In this document: in pieces, positions 1-59,604 of the stretch
How positions within the stretch are numbered: the stretch's first letter is position 1
How the letters are laid out: each line of letters begins with the position of its first letter
Source: Chiloscyllium plagiosum
Lineage: Eukaryota
Assembly (NCBI RefSeq): GCF_004010195.1
Contig: NC_057718.1
Span: forward strand, 101,948,197-102,007,800
Reading direction: 5' to 3'
Length of the DNA: 59,604 bases
The notes under the pieces: model-generated
Database searches by the model: none
The model's input: only the letters and a program-made list of their open reading frames with translations
Told to the model about the DNA's origin: nothing
Program-made: the position numbers and the translations under genes

Positions 1-825
1 GATGTTTTTCAATTACGCTTAAATGATTTTTTGCTTTATTCATTTTCAGGGTATCATAGTCAAGGAAGCATTAATTGTGCATCTTGGTTTAGTCAGAATG
101 AAGTGACTTACGTGTCATGGAATGGAGTTGTATTTAAACTAGAGCAACAAGTTACCTCTGTTGAAAATGTAACAAGTTAGTTGTGATAACAAGTAGTGAG
201 CACAGAGCACTGGGACTGGGTTCAAATGCCACCTACCCCAGGGGGCGTGGAATGATATCTGTGGACAAGCCAATCAGAAAGAGAGCACAATAATTAGGAG
301 GGAGAGTTCTTTCCCATTTAGGTGGGTAACAAAGACAGTATCCATAAAACCATGAGATATAGGAGCAGGATTACGCCATTCTGCTAACGGCAAGTCTGTC
401 CTGCCTTTCATTCATATGGATATGTTTCTCAAACCCAATCTCCTGCCTTCTCCCTATAACCTTTGATTCCTTTATTAAACAAGAACCTATCGACCTCTGT
501 CTCTATCTATGTCTAATCCCATTCTCCCTCCTTTGAAATCCACCACTTCTACCATTCTTTCCCCATCTTAAGGTTCCAAACTAAAGCCTCCCTATCCCTT
601 AACGTACTTCAGTCTGAGATCAATTAGGAGTCCACTGGAGGTCTGCTTGCTGCCCAGGCAGTGCCCACATTGTCCTGAAGGTGACACCTTCTTCCAGTGA
701 GGGACAGAAGTCTCAAGGTCTCAGTCTGCAGCGATGTAGCTTCCACCCTCCCCCCCTGCCACCCCCCCCGCCCCGCTCCCCCCCCACCGTGTATAATGGC
801 TCTGAAGCAGAATTTTTTTTTATTC

Positions 826-1136
826 TTAGATTCTCTACAGTGTGGACACAGGCCCTATGGCCCAACAAGCCCACACCGACCCTCCAAAGAGTAACCCACC
901 CAGACCCATTCCCCTATATTTACCCCTGATTAATGCACCAAACACTATGGGCAGTTTAGCATGGCCAATTCACCTGATGTACACATCTTTGGATTCTGGG
1001 AGGAAACTGGAGAAACATTCGCAGTCACGGGGTGAATGTGCAAACTTCCCACAGACAGTCACCCAAGGGTGGAATCAAACCCAGGTCGTTGGCGCTGTGA
1101 GGCAGCAGTGCTAACCACTGAGCCCCTGTGCCACCA
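826..1136 (-). mobile_element. tRNA-derived V-SINE (shark HE1-like)
   Basis: A/B-box head (GGCTCAGTGG...GGTTTGATTCC), V-domain GGGTTTCCTCC..CCAAAGATGTGCAGG-like, CR1-type tail. Confidence 0.8.
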
Positions 1137-2904
1137 ACTTGTTGGATTGCTGGTTCGCAAGAAACCTTTTCCCCAGAGAGTGTGGAATAGAAAGGGAGAC
1201 AATTGTTCAGGACGAAGTGCAACCAAGTTTCAGTAGACTGATCCCTGGGATGAGGGAATTACAAAGAGTTAATTAGGAGAGGCATTGAGATGCAATAAAG
1301 ACGCATTCCCTGGAGTTTAGATCAATGAGAGTCAATCTATTTGAGAGGTATGCTGATCTCAAGGAACTTAGGAGGATGGATGCTGCAGGGTTGCTGGTTA
1401 TTGGTGAACAGTCTAGAGCTAATCAGAATCTCAGGTCATCCATTTTGGACTGAGGTGGGGAGAAATCACTTCATTCGGAAGGGATACAGTGTTGGGAATT
1501 CTCTACCTCAGAGAGTTGTGGAGGCTCAGTCTATTCATGACAGAAATTGATAGATTTGCAACAGGAAGGGAAACGTGCAAATATAGCAATAATGTGGGAT
1601 ATCATAGAGTTGAACCAATAGGTCTGTCATGATCCTAATGAATATTGGAGCAGGCTTAAAAGGCCATATGACCTATATCTGCTCCTATTTAACCTTTTCA
1701 TATGCTATTGACCATCTTTCTAGTACTGAAGCTTCCAACTCAGAAATGACCAGAGTTAATGCATCAAGTTTCACAAGGACTAAGGTCAGGATTAAGGACT
1801 AAACTCCAGACTTGAGCCTCGTCGCCCAGGTCTACAATACTACCTGAAATTAACTGGATGTTATGTGCTGTCCTAAAATATAACAACAACTATATTTCAG
1901 GTGAATTTCGCTGACTATAAAAGTAAGGGCCTTGGGACATTCTGAGACAACCACATATTTGTACCATCACTCAAGTAACCTGTTTTCACCTCCATTACAT
2001 CATCTGCCTGAAGCAAATCCAGTGAAATTCTTATCTATGTCTTTGCAACTTCAGACTTGACCATTTCCATATGTTCCATCTGGCCTCCCACACTCTAACT
2101 GCTCTCAAATTGAGGTAATCCCAAATCCTAGTGCCTGTATCCATTCATTCCAAATCCTATTCATTTATCACCCAAGTGACCTACAATTCCTTCCAGTTAA
2201 GCAATTCTCATCTTTATTTTCAAATCCCTCCAAGGCCTCGACTCTCCTTATACCTGTAACCTCCAACCTCACAATTCTCAAAGGTCTTGAGTTGCACTTA
2301 TCCTGAACAACCACCAATCTCGATAGTTCTAGTATTTTCAACTGTGCCTTCTGCTGCTTAGACACGAAGATCTGGAATTCCCTCTTTAAACATCTTCACT
2401 CCTGCTCCTCTCTAACTCCATAGACTGTTTAAAATTTCTGTCTTTGAGATTTTGTCCTCTGCCCTGATTTCAAGTTTTTGTGGCTTGGTGTATGTGGTAA
2501 TATTCCTGTGAAACATTTTATTACATTAAAGGTGTTTCTATGGTTTTGTTGAATTCATGCAAGGTGCTTTATGTAGACAAGCTTTTCCATCATTTTGGCT
2601 GTTCCCTTTGAAATTTGGTATTCTTTTGTTTCTGGCAGTTTGAGGTTAGTTCTGGATCATCCACAGATTTCAATTTTCACAATAGTGTTCAGGGATATAA
2701 AGAAGGTTAAATCTTAAAGGTTAAATCGGACGAGGTAAAGGAAAATCATTTTTCGGTTTGCTTTGGGGATAGAGATGGACAATACAATATTTCGCTACCC
2801 CTGTTGTCAAAATGATATTTAATCCTCACCATTTATGGTTGGTATCATATTTGAATAGCGAGGAAGTTGGAAAACATTTAAGCAAAATTAAACTGCCTTC
2901 ATTG

Positions 2905-3480
2905 CTCAGGCCTTTGAGTATAGGAGTTGGGACATCATGCTCAGGTTGTATAGGCTGTTCTGGAATACTGTGTCCAATTCTGGTCGCCCTGCTTTAGGAA
3001 GGATATTATTAAACTTGAGAGGGTTCGGAAGAGATTTATCTGGATGATGCTGAGACTGGATAAGCTGGGACTTTTTCCCCTGGAGCACAGGAGGTTGAGG
3101 GGTGACCTCATAGAGGTTTATAAAATCACGAGGGGCAGAGATAAGGTGAGTAGCAAAGGTCTTTTCCCTTGGGTAGGGGAGTTCAAAACTAGAGGGAATA
3201 TTTTTAAGGCGAGAGGAGAAAAATTTAAAAAGGACACGTGGGACAACATTTTTATACAGAGTGGTTCGTGTGTGGAATGACCTTCCAGAAGAAGTGGTAC
3301 ATGCAGGTACAGTTACAATGTTTAAAAGACATTTGGGTAAGTCCATGAATAAGAAAGGTTTGGAGGGATATGGTCCATGCATAGGTAGGTGGGACTAGTT
3401 TAGTTTGGGAACATGGTCGGTGTGAACTAGTTGGAGCGAAGGGTCTGTTTCCATGCTGAATGACTCTCTGACTCTATGAG
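2905..3480 (+). mobile_element. CR1-type LINE 3' fragment
   Basis: LGLFPLEHRRLRGDLIEVYKI (CR1 ORF2 C-terminus); (gactct)n tail. Confidence 0.85.
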
Positions 3481-4411
3481 CATCACTGCATTTTGCTGTT
3501 CTTGTACAGTCTTAGGTTATAATGTGAGGTTTCTCTTACAATTAATAGTATGAACCATATGGCTTCTGGGGATGAAAGAAAATGTATGATAGGAAACATT
3601 ATTTTATTTGTAAACAATTATACTTACTTGGTAGTGTAGATCTTGAGTTTTACTGTCAGAAGATACAAGCTGTCAGTGCTTATCTTATTGCACTGATCAG
3701 GACAGAATCACAAGAATGCCAAATTTCAAAGGGAACAACAATTTATGCTGCATGAAAATAGGCTGCTGATTGTTTGACAATAACTTATAAACCTGGGTAA
3801 GATCACTGAATGCTTGTCAACGTACATTTCAAACAATCTCTAAACTGTTCTCATGCCTTATAAATTAATGCTCCTCTTGAAATTAGGCATTCTTGCATTG
3901 GTCCTGATGTATGCAAAAAGGGAAAGCTTTAACAGCATGTCTCTTTATTCATTTCTTCTTCCTTAAACAGGTCGATCATTTTGTTGCATGTAAGATAGAG
4001 AGGACATCTATCCTATTATTAAGCTGTAATTTTCTGAACCTGTGAAGGTAATTACCTCAGAACATGATGGTTGATTTATGTTCTCATCTGTGGGTTATGG
4101 TTGTCACTGGCAAAGTCACATTTATTGGACATTCCTAATTACCCTTGAATGGAATGGCTTGCTAGGGTTAGTCTGGAGTCACATGTAGATCAAATTCAGC
4201 AAAGACAGCAGATTACCTCCACTTGGAGACAATAGAGAACCATTCTTTTTACAACTGTTGATAGATTCACTGTCACCATTACTGAGCCTTGCATTTAATT
4301 CCAGATAAATCCAGCTACCGTAGTGGAATTTGAGCCTGTGCTGCCAAATCAACAATAGGGGCTTCTAGATTACCTGTCAAGTGACATTGTTTCCAGCCAG
4401 TGGTGACCAGT

Positions 4412-4900
4412 CATTGAGTCATACAGCACAGAAACAGACCCTTCGGTCCAACCAGTCCATGCTGAACATAATCCCAAACTAAACTAGTCCCACCTGCCTG
4501 CTCCTGGCCCATCTCCTTCCAAACCTTGCAGGTAAATCGATGTTCCGGGCAAAAATGTCTATTCCTGATGAAGGACTTTTGCCCGAAACGTCGATTTTCC
4601 TGCTCCTCGGATGCTGCCTGACCAGCTGTGCTTTTCCAGCATCATTCTAATCTAGACTCTGGTTTCCAGCATCTGCAGTACTTGTTTTTACCTCCTTCCA
4701 AACCTTTCCTATTCATGTATCTATCCAAATATCTTATAAACGTCACAATTGTATCCACATCCATCACTTCCTCAGGAAGTTCAGTCCACCCACAAACTAC
4801 CCTCTGCGTAAAATATTTTCCCCTCATGTCTTTTTTAAATCTCTCTCCTCTCACCTTAAAAGTGTGCCTCCAGTTTTGAAATCCCCCATCCTGGGGAAGA
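4412..4900 (-). mobile_element. CR1-type LINE 3' fragment with a nested hammerhead cassette (4528-4691)
   Basis: RGERFKKDMRGKYFTQRVV; TSD ctccttccaaacctt. Confidence 0.8.
4561..4597 (+). ncRNA. Minimal hammerhead ribozyme motif, family A (one stem II mismatch)
   Basis: CTGATGA-A-GGAC-TTTT-GCCC-GAAA-CG-TC. Confidence 0.62.
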
Positions 4901-5125
4901 GATGATGTGCGTTAACCTGAGTCCTCATTTTCGATTCCATTTGGGGAATTTTAACCCCCAAAATTGGATATGCTTGGGTTCTGGTCAGGGGTTAAAGCAT
5001 GAAAAGTTTGAATTTTGATGCCAACACATATCCAACTTGTTCACTGCCTGAAGTGAAAGTCACTTTAAATAGTGTCAGAAGTCACATGACATAAGGTTAT
5101 AGTGGGACAGGTTTCATAGAAGAAT

Positions 5126-5423
5126 AGAATCCCTGCAGTGTGGAAACAGGCCATCTGGCCCAACAAGTTCACACCAACTTTCCAAAGAGTTACCCACCCT
5201 ACCCTATAACTCAACATTTACCCTCAAACTACATCCCTGAACACTATGGGCAATTTAGCATGGCCAATTCATATAACCTGCACATCGTTGGACAAAGGGA
5301 GGAAACCCACGCAGACACGGGGAGAATGTGCAAACTCCACACAGACAGTTGCCCGAGGCTGGAATCGAACCTAGGTCCCTGTCACTGTGAAGCAGCAGTG
5401 TTCACCACTGAGCCACTGTGCTG
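5126..5423 (-). mobile_element. HE1-like SINE
   Basis: Same family as 826-1136. Confidence 0.8.
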
Positions 5424-5542
5424 CAAATCACAATCTTTCAGAGTGCTGCTCCTTCATCAGGTGAAGTCACTTCAAGCTTGCGATTTCAAATAAACCCGTT
5501 GGACTATAACCTAGTGTCATGTGGCTTCTGAAATTGACCACC

Positions 5543-5762
5543 TGAAATAACTGCACAGAGGCTGGAATCCCATTACTGAGTCACCCTTTATTTACTCGTG
5601 CACAGTGCACTGGCCAGCCAACTCGGAGTCAGTCCCCTGAACTGAGGAGATTCTGAATCCTCTGCATACCTTCGTCAGCCAGGGCTTTCCTGATTGGTCC
5701 AGTTAATAATTCCAATCAAGGAATTTGTAGTCAATGATGTCCACCTGATTCCAATCACTACA
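5543..5762 (-). mobile_element. Probable solo LTR
   Basis: TG...CA ends, AATAAA on the minus strand, homologous to 39095-39527. Confidence 0.55.
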
Positions 5763-7206
5763 CCAGCCCCATCATACACCGGGCACCGCCACACTTTATA
5801 ATGAGGCAAGACTTCTCTTTACAATTCATTCAAACTTTGAAAACCTCATGGACCAGCCAGCGAAACCTGAGACGACAGCAGTGGTTCAGGCGGTTGTACT
5901 TGCTTTTGCAATTAACTGCAAGTTCTAGTTCTAGTGGGTTTGCCTGGTCAACCTCCCATGACCAGACACTCCAGATAAGGTATTCCTGATGTAGAGCTTT
6001 TGCCCGAAACGTCGATTTTACTGCTCCTGGTGAGCTGCCTGAACTGCTGTGCTTCACAGCACCACTAATCCAGACACTCCAGATGCCTGACCCCCCCTTA
6101 CCCACCCACCATGAGTTCTCAGTACCATACTCAAATCCCCTTCCTGAGCCAACACTCCTGTAGCCTCTGATCCCGCCCCACACTCCCAGTTGGACTCTGA
6201 AACATCTGAGTGCCAGGATTGAGAGAAGTTCACCCCTCTCGGGCAGAAACTGAACCCAGCTCTTGCAAGAATTTGAGATGTTTCCACAGTTCTGTAAGAT
6301 TTGTAATTTCTGAATTAAATCAGGTTATACCTTTGAGACCAAATTGTGAAAACTAAACTCAATCAATGCCTTGAACCTCATATTGTCAGAAGAGTCAAGA
6401 ATTAGTAAACAGTTTCACATCAATATTCAAGAATGTGTTTATCTCACAAACATACATAGCTGAATACCTTATGACCATCACCAAGTAGTTATTGACATTC
6501 CTTAATGATGTGGCAGCAAATTGAATTGTACCATCTTGGTGCTGTTTAGCTGATGCAAGTGATGGAACGTAGCAAGCTATGCAAATATTACTTTGCTTTC
6601 TCTTTTGTGGGATGTGAGCATTGCTGAGAAGACTGACACTTCTTACCAGCTCTAACTGCCATTCAACTGCATGACTAGGCCATGCTTGGAGAGGGTACAT
6701 GGTGATGTTGTGGCAATACCAGACTAGAAATCCAGAGCTCCAGGCTAATATTGTGAGGATTTAGCCTCAAATCCTACCCAGCCTTTTGATGAAGTTTGAC
6801 TTCAATACAAATCTGAAAAGAGGGGGAATAAAAGGATAGTCAATTGGCAGACATGCTGATTTTTGCAAAAACCCATCTGGTTCACCAGTGCCCTTTTGAG
6901 AAGGAAGTCAGCCATCCTGTCTAGCCTACCCGTGACTCCAGTCCCATAGCAATGAAGTTGATTCTTGACTGGCCAATCAAGGATAATAAATATGGCCCAG
7001 CCAGAGATGCTCCCAGCCCATGAATGAAAAAAATTCAGAGGATGGGGAGGAGTCAACCCCATTGCTGTGGATCTGGAGTCACATGTCAACCATACCAGGT
7101 AAGGATGGTAGATTTCCTTCAGTAAAGGACATTAGTGAACCAGATGGGGTTTTACAATAATCAATGTCATAGTCATCATCATTGAGACTAGACTTCAATT
7201 CCAAAT

Positions 7207-8050
7207 AGAGTCGTAGACTCATAAGGATATTCAGCATGGAAACAGGTCCTTCCGTCCAACTTGTCCAGCCTGCCAGATATCCTAAATTAATCGAGTCCCA
7301 TTTACCAGCACTTACATAGAACATAGAACATTACAGCGCAGTACAGGCCCTTCGGCCCTCGATGTTGCGCCGCCCTGTCATACTAATCTGAAGCCCATCC
7401 CACCTACACTATTCTATGTACATCCATTTGCCTGTCCAATGACGACTTAAATGCACTTAAACTTGGCGAATCTACTACCGATGCTGGCAAGCATTCCATA
7501 CTCTTACTACTCTCTGAGTAAAGAACTTGGCCAATATCCCTTTAAACACTTCCTATTCATATACCCATCCAGGTGCCTTTTAAATGCAGTAATTGTACCA
7601 GCCTCCACCACTTCCTCTGGCAGCTCATTCCATATACGCACTATTTTCTGTGTGAAAAAGTTGCCCCTTAGTTCCTTTTTAAATCTTTTTCTCTGACCTA
7701 AACCTATGCCCTCTAGTTTTGGAATCCCTCACCTGGGGAAAAAGTGATTCAACTTATCTATTACCCTCATGATTTTATAAACTTACGTAAGGTCAGCCCT
7801 CAGCCTCCGACCCTCCAGGCAAAACAGCCCCAGCCTATTCAGCCTCTTCTTGTAGCTCAAACCTTTCAACCCCAGCAACATCCTTGTGAATCTTTTCTGA
7901 ACCCTTTCAAGTTTCACAACATCCTTACTATAACAAGGAGACCAGAATTGAACGCAATATTCCAAAAGTAGCCTAACCAATGTCCTGTACAGCTGCAACA
8001 TGAACTCCCAACTCCTATACTCAATGCACTGACCAATAAAGATAAGCATA
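7207..8050 (-). mobile_element. CR1-type LINE 3' fragment with a second CR1 tail nested (7314-7525)
   Basis: LEYCVQFWSPCYSKDVVKLERVQKRFTRML. Confidence 0.85.
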
Positions 8051-9301
8051 TTTATTGACTGAATTTAAATTACCATGATAGGATTCAACCCTTTCTGACT
8101 AGAGTCTCTGGATTGCCAGATCAGTGGCATTACACACTGTCTGCCTGAATTGAGTGTCTTATCAATGTTTCTATCTCAAATCAACTTCCCAATAGACATC
8201 TAAATCTACACTGCCCACTGCCTCGGAAAGGCAGCCAACATCATCAAAGACCCCTGTTACCCCAGTTACAATCTCTTCCATCGGGCAGAAGATACAAAAG
8301 CTTAAACACATGTACCAGCAGGTTCGAGAACAGCTTCTTCCCCGCTGTTATTAGATTTCTGAATGGACCTCTCAAATTTACATTCCTGATGAAGAGCGTA
8401 TGCTCAAAACGTCGACTCTCCTGCTTCTCGGTTGGTGCCTGACCGGCTGTGCTTTTCTAGTGTCACACCTTTTGACTCTCAAATTTAATGTTGACCTCAC
8501 TCTTTGTGCACCTTCTCTGCAGCTGTAACTTTATATTCCTCACTCTGTTCTAATACTCTAATGCACTTTGTATGGGGCATGGTCTGCCTATACTGCACGC
8601 AAAACAAAAGTTTTCACTTTACCTGGGTACATGACAATAATAAATCAAATCAAAAATTAAATCAAATAAATATAATGCATAAATATAATGAGCTGTTGGA
8701 CCCCTATTTGAGTTAATTCTGAGAGATATCATTGTGTCTTTCCTATATATTTTGCTAGAGAAACTGGATAACGTTTAGCAGTGCAACATCAAATACTTTT
8801 CTTTCTGTCCACCTGGGTTATGTGAAACAAAGCATTTTGCTAGAAGTTCAGCAGGTGTTGCCGTGATAGTGCTGAGTGTCATCTGAATAATGTCAAACTG
8901 AGACATTCAGTAAGACAATCAAAGGACAGATTAGTGGAAAGTGAATTTCTTTGATTGGGGGAGTCCAGACCTGCTTTATCAGGTCCTGGTTTATCAGAAA
9001 AGTAAAAGTCTGAGACTGCTGGAATGTTGTTAGGCAAGCAAAGCAAGGGTTACAGAACCAGTGTGGTTATATGGAGTTACGAGACACATCAGCCAAGAAC
9101 TGATTGATTGCTGGGAGACAATCAAAGGGTTGAATGGCCTTCTTCTGTTCCAATTGCTGGAGAGGCCAAGTCATTGAGTGTATTTAAGACAGAGATAGAT
9201 AGGTTCGTGATTGGTAAGAGGATTAAGTGTTATGGGTGGAAGGCAGGGTAATAAGGCTGAGAAACATACCAGCCATGACCAAGTGGCAGAGCAGACTTTT
9301 T

Positions 9302-9590
9302 TTGATTCCCTACAGTGTGGAAATTGGCCCTTCGACCCAACCAGTCCACACTGACCCTCCAGTGAGTAACCCACCCAGACCCATTTCCCTCTGACTAATT
9401 GACCTAACACTATGGGGCAATTTAGCACGGCCAATTCACCTGACCTGCACATCTTTGGACTGTGGGAGGAAACCAGAGCAAACCCACGCAGACACGGGGA
9501 GAATGTGCAAACTCCACACAGACAGTCGAGGCTGGAATCAAACCTGGGACCCTGATGCTGTGAGGCAGCAGTGCTAACCACTGTGCCACC
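9302..9590 (-). mobile_element. HE1-like SINE
   Basis: Same family as 826-1136. Confidence 0.8.
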
Positions 9591-10019
9591 CTCGATGGGC
9601 TGAATGGCCTAATTCTGCTCCTAAACCTCATGACTTATGTTACGAGGAGTAGTCCCATTTAGTTTCTTCATTTAGTTCTATCGTCACTGTTCAGTTCCTA
9701 GAGGCTGTGCTGGTTTAATTCCTAAACACATGATTGTGAATTTGATTTCTTTCTCACCCACCAGAATGCACTGTTTAAATGTTGTTAATCTTCCCACAAA
9801 GCTGCAGTAATGCAGCAAGCACAGTACAGTACTCCATGTGAAATAGTGCAGACACAGAGTGTATTCAGAGTCACTGCATTAATACTTGCTAAAAATGCTC
9901 TGGGATATAAACAATTAGGAAACTAAACCTTCATTTGCAAGGTTTTGGTTTTGGATTTAGGTTTTTTTTAATATCGTACAATGCAACAAAACAGAAGTGT
10001 TCACAGTTACAAAATGGGC

Positions 10020-10068
10020 AGTAATTGTTCACAAAACAATAATCTACGAATGCATGGTCTGTTTTATT
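10020..10068 (-). terminator. Probable PCSK2 polyadenylation signal with downstream GU/U-rich element
   Basis: AATAAA on the minus strand at 10063-10068, about 520 nt past the stop, followed by ATTATTGTTTTGTG. Confidence 0.55.
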
Positions 10069-10589
10069 TCATATTATTCCAATGCAGAGAAATAAATCAT
10101 TCTGCCTATTGATTATCAGGAGAGGTGGGTGTGTATGACTCAGTGATTACCCACCTTCAGTGACACAGTGTAAAGTCTATCCAGCCAATAAAAGCCTGCT
10201 TTCAGCTTGGTTAAGCTCATATAGAGGAAATATACTGAAACCTATAGCCTGCGAAGTTGGAAATGTGTGTCTTTTATATAAACATTTATCACAAAAATAT
10301 AAAGAGAATCCATCACTGCTTTGCTTGCAAGATTTCACTTTTAAATTTCACACATCAGGGATCCTTACATTCACCAACTGTACATAAAATTTGTGGAATT
10401 AACAGTTATCAGTGTAAAAAAATTGTCATTTAAATTTAATTATTAACTGACAACGTACAACAGATGAATTTAAGATCACAACAAGGTGTGATAATTTTGC
10501 AACAGGAAACATTCATATCAGTGTTAGATTACAAAGCAGCTACAATGTGGGATTTGGGGACGAAAGACTGACATGCAGCATTTACTAAA

Positions 10590-11076
10590 CTAGTTTTTCC
10601 TCAGCAGGTTTTTTAGGCTTCTCTCCACTGCTTCATCCAACTCTTCCTCCAGCTCTTCCTTCTTTGACATAGCCAATTTGGACTGGTAATCACTCACTCT
10701 TTGGTCGATGTAAGGAGCACTCTGGGTCCCGTGGAGCATCAAGGTCCATTCCTTGAGCACCCCTTTCTGCTCAGTGCCACCAACAAAACCAACCTCCAGG
10801 ATCCAAGTGCCCCTAGGGTCTTCGCCCCAGGTGTGTGTTGTCATGAAAGGCCACTTGTCAAAGCCCACCTTAGAGTCATCATCCCGTGGCCTGCGGCTGA
10901 GCAGAATGGACTTGGTGCCCATTGGGGAGGTCAGGTTGGCGTTAAGGTCACCTCGCCTGGTGGAATTCATGGTCACCACAGCCTGGACATGCTCAAGGTA
11001 GCGGACAAAGTTATCCTTCCCCTCACACGCATCGGTTGATATTTTTAGGACCATCTTGTTGTCCGATGAGATTGCC
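10590..11076 (-). CDS. PCSK2: PCSK2 last coding exon: P-domain (RRGDL) and C-terminal tail ending ...ERSLKNLLRKN*
   Basis: ORF 10590..11054 extended to a ttacAG acceptor; 487 bp to the TAG stop. The seven exons sum to 1374 bp, in frame. Confidence 0.97.
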
Positions 11077-11142
11077 CTGTAACAAGGAAAAGAAATGGGA
11101 GGCCATTAAACAGGAGCAAGACTCTGGCTGCGATCATAAAAG

Positions 11143-11786
11143 ATCCCTCAAAGTTGCCACCCAGGTTGATAGGGTTGTTAAGATGGCATATTGTGTTTTG
11201 GCTTTCATTCGCAGGGGGATTGAGTTTAAGAGCAGCGAGGTAATGCTGCAGCTCTATAGAGCCCTGGTTAGACCACACTTGGAATATTGTGTTCAGTTCT
11301 GGTCGCCTCATTATAGGAAAGACATGAAAGCTTTAGAGAGGATGCTGAGGAGATTTACCAGGATGTTGCCTGGACTGGAGGGCATGTCTTATGAAGAAAG
11401 GTTGTGGGAACTAGGACTTTTCTCATCGGAGTGAAGATGGTGAGAGGCAAATTGATAGAGGTGTGCAAGATGATGAGAGGCATAGATAAAGAGATTTTTT
11501 CCCAGAGCTGAAATGGCTATCAGAGAGGGCATAATTTTAAGGTGATTGAAGGAAGCTTTAGGGGAGATGTCATAGGTAGGTTCCTCACACAGAGAGTGGT
11601 GGGTGCATGAAATGCACTGCCAGCAGCGGTAGAATAGTCAGGACATTTAAGCAATAGGCACATGGATGATAGTAAAATGAAGTGCATGTAGGTTAGTCTG
11701 ATCTTAGAATAGGATAAAAGGCTGGCATAACATTGAGGGCCGAAGAGCCTATACTCTGCTGTACTGTTCTATGTTCTATTTTCTAT
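11143..11786 (+). mobile_element. CR1-type LINE 3' fragment, antisense in the last PCSK2 intron
   Basis: LVRPHLEYCVQFWSPHYRKD...; (tgttcta)n tail. Confidence 0.88.
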
Positions 11787-13774
11787 AAACTGAAGGACTC
11801 ACCTTTGATCTGTCAGTTATGGTTGAGACTGCGGCTATGCTACTAAAGTCACCCTGTCGTCTGAGGGGTCAGTCACTGTAAAATGGTTTCTATGAAATAA
11901 TTGTCTGCAAGATTGTGATTCTTATGGTCCCATTCGTGCTAATGACGTGCTGATCCTCTGCCCTTCTCTCTTCGTGAAAGCATCAACTTTTCGTTAGGGA
12001 CATCGCAGTCTGGATTGTGAAGAATGGCCATGATAAAGCAGCATTTGATCATTAAAGAGTTTAAATAAGCTCCAAAGTTGAAACACAGACTCACCAAGCC
12101 CTGGGGAGAAACAATCTCTAGGCTGTCAGAAACTGCAGATACATTCATCAGAACGAGAAACCTGAGGTGATGTTTTGCCTACACAGGCTGCACCAGCACT
12201 GGGGATTTAAAGCATTCTGTGGGTGAAGTCAATCTAGCAGAAATGTCCTCCTACTCTTTTCATTTGCCTCAGGAAGCTCTTAGCTATGGTGCAGCATCAA
12301 GCATTCTGACAGCTAAGTGTTGCAGCCTGAGCCATCAGTTTTCCCAGCCGCTGAGGTTTTCATTAATTCTGATCTTTTTATGGGCTTTTACAGCAAGGCC
12401 TGATTATTACATTACTCCGATCACTTGCATTGCAGCTTCTCGTAATCTAACATCTTCAAATGTGGAAATGAAAGCCATTCATTTTATTAGATGTACCCTA
12501 AAGGATACAGCTCCTCAACTCTTTCGGAAGCAGAATTATTTACTTGTCTGGATTCAACAATGCACCATGCTGTTAAACAGTAATTGTATTCCTCAATATT
12601 ATCACTAAAAAATACATCTTACGAAGTTAACACTACAGCAGGGAACCATTCGGCCTGATATCTGGCTCTGCATTTGTTTCGTCTGGAACATTTACTAAAT
12701 CTGTGCAAGGACTTAATTATGCTTTAATTCTTAAAGGGTTCAAGAGTAAATATGACTGTTCAACATTAATGAGGTATGCTACTTTTATTTATTTATTCCC
12801 ATTGTTCAAACACAGACATCAGTTGAAACAACAGCAGAATCAGATCTTTGCCTGTAGCGACAGTGACTATATTCCCATCAGGCAGCTCTCACATTACAGA
12901 GAGATATTGGGTGGTGGTCTAACCTGAAGATCACCACACCTCTAGTGATATTGGGAAGTAGAGAGCTTCATGATAACCTCAGATGATGCAGGATTTGAAC
13001 CTGTGCTGTTGGAATCATTCTGCATTGTAAACCAGCTACCCAGCCAACTGGGCTAACATTAGACAATTTAAGATGAGCATTCAGTCACATCATGCAATCC
13101 ATTTCCATTATATCATTATATGATTCCTTATTATTGAGTTCATTACCCACTTTAAGAACTCAGGCACCAGGTTTTACAATGTAAACTGGATTACAGCTCT
13201 GAAAGCTTTTTAAGACATTCGTTCACAGGACATGGGCATTGCTGGCTGAACTAAATTTTGTTGCCTTCATTAATTGCTCTTGAGAATGTGATGGCGAGCT
13301 GCCTTCTTGAACAGCTGAAATCCATTTGGCATAGGGACACACTCTAGTGTTGTGGAGAAGGAAGTTCCAGGGTTTTGACCCAGTGACACTGAAGGAACAG
13401 TGATATATTTCCAAATCAGGATGATGTGTGACTGGGAGTGGGTGGAGTTCTCATGTATCTGCTGCCATTGACCTTTTAGATAGTGGATGTTCTGGGTTTG
13501 GAAGGTGCTGTCAATGGATAATAGGTGAATTGTTGAAGTGCATCTCATAGATGGTATACATTGCTGCTAGTGAATGTTGTAGGAGCTGGTCTGGTGCCAG
13601 TCAGTCTTTGGTCTGGATGGTTTTGGGTTTCTTGAGTGTTGTTGGAGCTGCACGCTTCCAGGCAAGTGGAAACTATTCCATTACACTCTTTAAATAGCAT
13701 CTTAGGGAAACAGGAGATAAGTTACTTGCCTCAGAATTCCAAGCCTCTGACCTGCTCTTATCGCCACAATATTT

Positions 13775-14190
13775 GTGGATGTAGGTTTGCTCACTGAGCT
13801 GGAAGGTTCATTTTCAGACGTTTTGTCACCCTACTAGGTAACATCATCAGTGACAAGATTAGAGTGGTGTTGGGAAAGGACGTTTCAGGCAAAAACCCTT
13901 CATCATTCCAGATGAGGGGCTTGTGCCCAAAATGTTGATTTTCCTGCTCCTCGGATACTACCTGACCTGCTGTGCTTTTCCAGCACCACTCTAATCTTGA
14001 CTCTAATCTCCAACATCTGCAGTACCCACTTTTGCCTAACATCTTCAGAGAGCCTTCAGAGGCTCATCCAGAGGCTCACTGAAGATGTTACCTAGTATGG
14101 TGATGAAACGTCTGAAAACGAACCTTCCAGCTCAGCGAATAAACCTACATCCAGAACCTCAACCTGATTAACAAATCTTCTCAAAACTCG
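13775..14190. mobile_element. Palindromic Poseidon-like PLE terminal cassette with a nested Neptune-like cassette (13853-14035)
   Basis: Inverted arms; outer TSD tcgccaca(a/g)t(a/g)ttt; inner TSD taacatc(a/t)tcag(t/a)ga. Confidence 0.75.
14076..14115 (+). ncRNA. Minimal hammerhead ribozyme motif, family B
   Basis: tca-CTGAAGA-T-GTTACC-TAGTAT-GGTGAT-GAAA-CG-TC-tga. Confidence 0.68.
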
Positions 14191-14321
14191 CCACAGTGTT
14201 TATATGGCTGGTCCAGTTTAGCTTTTGATTAGTGGTAAACCCCCAGAAGTGTTGATTGTTGGGGTAAAATGCCAGAGAATATAAAAGGACAAAGATTAGA
14301 TTTTTTCTTGTTGAAGATGGT

Positions 14322-14755
14322 TGGTGTGGTGGCTCAGTGGTTAGCACTGCTGCCTCACAGTGCCAGGGAGCTGGGTTCAATTCCAGCCTCAGGCAACAGT
14401 CTGTGGAGTTTGCACGTTCTCCCTGTGTCTGCGTGGGTTTCCTCCCACAATCCAAAGATGTGCAGGTTAGGTGAATTGGCCCTGCTAAATTGCCTATACT
14501 GTAGGTTATTAGTCAGGGAGAAAGTGAGGAATGCAGATGCTGGAGATCAGAGCTGAAAATGTGTTGCTGGAAAAGCGCAGCAGGTCAGGCAGCATTCAAG
14601 GAGCAGGAGAATCGACGTTTCGGGCATGAGCCCTTCTTCAGGGGTTATTAGTCAGGAGTAAATATAGGAGAATAGGTCTGGGTGGGTTACTCTTTGGAGG
14701 GTCGGTGTGGACTTGTTGGGCCAAAGTGCCTGTTTCCACACTGTAGGGAATCTAA
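14322..14755 (+). mobile_element. HE1-like SINE interrupted by a hammerhead cassette
   Basis: Same family; insertion at 14517-14642. Confidence 0.8.
14608..14642 (-). ncRNA. Minimal hammerhead ribozyme motif, family A
   Basis: Minus strand CCTGAAGAAGGGCTCATGCCCGAAACGTCGAT; cassette 14517-14642 sits in a SINE with TSD ggttattagtcagg. Confidence 0.7.
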
Positions 14756-16205
14756 TTCTTAAAAATAAATTGGCATTTGTATGGTAAAAATCTCCAGTCC
14801 GTTCAAATACAGCAAAGAAGATTTGACATAGCATGCAGCCAGAGGATACACGCATGTTCATCTCAATCTCTCCCAATGGAACTGTTGTCTCAATCCTCAA
14901 TGATTTTGTTACTTTAAATGGTGACTAAGCAACACATTTCGACCCTTAAGACATAGGTGAGTTATCTTCCTGTTCCTTCAGCTCCTCATCGCTTATAAAG
15001 CCTTTTACATATCGTGTGCTGGGTCTATTGGGATTGTATGAACATACATTCCCATGTGATGTATATAATTTCAACAGACTGAAGGGAATGTCTAGCGGTG
15101 ACCTGTGACTGCCCTAACCACAAGACCATTGACTAACCATCCTACCATGAAGATTGAGCAGTGCTGGATGAGGGAGCATCTGAACGAGGGCAGTGTTTAA
15201 ACCTTCAGAAAAAGGGTTTGGAAAGTAGGTGAGAGGTGAAGGCTGGCAGAGGAGAGACAGGGATTAGGTTGTGGCTAGTAAATGGGTGGGTACACAGGGC
15301 AGATATCAGAAGCGGGTAAATGAGGGCTGTTACAGCAATCCGCTCTCTGGGCTGGGATGGGGGTGTTCAGGTCAGAGTGTGATGGGAGGGTGAGGTGTTG
15401 GGTTCATAGGCAGTAGGGATGTAGTCATGTAGTGGCTGCAGGAACTAGGTGGAGATGGGGAATGATTGGGAAGGGGGATGGAGCTGGGGGTGAGGTTGGG
15501 TAGGATCCAGCAGAGGTGGGGAGACAGGTGGGGGACGAGGAAGGTGTCTTATCTGTGGGGGACGAGGAAGGGGATTGAAGGTTGAATCTGGAGGGATCAA
15601 GTGGTTGGGGGAGGGGGAGTGTCAGTGTTAACATTCGGGGAATCAGTTTAATAGTTATCCAAGAGCTGCAATGGGCTTTAATATTCTAGGCAGGCCACTG
15701 AGTCAGAAACCTCCAAACTCTCTGAGTCTCCAACTGTCTGGGAGGATTCCTGATGGCGTCAATTGCCCATCACAGGTTTCAACTTACAGGGCAACTGCCG
15801 AGGAGTTAGCCAGGACCTCCACATGTTCGCAGTCTGCAGTGTTGTCAGGATCATCTTACTATTGGAACAACTGCGCCATTCAGATTCAGTACTGCCGATG
15901 GAGGGACAGATATTGTCAAGAACACAAGGATTACTTCTCTGTTTCTCTTTGAAGTAGAGGCTTTTCTTTCTAACATTCACCTGCGAGAGCAGACAGCTAT
16001 GCTGGTTAATGGTATCGACCACAACATGGCACCGGTGCTAGAGCAGCACTAGCTCAGTCCTGCTTTGGGTTTGCCAAACTTGGATTCTGGGCTCAAGCCC
16101 TGGTGAACTGGCTAGCATGAGAAGCCCTTTCCAGTCACCATAAAGTCTTACGTTCTCTTGGAGGTAAGTCTTAAGTGTCCTTGAATTATGTAAGTTACCA
16201 CTTAC

Positions 16206-16433
16206 TGTGGTTCCTGCACTGATCCTCCGACACAGTGGAACCTCTCAGGAACTGTCTTCCAGTCTCTGGCCATTTTAACCATCCCTCCAGCATCGAGCAC
16301 TCCGTAACCAAAGAGGTGATTAAACTCCAAACCCACGCCATTCCTTCTCCATTTGTGCACCTCGTCGTGCAGTTGATTGCGTTTGGAAGTCAAGACAGTC
16401 AGGTGCTGCATGTCTCGCCAAGTCAGAGTGGGA
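16206..16433 (-). CDS. PCSK2: PCSK2 coding exon (~exon 11), PTLTWRDMQHLTVLTSKRNQLHD...RFHCVGGSVQEP(Q)
   Basis: Lies within ORF 16202..16486; ccacAG acceptor, GTaagt donor; 228 bp. Confidence 0.97.
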
Positions 16434-16616
16434 CTGTGGAGCAAAAATTGCAAAATGAGCAGGGAAATGGTGTGAGGTTTGCCCATCTGTTGTCAATTGC
16501 AAATCATGCAGTCAGCTTTGCAATAAGATGAAACATCCTGAAGAAATATAAAATGGTTTAATCCATGCGCAATAGACATTTTAGTTCAATATGAACTATT
16601 CTTTTGGAGTACTGTT

Positions 16617-16810
16617 GAGAGTGCAGTGCTGGAAAAGCACAGCAGGTCAGGCAGCGTCCGAGGAGCAGGAGAATCGGCGTTTTGGGCTTCATCGATGAAA
16701 CATCGATGCCCAAAACGTTGATTCTCTTGCTCCTCGGATGGTGCCTGACCTGCTGTGCTTTTCCAGCACCGCACTCTCGACTCTGATCTCCAGCCTCTGC
16801 AGTCCTCACT
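16617..16810. repeat. Palindromic PLE-derived cassette, family A (cores degenerate)
   Basis: Inverted arms of about 70 bp spanning 16617-16778. Confidence 0.8.
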
Positions 16811-16819
16811 GTGTCCCGT

Positions 16820-17565
16820 TCAGGTTTTCCTGTTTTGGAAGGATATTGTTAAGCTGGAGAGCTTGAGCAGGGTGTCAGAGCAAATTACTGCAGAGGCTGG
16901 AATCTGTACTGAAAACAACAAATGCTGGAGATCACACCAGGTCAGGCAGCAAAGATGGAGAGAGAGCAGGCTAATGTTTCAAGTCTATGTTACTCTTCAT
17001 CAGATGAAGATGAGGAGTCATCCAGACTCGAAAGGTTAGCTTTCTCTCTCTCCATGGTTGCTGCCTGACCCACTGTGATCTCCAGCATTTGTTGTTTTTA
17101 CCAGGATGTTGCCAGAAAAGGAGGGTCTGAGGTTTGAAGAAAAGGCTGGGGCTTTTTTGACAGGATCATAGGAGCCCCAGTGTGAGGTGACCTAATAGAG
17201 GTTTATAGAATCATGAGGGGTGTAGATATGGTGAATGGCAGATGTGTTCTCCCTAAGGAGGGGAATTCAAAACAAGGGGGTTTATTTTTAAGGTGAGAGG
17301 AGAAAGATTTAAAAAGGACATGAGGGGCAACTTATTTACACAGAGAGTGGTTTGTGTATGGAATGAACTTTCAGAGGATACAGGTACAGTTACAACATTT
17401 TAAGACTTTTCGATAATGAATAGAAATATTCATTCACTACATGAATAAGAAATGTTTGGAGGGATATGGGTCAAGTGCAGGCAGGTGGGACTCGTTGAGT
17501 TTGGGAACGTGGTCAGTGTGGATTAGATGAACCGAAGGGTCTGTTTCCGTGCTGTATGACTCTGA
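16820..17565 (+). mobile_element. CR1-type LINE 3' fragment
   Basis: Aligns by eye with 2990-3480; interrupted at 16880-17099. Confidence 0.75.
16880..17099. repeat. Palindromic PLE-derived cassette (diverged family A) inserted in CR1
   Basis: Inverted arms 16912-17099; remnant gatga-g-GAGTC-atcca-GACTC-gaaa. Confidence 0.7.
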
Positions 17566-19220
17566 GTGTATTCACCTTATCTCTCTTTTTGGAGTGAACC
17601 TTGTCCACAGGAAGTCAAACTTCAGTTCAGGCTCAGGCTCAGTGCTAACACTTGCCTCTTGGAGTCAGGAGGTTATCAGATTCAAATCCCACTCCAGAGA
17701 CTTGAACTGAGAAAACAGTGCTGACACCCTGGTGTAACACAGGAGGAGTCCTGCTCAGTTGCAGATGCTACCTTCTGGGTGAGCTGTTAAACTGGGACCC
17801 TTTAAAGAAGGTTGGAGGGACGTGCCACCCAAAATTCTGACTAACATTTATCCCATAATTATCATCATAAAAACATGAGCACATTTCTGAGTATGGGAAC
17901 TTGCTATGTGCAAATTGGTTGCTGCATTTCATACATTCCAATGTATAAGGAGCAGGAGTAGGCCCTCAAGCCTGCCCCGCCATTCAATAAGATCATGGCT
18001 GATCTTTCGTGGCCTCAGCTCCAATTACCCGCCCGCTCACCATAACCCTTCATTCCTTTACTTTTCAAAAATCTGTCTATCTTTGGCTTAAAAAGGTTCA
18101 ACGAGGTCACCTCAGCTGCTTCACTGGGCAGGGAATTCCACAGATAAACACTGTTTAATGTTTCAGGAAATCCTCCATCCATAACCATAGAAAGGCATCT
18201 TGCCTTTCGTCTTTCATGATCTCAAATGGGCAATATCCTTTGCTCATCTTTGCTTTGTGAAGTTTTATTCACAGTGATGTGAAGCATTGCCAGAGTACAG
18301 GATTAGTGTGGGCTCCAAGGATCAATTTCAAATCAAGACAGGAATATAGTCTACTGTCTCACCCAAGTACTGGTGCGCCTGACAGGCTGAGGTCGGAAGA
18401 TCAAGAGATCAGATATTTGAGGGGTTTAAGATGATTCATGAATTTAATAGGGTAGGTAGAGAAACCATTTCCTCTTGTGGGACATTAGCCCAGAACAAAG
18501 CAGGCATAACCTTGGAGGTCAAACCATGCTGTTAGGACTCATACAAAGAGAAATCCAGGCATTCCACTCTCTCCCCAAAACCTGTTCAGAGTATAGGTCA
18601 ATTAACAATTTCCAAAACAAGTTGTTATTTTATTGGTGAAAGGGTATTACTAGATATGGAGTCAAGATGGGTGCAGGAGTAGTGGTACAGGTAACCAATG
18701 CTCCATTGGAATGGAACAGGTGTGAGGAGATGAATGGGTTCCCCCAGTTTGTATATATCAAAACTGTACACTGATCAGGCTCTGGGCAAAGCCACTCAAC
18801 CCAAAACATTAACTCTGATTCCTATCCACAGATGCTGCCAAACCTACTGAGCTTTTCCAGCAACTTCTACTTTTGTTGCTGTAGTTGACATTGATAGTAA
18901 GTTATTTTATCTAACTCTTTAACTAACTATGACACTATATATGTCTCACAGTATTTATGAACCAGTATAATTTACATTCTATTTATCCATGGGATGTGGG
19001 CATTGCTGGCTGGGCCCAGTATTTGTTGCCCGTCCCCAGCTCCACCTTGAGAAGGTGGGGGGTGAGCTGCCTTCTTGAACTGGTGCAGTCCATGTGCTGT
19101 AGGTAGACCCACAGTGCCTTTAGGGAGGGAATTCCAGGATTTAGACCCAGCAACAGTGAAGGAATGACGATATATTATTGAGTCAGGATGCTGAGTGGTT
19201 CAGGAGGGAATATATAGGTT

Positions 19221-19538
19221 CGATTCCCTGCAGTGTGGAAACAGGCCTTTGAGCCCAACAAGTCCACACCAACCCTCCGAAGAGTAACCCACCCAGACTC
19301 ATTCCCCTACATTTACCCCTGACTAATGCACCTAACACTACAGTCAATTTAGCATGGCCAATTCACCTGACCTGCACGTCTTTGGACTGTGGGAGCAAAC
19401 CGGAGCACCCGGAGGAAACTCACGCAATCACAGGGAGAATGCGCAAACTCCACACAAACAGTTGCCCAAGGCAGGAATTGACCCCGGGTCCCTGGCGCTG
19501 TGAGGCAGCAGTGCTAACCACTGAGCCACCGTGCCACC
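19221..19538 (-). mobile_element. HE1-like SINE nested in a LINE 3' end
   Basis: Same family; TSD-like tatatagg on both sides. Confidence 0.8.
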
Positions 19539-19766
19539 TATATAGGGGGGTGCATGTTCCCATGTATCTACTTCCCTTGTCTTTCTGGTTGGAAGGGGTG
19601 GTGGGTTTGGAAGGTCCTTTAGGAGGAACCTGAGTATGTTGATGAACAGCATCTTGAGGATGGTACACACATGATATGAAGCAACGTTCAACACGGTTTA
19701 CATATTGTCACAAGCACAATGGAAAGTGGCACAGGGAGCATGCCAAATGAAGTAAATCATACATAC

Positions 19767-19867
19767 TTTGCTTCCAAGGCCAGGGCAAAAACCCCAGCGG
19801 CTTCTGGTGCTGCAGCAGATGTCCCAGAATGACGGAGAGTGCAATTACCGTACAAATCAGTTGTTGC
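19767..19867 (-). CDS. PCSK2: PCSK2 coding exon (~exon 10) with catalytic Ser, ATTDLYGNCTLRHSGTSAAAPEAAGVFALALEA(N)
   Basis: GTSAAAP motif; ttaaAG acceptor, GTatgt donor; 101 bp. Not in the ORF track. Confidence 0.96.
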
Positions 19868-20088
19868 CTTTAATAAAACAATTGTGGGGAAAAGGAAAGA
19901 GATAATTAGGTCATTTATTTAATTAGGCAGCTTCTCTGTTGCACACTCAACGATAGAACAGCAATATCAATTACACATATCACTGAATGGCAGCCACAGC
20001 ATTCTGAAAGCATTAGACCCCCCTGACAAAGGAGCAGCTGCTGCTCCGTGTCAAACAGCGTGACTGAGACAATAATATCAGTGCTCAC

Positions 20089-20304
20089 CACACCAGCTTC
20101 TGGGTTTCTCTTCCTCCCGTTGCTGAAGGTAGAGGCAAGAGTTGAGGAGCAGCTTTCATCGTAGAGCGCCGTTCGGCCGTCGTTAATGGCCGAGTTGATG
20201 GAGATAGTCCACATGCTTGATGCATAACCATCACAGTTACAGTCGTCATAGCTGCCCCCGTCCCCAGAGGCCCACACGTAGATACTTCCCTTTCCATTCC
20301 GACC
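20089..20304 (-). CDS. PCSK2: PCSK2 coding exon (~exon 9), GRNGKGSIYVWASGDGGSYDDCNCDGY...NGRKRNPEAGV
   Basis: WASGDGG carries the PC2-diagnostic oxyanion Asp (Asn in other convertases); ctccAG acceptor, GTgagc donor; 216 bp. Confidence 0.97.
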
Positions 20305-21159
20305 CTGGAGCAGATAATTACACTGTCAGGTTCAACAATATGCTGCTACAAGAAGGTGTTCGCTGGGTCAAACACTCGCTCTAGGGAGCACCATTAGTGT
20401 CAACCACAGATGTAATCTTAAATGGAGACTCTCTGCGCCCTCTCAAGTGGGACTAAAATATTCCACAGTGCTATCATGGACTGGGGGTTGCCGGGGGGGG
20501 GCAGAATCCCTGGTGTCCTGGTCAAAACTTAACCCTTAATCTTCTTTAGTTCTCAGACTGACCCACAGCACCATGACCTCCACTATGGGAAGACCAAGGA
20601 TTCACCAGGAATCCTCAGCATTCTCACTGCCTGCAGTTGATATGCATTGGAAGGATTAGCAAGTTGATAGTCAGCGTACTTGGTTGTGACACCATAACAT
20701 AATAAGAAATAGGAACAGAGGTAGGCCATTTGGCCCCCTGAGCCTGCTCTGCCATTCAATAGGATTACAGCTAATCGGTATTCCTCATGTCCACTTTCTT
20801 CCCTTTTCCCCGTAACCGTGGATTCCCTTAAAATACACAAGGACTCTGCCCCACAGCTCTCCATGGCATGGAGTTCATAATCCTCTGAGAGAAGAAATTC
20901 CTCCCCATCTCAGTCTGAAATTGCCCCTTTTATTCTGAGACTGTGCCCTCTGGTCCTGGACTCTCCCATGAGGGGGAACATCCTCTCAGCATTGACCTTG
21001 TCAAGTCCCCTAAGAATTCTACATGCTTCGTTGTAAATTAGTCCACTTGATCATCAAGTCCTGTAGTGGGATGCAAACTCGGGCCTTCTGGCTCAGAGTC
21101 AGGGACATGACTCTGCACCACAAGACTTCCATCCTTCATACATAATTTAGTCTGCACCA

Positions 21160-21310
21160 CATTGCTGTTTGCAGGAGCTGACTCTGGGCAGATTGGTTGT
21201 CAGGTTTCTGAAATTCTGCTCAGTAGAATAAGTGCTCATTGGCTGCAAAGTGCTTCAGGATTTCCAGGGGTCATGAAAGGCACTATACAAATGCAAGTCT
21301 TTCTTTTCAT
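21160..21310 (+). mobile_element. Deu-domain SINE remnant (SacSINE1/AmnSINE1-like)
   Basis: attgctgtttgcaggagc...cattggctgcaaagtgcttc...aaaggcactatacaaatgcaagtc; related copies at about 17635-17945 and 34860-35155. Confidence 0.55.
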
Positions 21311-21649
21311 TACTATGTAATCTCACTATGTTGGGAGTGACAAAACTAAAATTACAGAAATAGTGGTGACAAGATCATTTGTAAAATGTTACCTTATAAA
21401 ACGTGGAACAAAATAGGACTTATGGCAGGGACTGAAGACAATGATTTTATCAAATAGCAAAACAGGCTCAAGGGGCCGAATGGCCTACTCAGAGTCATAG
21501 AGCTGTACAGCACGGAAACAGATATTTCAGTCCAACCCATCCATGCCGACAAGACATCCTAAATTAATCTAGTCCCATTTGCCAGCACTTGGCCCATATC
21601 CTTCTAAACCTTTCCTAGTCAGGTTGCTCACTGAGCTGGCAGGTTTGAT

Positions 21650-21692
21650 TTCAGATGTTTCGTCACCATGCTAGGTAACATCATCAGTGAGC
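21650..21692 (-). ncRNA. Minimal hammerhead ribozyme motif, family B
   Basis: Minus strand tca-CTGATGA-T-GTTACC-TAGCAT-GGTGAC-GAAA-CA-TC-tga. Confidence 0.7.
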
Positions 21693-22685
21693 CTCTGGTG
21701 AAGCATTGGTGTTCTGTCCCGCTTTGTATGAATGTGTCTTGGTCTGTTAAGGTGGGTGATATCATTTCTGGTTCTTTTTCTCAGAGGCTGGTAAATGGGG
21801 TCCAAATCGATATGTTTATTGATGGAGTTCTGGTCTGAATGCCAGGCCTTTAGGAATTCCCATGTGTGTCTCTGTTTAGCCTGTCCCAGGATGGATGTGT
21901 TGTCCCAGTCAAAGTGGTGTCCTTCTTCATCTGTATGTAAGTATATACATCTGTATACTAGTGATCGTGGGTTATATCTTTTGGTGATTAGTTGGTGTTT
22001 GTGTATCCTGGTGGCTAGTTTCCTGTCTGTGTGTCCGATGTAGTTTTGTTACAATCTTTGCAGAGTATTTTGTAAATGACATTTGTTTTTCTCGTTGTTG
22101 GTACAGGGTCCTTTAGGTTCATCAGGAGTTGTTTCAGTTTGTTGGTAGGCTTGTGGGCTACCATGATGCCAAGGGGTCGGAGTAGTCTGGTAGTCATCTC
22201 TGATATGTCTTTGATGTATGGTAGTGGTAGAAGGCTCATGCCATTCCATCCACTCCACCCAAGAATTCCTGAACATCATTAAAGACACCAAGATAGACGA
22301 AGACGAAATAATGGTCTCCTTTGCTATAATAGCCCTATTCATACCCATCAACATCAACCTGGCCAAGGAAACACTGACCGCACTGCGAGACAAACCAAGG
22401 ACACAAACACCAGACAACACCAACTCCATCTGCGAGGACAACATCTTCAAGCTAGTGGATCTGTGCTTCACTACTCACTTCACCTTCAATGACAAGACCT
22501 ACAAACAAATCAACAGAACACCCATGGGATCACCAATATCAGGCTTCTTAGCAGAAGCAGTAATGCAGACACTCAAACAAACAGCTCTCCCCATGATCCA
22601 ACCCAAATTTTGGATCCGCTACATGGATGGCACTTTTGTCATCACTAAACAGAACAAATTAGAGGAAATCTACAACATCATCGAC

Positions 22686-22971
22686 AACACGATTGCTCAG
22701 TGGCTAACACTGCTGCCTCACAGCGCCCAGGGACCAGGGACCTTGGCCGACTGTGTGAAGTTTGCACATTCTCCCCATGTCTGCGTGGATTTCCTCCCAC
22801 AGTCCAAAAACGATGTGCAGGCCAGGTGAATTGGCCATGCTAAATTGCCCATCGTGTTAGGTGCATTAGTCAGGGGTAAGTGTAGGGAAATGATTTGGGT
22901 GGGTTACTCTTCGGAGGTTTGGTATGGACTTGTTGGGCCGAAGGGCCTGTTTCCTTACTGTAGGGAATCTA
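22686..22971 (+). mobile_element. HE1-like SINE inserted in the PLE RT
   Basis: Same family as 826-1136. Confidence 0.8.
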
Positions 22972-24439
22972 ACCGAAAACATCCTTACTGTCATACATTT
23001 CATAAAGGGGAAGGGGAACAACAACAGACTCCCTTCCCTAGATGTCACAGTGGAACAAACAGCTAATGGAGAACTGCAGACAGTGTCTATAGGAAAGCAA
23101 CACACACAGACCAGATCCTTAACTAGAGAAGCAAACATCCTAACACCAACAAATGGATGCATTAGGGAATTATTTACACGGGCCACAAAACACTGTAGCA
23201 CCCAGGAACTATGAACAGAAGAAGAACATTTTCTGTACAATGTAATCAAGAAAAACAGGTACCCGATAAACACAGTCCACTGATTCTTAAACAACAACCC
23301 CAAACAAATAGAAACAACATGCCCCAAAACTCTAGCCACATTACCATACATCAAAGACACCTCGAAGATGTCTACTAGACTACTCTGAGCCCTTGGCATC
23401 ATGGCAGCACACAAATCTACCAACACAGTGAAACAGCTCCTGATTAAACTAAAGGATCTTATAACAACAACCAGCTAAACGAATGTCATTTACAAAATAC
23501 CGAGCAAGCACTGTAACAAACACCACATCAGACACACAGAAAGGAAACTAGCCAACAGGAAGCACGAGCATCAATTAGCCACTAAAAGACATGACCCTCT
23601 CTCACTAGTATCCTTACATACAGATGAAGAAGGACTGGGACAACACATCCATCCTGGGACAGGCTAAACAGAGACACACATGGGAATTCCTAAAGGTCTG
23701 GCATTCAGACCAGAACTCCATCAATAAACACATCAAATTGGATCCCATTTACCAACCTCTGAGAAAAAGAACCAGAAATGATATCACGCACCTTAACAGA
23801 CCAAGACACATTCATACAAAGCGGGACAGAACACCAGCCCTTCACTGGAGACTCACTAGCATGGTGACGAAACATCTGAAATCAAACCCGCCAGCTCAGT
23901 GAGCAAACTTACACTCTGAACCTCAACCTGAGCTACGAATCTCTCAAAAATCGCCTTCCTATTCATATACCCATCCAGATGCCTTTTAAATGTTGTAATT
24001 GTACCAGCCTCCACCACTTTCTCTGGCAGCTCATTCCATACACGCACCACCCTCTGCGTGAAAAATTTGCCCCTTATGTTCTTTTTAAATCTTTCCCCTC
24101 TCATCTTAAACCTACTCCCCCACTCTGGGGAAAAGATCATGTCTATTCACCCTCATGATTTTATAAACTTCTATAAGGTCACTCGCTCAGCCTCCGATGC
24201 TCCAGAGACAATACCCCTCCGATCCTATTTGGTATGTAAGGTGGAACATACCTTGCTGGGAGTGCAATTAGCCTTTGGCAGTGAATTGGACTGAAAAAAG
24301 GGAGGTTTAAAAAAAGAGAGGTAAACATAACGAGACAGGCAAATTAAAAATGTGAATTTAGGGAAATGGGAAGATATCAGAATATGAGCAAAAAGCAATA
24401 AGGGCAATAAGAGGGTGCTAATTAGGCACATTCACAGGA

Positions 24440-24780
24440 AGGACACAGCAGGCCAGGCAGCATCCGAGAAGCAGGAGAATCGACGTTTCGGGCATAAACC
24501 CTTCTTCAGGAATGAGGCTGGTGTGCCAGGCGGGCTAAGATAAAAATCATGTGGTCAGGGTCTGGCGATGGAGGAGGCCAAGGACCTGCATGTCCTTGGT
24601 GGAGTGGGAGTGGGAGTTAAAGTGTTCTGCCACGGGGCGGTTGGGTTGGTTGGTGCGGGTGTCCCAGAGGTGTTCCCTGAAACGTTCTGCAAATAGGCAG
24701 CCCATCTCCCCAATGTAGAGGAGACCACATCGGGTGCAACGGATACAGATGATGTGTGTGGAGGTGCAGGCAAATTCACC
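24440..24780 (-). mobile_element. PLE 3' fragment: GIY-YIG endonuclease remnant plus hammerhead repeat
   Basis: ORF 24547..24882 includes ICIRCTRCGLLYIGEMG..ERFREH...PVAEHFN. Confidence 0.85.
24478..24514 (-). ncRNA. Minimal hammerhead ribozyme motif, family A
   Basis: Minus strand CATTCCTGAAGAAGGGTTTATGCCCGAAACGTCGATT. Confidence 0.72.
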
Positions 24781-24944
24781 TACACTCCTATACTCCTGCC
24801 CACTCTTAGAATCCCATGATTCCCTGTGAGGCTGAAACTCTGTCTGTCCTGAGCTAACTGTATTCAGTGACAGGGACTCCACAACTGTTTGGGGTAGAGA
24901 AACCTAAAGGTTCACGATCATCCAAGTAAAGGCATTTCTCCTTA

Positions 24945-25256
24945 TAGAATCCCTACAGTGTGGAAAAAGGCCATTTGGCCCTACAAATCCACATTACCCT
25001 CCAAAGAGTTACCCACCCAGACCCATTCCCCTACGTTTACCCCTGGCTAATACACCTAAAGTACACATCCCTGGACACTATAAGCAATTTCAGCATGGCC
25101 AATCCACCTTAACCAGCACATCTTTGGATTGAGGGAGGAAACCCACACAGACACAGGGAGAATGTGCAAACTCCACACAGTCAGTCGCCTGAGGCTGGAA
25201 CCGAACCTGGGCCCCGGTACTGTGAAGCAGCAGTGCTAACCACTGAGCCAACATGC
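24945..25256 (-). mobile_element. HE1-like SINE
   Basis: Same family as 826-1136. Confidence 0.8.
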
Positions 25257-25971
25257 TTGGTCCTAAATGTCTGCCCCTTATGCTGAGATTCTGCAGTGTG
25301 TTTTAATTCTCTGAGCAATGGAAACATCTTTCAGCGTCTGCACTCTCAGGCCCCTTCAGAACAACAGTTTAATAACCATGAAGGACTGGGGTTCTATAAT
25401 AGAGCTGGAAATTGCTGAATGTATGGAGGCCATGCAGAAAGCTGAGTTAATTAGGGCCAGTCAATGTGGACTTTTAAAGGAATACTAGGGATAGCAGGTC
25501 AGGGAGCACGTGTGGAGAGAGAAACAGAGTTAATGTTTTGACTCTGCTGTGACTCTCCCTCAGAACCCTTGTTTCTGCCCCAAGTAGAGTTAGGAATCTG
25601 GCCTCCATTTCCAATCCCTGCCTTTTTGACTTTCCTCCCCAAACATTGTGGGTTTACTATACAGCACTGTGAGGGGAGGGCAGTGCAGAAACAGGGTAAC
25701 CTCAGGCATAACCTGTGGGGAATCTAGATTTCCATGATTTCAGTTGTTTGTCTCCAGTGGCACTGATGCCCGTATCGAAATTGCACCAGCTAATCCGATG
25801 CACAGCAAGATCCCACTAACAACAAGGAGCTGCGTGTCCTGTTAGTTGAGGCCAAGGCATGTGAGGGTGAGGAGAGGGCTAAGTCCCGTCGTCAATGTTT
25901 TTCCAAGAGCGACTATTGATGGACTCCATCTTCTGTCTGTCTGAGAAAGGTTAGTACCTTATCTGATGCAG

Positions 25972-26490
25972 GTTGGCACAGTGGCTCAGTGCTGCTGCCT
26001 CACAGGGACGCGAGTTCGATTCCAGCCTTAGGTGACTGTCTGTGTGGAGGTTGTATGTCCTCCCTGTGTCTGTGTGGATTATCTCCAGGTGCTCCGGTTT
26101 CTTCCCACAGTCCAAAGATGTGCAGGTTAGGATGTACAAAGTTAAAAATCACACAACACCAGGTTATGGTCCAACAGGTTTAATTGGAAGCACACTAGCT
26201 TTTGGAGCGTCGCTCCTTCATCAAGTGGAGATGGAGGAGCGTCACTCCGAAAGCTAGTGCTTCCAATTAAACCTGTTGGACTATAACCTGGTGTTGTGTG
26301 ATTTTTAACTTTGTACACCCCAGTCCAACATCGGCATCTCCAAATCAGGTTAAGATGGATTGGCCATGCTAAATTACCCCATAGTGTGCAGGGATGTTAA
26401 GTTTAAGCCTGGTCAATGCAGGGTTACTCCAGGGAGCTGGGTCTAGAGGGTATGCCCTTTGGGACTGATTGGGCTGAATGTTGTCATTCT
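25972..26490 (+). mobile_element. HE1-like SINE interrupted by a palindromic cassette
   Basis: Same family; insertion at 26133-26347. Confidence 0.75.
26133..26347. mobile_element. Non-coding palindromic hammerhead cassette, family C, inserted in a SINE
   Basis: Inverted arms 26133-26317; TSD caggtta(g/a)gatg. Confidence 0.85.
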
Positions 26491-27351
26491 GCGCAGTGAG
26501 GTAGTAAGGTCACCGGTGTGCAGCTCAAGCAGAGAGGCAAGAAAGCTGCAGAACCACTCGATGCAGGGATATGTGACCTCAGTCTCAGGCAGTCAGCAGC
26601 AAAGAGCAGGGCTGTGGGTATCTGATCACATCTTGCTACATGTTCCTTTGTTGCATAAAGAGCAAAGCAGCTCTGCCAGGACAGTGAAATATGAGTGAAC
26701 TGACAGGAGACAGCTACAAGCAGCGCAAATAGATTTCTGTTGCATAATAATTTTATTTATGGCTGACATTATTTGTGTGGGTGGAAGGCAATTAGATGAA
26801 CAAAACACATCTCAGTGTTGCCAAGGGAGATTCCCCAGTGACTCGGCAGACAGTTCGATCATCTTGTTGGAGACCCCGGGATTTTAACTCCCCGGGTTGT
26901 GTGGGTTTACAGTTTCGGGGAAGGGCAAACAAATTGAGAAGAACATCAGAAATAGGAGCAGGAGAAGGCATTCCGCCCCGGCTCTGCTACGCACTGTGAT
27001 CATGGCTGATCATAAATTCATGGAATCAAACAGTATAGAAGAGACCTTTTGGCCCATAGGATCTGAGCTGCCAACTGACATTTTACCTCAACTTCACTTT
27101 GCAGTCCTAACCCCAAATCCATTAATTCCCAGAAAACTATTGCTTTCTGTCTTGCTCACTGACTGAGCTGCTGAGGTAGAGCATTTATAGGATTCACCAT
27201 TCAATGTCTCCTTGTCTCAGTCCTAAATAGCTTATACCGATTCTGAGACATTCACCCCATTGCTGTATTAAGGTGGGAAACATGTCAGCCATCTTGTGCA
27301 TAGCAAGCTCCCACAAACAGCAATTCCGTAATCTTCTTAGGGATAGTATCA

Positions 27352-27664
27352 TAGAATCCCTACAGTGTGAGAGCAAGGCCATTTGACCTATTGAGTCTGC
27401 ACTGACCCTCCAAGGAGCATGTAACTTAGACCCCAATCCCCATAACTCTGCATTACACGTGGCTAAGCCACCTAACCTGGATGCAATAAGCATTTTAGTA
27501 TGGCGAACCCCCTGAAACTGCAGGAGGAAACCAGAACAGCCAGAGAAAACTTATGCAGAGACAGGGAGAACATGCAAAGTCCACACAGACTGTCTCTCTT
27601 AGGTGGAACTGAACCCAGGTGCCTGGCACTGTGAGGCAGTAGTGCACCCCACTGAGCCACCATG
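27352..27664 (-). mobile_element. HE1-like SINE, diverged
   Basis: Same family as 826-1136. Confidence 0.7.
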
Positions 27665-28724
27665 TCAGATGGTTTTTGTTTTCGTTTTAATATGAGTTTG
27701 ATCTATGCAGGACTGGAGTGCAAAGTGATAACTGCTGCCTTTTCCCATTCCAGGATTAAACATTGTTGCCTTTCAAAATTCTGGAACTCCCTCCCAAAGG
27801 GCATTGTGTGTCAACTCAGTGCATCTGGACTGCTGTGGTTCAAGAAGGCAGCTCAACCCCCCCTTCTCAAGGGGCAACTAGGGACGGGCAATAAATGTGG
27901 CCCAGCCAGCGATACCCACTCCCCACGGGTAACTAAGAGTGTTTCTGTTCTAAATGAGTTTCTGGACCATTTGTTAAAAAACATTACAATCACAAAACTG
28001 ACCCAATCCAATTTATAGCTTGCAGACCTTTCACCATGAGATCTCTGCTGAGTGCAGAATACCAATGTGGCATGCACTTAAACTCTGACAAACTCACCGT
28101 AATAATTCTGACTTGACACCACTATGACTAGCAAAGTGAGGAAAACCTTGAAGCCATTAAGTCTTGTTTAGATTTTCCTCCCAATTACACAGGTGAAGGG
28201 CCAGTGTTTAGATTGAGCAGTGAATTAATAAATCCCTGGTTGTTGTCAACATTGTAACCTGAACGGTACAAGCTAATCCATCCTCACACTTTGCAGCCGC
28301 TTGTAAGCAGATGCTGTTTTCACTGCTGAGTGCTTCCCATTGGTTTGCCAGAGGTGCTAAACCAGAGCTCAGAAACAAGCAAAAAGGTCCTTCATACCCG
28401 TATTAGACAAACCAACTTTCGCCAGACTTTACACTTTGCTGCAAAGCAAATCAATATTTACAGTTGAAATTTTTAAAAAATTCTAAAATACTGCCTTCAG
28501 TTACGTGGAGGTGGTCACGTAGTGGTGATATCACTGGACTAGCAATCCCAAGCTCCTCCACACTAATGTTCGACAGTCATGGGGTCAGATACCCATCAGG
28601 CAAATGGTGGAATGCAAATTCAATGTTTTTGTTTTGAAAAAGCCATCCCACTAATGACCATGTAACCACTGTCAATCATTGTAAAGCCCAACAGGCTCAC
28701 CGCTGTCCTTCAGGGAAGGAAAGC

Positions 28725-29370
28725 GAATGTAATGTTGTCATTTATCTCAAGAGGGTTGGAATATAAAAGCTGCGATGTGCTTCTGAGACTTCATAAAGCT
28801 CTAGTTAGGCTCCATTTAGAATACTGTGTCCAATTTTGAGCCCCACACCTCAGGAAGGACAGACTGGCACTGGAACGTGTCCAGTGGAGATTCGCATTAA
28901 TGATCCCTGGAATGGTCGGCCTAACATACGATGAATGGCTGAGGATCCTGGGATTGTATTCATTAGAGTTTAGAAGGTTGAGGGAGATCTATTAGAAACT
29001 TACAAGATAATGCATGGCTTAGAAAGGGTGGACGCTGGGCATTTGTTTCCATTAGGCGAGGAGACTAGGACCCGTGGGCACAGCCTTAGAATTAGAGGGG
29101 GTCAATTTAGAACGGAAATGAGGAGACATTTCTTCAGCCAGAGAGTGGCGGGTCTGTGGAATTCATTGCCACGGAGTGCAGTGGAGGCTGGGACGTTAAA
29201 TGTCTTCAAGGCAGAGATTGAAAAAGTCTTGATTTAGGAAGGAATTAAGGGACACGGGGAGAGTGCGGGTAAGTTGAGTTGAAATGCCTATCAGCCATGA
29301 TTAAATGGGGGAGTGGGCTCGATGGGCTGACTGGCCTTACTTCCACTCCTATATCTAATGATCTTATGTT
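28725..29370 (+). mobile_element. CR1-type LINE 3' fragment
   Basis: TRTRGHSLRIRGGQFRTEMRRHFFSQRVAGLWNSLP. Confidence 0.85.
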
Positions 29371-30886
29371 CTTTTGGAAATCTGCCATCCTTACCTGGTC
29401 TGGCCTACATGTGACTCCATACCCAAGGCAATGGGGTTGACTCCTATCTGCCCTCTGGGTATTAAATGCTGCCCACATTCCCTGGCAAATGTTTATAAAG
29501 AGTGTTATCCTCAGAGGAGAAAAGGTTGAGAGGAGATTTGATGGGTCTGGATGATGCAGGCTGTGACATGAGATCCTTAAGGGCATTTGACTAAGGGGAT
29601 GGATTCTGAAAGGACATTTATCCTTGTGAGAAAGACTAGGACTAGGGGACACTCACACAAACAAGTGTATCTTCCATTTCAGAAATGGATGAGGCAGAAA
29701 TATTTTCATTCAGGGGGCCATGAGTCTCTGAAACTCTCTTCCCCACAAAGCGGTAGAGGTGGGGGTCATTGAACATTTTTAAGGTGGAGTAAGATAGATT
29801 CTTGGCCAATGAGGAGGTTATTGGGTTTGGTGGGAATGTGGAGTTGAGGACATAATCAGATCAGCCATGACTTTAATGAATTACAAGTCAGGCTAGAGGG
29901 GCTGAATAGCCTTCGCTTTGTATGCTCAGAGGCAAACATTGAGTAACTCTTCCCATTGGCAGAAATGTCAAAAACCAAAAGACTCTATCAATATGATAAA
30001 TGGCAAAAGAAACCCAATGGCCACAGGAGAAATAACCTTTTCCCTGAATGAACGGTTTAGGATCTGGACTTCCTGAGTATGTGATAGAAACAGAGTCAAT
30101 CCTCGATTTTGAAATGGAATACAATGGTTAGCTTTTAACTTTACTTCTTTATTTTTCTACCTTGTACCTAGGATTTGGTAACTAGGTACCTGGCACCTAA
30201 GATGGCGTTGGGAATGACAACTTTGTACACTTTTCACTCTATTCCTCTACTTGAGCACACCTGAAATAAAATCTAATTCTAATTCTAAGGACTTGTCAGC
30301 CTGTAGGTGGGGCTGTGGGACAAACAGAGATGCTCTTGCAGAAGGCCTACATGGGCTCATTGGGCTGAAGGGTCTCAATTCGTGTTGTAGCCATTGTATT
30401 ATGACTTGGTCACACCCCTCTGGCTAAATCCACAAATCTGTACAAGCTACAGTCATTAAAGGACAGGAGACCCCAAGGTATACATTACCAGATGAGTTAG
30501 GATGCAGAAGCATTGATATGATTTGATTTGTTAGTGTCACATGTATCACGGTACTGTGAAAAGTGCTGTCTTAAGTGCTTTGCAGACAGATTGTACTACA
30601 CAAGTGCATCAGGCTAACAGAACAGAGTGCAAGATAGTGCCAAGAAGGTGCAGAGAGAGAGCAACATTAACATTAAAGAGGTCCATTCAAAAGCAGGGAA
30701 GAAGCTGTTCTTGAATCTGTTTGTACGTGTACACAAACATTTAAATCTTCTGCCAGACAGAAGAGGGTGGAAGAGAGTATAACTGAAGCTTTTGATTACT
30801 GGGCATGTATTTGAGGAGGACTAATTTGACACACTGTAGGGAAATAGCTGGCATCTCTGATTAAATTGGGCAGTGCTCTCAAAGAG

Positions 30887-31062
30887 GAGACAGTGAGGGC
30901 TGCAGATGCTGGAGATCAGAGTTGAGAGTGTGTTGCTGAAAAAGCACAGCAGGTCAGGCAGCATCTGAGGAGCAGGAAAATCGACATTTTCCTGATGAAG
31001 GGCTCTGACCCAAAACATCGATTTTCCTGCCCCTCGGGTGCTGCCTGACCTGCTGTGCTTTT
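30887..31062. repeat. Palindromic PLE-derived cassette, family A
   Basis: Inverted arms 30940-31062; TSD tctcaaagag; CTGATGA at centre with a mutated GAAA. Confidence 0.8.
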
Positions 31063-31732
31063 CTCAAAGAGCCAGGATAGACCTAATGTTTTGAGCCTTT
31101 ACCCCCATTGTGAGATTATACGATTCATCAGCCCAATCAAAGAGGCACCATCTTGCTGGGAAAGGTGAACCCGAATATTAGCAGAGTTCCATGGAATGAA
31201 AGTTTTTCCCAATCCCACTTTGTTACGTGAATCGCTTTACTTCACCTCCATTCCCTCCCTCTCTCCAACTGTTGCTACCTGCTCCTAGGGTAATCTTCTG
31301 CTTGATTCTTCCATGGGATGTGGGTTTCATGGGCAAGGCCAGCAGTTGTTGCCCATCCTTAATTGCCCCTGACCTGAGTGCCTTGCTCAGCTCTTCCAGG
31401 GGGCAGTTAAGCATCAATGACATTGTTGTGGGTCTGGAGTCACATGTTGGTCACATCAGGAAAGATTTCCTCCCTTTTGGGAACATTCTGACCCCAACGG
31501 CCCTTTGTGACTAGATTATGATAGGTTCATGGTCACCATTACTTAAGCTAGCTTTATGTTCCACAACTTGTAAAGACTGGAATTGAAATTTCACTCACTA
31601 CCATGGTGGATTCAAATCTCCACACAACTACCCTGGGCCTCGAGGTTACTGACTCACTGACATTACCACTAACTACGCCATCATTTCTCCAAAAACACAA
31701 TCAGAGATACTCAATGACAGCAGACCCAAGCT

Positions 31733-32053
31733 TTAGATTAGATTAGATTCCCTTCAGTGTGGAAACAGGCCCTTTGGCCCAAATAGTCCACACCGACCCT
31801 CCGAAGAGTAACCCACCCAGACTCATTTCCCTCTGACTAATGCACCTAACACTACAGGCAATTTAGCATGGCCAATTCACCTGACCTGCACATCTTTGGA
31901 CTGTGGGAGGAAACCGTAGCACCCGGAAGAAACCCACGCAGACATGGGGAGAACGTGCAAACCTCACACAGTCAGTCGCCCAAGGCTGGAATCAAACCTG
32001 GGACCCTGGTGCTGTGAGACAGCAGTGCTAACCACTGAGCCACCATGCTGCCC
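31733..32053 (-). mobile_element. HE1-like SINE, near full length
   Basis: Same family; (aatct)n tail on the element strand. Confidence 0.85.
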
Positions 32054-32129
32054 ATAAATAGTGTAAAAGTGTTGCAAGATTGGGCCTCACATGATCACAC
32101 TTTTCCATGCTCCATCAGATATTGACCTT

Positions 32130-33068
32130 CCATTTTCTTCAACCTCACCCCCATCCTCTATCTCCCTCTCCTCCACTTCTCCCTTTTCTCCATCCCCAAA
32201 CCCCCATCTAACCTGTCCTCCATCTCCCTCTCCATCATCTCCCTCTTGNNNNNNNNNNNNNNNNNNNNNNNNNNNNNNNNNNNNNNNNNNNNNNNNNNNN
32301 NNNNNNNNNNNNNNNNNNNNNNNNNNNNNNNNNNNNNNNNNNNNNNNNNNNNNNNNNNNNNNNNNNNNNNNNNNNNNNNNNNNNNNNNNNNNNNNNNNNN
32401 NNNNNNNNNNNNNNNNNNNNNNNNNNNNNNNNNNNNNNNNNNNNNNNNNNNNNNNNNNNNNNNNNNNNNNNNNNNNNNNNNNNNNNNNNNNNNNNNNNNN
32501 NNNNNNNNNNNNNNNNNNNNNNNNNNNNNNNNNNNNNNNNNNNNNNNNNNNNNNNNNNNNNNNNNNNNNNNNNNNNNNNNNNNNNNNNNNNNNNNNNNNN
32601 NNNNNNNNNNNNNNNNNNNNNNNNNNNNNNNNNNNNNNNNNNNNNNNNNNNNNNNNNNNNNNNNNNNNNNNNNNNNNNNNNNNNNNNNNNNNNNNNNNNN
32701 NNNNNNNNNNNNNNNNNNNNNNNNNNNNNNNNNNNNNNNNNNNNNNNNNNNNNNNNNNNNNNNNNNNNNNNNCTCCCCTCCATCTCCTTCTCCTCCATCT
32801 CTCCCTCTCCCATCACCTACATCTCCTGCTCCTTCATCTCACCTCTCCTCCACCTCCCCTCCTCCATCTCCCCCTCCTCCACCTCTACCTCCTTCATCTC
32901 TCCTTCTCCTCCACCTCTCCTCCACCTCCCTATCCTCCATCTCTCCCTCTTCTCCATCTCTCTCACCTCCATCTCCCTTCTCCTCAATCTCCTTCTCCTT
33001 CTCCTTCTCCTCCATCTCCTCTCTCCTCCATCTTCCCTTTCCTCCATCTCTCTTCTCCTCTATCTCTC
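32130..33068. repeat. CT-rich low-complexity tract containing an assembly gap (32249-32772)
   Basis: ctcctccatct-type units on both sides of the N run. Confidence 0.9.
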
Positions 33069-36000
33069 ATTGGTTGTCTGGGAGGATACAACTGAGTCTG
33101 AGGTTTAGCCAGGGTCTTACTGGAAGGAGGTACAGCTTCAGAGAGCTGAATGGCCTAATCCAACATCTTGCTTTTACGTTTCCAAATTAACATCGGGCTT
33201 TTTACTCGGATTTTCAGCTCCTGGTGGTTGTAGGTGGGATGGTCTATCTTGAAATGCACTCTGAGAAGCTGGTGTGTGAGTCAATCACTGGAATAACTCC
33301 AGCACAAGTTCGTTTTGAAGAATAAGTGAATGGTGCTGAAAGCCAGGTTGGTGGAGGGACAGAAATGGCTTTTGTGTGTGTTATGTATAAACATACAAAT
33401 TAGTAATAGGAGTAGGCCACTCAGCCTCTCAAGCCTGCTCCCCCATTCAGTAAGGTCTAGGCAGATCTGATTACTCTGCATTCCTATCTTCCTTTCTTTC
33501 TTTTAGTTCATTCATGGGATGAGGGTGTGACTGGCTGGGCAGCATTTATGACCCATCCCTAATTGCCCAGAGGGCAGTTAAGAGTCAACCACTTTTCTGT
33601 GGCTCTGGAGTCACATGTTGGTCAGACCAGGATGAGGTTGGCAGTTTCCTTCCTTGAAGGACATCAGTGAACCAAATGGGTTTTTCCGGAGAATTGATTC
33701 ACGGTCACCATTAGATTCTTAATTCCAGAGTTTCATTGAATTCAAATACCACTATTTGCCTTGGCAAGGTTTGAACCCAGAACATTACCAGGGTCTCTGA
33801 ATTAACAGCCCAGTGATAACACAACTAGGTCATCGCCTTTTACTCATCACAAAACTACCTAATTCAGCCTTAAAAATATTCATAGAACGTGAGGCTTCCA
33901 TTGCCATTTGGGGGCAAGTCCCAAAGATTCACAACCATCTGTGAGGAATAAAGATCATCTTCCTCTCTGTTTCAAATGGGCCTATGCTGATTTGCAAACA
34001 GTGTCCCCTCATTCTAGATTCTCCCACAAGAGAAAACTTCCTTTCCACATCCACCTGGTCAAAACCCTTCAGGACCTCCAATCCTATACAATGAAAGGAT
34101 GCTTCCCATCAGTGAGCTTTATTTAGAATATCAGTTGTGTGGTCACAGGTACCTGCAACCAACCTCATGCTATTCAAGACACACATCATGTGACACCAGC
34201 CCAATGTATCATTTGCACCTTACTTCTATTCAATGAATAATACAGCACACTGTAAATCACCCTCCTCAGCTGCTCTGAATTAACCATGATGTGGAGGTGC
34301 CCGGGTTAGACTGTGGTGAGCAAGGTCAGAAGTCACATGGCACCCGGGTTATAGTCCAATGGGTTTATTTGAAATGACAAGCTTTTGGAACACTGCTCCT
34401 TCATCAACTCACCTTATGAAGGAGTAGCGCTTCAGAAGCTTGTGATTTCAAATAAACCTGTGTCATGTGACCTCTGGCTCCGAATTAACATCCACTCTGT
34501 CATGACACAGCCTACTCTGTTAATGAATTTTCACCACACTCTAGTAATGATATTACAAATCAAAACACACAATCACACAGAAGCGATCTCTTTCCAATTC
34601 TTGATAATTGTTGATTTTCAATATAAATTCAACAAAAGCCAGTAATGTCCCTATCCCGTGAATGAATAGAAATACTAAAAAAAAGAGCAAATTTAAATAA
34701 AAATTTGGCCCACAGATTTTAAGATCACACGATGAAAATGGTGTCGATTGGTTTTCAAAACCTAGGAAAATGTAAAAATTCTGATCTTACTTTAGCAGAG
34801 AAGGGGTAATAATTGTAGAAGTGTCAGCATGTGAGATTTGTTTGTGAGTTATTTCTGAATCCCATTTCAGATGACATGACACTGAGACCTTGTCTGTTCT
34901 CTCAAGTGGCAGACGGAGGATCCCCTGTGATATTATTTTGAAGACGGACAGGAGAGATCTCTTTGTATCCAGTATTCATTCTTAAACCAACATCAATAAA
35001 GAACCAATTACTTGGTCTTAGTGGGAATCTGCTGTGTGAAAATCATCAGCTGCATTTTCTATATTGCAAAACTAAATATAGTTCAAAATTACATCATTGG
35101 CTGTCAAACACTTTGAGACATCTGAGGTTATAAAAGTGTAGCTGTTGAGATGCAAGGGGTGTGATTTGTATAAATTTTGATATAATTTAATTTAGAGATT
35201 GCATTTTGCAGTAGTGGCATGTGGGTTTGCTCAGTTTTTAATGATTAACTTGCAACTATTTCTGTGGCCATGGTGACTCATTTTAAAACATATAAGAGGA
35301 GGGAGACTCTCTTGAGAGTCATGGGATTTTGTTCTTATTCAGTGAGTTTCAATAATTGTTTAAAGAAACTTTTTTTTTAGTTCTAGGTTTCACGAGTCTT
35401 GGATGAAGCTGGATATGTAAGGCAGTTACTGATGGAGAAGGAGATAGTTTTGAACTCCTGCGAAACAGGTTACCTCAGTGTAAATGAAAGTTCCAGACCA
35501 GAAGTGGTTAGTTAAGCCCAGGAGGAATTATTGGAAATTGAGAAAGCTCAGTTGTATCAAGAATCCAGTAAGAGGCAATCAGATTCTAAAGACTGGAAAT
35601 TAAGCCACAGTTGAATTAAATCCTATGGACAAGGTAGAGAAAGGAATTCTCTCTGGTGTGAGTACTGTAAAGGAGTGCTGTTGGAAATTTTGAGATTGGA
35701 TTTTACTGTCTATTTCAAAATCTTTAATCTTGTGTTATATGCAAAATAGCTTGGTTTATTCTATGGTTTTCTTAATTTCTTCTTGCATCATAAACTTCCA
35801 CTTTATTGTTAAAACCAAATCTGCTAAAGACCACCACATTAAAATCAAATAAGAAGTAAAAAAAATAATTCCATTGAGCCAGATTTCAGCCTGGGATCTA
35901 GCAAATCGAATAATAACATTCAACAACAATGTAAGTTTCTTTCTTTCACATAGCATCTTCAATCTACAGGATGTTTTATATGAAAATTATCAACTACAAT

Positions 36001-37027
36001 TTGACACAAAGTCACAGGAAGAGACAACAGGAGAAGTAATTGAAAGCTTGCTTAAAGAAGGAGGTTTAAACTTTATTAAGGGGGAGAGAGTGGATTAGAA
36101 AGTTTAGAGAGTTTTTTTGGGGTGGGGGTTAAGAAAACTTAGGGCCACAGCAACTGGAGGAATGGCTTCCAAACATGGAGTGAATACATTTGGGATGTGC
36201 AAGAGGTCAGAAATGGTGCAAATATCGCCAAGATTGGAGGAGGTTACAGATTTGGGTGTTCAAGGTCTTTCTTATACTGTATTTGTTACAGCAGTGAACA
36301 ATTCAAAATCTGGATAATTGTAACAGTTAGAAGTCAGTAAATCAGACTTGCAGTTGTTCTCTGGGCACTGAAGTATCTGTTTTCCTTTTGACAATAATTT
36401 CAGACTTTAGAGATGAGTGGGAATACTGCCAAATCTAAAATGGAGACAAATCCCATTAGCAAGTTGTTGATGCAGCCTTACTAACTGAAAGACTATTACA
36501 TTTGTTACTTAGATCGGTAATTGGCTGATTGTAGACAGAATAATTACTGCTCTGTCACAGTCATGAGTTCTTGGCATTTCCAACATTGGAACTTTGGTGC
36601 TGAAAAGTGAAGGGGTTTTGGAGTAGAGGCATAGTTGAAAGAGAATCTGACAGATTTCAAATTTGTTCTGAAATGCCATAGAAAAGCCTTGTATAGAATA
36701 ATTTGTTTTTACACAATTTAATGTCCACCAAAACATTAACAATTTATGTGATATATGTCTTAGCTCTACAGATTTTGGAAAGTAAATGCCATTTGCTTCT
36801 GTGTCTGACATAAAGTTCAGGGTCATGTGGTTAAGTTTGGAAGAAGGGTAAGCAAATGTTGCAGTAATCTTTTGACATTGGGTCAAACATTCCTTTTTTA
36901 TTTAAACATAATAAACAACTATACATACTAGATATTATCAATATACTAGAGATGGGTCTAGGCTTTACCTCCCTCATGAGGCAGCTAGAGTGAATGGTCT
37001 CCTTATAGTCGTATTTACAATAAAAGA

Positions 37028-37312
37028 TGGCATTGCTGCCTTGCAGCACCAGAGACCCAGGTTTGATTCCAGCCTCAGGTGACTGTCTGTGTGGAGTTTG
37101 CACATTCTCCCCGTGTCTGTGTGGGTTTCCTCCGGGTGCCCTGGTTTCCTCCCACAATCCAAAGATGTGCAGGTCAGGCGAATTGGCCAGGCTAAATTGC
37201 CCGTAGTGTTAGGTGCATTACTCAGAGGGAAATGGGTGTGGGTGGGTTACTCGTCGGAGGGGCGGTGTGGACTTGTTGGGCCAAATGGTCTGTTTCTACA
37301 CTGAAGGGAATC
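37028..37312 (+). mobile_element. HE1-like SINE
   Basis: Same family as 826-1136. Confidence 0.8.
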
Positions 37313-38122
37313 TATTCACTACATGAACTCTATCAAAATGTGATTTTTCTTATATTTCACCCCTCTGCAGTTACTTGATTCACAATGTCACCTATTAGGT
37401 TCAGTTCTGCTTAACATTTCTTTATCATTCACGGGATGTGGGCATCCCTGGCTGGGCCAAGACTTGTTACCCATCCTCAGGTGTCCCTTGAGGAGATGCA
37501 TGTTAGCTAACCGCTTGAACAGCTGCGCTCCATCTGATGTAGATATTCCAACAAGACACCTGTTAACTATAGAATCCCAGAACGAAAATATTTAATCTTG
37601 GAAAAAAAATTACACATGTTGTAAAGAATAAACCAGAATATTCTGAAGAGATTAGAAAATGCATCAGTTACTGATTGGATCATTTACTGATGCACTGGTT
37701 TCAGTGGCACAATGGTAGTGTCCCTACCTCTAGACCAGGAGGTCTGCGTTCATGCCCCATCTGATCCAGAGGTGATATTACCATCTCTGAACAGATTGAT
37801 TAGGAAAATATCACAGGTTGGTCACTAAAGGGTATTGATTAGCAAGAGAGAGGGTAGACTGGAGTTTCCATTGAACTGTGAAGGGTAAGTAACAGTTGTG
37901 GATGTCACACTGACTCCAGCTTCCTGTCTTGGTAATTGAAGGGTGGTAGTTTTACGGCTTACAATTTCCAGTGTGGGATCACTGAATCCAAAGCAAAAAC
38001 CCAATCAACCCATCTCATCTGAGCTGGTTATCACCTTCCTCACTTTGGCGTTGGTTTACACATGTATATGAGTGAGAATGTGTAACTCCTCCATCAATTA
38101 TCACCTCCGCCTCTGCTCTTAC

Positions 38123-38298
38123 CTTGTTAACACCATCCGCCATGGCCTGTAAAGTCAACTCACGAGGTCCATCCACGGTTTTACCGTCATCAGTTGGCCC
38201 CCAGCTGGCGCTGTAGATGTCTATAATCTGAGGCATGTGACTGATGGAAGAGGCTTCAATGATGTCAGTCATGAATGGCTGGTCCAGCATGCGAATGC
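38123..38298 (-). CDS. PCSK2: PCSK2 coding exon (~exon 8), [16 protein letters not shown]...[30 protein letters not shown]
   Basis: Lies within ORF 38015..38353; ctacAG acceptor, GTaaga donor; 176 bp. Confidence 0.97.
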
Positions 38299-39094
38299 CT
38301 GTAGAATGTTGAGAGATCATGTGAACGTTTCTGAAAATATCAATACGATTCATCCATGCATCAGAAATGGAGCAATTGTATTTGATTGTTTCTGGACCTT
38401 TTTTTTAATCAATGGAGTGCTGATGCCCATGATGCAATGATAAATGATGACTGCACATGTTCCCCTCTGATTTTGACAGACTGTGTCCCTGTAGATATAA
38501 ATATAACATTGATTTTTAAAAAACTAACAAAATCAACCTTGTTTAATGGTTGCACAGGTTAGCTCAGTTGGCTGGATAGCTGGCTTGTGATACTAACAGT
38601 GTGGGTTCAATTCCTGTACCAGCTGAGGCTACCATGAAGAGTTTGTTTTCTCAACCCCTTGCCTGAGGCATGGTGACCCCCTGGTTAAACCACCACCAGT
38701 TCTCTCTCTAAAGAGAGAAGCCCTACAGTCTGTAAGACCTCAGCAGCTTCACATTTTTTCTCTTAACTGATATGCTTTTATATTAATTTTTATTTTTTTT
38801 AGATGTTTGTTAAGTCTTTATCACTCTTGATTTCAATCATTTGGGATATTTCACTGCTACTGACCATACACCTGGGTGTCAGCAAAAGCAGCCTTTTTAA
38901 AAACATGATTTGAAAAATATCAAATTATGATTATGGACTGTACAGAGGCATTTGGTGTTCAAAGGGATTGGTGTGTCTGGCTTCATAAATCCAAGGAGCA
39001 CAACAGAATTAAACGTTGGAGGTTATGTGCCAAGGGGAGCATTAGAGCCTCAGATTAAGGGATTCTTGGTGCTATTATATAGGACTTTTGGAAA

Positions 39095-39527
39095 TGAAAC
39101 AACTCTTCAGAGGCTGGCATGCCATCACCCATCATTCTTTATTTACAAATGCATAGCCTTTGACAATAGCACAACCTCTCACTGAGTCAGGCATTCAGGG
39201 CTCAGTATCCCTGACATTCACCCTTTTATGGTAGACAGGCAGGAGGCTGGAATAACACAGCAAGCCAGGCAGCATCAGGAGGTGGAAAGTCAAAATTTCA
39301 CATGTAACTCTTCCTGTAACCTTGACTTCACTTACTGATGCTGCTAGGCTTGCTGTGTTTTTCCAGCCTCCTGCTTGTCTACCTTGGAATCCAGAATCTG
39401 AAGTTTCTTTTGTCTCATTTACCCTTTGATGTCAGCCAGGGCTCCCTGATTGGACCAGCTTAACAGCCCAATCAGGGGTCTCATATTCTATGAGGTCTAG
39501 CTGGCTGACCTCATTACAAACACAACA
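39095..39527 (-). mobile_element. Probable solo LTR inserted in a CR1
   Basis: TG...CA ends, 5-bp TSD gg(a/t)aa, homologous to 5543-5762. Confidence 0.6.
39230..39420. repeat. Palindromic PLE-derived cassette (diverged) inside a solo LTR
   Basis: ggtagacaggcaggaggctggaa ... ttccagcctcctgcttgtctacc. Confidence 0.7.
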
Positions 39528-41444
39528 GGTAAGACTACATTTGGAACATTGTCGAAGAGGTCAACCATTCTTCAAGAAGGATCCTCTTGCCTTGGAGTTG
39601 GTATAACAAAAGTCCACTGATTGGTTCCTTGAAGGAGAGAGCTGACATACAAGGAGAGATGGAATAGAATAAAACTATATTCTTTGAGTTTCTAACAATT
39701 AAAAGCTAATCTCATTGAGATATGTGGAATTCCTCCAAACCTGAGAAACTGTTTCCTCCTCATCTCAGGTTAAGGAGATGAAGGTTAAGGATGAAATTGT
39801 GAAGAAATGGCTTCACTCAGAGGGTTGTGAATCATTGGAATTCTCCACCACAGAGACATTGGATACTCCGTCATTGAGAGGATTGAAGATTGAGGTTAGT
39901 AGGTTTTTGGACACTGAAAAGAATCAAGGAATATAGGATTTGGTACAGAAATGAAACTGAGGTAAGAGATCAGCCATTATATTCTAGAGGGGCTGAATGG
40001 CCAGCTGTCACTACAATGTTTTATATTTTATATATTTTATGTTTTGTCCAATTTAATTGGAGAAAAAAGCAATAATTTGTAAGTTTTGAAATAGGACACA
40101 GATTTGTGATGTTCTATCACATAACTGAAGGAGTGAGTATTCTATTATTTGATATATCTGCTTTCTAGAGCCAGTGTGGGTGTTGTATTATTGTGAGTTT
40201 AATCACTACAGTATTATTTTGCTTTGATGCACGTTGTTGAGATCTGATTGAATCTCACAACTTCCATTGACACAAGTTGCCTCAAGCTTGTCTCTTGACA
40301 TGTCTCATTCAGAATCGTTCCGAAGTTGGATTTATATATCAACTTCACAGGATTTCCTGACTCTTAAAAATTGTTGTAGCCGGAGAGAGTTGGGATGGAA
40401 GTTGCAATTTGTAATTGTATACATTGGTGTTGGGAGAAAAGGGTGGGTAGACTGGGCTTTGAACCAAAGTATCAGGTGAGAATTATTGGCCCTGCACCCC
40501 TGTAATCAGCTCTTCTGATTGATCTCTTAAAACATTTACCATTTACCAGATATCACGGGCAAGTCCTGCATTTACTACTCATCTTTAATTCCTTCAGGAA
40601 GGTGGCATTTTCTTAAATCACTATAGTTCCTATGTTGTAGGTAGGCTCACAATACTGCTACAGAGAGAATTTACAGTATATTTCCATTGGCATGTTTCTG
40701 GGTCAGGATGGTGTATGGGTTGGGGGGGAGGGGGTGGATGTTCTCATGTACCTCCTGCTCTTGCCTTTTGAGGTGGCATAGATCGAGGGTTTGTAGGGTG
40801 CTGTTAAAAGAGCCTGGGTGAGTTGCTGCAGTGCATCTTGTAGATGGCACATGCCACACGACATGCCATATTTTCATCACTGGGAAGGTAATTAGCCTCA
40901 GTCCAAGAAGGACCTTGTGCATCTGTCATTGTCAGAGGGAGAATTTGAGGGGCACCTCTATGTGGGGCAAGGCAAGGACGTTGGCGAGTCTGAACAACCA
41001 CTGTCATTGTGGGGATCGAACCTGTGCTGTTAGCATCACTCTGGACCATCCTTTAGCCATCTAGCCAACTACAGTAATCTATCCTTACCCTTTCAGCATA
41101 ATGTTTGCTGATTATTATTGAAAATTCATTCGCGTTTTAGTTCAATGAGCCAAAATGCCACAGGTAAATATGTTCAAAAAAGACAAAAATTGGAAAATCA
41201 AATTCAATGAATATGGGATTGGCAACAACAAGATGCTGTCCTTTGGCATTTTCAGTTTGGAAATACATACCAAGGATTTCCCCCAAAAAAGTTACCCTAT
41301 TACCTCCTGAAAAAAGTGTTCTTTTTCCCTTGGTTACATAATTTTGCTTTGCATTTGTAAAATCTGATGGGGATTTCTGCCTCTCACTTGCTTTGCTCCT
41401 AACATAGCTCCTTCATTAACATAGCTTGACACATTATACCATAC

Positions 41445-41533
41445 CTGCCACCCGTGATGAGTAAGCCACTCCCACACCACATATGTTGTTATTGGCAGCA
41501 GCAGACACTTCACCAGCACACCGTGTCCCGTGG
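41445..41533 (-). CDS. PCSK2: PCSK2 coding exon (~exon 7) with catalytic His, (S)[29 protein letters not shown](G)
   Basis: HGTRCAGE subtilase motif; ctgcAG acceptor, GTatgg donor; 89 bp. Confidence 0.96.
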
Positions 41534-42054
41534 CTGCAGAAGAGGGTTCCATAATTATTCAACAATAAAATAAACATCACACATCAATGACTTGTTTTTG
41601 GTTTTGTTGATTCAGGGCACGTAGACAATGCTGGTAAAGGGCAGAATTTATTGTCCATCCTCAATTGCCCTTGCAAAGGTGGTGAGGTGCCTCATTGGCA
41701 GCTGGGTGGCACACTAGGCCAATTCAGGGTCAACTGTGGGTCTGGAGTCACATGTAGGCCAGACCAGGTAAGGTTGGCTGATTTCCTTCCCTAAGCAACA
41801 TTAACAAATCTGATGTGTTTTTCTGACATTCTACCAATTTTCTGCTCACAGTGACACTAGTTTCTGATTCCAGATTTATTCAACTTCAGTTCAATTCCAC
41901 ATCTGCTGATTAGAATTCAGGTTTCTGAAACATGATGTTATGCACGCTGGCAGGCAGGACCGAGGAGCTGTAAGCTGGTTAAACAGAGAAAGATGGCAGA
42001 GAGTAACAGGACAGAGGGTTTTCATCCATGAATGACAAAAAGCTAGCATCCAAA

Positions 42055-42780
42055 TAAGGAAGGGAAATAGAATGTTGGCCTTTATTTTGAAGGCATCGGA
42101 AAGGAGGTTTTGCTAAAACTATACAAGGTACTAGTCAGAGAGCAGATGTAATACAATGAACAGTTTTGTGTCCCTAATAAAAGATAGATACACTGACATT
42201 GGAGGCAGCCCAGGGAAAGTTCACGACACCGATCCCGAGTATGGAGGGACTGTCTTATGAGGAGAGATTAGTAGGTTGGGCCTGTTCTCAGAATTTAGAA
42301 AAAAAGAGAGGCGGTCTTATTGAAACATCCAAGAATCTCTCGGGTCTTGACGGGGTAGGTGTAGAAAGATTGTTTCCCCCGAGGGAGAGTGTGGGACCAC
42401 ACAGCATCATCTCAAAATAAGGGGTCACCTGTTTAAGACAGAGATGAAGAGGAATTTCGTCTCTTACAGGGTAATGAACCTGTGAAATTCTTTACCACGG
42501 AGGCCTGTCAAGGTTGGGTCAATGAGACAGATAGATTTTTAATCAGGAAGGGAATCAAAGGTTATGGGGAAAGGGCAGGAAAGTGGAGTTGAGGATTATT
42601 AGATCACTTATGACCTCAACGAATGGTGGAGCAGACTCAATGTAATAGGGCTTTTGCCCGAAACGTTGATTTTCCTGCTCCTCAGATGCTGCCTGACCTG
42701 CTGTGCTTCTCCAGAACCACTCTAATCTAGACTCGATGTAATAAGTGCTTACTTCTGCTCTTACATCTTACAGTCTTATG
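42055..42780 (+). mobile_element. CR1-type LINE 3' fragment with a short PLE tail inserted (42648-42729)
   Basis: MEGLSYEERL; TSD gactc(a/g)atgtaata. Confidence 0.75.
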
Positions 42781-42904
42781 ATAATCCATCTACTGATTTG
42801 CTAATATAGAGACAAGAATGTGCCATTGATTTGTAAACAATGGTAGCTATTGGAGACATGCTTGCAGGTTGACATGGTTGGTACCTGAATTTTGAAGAAT
42901 AGTT

Positions 42905-43378
42905 AGGAAACCCACATGAACGTTATCTACAGGATACCCTGCAGGGACTGTCAGAAACACTTCACAGGGCAGACAGCCATATGAGTGCACAAACATCAGC
43001 TGGCCACTGCCAGACATGACCAATACTCTCTCATTCCCAACCCACAGACAATGGAGGACACAAATTCAACTGGGACAATGTAACCATCCGAGCACAGGTG
43101 AAACAGGAATTTCTTGAAGCCGGGCACTCCAACCGGAACTCAATCAATAGACCGGAACTGGACTCCATATACAAACTGCTCAGATACACAATCAGAAGTA
43201 ACAACAAACAGAGACATATAAATACCAGGCAGGATAGAGCACCAACACCTTATCAAAGATGCACTGATCATGTCACCTTGCGAGGTGACGAAACGCTTGC
43301 AGAAAATCAAGTGGGCTCAGCGAACAAATCCACAACTTCATCCACAATGCGAGCTACAAAATCTTCTCAAAAACTCTA
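42905..43378 (+). mobile_element. Poseidon-like PLE 3' fragment (GIY-YIG remnant plus degenerate hammerhead)
   Basis: aacgttatctacaggataccctgc reads NVIYRIPC; FLEAGHS...SIN; similar to 23480-23954; CTGATCA-TGTCACC..GGTGAC-GAAACG at 43264-43296. Confidence 0.75.
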
Positions 43379-46300
43379 ATATTGAGGAAGATCAAGCAGC
43401 TAGGGAAGGGTGGAGAAATGACCCTATTCATGTATAATGGACAGAGAGGGTGGCCTAAGCTCAGGAAACCAGGATGTGGCAACATTCTGGGAATTGATGA
43501 GAAATGATAAAGTCAGTTGTGGGAGTGGAGTACAGGACCCTTGTGAGAAACCACATGGTAAGGTGAAGCACAGAGGGAAATATAATGGCAGCTCATCAGA
43601 AAAGCATGGCAATAATCATGAAAGATTTTCATCTACAAGTAGATCAAACATGTTATTTGGATAAAGGTAGCCTTGATGACCAATGTATTGAATGTTTTCA
43701 GGATAATTTATTATGATATACTCAGCCTGGTATTGAGAAACAAGATGGAATTCATTATTGATTTCATAGTGAAACTGCTCCTAGAAAATAGCGACAATAA
43801 CATGACTGAATTTTAAACTCAGCTCCAGGGAGAGAGTGGGTTTGAGAGAGTTTTTAACAACTTAAACAAGGGCAATAATGAGGGCATGAAAGCAGGGTTG
43901 GGCCAAGTGAATTGGCAAGTTAGGCTAAAGGATAGGTCAAAGAAATGCAGTGGCAGATATTTAAGGGGACATTCAAGAATAAATAGAACAGACATATTCC
44001 AAAGAGTAAGAAAAGTTCCAAGGGACAGGCCTACCATCCATGGTGAACCACAAATGTTAAAGGTAGAATCAAACTAACAGGAAAAGCATGTGAGTATACA
44101 AGGGCAGGTGGCAGGTCAGTGTTGCTGGGTCAAAATTCTGGAATTCCCTTCCTAATGGCGTTATGGGTCTACCTACAGCACATAGACTGCAGTGGCTCGA
44201 AAAGACAGCTCACCATCACCTTCTCAAGGGAAAGCTAGGGACGGGCAATAAATACTGACCCAGCCAGTGACACCCATGTCCTGTGCATGAACAAAATAAA
44301 AATTCTTGAGAATTGGCAGAGTTACATTAACTCAATCTCTCTGCCTGCTGCACACCCTCCGAACCTGCAGCTCCCCGTTCTCTCAGGTCTAACCCTGACA
44401 TGAGTGACATTTCTACAAAGGGTGATAGAGGTTTGGAACTGCCTTTCACAAACAGCTGTGATGCTGCATCAGTTGTTCATTTCAAATGTGAGACAGATAA
44501 ATTTTCATTAACAAAGGTATTAAGGGATATCGGCCAAAAGCAGGTATATGGAGTTAGGCCACAGATCAGCCATGATCTTGTTGAATGGCGGATCAGGCTG
44601 GAGGGGCTGAATGGCCTACTCCTGTTGCTATGTTCATTGTCACTAAACCTGTTTTGTTGTTTTCTGAAATACTGACCTTCACATTGCGGAGCTAGAGCAC
44701 CAAGTGTCAGGTTATGGCACAGTGAGCGTGTCCCTACCTCTGGAACCCCATGCAGGCTGAAGTCCTACTTGCTCCAGAGGTGTGTAAATGCATCTCTGAA
44801 CTGTTTGATTAGAAGATATCAGGTAGTTGTCGTGGTCACCGTCGCTGAGAGTAACTTTTAAATCCAGATTTATTCACTTAAATTCCCAGCTGCCATGGTC
44901 AAATGTGAGTCCTCGTCCCCAGAGAATTAACCTGAGCCTCTGGATTTCTGATCCAGTGACATTACCATACTTTATCATCTCCCCTTTTCAATTCTAATAG
45001 TAAATGAAAATGCTGTTTATTATTTAACACATTAGTTCTAAATTTTCTTTTAGACATAACCGTACACCTGTCATACAGGTAACTAAGACTCAACTACTCA
45101 ATTCTATCATGATTAAAAGTAAAATGCTGCAAGATGCTGGAAATCTGAAACAAAGAGAGAGATTATTGGAGAACCTCAGCATGTCCGGCGGCCTCAGTGG
45201 AGAGAGAAACAGAGTTAAAGTTTCAAGTTCAGGGATCCTCCTTCAGAATTTCCAAAGAATTTCCACCTCGGACTCAAAATATTAACTCTGTTTCTATCTC
45301 TCCACAGATTCTCCAGCACTCTCCATGCTGTTTCTCTTCTGTCGGTGTTGTGTGATAGATATTAAAAAGTTATTTTTCATAGGATTTGGAAATCGCTGGC
45401 AAGGTCAACATTTGTCCCCCATCCCTCACTGCCCCCGAATGAGGTGGCTCTCTAATTCATTTCAGAGGCCAGTTAAGAGTCAACTACATTGCTGTGGGTT
45501 CGGAGTCACATGTCAGTCAGACCAGTTAAGGACAATAAAGTGATCCAGATGGATTTTTAACAATAATTAATGAAAGGTTGTTTATTATCAAAGCTAATAT
45601 TGAATTGAATTTCCCCAGTGGAATTGGAGCCTATATCCCTGAAGCATTAACCTGTGAACCTAAATTACCACTTCATCACCATCTCCCCAAGTTTTTAAGT
45701 GTTATGTTTTCTTTTTTCTTTTTTTTCTTTTTTTCATTAAGTTTTTACTTTTTTTTATTTCTTTTTTCTTTTTCTTTAACCCCCCACACTACCACCTAAG
45801 TGCAGTAGAGTGTTATGTTTTAATGTGAAGTAAATTCAAGAACACTAATTACAATCAATATTATACTGTCCTTTTGTCTGTCGGTATCATCATGTCAAAA
45901 GACATCTAATCATTTCAACACAATAACTTATATTCCAGGTCCAGTGAGCACATATTATCCAATAGGATATCTCTTTCTGAACTAACTCTATTTTCCATCT
46001 ACTCAGTTCTTCCTCTTTATTTTTGGAGTTGGGCAAATAAACAGAAGACTATTTCGCAAAGATTTCAAGTTTGGGCTTTAGACACAAAACTAGTCACCCT
46101 AAACCTGACCAATATGTCAGAATCTTTGGTCAGTGCACTACACAGTCAAATACAGTCGAATAGACCAAATAATCGCAGAGGCATTTCCAATATAAATAGA
46201 TTAACAAGAATCCTCATAAAACCAAGAGCAGTTTGGCTTTCACCTCCTGAATAAATATATGTTTCACTGTGGACAAAGGATGGAGCATCAAGTGCATTAA

Positions 46301-46489
46301 AGCGATTTGGATCAAATACTAAAATCAATACCTAATGTGACCCAGACACTGACCGCTCTCTGCTGTCATTGAGTGGCCTTGATTGTTTGGCACATTCATA
46401 ATTCAGTAAGACTGCATGCTTTTCAGCATTCTAAGAGCCTGCAGCTTCTTGGGCAGCACCTAAGAATGAACACATTGCGTCTGCATTAC

Positions 46490-46566
46490 CTGTTAAACCA
46501 ATCATCTGTGTAGCGGGGATATGGATATGGATCATTGCTGCTGAAATCGTAGCTGGCTTCTGCATT
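46490..46566 (-). CDS. PCSK2: PCSK2 coding exon (probably exon 6 by analogy to mammals), NAEASYDFSSNDPYPYPRYTDDWFN(S)
   Basis: Manual translation of the minus strand; acceptor ttacAG, donor GTaatg; 77 bp; phase matches the next exon. Not in the ORF track. Confidence 0.95.
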
Positions 46567-47046
46567 CTGTAAGAGATCAGTACATCAAACTGAAGCTTCA
46601 AATGATATGAATTCTCATTATGAAGAAATGTAAAAACACAGTCATTGGGAGGAAAATAGACAACAGTTCATCCTGCAGCAAAATGGGTACTGCTTAGTTA
46701 GTAACCGATAAATTATGATAATTTGCAATTTGGCATTCTTGGATATGTCCTGATGAATGAAAAGTGCAAAGCCTCATCATCATTTGACTTAGATCTAATC
46801 AATAATTATGACCATTTTTAACTAAGTAGCTTTTCTTTAATGTGGAAGTGCCAATGTTGGACTGGGGTGGACAAAGTCAGAAGTCACATGACACCAGGTT
46901 ACAGTCCAACAGTTTATTTGAAATCACAAGCTTTTGGAGCATTGCTCCTTCATCAGGTTTATAGATTTTAACATAGGTTTTGTCTCACACATACAACATG
47001 TAAACTACCAATTGTTACACATTTTGACATATATAACAGGATAGTA

Positions 47047-47253
47047 AACCTGTTGCATGGTGTGGGATGGTTCACCAGCATTGTCATCTCTCCAGCAGTC
47101 ATGCCTCTTTCTAGCTACAAGCCTGTGTGTAATGTGATATAGCTTCTTACAGTTAGCGTAATGTTTTTTCCCTACACTGAACATCGTGCCTCTGACATGT
47201 GGCTTGTTGGGCGAGGGGTATGATTATTACTTTGGGTTTTCTGGGGTAGCATG
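47047..47253 (+). repeat. 207-bp direct repeat, copy 1
   Basis: Identical by eye to 48377-48583. Confidence 0.92.
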
Positions 47254-48376
47254 TTAATTAATCCCTGGGATGGAATAATTGTCTAACGGCGAGAGATTGA
47301 GGAAACAGGGTATGTATTCTTTAGGGTTTTGAAGAATGGGGGATGATTTTATTGAAACTTGCAAAGTTTCTACAGGGCATGAAGTGTCATAAAATTGGAT
47401 CGGAACCCAAATTCCTATGGACATATTGAAATTTGACAAGACGTGCCATTTTAAATCAAAGATTGCTGAAGGATTACAAATATATTTTTGTCGGGCTTGG
47501 ATATCTTCTTGGTGAATGTCATCTGGAAGTGGATGAGAGTGTGGGACCAACATCAGCACCTGCTGAGGAGGGTTTCTGAAGCCCTCAAGTCCAGCCTGAA
47601 AGACAAGGCAGAGGAGCTGGGAGAGACTGGAGTCATTAAGGAAGTGGTAACTCCTTCAGTCTGAAGGCCACCTGGAAGGCTGAAGGTTGGCATAGATCCA
47701 AAGGATCTCATTAAGGCTTTGAAGACCATAATCAGAATCCAGAGAGGCTGCTAGAGAGAGGTCACTGGAGGAACCTGGAAGTTGAACTAGAAAAATATAA
47801 AAGTACCTGGATTCACATGCATACTTCATGCACTGACAGTGAAAGGATCCTGTCCAAACTTCAGTCTTGTTGCAGCTGAGATTAGTGGATTTTGCTTAAC
47901 GTCTGCTGCCTGAAACTGTAGTTCTGTATTCGTCCTACTGCATTGGGCTGTCAGCTTCATTTATCGGGTCGTACAGCATGGAAACTGACCCTTTGGTCTA
48001 ACTTGTCCATTCCAACCAACTTTACTAAACTAGGCTAGTCCCACTTGTCTGTGTTTGGCCCATATTCCTCTATACCTTTCATATTCATGTCCCTGTCCAA
48101 ATGTCTTTTAAATATTATAACTGTACCTGCATCTACCATTTCCTCTAGTAGTTCATTCTTGGGATGAGTATCATTCCATTGCTTCACCTCAATGTTGTAT
48201 TTGAGGACTTCAATCGGGGTCAGCATGCTGAGTCACATCATACAGGTCTGTGATGCTCATTACGTTACATGAAGCACCAGTGTCTATTTGATTCTTAACC
48301 TTCACTTGATGCTCTTGTGTAGTCATCATTTTAATTTGCACAAACCACTCTGAGCATTTTTAGACCTGTTGATACT

Positions 48377-48583
48377 AACCTGTTGCATGGTGTGGGATGG
48401 TTCACCAGCATTGTCATCTCTCCAGCAGTCATGCCTCTTTCTAGCTACAAGCCTGTGTGTAATGTGATATAGCTTCTTACAGTTAGCGTAATGTTTTTTC
48501 CCTACACTGAACATCGTGCCTCTGACATGTGGCTTGTTGGGCGAGGGGTATGATTATTACTTTGGGTTTTCTGGGGTAGCATG
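48377..48583 (+). repeat. 207-bp direct repeat, copy 2
   Basis: Identical by eye to 47047-47253. Confidence 0.92.
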
Positions 48584-48884
48584 GTGGATCAGTGGTTAGC
48601 ACTGCTGCCTCGCAACATCAGGGTTCCAGGTTCGATTCCACCTTGGGCAATTGTCTGTGTGGAGTTTGCATATTCTCCCTGTGTCTGTGTGGGTTTCCAC
48701 CAGGTGCTCTGGTTTCCACCTACTGTCCAAAGATGTGCAGGTCAGGTGAATTGGCCATGTTAAATTGCCCATAGCGTTAGGTGCATTAGTCAGATCAAAA
48801 TGGGTCTGGGTGGGTTACTCTTCGGAGGGTCGGTGTGGACTTGTTGGGCTGAAGGGCCTGTTTCCACACTGTAGGGGATCTAAT
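48575..48884 (+). mobile_element. HE1-like SINE
   Basis: Same family as 826-1136. Confidence 0.8.
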
Positions 48885-50678
48885 CTTCTTGTTCGTGTGG
48901 CATCTTTTAGAATATTTACATTCTCTACTTTGCATTAGATCGTTTTGTTTAACCTTCTGCAAATTTTCTTCTTTATTCTCTCCTACTATGTTGTTTTTGT
49001 TTGGACTGGATTGTCTCTCAGTATTATGTAAATCCACAGCCATTCTTGCATTAGTACTTTCCAGCTAAAGTGACAACCTCAGAGCTCTATATCGATAGTT
49101 ATCTGGAGAGTAAGTTTCTCCTCTGTCAGCAGACACGCAGTAATGCAGAATCTCTTATGCCTCAGAACATCTCATTACTCATCAGCTAGATGTCTCAGTT
49201 CCCTCACATATTGAACAATTTTCTCCCTCTCTCCCTGAATTCTGAGATTGAATGTATACCATATATAAATAACATTGATATAAGTTTCAAAGTGTAATTT
49301 CAATGTCCTTAGAATTTCTCCAGTTTGGCTTTCTTGATCCTCACTGAGTTTGAGGGCACATTGTAGCGCTCAGTCTCCAGCTCTAATAGGACAATTGCTA
49401 CTCCTATTTGTTCAGGTTTTTTGTTTAACTCTGTAGCTATTTCATAATTTTGCCTTTGGGGCAAAATGTATTATCGTTCTATATCATATAATTTTTCATT
49501 TGCACTGCACTGGAAAATTCACAGTCAGTTTGATTAATCCAATGGTTGAACATTACTAGATTGCTGATCTAACTCTTCCTTGCTGTTCATTACCACAGCT
49601 GGCTCTCTTGCCACTTAGGAAATCCACGTAACTTCAGTTGGACAGTTCTGGCACCAGAGTTCATGTAGAAGCGTTTAATGGCTTTTTTTCCTAAACTGCC
49701 AACATACTTATACCTTAGATCACATGGGTATGCCAAGTCACATTGAGCATGATACTTACAAGTGAAGTTCTCCAAATGGAATGTGTGTCGACATGGACTG
49801 AAATACGTTCTCACTGATCAATACAGTTATCTATCTTTCTGACGTACTGATGTAACAATCCTGTTCCCACCATAATGATCAGACCCTAGCTTATATTAGA
49901 CATCTCTGCCATTGATGACATGCCCCACAATTTGCAATACAGAGAACTGTACCCCACCTTCCATCTCTTCCCCCTTTACCAAAACTAACATGGACTCTCA
50001 CTAACCACTCCAACCCAGCTGTAGGTTCCTTACCCTGCTGTTGGCCAATGACTTTCAACAGAGCATTCCCCAATTGACAGACAGCCCATTTAATCACCCA
50101 TTTATCAGGCCCACCTCCATCAATAATCAGGCACTCGATGCTGCTTGTAGCTTTGCTATTGTAATATAGGCAGCGATTATCCTTTAATCAAAATTTTTAA
50201 AATGTTCAAACTAAAATTGAGATTTGTAGTGAACGCTTATTCAATACATCATAATTGTACTTACACAATTACTGTGATAGACTTAACATCAGCCATTAAT
50301 GTACAGCTAATTCTGTTCAAATATTTACAGGATCTTGTCAATTTTTAATTGCTAAAATTAATGTTTTGCATTCCCTTGAAGAAGCAGTGCTCCTTTGCAT
50401 GTGAATTAAAGCCCATATTTCATAAACACAATGGGCTGTTTCACAAATGCACCCACCATCATTATCTCATCCTGTTGTAAAATTTGATTATATCATTGAA
50501 ATTTAAGAGCTGATAATCTCCAGGGATCAACTTGACTCCTCATCATTATTTTGCCTTGTAGTAGTGCCTATGGGGAAACTAACTAGAAAATATGCAAGCC
50601 AATGATAAGGACACAAGACCAGAAGAGATAGGAACAGTCTGAGACCATTTGGCCCCTTGAGTTGACTTTCCCATTCAA

Positions 50679-51093
50679 GGAAGAGCGCCTCATTTTCCGC
50701 CTAGGAACCCTCCAACCATAAGGGATGAACTCAGATTTCTCCAGTTTCCTCATTTCCCCTCCCCCCACCTTGTCTCAGTCCCAACCCTCGAACTCAGCAC
50801 CACCTTCCTAACCTGCAATCTTCTTCCTGACCTCTCCGCCCCCACCCCCACTCCAGCCTATCGCCCTCACCTTAACCTCCTTCCACCTATCACATTTCCA
50901 ACGCCCCGCCCCCAAGTCCCTCCTCCCTACCTTTTATTTTAGCCTGCTTGGCACACCTTCCTCATTCCTGAAGAAGGGCTCATGCCCGAAACGTCGATTC
51001 TCCTGCTCATTGGATGCCGCCTGACCTGCTGCGCTTTTCCAGCAACACATTTTCAGCTCTGATCTCCAGCGTCTGCAGTCCTCACTTTCTCCT
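50679..51093 (+). mobile_element. Neptune-like PLE 3' end with hammerhead
   Basis: Begins with EERLIFRLGTLQP-like endonuclease C-terminus; flanked by the 13-bp TSD ctttcccattcaa. Confidence 0.8.
50963..50999 (+). ncRNA. Minimal hammerhead ribozyme motif, family A
   Basis: CTGAAGA-A-GGGC-TCAT-GCCC-GAAA-CG-TC; intact core, short imperfect stem I. Confidence 0.75.
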
Positions 51094-52895
51094 TTCCCAT
51101 TCAATGTAAGTCAGGGCCTATTTTCTTCCTCAATTTCTTAATTCTTTGATCATCCAACATCTATTGATCTCAGCCTTGAATCTTCTCAATGACTGGGAAG
51201 TGGAATTAGAGGAGAAAGGTTATCACAGAATTCATGGGCCATAGAGCCTCTTCTGTGCTGTATGACTTGATAACCAAAGCCCCACAGCCAACTGGGGTAG
51301 ATTCTTCCATGGATCAGCAGCCTTCCAATTGAAGCAATGTCTCTTCATCTCAGTCCTACATAACAGATTCCTTACCTTGAAGCCACGAGCTGGATTTTCC
51401 TAGTCTACTTGCTGATTGATTTACTATTAAGCTGATTGAACATCAATGATCCCGATAAGGAAAATGCTGAGAGGTTTACAGCAGTCAGGGAGTCTAGAAT
51501 TCGGGAATGTTGTCTCAGGATATAGGATGATCATTTGTGACTGAGATGAGGAAGAAGTTCTTTCCAAAAAAAGGATTGTGAATTTTAGGCACTCTTCACT
51601 ATGGAGGGCTATGGATGCTCCATCGTTGAAGATACTTTAAGGCCAGGAAAAAACAGACCTTGGTTTCTGAAAGAATCAAGGGATACACAGAGTGAGCGGG
51701 AAGGTGCAGTTGAAGTCCAACATCAGCCATGGTTATATAAATGGCGGGGCAGGTTGGATGGATGAAATGGTCTACATCTGCTCCTATTTGTTGCATTCCT
51801 GGAGATTGGGCTTAGTATGAGGGGCTGGCTCAGAAAAATAGTGCTTGGAAGTAACTCAACTCAAGTGTGCATGGGATGATCATTCGGATGGATATGGTAC
51901 AGCATCCCTACCTCTGAACCTTGAACCTGGGTTCAAGTCCTTCCCGCTCTGAAAATGTGTCTTAACACATGAACAGGTTGATTGGAAAATATCTGGAAAT
52001 GCTGTGCAGGATGTTGGGAAAAGGCAGCAGATTGGCACTAGAACTGGTGAAGGCACAATGGGCCGAATGGCCTTCTTCTGTACCATAATAATTCTGTGTC
52101 TCTGTGAGGGCAAGCCTGGAGACAGCTCTCTGATGTTTTCTTGGCCAATATTAATAGAGGTCTCAGTGTGGCTGGGTGAATGAGGTTGGAGGGATGAAAG
52201 TGTGCTAAGACATTGGAGCCAGAGTTCCCAAACCTTACATCTATGGGGTGTGGGTGGGTGCATCAATGAAAGGCCACCATCGTATCTGACCCATGGTTCA
52301 GCACAGGGGTCTCCCTCCTAACCCAGTCTAAGACAGTGATGGGTATCTCCACATTGAGAATGCCCACATTACAAAGTTACCACTGGAGTATCGATTTCAC
52401 CATTCTTTCTGCCACCACCTGCAGGCTCAGGAATCTTATCTGCTCCCGATATCGGGATCCCAAAGCCAGTAGGAACACCTTGCCAAGTGATCCCTTGTTT
52501 TAGGTTCCCCAGCTGGAGCTGGAAGAGGGTAGAACAACCTCTCACAACCTCTGCCAGGGTCTGCAAGAATTTTATGCATTTCCGTGAGATATGCAATCCT
52601 GGGCAAGAAAACCACAAACATTAATCGGCAAAATGCAAAACAAAAATCTGAGGGAAGTGAACAATCAATTTCTTTCTGAAATAGCTTAGCCATCATAAAT
52701 AAAGTCTACTTGTTTGAATTAACCTGTTCAATAATTCCACAATTAGACAGGGTGCACATTTACCAAAATTATGCTGTGACGTGCTGCCAATATACAGCCA
52801 ATTGAGAGATGTTCCAAGGGTTCTGGGAGATTTTGACATTGCCTTAATGTCATAACTGTCCCTCAGGGATTTGTGAACCTTCTGAACATTAGCAA

Positions 52896-53405
52896 GGTTC
52901 TGGATGTAGGTTTGCTCGCTGAGCTGGAAGGTTGATTTCCAGACGTTTTGTCACCATACTAGGTAACATCTTCAGTGGGCCTCCGGCCGAAGCACTGCTG
53001 ATAATTCCTGGTTTCTATTTATATGTTTGGGTTTCTTTGGGATGGTGATGTCATTTTCTGTGGTGATGTCATTTCCTGTTCTTTTTCTCAGGGGTTGGTA
53101 GATGGGGTTTAACTCGATGTGTTTGTTGATAGAATTCTGGTTGGAATGCCATGCTTCTCAGAATTCTCATGCATGTCTCTGTTTGTCTTGTCCTAGAATG
53201 GATGTGTTGTCCCAGTCGAAGTGGTGTCCTTCCTTGTCTGCATGTAAGGATACTAGTGAGAGGAATTATCAGCAGTACTTCACCCAGAGGCCCACTGAAG
53301 ATGTTACCTTGTAAGGTGGCGAAACGTCTGGAAATGAACCTTCCAGCTCAGCGAGCAAACCTACATCCAGAACCTCAACCTGAGTTACAAATCTTCTCAA
53401 AACTT
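52896..53405. mobile_element. Poseidon-like PLE terminal fragment arranged as an inverted repeat
   Basis: About 52896-53010 is the reverse complement of about 53262-53375; the interior matches 21700-21965. Confidence 0.8.
53292..53331 (+). ncRNA. Minimal hammerhead ribozyme motif, family B
   Basis: cca-CTGAAGA-T-GTTACC-TTGTAA-GGTGGC-GAAA-CG-TC-tgg; stems I and II pair. Confidence 0.75.
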
Positions 53406-54741
53406 GTTCAGGAAGGTTTGAGAAAATCAGCCTTATTTACATAATGAAGATTGATGTCTTGTTAATTCATTGTTGGACAGGCATATATGGGTGATAGAGG
53501 GGCTCTGTGGCTACTATTAAACAGTCATGGCTGTCCCTTGCTCCACGTCAAGGGGCTGAATGGCCTCTTCCCAATCCTAAGCGTGGAACAAATTGTTGTG
53601 AATCTTTTTCCATGTTTGTCCCCTCAGTTTATCATCAGGCCGCGATTTCAATCCAAGTTGGGTTAATCTTTTGGTTTCTGCTGTTGGTTAGGACATTTTT
53701 CCTTTCTGCTTCCTCCTGCCTCATTCAACAACAATGCACATAAATTTTGTAATCCAGTGTTCCCCAGCTAAACACCCTCCCCAACTCCCTCAGGGTATTC
53801 AGTATGATTCATTAAGCATTTATTACACAAAGCATTCTCTTCAGCTACAGCCTGGATGAGCTTTAATCTGACAAGACACCAGATGAGTCAGTTGTCACAA
53901 TGACATAGCCAGAGCCTGAAGATGTTTTCATTCCATGATCCAATTAACAGACATGTCACCGCCTGCTTCTAACAATCCCTGATACAACCTGCCTTTATTT
54001 TCCAGCACTTAGTCAAATTACAAAGTGAAATTCTAAAGGAAGGCATGTATGCTCATTCAACCTCGTTCCGTTCAGTGTCAAAATAAAGAAACTGAAACCA
54101 TCTCAAGGAATTTCTCATATATTTTTGGCAATTACTCCCACAAGCAAGGCTTTGGAATATATATTGGAGCATGGAGTTGAGAGTTGGGGAATAATTAATC
54201 CAAAGCGTTGACAATGGGTCATAGGGTGCAGTTGCAAGACAGTTAGAGTCATTCTTACACACTTAAGTTTTGAAATATCATGCATGTTAACTTGTTGAAA
54301 GTATGAGCTGGTAATAATGCAGTGAGTGAAACTAGACAGCTAGACTATTAAATGAACACCACAATGTATACTTTAACCAATTAAAGTGAAGGATTGCAAA
54401 ATGAATAGGGCAAGGTCTGAAAGGAAATGCAAATTAGAGCAACCTTGGATCCGATACAGAAAAAGATACAAAATGGGTGAAAAAACAATTGATTAAGAGA
54501 GGGAGAAAGAGGAAAATAATAAGAAAAAATGTAAGATTTTAATAGCAATTAGAAACTGAAGGGATGAACCTTTACATTTTCAATATTGCAGTATTGTATT
54601 GGGATGAAAATTAAATACATATTTGAATACCATTTTTAAAGTTTGGATTTGAAAATAGTGGCAATACTGTGAAGGGCTTCTTTCAATAAGAAATTAGGTC
54701 AAACAATCCTTCCAGACCAGTGACCTAATTTACTCTGTAAC

Positions 54742-54994
54742 ATGATGTGGAGGTGCCGGTGTTGGATTGGGGTGGACAACGTCAGAAGTCAGATGACACC
54801 GGATTATAGTCCACCAGGTTTATTTGAAATCACAAGCTTTTGGAGCGCTGCCCCTTCATCGGGTGAAGTGAGAGAGAATTCTGTGCCTGAGGGCTTCTCT
54901 CTCTTGCTTCACCTGAGGAAGGAGCAGCGCTCCGAAAGCTTGTGATTTCAAATAAACCTGTTGGGCTATAACCTGGTGTTGTGCGACGTCTGAC
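54742..54994. mobile_element. Non-coding palindromic hammerhead cassette, family C variant
   Basis: Inverted arms 54781-54994; related copies at about 5074-5540 (split by a SINE), 34286-34472 and 46840-46958. Confidence 0.8.
54910..54944 (+). ncRNA. Minimal hammerhead ribozyme motif, family C
   Basis: cac-CTGAGGA-A-GGAGC-AGC-GCTCC-GAAA-GC-TT-gtg. Confidence 0.72.
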
Positions 54995-55441
54995 AGAGAG
55001 CAGGTGACTATGAACTGATGGAACGCTAGTGGGAAACTATGCTGCTTTATGAAAGATAAACATTGAAAACCGTCAACTTGCTTTTCAGTTTAGATTAATT
55101 GAAAATTGATTTTGATTTAGAAAGCCTACACCATAAAAAATTCTTTTCAGAGGAGACCTGACTAGAGTCAGAAATGACTATAATTTCTCTACTAGAATGC
55201 TGCAGAGTGATTAAGTGAATAAATTAGCTCAGTCGATAAGTTTGATTGATGCAACTCCCAGACCAGGAGTGTTTGGTAGAAATCTGCCAGTTATTAGAAA
55301 CGGAAAAGGTCTAAGTTCTCAGTTTTGAGAGTAGTCACATAGGAAGAACCATAGTTCATAAGACAGAAACTGAGGGAAATCAATTAAGTTGAACTTAAAG
55401 TTTTGATGTACAGGTAACAAATACTATTGGGAAATGAGTTG

Positions 55442-55646
55442 GAGGTGCTGGTGTTGGACTGGGGTGTACAAAGTTAAAATTCACACAACACCAGGTTATA
55501 GTCCAACAGGTTTAATTGGAAGCACACTAGCTTTCGGAGCGTCGCTCCTTCATCAGGTCCTGTTAAAGGAGCAGCACTCCGAAAGCTAGTGTGCTTCCAA
55601 TTAAACCTGTTGGACTATAACCTGGTGTTGTGTGAATTTTAACTTT
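55442..55646. mobile_element. Non-coding palindromic hammerhead cassette, family C
   Basis: Near-perfect inverted arms 55470-55646; TSD tattgggaaat(g/a)agttg. Confidence 0.85.
55524..55559 (-). ncRNA. Minimal hammerhead ribozyme motif, family C
   Basis: Minus strand ac-CTGATGA-A-GGAGC-GAC-GCTCC-GAAA-GC-TA-gt. Confidence 0.75.
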
Positions 55647-57433
55647 ATTGGGAAATAAGTTGACACATTGTTTTGCAGTGCATTTTCGGACCTTTCAAAA
55701 TTGTTTTCTAAATCTAGTTTGCTCGGCTTTCTTTGCTGTGGGAATTGATCCACCTTATTCACCCTACCCAGGGCCCTCAATTTTTCACATGGTAATTAAA
55801 TCTTCCCTGAGCTTCTTCAGTTTCAAACAAAATAATCCCAACCTATCCAAGGTTTCCTGGACATTCAAATACTCCATTCATGGTTGGGAATTCTACAGTG
55901 AGTAACTCACATCCTGACTCCCCAAAACCTGTCCACCATCTACAAGGCACAAGTCAGGAGTGTGATGGAACACTCCTCACTTGCCCTGGATGGGTGCAGC
56001 TCCAACAACACTCAAGAAGCTCGACACCATCCAGAACAAAGCACCATGCTGGATCAGAACTCCATCCACAACCTCCAGCAATCACTCTCCCCCATGGCTG
56101 ACACTCAGTAGTGGCAGTGTGCACTACCTGCAGGATGTACTCACTAAGCCTCTGTCAACTTTCCAAACTGCAGAATCACAGAGTCATACAATACTTAAGA
56201 GGTCCTTTGCTCTATTGAGTTTGTACTTCCAAAACTTTATTACTACCTACACCAGCCTCACCTTCCCACATGATGTACACAGCCCTGAATGAAATGACAC
56301 TTCAAATGTCCCTCCATGTACTTCTGAAAGGTTGTCCACTTACCTCCAAAGCAGTGCATTCCAGTTCCCCGCCATTTTTCCTCAATTCCACTAACATCCT
56401 GCCTCTCACTTTAAAATTATTTCCCCCTTTCATTAAACCTTCGACTAAGGGGAATAGTTGCTTCCTCCCCCTCCGTACATGTCCCCCCCATTATCTTACA
56501 TACCTCTATCAGGTCCTTCCTTGGCCTTCTCTGCTCCAAAGGAAAAACCCAAGCTTCTCCAGCATCTCTCCCCTGATGAAATGCTCCCCTTGGTGAATCT
56601 CCCCTGCACCCCTCCAGTGCAAACACATCCTTCCGGTAGTCAGGAGACAAGACTTATTGGACACAGTACCCCAGCTGTGACCTAACCAAACTCCCGTACA
56701 GCTTCAACATAACCTCTCTGCTCCTATCTTCTATGTGTTTTTTTTCACGTATGGGATGTGGATGTTACTGGCTGGCCAGAATGATTTTTTTAGTTTATTA
56801 TTGCCTGTCCCTAGTTGCCCTTGAGACGGTGGTGGTGAGCTGTTTTCTTGAATTGCTGCAGTCCACCTGCTGTAGGTAGACCCACAATACTATTGAGAAG
56901 GAATTCCAGGATTTTGACTCAATGACAGTGAAGGGCCAGTGATATATTTCCGAGTTGGGATGGTGAGTGGCTTGGAGGGAAACTTGAAAGTGGTGGTGTT
57001 CCCATGCATCTGCTGCCCTTGTCCTTCTCAATGGAAGGTGCTGTCTGAGGACTTTTGGTGAATTTCTATGGTGTATCTTGTAGATAGTACACACTGCTGC
57101 TACTGAACGTCGGTGGCGGAGGGAGTGGATGCTTGTGGATGTAGTGCCAATCATGCGGGCTGCTTTGTCCTGGATAATGGCAAGCTTACTGAGTGTTATT
57201 GGAGCTGTACCCATCCAGTCAAGTGGGGAGTATTCCATCACACTCCTGACTTGTGCCTTGTAGATAGTGGACAGTCTTTGGGGAGTAAAGAGGTGTGATA
57301 CACACCACAGTATTCCTAGCTTCTGACCTGCCCTTGTAGCCACTGTGCTTATGTGGTGAGTCCAGTTAAGTTTCTGGTTAATGGCAACCCCAGGAAATTG
57401 ATAGCGGGGGATTCAGTGATGGTAACACCATTG

Positions 57434-57662
57434 GAGATAGTGAGGACTGCAGATGCTGGTAAGTCAGGGTTGATAAAATGTGGAACTGGGAAAAGATCAA
57501 CAGGTCAAGCAGCATCAGAGGAGCAGGAGACCCAATGTTTTGACCCAAGGATCCTGCCTGAAAGCAGTCCAGTATGAGGGTCCTGCCAGAAACATCGACT
57601 CTCCTGCTCTTCTGATGCTGCTTGATCTGCTGTGCTTTTTCCAGCTCCACACTTTATTGACA
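57434..57662. repeat. Palindromic PLE-derived cassette (diverged family A)
   Basis: Inverted arms about 57470-57660; flanked by atggtaacaccattg on both sides. Confidence 0.75.
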
Positions 57663-57734
57663 ATGGTAACACCATTGCTGAAAATGTGTTGCTGGAAAAA
57701 CGCAGCAGGTCAGGCGGCATCCAAGGAACAGGAG

Positions 57735-57770
57735 AATTGACGTTTCGGGCATGAGCCCTTCTTCAGGAAT
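57735..57770 (-). ncRNA. Minimal hammerhead ribozyme motif, family A
   Basis: Minus strand ATTCCTGAAGAAGGGCTCATGCCCGAAACGTCAATT. Confidence 0.68.
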
Positions 57771-57898
57771 GAGGAAAGTGTGTCCAGCAGGCTAAGATAA
57801 AAGGTAGGGAGGAGGGACTTGGGGGAGGGGCGTTGGAAATTTGTGGAACGTTTCAGAGAATACCTCTGGGACACCCGGACCAACCAACCCAACCACCC

Positions 57899-58582
57899 NN
57901 NNNNNNNNNNNNNNNNNNNNNNNNNNNNNNNNNNNNNNNNNNNNNNNNNNNNNNNNNNNNNNNNNNNNNNNNNNNNNNNNNNNNNNNNNNNNNNNNNNNN
58001 NNNNNNNNNNNNNNNNNNNNNNNNNNNNNNNNNNNNNNNNNNNNNNNNNNNNNNNNNNNNNNNNNNNNNNNNNNNNNNNNNNNNNNNNNNNNNNNNNNNN
58101 NNNNNNNNNNNNNNNNNNNNNNNNNNNNNNNNNNNNNNNNNNNNNNNNNNNNNNNNNNNNNNNNNNNNNNNNNNNNNNNNNNNNNNNNNNNNNNNNNNNN
58201 NNNNNNNNNNNNNNNNNNNNNNNNNNNNNNNNNNNNNNNNNNNNNNNNNNNNNNNNNNNNNNNNNNNNNNNNNNNNNNNNNNNNNNNNNNNNNNNNNNNN
58301 NNNNNNNNNNNNNNNNNNNNNNNNNNNNNNNNNNNNNNNNNNNNNNNNNNNNNNNNNNNNNNNNNNNNNNNNNNNNNNNNNNNNNNNNNNNNNNNNNNNN
58401 NNNNNNNNNNNNNNNNNNNNNNNNNNNNNNNNNNNNNNNNNNNNNNNNNNNNNNNNNNNNNNNNNNNNNNNNNNNNNNNNNNNNNNNNNNNNNNNNNNNN
58501 NNNNNNNNNNNNNNNNNNNNNNNNNNNNNNNNNNNNNNNNNNNNNNNNNNNNNNNNNNNNNNNNNNNNNNNNNNNNNNNNNN
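57899..58582. other. Assembly gap (N run)
   Basis: Run of N. Confidence 1.
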
Positions 58583-59227
58583 GGTGTGGACCTGACGAAG
58601 GAGTCATGGAGGGAGTGGGGAATTGGGAATATGGAATGGCGTTTTTACAGGGGGCAGGGTGGGAGGAGGTGTAGTCTAGGTAGCTGTGGGAGTCGGTCGG
58701 TTTATAGTAAATGTCCGTGTTGATTCGGTCGCCCGAGATAGAAATGGAAAGGTCTAGGAAGGGGAGGGAGGAGTCTGAGATGGTCCAGATGAATTTGAGG
58801 TCGGAGTGGAAGGTGTTGGTAAAGTGGATGAACTGTTCAATCTCCTCGTGGGAGCACAAGGCAGCGCCGAATACAGTCATCGATGTAGCGGAGGAAAAGG
58901 TGGGGGGTGGTGCCAGTGTAGCTGCGGAAGATGGTAACACCATTGACTATCAAGAGACTATTGTCTCTTATTGGAGATGGTTATTGCCTGGCATTTGTGT
59001 GGGGCAAAGATTACTTGCCACTTGTCAGCCAAAGCCTGGATATTGTCCAGATCTTGATGCATTTGAACATAGACTGCTTTAATATCTGAGAAGTTGAGAA
59101 TAGTGCTGTACATTGTGCATCATTCATCAGCAAACATCCCCACTCTGACGTTATGATGGTGGGAAGGTCGTTGATGGATCAGCTGAAGATGGTTAGGCCT
59201 AAGTCAGTATTCTGAGGAAGTCCTGCA

Positions 59228-59604
59228 GAACATAGAACATAGAACATAGAACATTACAGTGCAGTACAGGCCCTCGATGTTGCGCCGACCTATCATACCA
59301 ATCTGAAGCCCATCTAACCTACACTATTCCATGTATGTCCATATGCTTGTCCAATGATGACTTAAATGTTCTTAAAGTTGGCAAATCTATGACCGTTGCA
59401 GGCAATGCATTCCACACCCTTACTACTCTCTGAGTAAAGAAACTACCACTGATGTCTGTCCTATATCTATATCTATATCTATCACCCCTCAATTTAAAGC
59501 TATACCTCCTCATGCTCGCCGTCATCATACTCTCCCTGTCCACCCTATCTAACCCTCTGATTATCTTATATGTCTCTATTAAGTTACCTCTCAACCTTCT
59601 TCTC
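59228..59604 (-). mobile_element. CR1-type LINE 3' fragment
   Basis: RGNLIETYKIIRGLDRVD...FFTQRVVRVWNALP; (catagaa)n tail on the plus strand. Confidence 0.85.

Follow-up and report, generated by a model that had tools for sequence, protein, structure and literature searches.

Minimal hammerhead motifs at a shark locus lie in probable insertion stubs of Penelope-like elements

Introduction

A stretch of 59,604 nucleotides from the shark Chiloscyllium plagiosum (hereafter the window), which contains part of the host gene PCSK2, carries many sequences that resemble minimal hammerhead ribozymes. Their abundance raises the question of whether the motifs are real, how they arrived, and whether they act as ribozymes where they now reside. 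The motifs lie within PCSK2 and below it. We conclude that they are very probably minimal type I hammerheads left in short stubs, most of them decayed, that Penelope-like elements (PLEs) produced on insertion, and that they are likely inert in place. Minimal hammerheads (min-HHRs) were described in the pLTRs of metazoan PLEs by Cervera and de la Pena in 2014 (PMC4209133). According to the available text of that study, motifs of this kind, including single copies throughout a genome and pairs on opposite strands, have been known since then. What stands out here is a very high density, far above published vertebrate counts, and the sharp start of one family (family A) at the 5′ edge of helix I.

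Results

Motif counts exceed those of shuffled sequence

A preliminary description of this DNA had proposed about 10 intact cores, and all 10 of the motifs it cited indeed carry unmutated CUGANGA/GAAA/UH elements (C3 at 4565+, 14079+, 14641-, 21687-, 24509-, 50968+, 53295+, 54913+, 55556- and 57766-). A strict descriptor, defined as the core plus a helix II of at least 3 bp and GAAA-NN-UH, matched 11 times, compared with 0.1 ± 0.3 matches (maximum 1) in 100 dinucleotide shuffles. This comparison bears out the claim of a very large number of motifs and corresponds to a density of approximately 190 per Mb in the window. The motif at 4565+ is outside the 11 because its helix II contains a mismatch. 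Searches with the core alone yielded 12 matches versus 0.8 at zero mismatches and 37 versus 16 at one mismatch (20 shuffles). The proposed figure of more than 20 motifs in 60 kb stands only if decayed and truncated copies are included. By nhmmer, the window holds 24 matches to family A, 7 to family B, and 11 to family C, and some of the family A matches represent a fourth, related family (D).

A descriptor requiring a 3-bp helix I together with a loop on helix III matched nothing in the window because the motifs have no helix III loop. An Rfam search of the window returned eight matches at E ≤ 1, all below the gathering score and none of them a hammerhead. The suggestion that standard annotation misses these motifs is therefore correct for the Rfam library.

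An unmutated core is not a complete ribozyme

The majority core is identical among families A, B, and C. Their stem II signatures had been correctly recognized (GGGC/GCCC in A, GTTACC/GGTGAC in B, and GGAGC/GCTCC in C). Helix II is closed by G10.1-C11.1 and extends for 4 bp in A, 6-7 bp in B, and 5 bp in C, with unrelated sequences. There is no helix III, and a 15.2/16.2 palindrome (ACGU in A and B, AGCU in C) is present in nine of the ten cited copies. Helix I comprises 4 bp in family C and 3 bp in family B, where a U-A/C-G swap occurs between copies. In family A it consists of only 2 bp, followed by a mismatch and a single further pair, which is weaker than the 4-5 bp of the Schistosoma mansoni min-HHR families.

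An unmutated core does not mean a complete ribozyme. Among the cited copies, 4565 has its helix II mismatch, 14641 retains a helix I of just 1 contiguous bp, in 57766 the first pair of helix I is gone, 21687 no longer has the helix III palindrome, and the 5′ strand of 55556 is interrupted by an inversion junction. The full family anatomy of core, helices, and palindrome is found in four or five arms.

Coding remnants link two families to PLEs

Remnants of reverse transcriptase (RT) and GIY-YIG coding sequence lead directly into family A and B arms (tblastn), and Pfam RVT_1 and GIY-YIG domains are found in relatives of these remnants. A PLE origin, as had been suggested, is therefore upheld for both families. 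The remnants adjoining family B are of the Poseidon type, again as proposed, and the related proteins P0076 and P0082 do not carry a CX2-5CXXC linker. The family B tail translates to the N-terminus of the shark Poseidon-type protein P0078 (E 3e-6 for 53295+), and an ATG lies within loop II in four of seven arms. Judged by these matches, family B is of Poseidon type.

The CX2-5CXXC linker is present in the family A shark relatives P0003, P0008, P0012, and P0013. A Zn-finger-like linker is given as a mark of Neptune and Nematis in the accessible text of Craig et al. 2021 (PMC8557442). Family A remnants in the window do not span the linker stretch, and the linker is common to both lineages. Hence, the notion that family A adjoins a Neptune-like PLE holds as regards PLE coding remnants, but the linker of the relatives fits Neptune or Nematis alike, and on this homology the family is classed as Neptune/Nematis-type. 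For family C, tblastn with 82 PLE-related proteins revealed no coding remnant near any of the 11 arms. Perhaps none should be expected, because all family C arms are short, and the PLE origin of this family consequently rests on its insertion anatomy.

Arms, tails, and ends of the insertions

The 36 aligned arms represent 23 insertions, and 27 of the arms belong to head-to-head pairs (Table 1). Tails in the window end at two places in each family, namely at +124 versus about +71-89 in A, +107-109 versus +63-80 in B, and +112-115 versus about +79-90 in C. Genome-wide, family A tails end at +124/+125 and +85. Target site duplications (TSDs) of 10-17 bp occur at 10 of 21 units tested, and a convincing TSD is absent at the other 11. 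Several inversion junctions in the window exhibit short microhomology. Of 39 tail matches, 37 continue upstream past the cut site (upstream letters judged by eye), which indicates that the templates were uncut.

Genome-wide coverage of family A drops where helix I begins on its 5′ side rather than at the position of cleavage, and the ends of the unit are sharp (-4/-3 and +124/+125). The 5′ peak is two bases wide and coincides with TCATTC, whose A is at 50964 in the window. This sequence is initiator-like. The 5′ end cluster within the window is spread over -7 to +22. In family C, 9 of 11 arms cluster at the same place; family B exhibits no 5′ clustering, with one of seven arms ending near -2. 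A splice acceptor at -4, like the one at helix I of Drosophila Penelope, was rejected because no AG precedes this position in A or C. Separately, an extra G before -4, as might result from cap copying, was absent in all five inspected window copies starting at -3 to -6, and was hinted at by the loose-end consensus in two of three sequencing runs.

Table 1. Insertions and host gene features in the window. Units without a single strand are marked (.).
Feature	Position	Strand	Remarks
Family A insertion	4528..4691	+	long arm C3 4565, core intact, helix II mismatch; short inverted arm; TSD 4513, 4692
Family C head-to-head pair	5425..5545	.	C3 5460- core intact, palindrome lost; + arm from about +22
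Family A single arm	5981..6069	+	start -4; A9 mutated; 15-bp TSD
Family A single arm	8381..8475	+	start -5; G12>A; 12-bp TSD
PCSK2 (neuroendocrine convertase 2), host gene	10593..46566	-	exon matches; no earlier exons found within the window
PCSK2 exon matches, part 1	46566-46492, 41544-41440, 38314-38114, 20307-20086	-	
PCSK2 exon matches, part 2	19867-19769, about 16480-16193, about 11078-10593	-	
Family B head-to-head pair	13773..14190	.	13850- G12>A; 14079+ core intact
Family A pair	about 13855-14040	.	lies inside pair 13773..14190, at its centre
Young family A single arm	14517..14642	-	start -1; core intact; helix I down to 1 contiguous bp; 14-bp TSD
Family A head-to-head pair	16611..16816	.	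both arms cut off within helix II; both G12>A
Family D (A-related) head-to-head pair	16885..17098	.	C3 17003- matches strict descriptor
Family B Poseidon-type insertion	21617..23949	.	hammerhead at either end: 21687- core intact, 23844+ decayed
Inverted 5′-truncated copy in 21617..23949	22236-21605	-	
RT-to-endonuclease remnant in 21617..23949	22224-23875	+	
Family A arm	24437..24800	-	C3 24509; best-preserved copy on PCSK2 sense strand
GIY-YIG remnant upstream of arm C3 24509	24777-24550	-	82% to P0001
Family C head-to-head pair	26130..26345	.	both cores damaged; 12-bp TSD
Family A head-to-head pair	30885..31063	.	left tail long, right short; + arm G12>A; 10-bp TSD
Family C head-to-head pair	34286..34479	.	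both G12>A; 13-bp TSD
Old A-like head-to-head pair	39245..39404	.	+ arm tail only
Family A single arm	42647..42728	+	start +7; 15-bp TSD
Older family B arm with endonuclease remnant	42919..43372	+	core decayed
Family C single arm	46841..46958	-	start -2; G12>A
Young family A copy	50659..51092	+	endonuclease end 50659-50784, upstream pLTR, hammerhead, tail to 51092
Hammerhead of 50659..51092	helix I from 50964, C3 50968	+	predicted cut after 50995
Family B head-to-head pair	52895..53403	.	52975- G12>A; 53295+ core intact; tail encodes Poseidon-type ORF N-terminus
Endonuclease remnant in 52895..53403	53262-52990	-	
Family C head-to-head pair	54745..54995	.	54864- decayed; 54913+ core intact, 4-bp helix I, CUU triplet
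Family C head-to-head pair	55440..55646	.	55556- core intact; one side with 30 nt of additional tail; TSD 55425, 55646
Old family A head-to-head pair	57434..57662	.	cores lost; 15-bp TSD
Family A arm with coding remnants and assembly gap	57677..58935	-	C3 57766 with unmutated core; helix I lacks its first pair
Inverted endonuclease scrap in 57677..58935	57801-57899	+	
Assembly gap in 57677..58935	57899-58582		
RT thumb remnant in 57677..58935	58935-58587	-	

Decay appears neutral

A complete unmutated core is found in only 11 of the 36 arms, and the catalytic G12, which lies within a CpG, has changed from G to A in 12 of the 33 arms. Outside CpG sites, private changes hit the core (16/306, 5.2%) and the tail (109/2118, 5.1%) at the same rate (p=0.89). 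When all non-CpG differences from the majority letter are counted, the core varies less than the tail (18/306 versus 231/2118; p=0.006). We attribute this lower variability to subfamily differences fixed in the parent elements because the gap disappears for private changes. Post-insertion decay thus looks neutral, and for this reason we rejected the idea that copies were domesticated for PCSK2. Of the cited intact cores that lie within the gene, five are on the sense and four on the antisense strand, and no sense-strand depletion is visible in this small sample. No pile-up of RNA ends at the cut site was seen among 3,010 reads from one poly(A) single-cell run, a data type that is weak for RNA ends. 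The proposal of a very large ribozyme load therefore survives as to number but not as to active ribozymes, because most arms suffer from truncation, mutation, or pairing with an inverted copy of themselves, and their decay looks neutral. The copies are likely inert at their present sites.

Discussion

Relation to known elements

The shark motifs resemble PLE min-HHRs as described in the available text of PMC4209133. Both have a type I core that lacks a genuine helix III, an additional base ahead of helix II, a G10.1-C11.1 closing pair, and palindromic 15.2/16.2 positions (CG in A and B, GC in C). Also shared are the occurrence of several families per genome, the mostly dispersed and truncated copies, and the pairs on opposite strands 100-700 bp apart. 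For density, the approximately 190 strict motifs per Mb in the window can be set beside approximately 4,000 per genome in coelacanth and 9,000 in Xenopus, which were counted with other descriptors (PMC4209133). As in the PLE architecture presented in the accessible parts of PMC8557442, there is 5′ truncation, an inverted 5′-truncated copy beside the main copy, and a 30-40-bp tail at one end. Unlike that general architecture, however, the shark insertions are mostly two arms of 80-125 bp without coding sequence.

Further parallels exist with the Poseidon element PAc of Anolis carolinensis, as covered in the available portion of Frangieh et al. 2024 (PMC11167929). In both PAc and family B, the ORF starts in the stem II region and the tail corresponds to the first codons. 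PAc and the shark stubs also share long and short tails attributed to two RT start sites, apparent priming on both target strands, an uncut RNA template, and no RNA-seq reads ending at the cut site. PAc activity is experimental, whereas the shark copies are known from sequence, and families A and C belong to other lineages. Extrapolating from the Anolis work (PMC11167929), the PLE protein would nick both target strands and RT would start at two internal sites, approximately 80 and 110-125 nt downstream of the core. Uncut RNA would then be copied back through the ribozyme, and the two copies would be joined head to head. In families A and C, copying would usually stop where helix I begins, close to the 5′ end of the RNA, and most products would therefore be dead-end stubs of 80-130 bp. 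Perhaps the ribozyme works only in the RNA of the parent element, either as a dimer formed via the ACGU/AGCU palindrome or together with the element's protein.

Alternative explanations

It seems improbable that the stubs are instead a self-propagating non-autonomous family, similar to retrozymes or SINEs, in which a hammerhead-plus-tail unit of approximately 129 nt is transcribed, cut, circularized, and re-copied by PLE machinery. The sharp unit ends of family A genome-wide are what such a family would produce, and exact-unit head-to-tail joints occur in at least 4 of 68,339 DNA contigs and in one presumed-RNA contig. Moreover, non-LTR retrozymes, which like the shark motifs are type I hammerheads in PLE-derived non-coding repeats (PMC7229834; bioRxiv 10.64898/2026.07.22.740005), have been reported as PLE derivatives, also in one chondrichthyan, in the accessible text of the latter. 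However, retrozymes are head-to-tail arrays expressed as circles, whereas the shark stubs occur singly or head-to-head, and circles were not observed. The window showed no tandem arrays in any of the families, and the unit ends differ from the cleavage site, at which a circle made by cutting and ligation would be closed. Among the matches listed from a raw poly(A) RNA run, whose selection would lose circles, neither a circular joint nor an end pile-up appeared. In addition, the PAc protein requires RNA lying 3′ of the point where RT starts, and a stub lacks this RNA. We regard as more improbable still that an appreciable fraction of the copies works as ribozymes on host pre-mRNAs, that of PCSK2 among them, and is kept or purged by selection. 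Four or five arms do retain their complete anatomy, 24509- is in sense orientation within PCSK2, pairing of two monomers is predicted to be more stable than the monomer alone, and the PAc motif cleaves in the presence of its protein. Against this stand the neutral-looking decay with its frequent loss of G12, the near-even strand distribution, the spacing of approximately 10-33 kb between sense copies of one family, the lack of in vitro cleavage by the monomeric min-HHR that was assayed, and, more weakly, the absence of an end pile-up in the RNA reads.

The clustering of 5′ ends admits two readings beyond the preferred interpretation of the motifs as PLE insertion stubs. There is a substantial chance, if somewhat short of even, that the clustering reflects ATT microhomology to the endonuclease target, or a halt of RT or a nuclease at the folded ribozyme, rather than an RNA start. 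The PAc endonuclease prefers 5′-ATT-3′ and family A has ATT at -4, and both the microhomology at inversion junctions and the spread of the cluster within the window fit this explanation. It accounts less readily for family C, which clusters at the same place without ATT, and for the two-base genome-wide peak of family A on an initiator-like sequence. More tentatively, and at odds we consider rather low, the stubs might be the genome-wide footprint of the 5′ end of PLE mRNA. The initiator would then sit on the first base of helix I and the hammerhead would occupy the first 32 or so nucleotides. RT acting on its own mRNA, starting approximately 80-125 nt downstream, would copy only the leader. 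Cleavage with help from the protein would strip the mRNA of its cap and, in family B, of the loop II start codon as well, making the hammerhead a self-limiting off-switch instead of a device for releasing unit-length RNA. In the available part of the PAc study (PMC11167929), no description of a 5′ end pile-up at helix I was found.

Implications

Carpet-shark genomes appear to carry an unusual wealth of PLE stubs that go uncalled in an Rfam scan. Were the window representative, approximately 190 strict motifs per Mb would translate into several hundred thousand per genome, compared with thousands in coelacanth and Xenopus (PMC4209133) and up to 120,000 retrozyme copies in the 28-Gb genome of the axolotl (PMC7229834; bioRxiv 10.64898/2026.07.22.740005). 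We found no report of shark PLE-hammerhead counts, or of 5′ ends at helix I, in searches of the openly accessible literature. With insertions this numerous, the PLE mechanism could be tested simply by counting, because copy ends mark RT starts and possibly the transcription start. The role of PLE hammerheads is presented as an open question in the available text of PMC8557442 and PMC11167929, and the 5′ edge seen here offers a cheap test. Should the stubs prove to be mRNA footprints, this would account for hundreds of thousands of them, in possibly the densest vertebrate hammerhead population known.

Transcribed introns would, in addition, contain many double-stranded RNA hairpins formed by the head-to-head pairs. 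All five pairs that were folded are predicted to be 67-88% paired, and three predicted structures that were inspected are long hairpins spanning the motif. The pair at 55440..55646 is predicted to form a single long hairpin of about -146 kcal/mol. The best Rfam microRNA-precursor calls fall on such head-to-head hairpins and were rejected.

Hammerhead motifs and their families

All ten motifs that the preliminary description had named are there, and none of their cores is mutated. A strict descriptor returns 11 matches in the window versus 0.1 in 100 shuffles. Over 58,396 non-N bases, this corresponds to about 190 motifs per Mb. Profile searches of the window yield 24 A-type matches (related family D included), 7 of family B, and 11 of family C, and an Rfam search of the window called no hammerhead.

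Families A, B, and C have in common the core and an extra base before helix II, with the sequence and length of helix II being specific to each family, and a palindromic ACGU or AGCU stands in for helix III. Helix I has 4 bp in family C. In family B it has 3 bp, with a compensatory base-pair swap from one copy to another, and in family A it consists of just 2 bp, a mismatch, and one further bp. Family D is a fourth, older family, related to A and carrying a different helix II, and its motif at 17003 on the minus strand satisfies the strict descriptor.

Coordinates of features in the window
Feature	Coordinates	Remarks
Family A coding remnants	24777-24550; 50659-50784; 58935-58587	adjoin A arms
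Family B coding remnants	22224-23875; 42919-43343; 53262-52990	adjoin B arms
Family D	16885-17098; 18799-18864; 25493-25565; 45126-45310	older, A-related
SINE-like repeats	827-1173; 5125-5463; 9301-9590; 19219-19576; 31740-32090; others	abundant family, ~300 bp
Direct repeat	47047-47253; 48377-48583	207 bp, 100% identity; flanks SINE-rich stretch near 46566 exon
Assembly gap	32249-32772	within CT-rich low-complexity tract
Assembly gap	57899-58582	splits longest family A element

Parent elements

A Penelope-like element (PLE) origin, as proposed in the preliminary description, holds for families A and B, since reverse transcriptase (RT)/GIY-YIG remnants run directly into their arms, an arm being one hammerhead-plus-tail copy. 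No coding remnant of family C was found in the window, and this family is placed among PLEs on its insertion anatomy only. The CX2-5CXXC linker, described as a mark of Neptune and Nematis (PMC8557442), is absent from relatives of family B and present in shark relatives of family A. Translation of the family B tail gives the N-terminal end of a Poseidon-type shark protein, and an ATG lies within loop II in 4/7 arms. This layout is close to that of PAc, the Poseidon element of Anolis carolinensis, whose ORF is reported to begin at stem II (PMC11167929). Thus, the assignment of family B to a Poseidon-like PLE is borne out. The corresponding Neptune-like assignment of family A is borne out as to the adjoining PLE remnants, and the linker of its relatives is one that Neptune shares with Nematis.

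Some shark and ray gene models (P0012 and P0077, PLE-related proteins) fuse PLE RT fragments with host genes, which suggests that fragments of PLEs frequently end up in exon annotations.

Insertion anatomy

Our alignment comprises 36 arms, of which 18 belong to family A, 7 to B, and 11 to C; family D and one tail-only arm were set aside. These represent 23 insertions, and because 27 of the 36 arms occur in head-to-head pairs, motif counts double-count insertion events. A pair usually has one long and one short tail, and target duplications of 10-17 bp were found in 10 of the 21 units tested. These features match the pattern known for PLE insertions, where an inverted, truncated copy goes with a tail on one side (PMC8557442), and the pair anatomy fits the way PAc reportedly primes both target strands, using two internal RT start sites (PMC11167929). 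Five head-to-head pairs are predicted to fold with 67-88% of bases paired, and the three pair structures inspected are long predicted hairpins spanning the motif.

At 13773-14190, a family A pair lies at the centre of a B pair, adjoining the helix I of a B arm. Either the A pair was inserted into the B pair, or a template switch joined the two PLE families.

Decay and activity

Among the 36 arms, 25 span the whole core, 11 have it unmutated, and four or five retain the full family anatomy. The general base of the hammerhead, G12 (PMC6155905), lies in a CpG and is changed from G to A in 12/33 arms, which does not differ significantly from the 14/54 seen for tail CpGs (p=0.34). Likewise, private non-CpG changes are similar in core (16/306) and tail (109/2118; p=0.89). 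However, all non-CpG differences together are fewer in the core (18/306 versus 231/2118 in the tail, p=0.006), which counts against regarding the motifs as inert relics. Such lower total divergence is expected if parent elements conserved the core while tails diverged.

Of the ten named cores, those within PCSK2 comprise 5 sense and 4 antisense copies. For a minimal PLE hammerhead assayed as a monomer, no cleavage was reported, and dimers showed weak activity (PMC4209133). The PAc motif is described as needing the PAc protein and as dispensable for insertion in vitro (PMC11167929). In one poly(A) single-cell run, 3,010 reads in both directions covered the family A copy spanning 50513-51112, and neither their starts nor their ends piled up, which is a weak test; a second raw run had no matching reads. 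The hammerheads of the window are probably not functional where they sit, and they would mostly be inert PLE relics of an already known motif type in an unusually rich genome. The ribozyme load put forward earlier is partly supported: as motif richness, but not as a set of working ribozymes, given the mutated cores and the neutral-looking private changes.

A sharp 5′ edge

Over the 50513-51112 copy of family A, depth drops by a factor of about six to seven where the motif has its 5′ edge, and DNA contigs and RNA reads agree in this. Counting from C3 of the core, the commonest 5′ loose ends among those listed are at 50964 (-4, 287 contigs) and 50965 (-3, 216 contigs), with heterogeneous, AT-rich flanks beyond them. 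The family A 3′ loose ends among those listed fall at +124/+125 and +85. In the window, arms start between -7 and +22 in 15/18 cases for family A, 9/11 for C, and only 1/7 for B. A tail-only search of the window found 39 tails, 37 of which run upstream through the cut site (upstream letters were judged by eye). The 5′ clustering is therefore no artefact of the search, and the RNA templates had not been cut.

Helix I begins at position -4; this base is the A of TCATTC, a sequence that fits the initiator consensus. Most stubs (short hammerhead-bearing insertions) would be copies of an mRNA leader, begun at an RT start site within the RNA and extended as far as its 5′ end. The promoter of Drosophila Penelope is described as internal and TATA-less (PMC2377424), although in that element the intron end, and not the start site, is reported to map to helix I (PMC4209133). 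Microhomology to the ATT target of the endonuclease, or a structural stop, is a serious rival explanation for the clustering.

Genome-wide load

The 600-bp stretch 50513-51112 is matched by 68,339 contigs of a DNA run. Word depth summed over the hammerhead and tail of this family A copy reaches 6-11 million, and single long contigs have depths of about 8-63. These values suggest that family A arms number in the region of 10^5 genome-wide, a rough figure because summed depth is not copy number. The whale shark genome is given as 2.8-3.7 Gb (PMC8455134), and by extrapolation, strict motifs would number several hundred thousand if the window density holds over a 3-4-Gb genome. For coelacanth, the published hammerhead count is about 4,000, and for Xenopus it is about 9,000 (PMC4209133); up to 120,000 retrozymes are reported for the 28-Gb axolotl genome (PMC7229834; bioRxiv 10.64898/2026.07.22.740005). 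Shark density per Mb looks at least tenfold higher than these counts, with the reservation that descriptors differ and a single window may be atypical. The suggestion of a very large load missed by annotation agrees with the window density and the lack of Rfam hammerhead calls.

Tail signals and host locus

About 45-75 nt 3′ of C3, the tail of 10/18 family A arms (e.g., 51013-51043 on the plus strand) resembles a 3′ splice site, with a pyrimidine tract and CAG in addition to a branch-point-like CTGAC. A comparable signal occurs in the long tails of 4/11 family C arms. Such signals may belong to an intron at the PLE 5′ end, or they may give rise to exonisation. Family C arms have a poly(A)-signal hexamer 3′ of the motif in 10/11 cases (e.g., 54950-54985 on the plus strand): one subfamily has AATAAA, the other ATTAAA. 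About 20 nt beyond the hexamer comes a GT-rich stretch. Several of the family C copies are in sense orientation relative to PCSK2.

On its minus strand, the window contains seven exon matches of PCSK2, the last of the gene, from 46566 down to 10593. Transposon remnants of the window have their best protein matches in Chiloscyllium, Rhincodon, and Stegostoma, which makes a carpet shark the likely host. The 207-bp direct repeat either arose by recent duplication or is an artefact of the assembly. Several LINE fragments are present elsewhere than the SINE-like repeats, and PLE stubs at 5425, 14517, and 26130 sit within such repeats.

Follow-up and report, generated by a model that had tools for sequence, protein, structure and literature searches.

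Hammerhead-bearing palindromes in a genomic window of Chiloscyllium plagiosum as probable stub insertions of Penelope-like elements

The focal palindrome and its setting

The window, that is, the whole 59,604-nucleotide stretch of Chiloscyllium plagiosum DNA analysed here, is vertebrate DNA with two N gaps, and it carries on its minus strand the exons of a PCSK2-like proprotein convertase gene. The P-domain exon in 10593-11105 (Pfam P_proprotein, E 6e-24) has furin and kexin structures as its best matches, Peptidase_S8 exons lie near 19.9-20.3 and 38.0-38.4 kb on the same strand, and further exons are seen near 41.5 and 46.5 kb; more 5′ exons of this gene were not found in the window. The palindrome that is our main subject is located further upstream than any of the exons found and is therefore probably intronic.

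The first-pass annotation had described this locus as an insert of about 205 bp with a target site duplication (TSD) of about 17 bp, whose inverted arms meet at the ribozyme 5′ ends, and this description holds. The arms at 55470-55557 and 55559-55646 are identical at 83 of 88 bases (94%) around a one-base centre, and the 17-bp TSD contains one mismatch, with an equal score reached by none of 300 random position pairs. Because the last eight bases of the left TSD resemble the element terminus, the exact 3′ end is ambiguous within 55434-55442; the 3′ ends of the family pile up as loose contig ends at 55434-55440, with peaks at 55434, 55439 and 55440. As an RNA, the insert has a computed folding energy of −148.6 kcal/mol (z −24 against 200 shuffles). 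All five differences between the arms fall in the inner 17 bases (55560-55576, P 2e-4), the outer 70-72 bp or so are identical, and the letter common to both arms at 55480 and 55636 makes up at most 6% of the family depth. Differences confined to the inner part, together with a shared minor variant, suggest arm-to-arm conversion in palindromes.

Table 1. Coordinates of the focal palindrome, its parts and the related insertions in the window. Arm positions are counted from hammerhead C3; RT, reverse transcriptase; PLE, Penelope-like element.
Feature	Coordinates	Strand	Remarks
Left TSD, focal locus	55425-55441	+	17 bp; last 8 bases resemble the element's terminal bases
3′ extension ("tail")	55442-55469	−	28 bp; long arm only
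Long arm, putative family A PLE end module	55442-55558	−	−2 to about +114..+122
Minimal type I hammerhead motif	55526-55558	−	C3 at 55556; strict descriptor
Short arm, tail-less	55559-55646	+	−1 to +86
Second hammerhead copy	55560-55588	+	two core substitutions; different loop II variant
Right TSD, focal locus	55646-55662	+	
Family A sister palindrome (26133)	26123-26357	long arm +	12-bp TSD; in SINE-like repeat
Family A second-subfamily palindrome (34286)	34272-34489		13-bp TSD; short arm with internal deletion
Family A second-subfamily palindrome (54742)	54742-54994		20-bp centre; no significant TSD; plus arm meets strict motif
Solo family A copy (46843)	46843-46958	−	no inverted arm; starts at −2
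Family B palindrome (16617)	16617-16816		helix II lost in both arms; TSD borderline
Family B palindrome (30887)	30877-31071		10-bp TSD; long arm from +21, short arm from −3
Family B palindrome, decayed (57434)	57419-57677		15-bp TSD
Family C palindrome (13775)	13761-14195		family B insertion nested in centre
Family C, head-to-head layout at 2.3 kb (21620)	21612-23965		broken PLE RT and endonuclease coding in both arms; 10-bp TSD
Family C palindrome (52896)	52895-53400		0.5 kb
Family D palindrome (16880)	16884-17098		arms 87% alike; no significant TSD

A strict descriptor of the minimal hammerhead, based on Cervera and De la Pena 2014 and applied to the whole window, gave eight matches, compared with none in 200 dinucleotide shuffles, and one of the eight is the minus-strand motif of the focal locus. 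This motif has the extra base after position 9, a 5-bp helix II and the palindromic 15.2-16.2 positions, and its predicted cut lies between 55528 and 55527. Its helix I is only 2 bp long because the head-to-head junction falls at −2, and helix I measures 0-4 bp across all eight strict matches. The core substitutions of the plus copy are at +3 and +5 (55563 and 55565), where the family letter makes up 96% and 92% of the depth in sequencing run X1. Thus, the earlier claim of one hammerhead per polarity, intact on the minus and mutated on the plus strand, stands overall, with "intact" limited by the 2-bp helix I to the core and helix II. An Rfam search at E ≤ 1 returned eight matches, all below the gathering score and none to a hammerhead family; its miRNA matches are the hairpins themselves.

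Ten palindromes in four families

The same design had been reported at nine further loci, and all ten indeed consist of head-to-head arms with one outer end longer than the other; by helix II and the downstream sequence, however, they fall into four families rather than one (A: 55442, 26133, 54742 and 34286; B: 16617, 30887 and 57434; C: 13775 and 52896; D: 16880). A hammerhead on each strand, as had been claimed for these loci, was not recovered in strict form: the strict motif is found on both strands at none of the ten and on one strand at three (55442, 54742 and 52896). Nor does the term "short cassettes" suit 13775 and 52896, with centres of 222 and 261 bp. Over the ten loci the centre lengths are 1, 7, 11, 20, 222, 261, 3, 9, 21 and 49 bases, all different.

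The outer ends follow a regular pattern. The long arm exceeds the short one by 25-53 bases at nine of the ten loci and by 77 bases at 34286, where the short arm is internally deleted. Within each family the outer end of the long arm is nearly constant (A, +116 to +127; B, +114 to +125; C, about +105), and that of the short arm is variable, with best-alignment ends from +63 to +95. TSDs of 8-17 bp were found, scoring above 99% of the null at six loci (55442, 26133, 34286, 13775, 30887 and 57434) and borderline at 16617 and 52896 (0.063); at 54742 and 16880 no TSD was significant against the random-pair null. The SINE-like repeat that hosts the 26133 insert is uninterrupted in its other window copies, and a 2-bp indel, itself a variant of the family (5-15% of the DNA depth), distinguishes the two arms of this insert. 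The long arm of 30887 lacks the hammerhead core, and at 52896 the tail-less arm extends about 300 bases upstream into the end of the ORF, the tailed arm about 35-45. Solo copies are not confined to the family A example in Table 1, since several are also present in family B.

Differences between arms are concentrated inside the motif, with 35 of 196 positions affected there and 24 of 348 outside (seven loci, P 1.5e-4), in a post hoc comparison whose signal is partly CpG decay and loop variants. This pile-up looks like decay rather than selection, with the copies inert.

Several other arrangements were noted in the window. The family B palindrome nested in 13775 (13853-14063) has an internal deletion and apparently duplicates about 12-14 bases from the hammerhead region of family C, so that one PLE family has landed in the motif of another. 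The flanks of 52896 (52872-52887 and 53404-53420) show an inverted, not direct, resemblance that covers about 14 of their 16 bases, and a clear TSD was not found; a target inversion upon insertion is possible. Two insertions of family B lie side by side at 57419-57845, where a minus-strand B copy (57677-57834) directly follows the TSD copy of 57434 and runs into an N gap. A further head-to-head hairpin at 39230-39383 represents a fifth family, decayed and akin to B and D, with no TSD found; a family A copy at 5425-5542 has a very short left arm, a rearranged centre and a right arm without the 5′ half of the motif; and a family B copy at 14505-14660 starts from −1 and has about 14 flank bases directly repeated on both sides. 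Older inverted repeats at 3660-3945 and 6850-7168 belong to other repeat families and have no hammerhead core. PLE coding remains lie upstream of a hammerhead motif at 42919-43370 (plus strand), in a family C copy that has diverged. A weak PLE coding match (24604-24753, minus strand, E 0.007) lies upstream of the family B copy at 24509.

The abundance of the family and of its junctions was assessed by comparing contigs of three sequencing runs, X1, X14 (a related organism) and X16, with positions 54600-55900 at 85% likeness; the summed contig depth is no copy number, some joints in X1 were left uncounted, and perfect hairpins assemble badly. In X1, the unique flanks have a depth of about 9-10, the arm 1,527,073 (at 55542) and the focal centre 697 (at 55559), with a different letter in 395 of these; in X14, the arm has 1,405,707 and the focal centre 1,075, with a different letter in 699. 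The focal centre thus amounts to less than 0.05% of the arm depth in X1 and less than 0.1% in both runs. The different joints number 1,524, the best supported at about 400-540 or about 0.04% of the arm depth, and other copies contribute pieces that span the centre with letters and gaps of their own. No peak matching the short-arm end was present among the 18 of 1,783 loose ends listed, and no joint of the focal empty site among the 15 of 1,524 joints listed. Taken at face value, these depths mean a family copy number in the order of 10^5 and no master palindrome, an estimate with which the 11 family A arms counted in 58 kb are consistent. Pattern scans for further copies returned 0 loci in the metagenome, viral and genome contig collections.

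Origin of the palindromes and of their two arms

Family C connects the palindromes to Penelope-like elements, since its head-to-head layout is the same at three sizes (13775; 52896, 0.5 kb; 21620, 2.3 kb) and includes coding remains. In the 21620 element, the RT remains match Pfam RVT_1 with an E value of 1.6e-6 and 28.4 bits, just below the cut-off of 29.6, and have relatives in sharks at E 3e-63 and 3e-43 (71% and 54% identity); the region downstream is 47% identical to the C-terminal part of the relative P0008. Pfam named only RVT_1 here and not the endonuclease region, where an endonuclease-like motif is presumably the GIY-YIG of PLEs. The RT fragment and the endonuclease-region match sit upstream of the hammerhead motif, inside the head-to-head arms. 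From helix II onward, family C translates like the N-terminus of the shark PLE protein P0007 (17 of 35 residues identical, E 5e-5), and the closest named relatives of a retroelement protein in the window come from two sharks. Since no family A ORF was found in the window, where the ATG of the family A motif reaches a stop after eight codons, the putative assignment of family A to the PLEs rests on the hammerhead type and on a layout identical to that of family C.

Hallmarks of a PLE insertion that are present at the focal locus are a minimal hammerhead, a head-to-head truncated copy, a one-sided tail and a TSD. Each palindrome is very probably one insertion of an endonuclease-bearing (EN+) Penelope-like element, reduced to the hammerhead-bearing end module, and the palindromes are a real and abundant stub form of a known PLE insertion unit with a known minimal hammerhead. 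The first-pass annotation had weighed repeated products of PLE inverted truncation against independent retrozyme-like elements, and the former reading is borne out by the RT and endonuclease remains of family C in the same layout and by centres and short-arm ends that differ. Its argument that differing junctions favour PLE products was also sound, as all ten centres differ and no centre dominates in the genome-wide contigs.

An ambisense viroid-like or HDV-like RNA has a working ribozyme in each polarity. Could the palindromes be independent non-autonomous elements of this retrozyme- or viroid-like kind, whose hairpin or circular RNA, with a hammerhead per polarity, is retrotransposed as a unit? 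We consider this very unlikely. The TSDs do flank whole palindromes, some contig joints reach depths of 100-540, about 10-50 times single copy, so that a few centres may be shared, and family sequence is present in the contigs of X16, a run guessed to be RNA that shows neither strand nor ends. Against these stand the predicted motifs, strict on both strands at no locus; four families with the same layout; short-arm ends that differ among copies of one family; a focal centre and best joint that are both minute fractions of the arm depth; and the existence of solo copies such as 46843. Moreover, opposite-sense motifs cannot form the dimer that minimal hammerheads need, according to the available text of PMC4209133. 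The features of a non-LTR retrozyme are also absent, the motifs being on opposite strands at all ten loci and helix I being 0-4 bp rather than about 6 bp. With neither same-sense tandem hammerheads, nor a two-strand strict motif, nor a recurring unit, the proposal of a retrozyme-like ambisense element is not sustained, and no single unit of centre and both ends recurs in the window; identical central junctions likewise do not recur among the window loci, and none is dominant in X1 or X14, in so far as depth, which is not copy number and leaves some joints uncounted, can tell. An apparent dip in X16 at the motif bin was discarded, as it is gone when set against X14 (0.15 versus 0.19 of the neighbouring bin), and a MITE reading was rejected because the ends are unequal and the TSDs long and variable. 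The joints at 10-50 times single-copy depth do leave room for a minority of hairpins re-mobilised as units by the PLE protein, as a MITE-like retro-palindrome with one hammerhead per strand; this is very improbable, and would require the palindrome to be transcribed from either side, to offer a PLE priming site on each polarity and to be retrotransposed again.

Two further readings can be given hardly any credence. In one, the hairpin is a regulated switch gating ribozyme cleavage of the proprotein convertase pre-mRNA on the minus strand, in keeping with the better motif being on the strand of the host gene and with the probably intronic position. Forcing the ribozyme fold at the focal locus, however, has a computed cost of 36-40 kcal/mol relative to the hairpin; the antisense arm is transcribed first on the host strand; helix I has 2 bp, helix III needs a partner, and the minimal motif needs a same-sense partner; differences accumulate within the motifs, and both orientation and motif state vary among loci. 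Given this energy gap, the hairpin is, in the computed folds, a lock on the ribozyme and not a switch, so that the earlier suggestion of a sequestered ribozyme is upheld and the switch role that went with it is not, for the same gap and for the differences that pile up within the motif. In the other, the palindrome is an assembly artefact of fold-back chimeric reads or collapsed repeats. No locus-specific contig crosses the focal centre among the pieces listed, but an artefact is hard to reconcile with a 17-bp TSD and five arm differences, with other copies whose centres are similar and non-identical, or with the 26133 insert, which interrupts a repeat that is whole in its other copies. Contigs of both X1 and X14 also enter both element ends from the unique flank, over 18-27 element bases (under the tool's bar of 31), which suggests that the focal insertion is older than the split of the two organisms.

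For the PLE insertions, the step that joins the two arms can be considered separately. We lean towards two cDNAs, started from two target nicks and joined head to head. The PLE protein would nick both target strands 10-17 bp apart, and each nicked 3′ end would prime a separate cDNA on the element RNA, one at the distal start, giving the fixed end with the tail, and the other at a more variable proximal site, giving the tail-less arm. About half of the cDNAs would stop at the hammerhead 5′ edge, where either the RNA begins or the RT stalls; the two cDNA ends would be joined by end-joining, and repair would leave the TSD. The inserted copy would thereafter be inert DNA whose motif decays and which, in any transcript, would be locked within a long duplex.

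A single cDNA, or an antisense template as proposed by Arkhipova et al. 2013, that self-primes at the hammerhead hairpin and folds back, with later centre deletions making the junctions differ, is possible though we doubt it; it shares the same PLE origin, bears on the mechanism step alone and leaves the PLE verdict untouched. The focal arms, with their identity over about 70-72 bp, shared minor variant and one-base centre, look like such a product, in each of the four family A palindromes that have two long arms both arms belong to one subfamily, and self-priming has been proposed for PLEs (PMC3846280, available text). With two templates, the identical outer arms and the shared minor letter would need later arm-to-arm conversion. 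On the other hand, each arm of 52896 (about 260 bases), 30887 and 26133 holds unique sequence, the tail-less arm reaching further upstream, and therefore one folded-back cDNA cannot account for them; the arms of the focal locus (loop II) and of 26133 (2-bp indel) also carry different common variants of the family. In the anole, moreover, the PLE protein extends both target strands, as the available text of PMC11167929 reports. Later deletions at the palindrome centre could also explain the unequal 5′ ends and the differing centres.

As to where the cDNAs stop, 15 of the 26 family A and B arms have their start no more than 8 bases from C3 (A, 8/11; B, 7/15). Most family C arms run further upstream than this edge, and family A has no long upstream reference in the window. 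Both arms of 21620 extend far upstream, so that stopping at the motif is not obligatory. Our preferred guess for the 5′ stops is run-off at the RNA start after priming at the 5′-most site, with RT stalling as the alternative. An initiator-like YYANWYY, with its A at −4, is present in both long family B copies and matches several B starts; it is absent at the edge in family C and in one of two family A copies, and may be taken as a hint only of an RNA start. An RNA that begins at the motif would depart from the known case, the D. virilis start site being about 120 nt upstream of helix I (PMC2377424 and PMC4209133, available text). Three candidates were set aside: ribozyme cleavage as the origin of the 5′ ends, as a start no more than 3 bases from the cut site is seen in only 1 of 26 arms (families A and B); a splice acceptor at the breakpoints, comparable to the D. 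virilis intron that ends at helix I, as neither family A nor family B has an AG immediately upstream; and a TATA-like run in the loose-end consensus, where agreement is about 0.4 and only 12 letters agree across runs.

Relation to known elements

The published comparisons that follow are given as the available parts of the cited papers state them. In EN+ PLEs, an inverted 5′-truncated copy adjoins the 5′ end, and one of the two ends carries a tail of 30-40 bp (Craig et al. 2021, PMC8557442); inverted pLTRs with a tail, 8-10 bp TSDs and junction palindromes have been described together with a self-priming proposal (Arkhipova et al. 2013, PMC3846280), and the size of PLE inverted repeats differs from one copy to the next (Schostak et al. 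2008, PMC2377424). The loci here share with this unit the head-to-head arms, the tail on one arm, the palindromic junction, the enclosing TSD and the variable inverted part. They differ from it in that both arms are often only about 90-125 bases long, giving a 200-bp hairpin without an ORF, in TSDs of 10-17 bp as against 8-10 bp in the Adineta PLEs, and in a very high density (11 family A arms in 58 kb).

Pairs of minimal hammerheads, one on each strand, have been published before. Those of metazoan PLEs lie about 100-700 bp apart, single motifs do not cleave and dimers cleave at a low level, and many solo minimal motifs derive from truncated PLEs (Cervera and De la Pena 2014, PMC4209133). The motifs here have the same extra base 9/10.1, G10.1-C11.1 pair, palindromic 15.2-16.2 positions and short helix I; in contrast to the published ones, two motifs can abut directly, and breakpoints cluster at the motif 5′ edge. 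Sharks are not among the vertebrates named for PLE minimal hammerheads in the available text of that paper.

In the Poseidon element PAc of Anolis carolinensis, the ORF starts at stem II, the tail is defined by two start sites of reverse transcription, 111-118 nt into the ORF, nicking and extension take place on both target strands, and hammerhead cleavage is not needed (Frangieh et al. 2024, PMC11167929). Family C resembles PAc in an apparent ORF start at stem II and in copies that end about 100 nt into the ORF, and PAc also resembles the present loci in having two 3′ ends and copy ends that do not reflect hammerhead cleavage. Family A, unlike PAc, has no open frame after the motif, and the available text of the PAc paper contains no model of the inverted arm.

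Retrozymes are head-to-tail tandems with at least two same-sense, mostly canonical motifs and circular monomers (PMC7229834; bioRxiv 10.64898/2026.07.22.740005), and the non-LTR retrozyme has a canonical type I motif with a helix I of about 6 bp and an abundant circular RNA of 170-400 nt. The palindromes resemble them in being short, non-coding and PLE-related with a type I hammerhead, but their arms are head to head, with minimal motifs of opposite sense. We found no paper on Penelope hammerhead palindromes in sharks, and supplements of the cited papers may list shark cases.

Taken together, the kind of element is known, and the residual value of these loci is that of a natural data set on how PLE inverted repeats form. 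The way in which PLEs build these repeats belongs to a cycle that the cited papers call undefined, or for which they propose self-priming without a test. Since there are very many stub-sized events, in which arm ends, 5′ stops and TSD fit within one read, counting them would separate fold-back from two-template priming, and would also show whether the hammerhead 5′ edge is the RNA start. In addition, hairpins packed this densely into introns could feed A-to-I editing or siRNA pathways.
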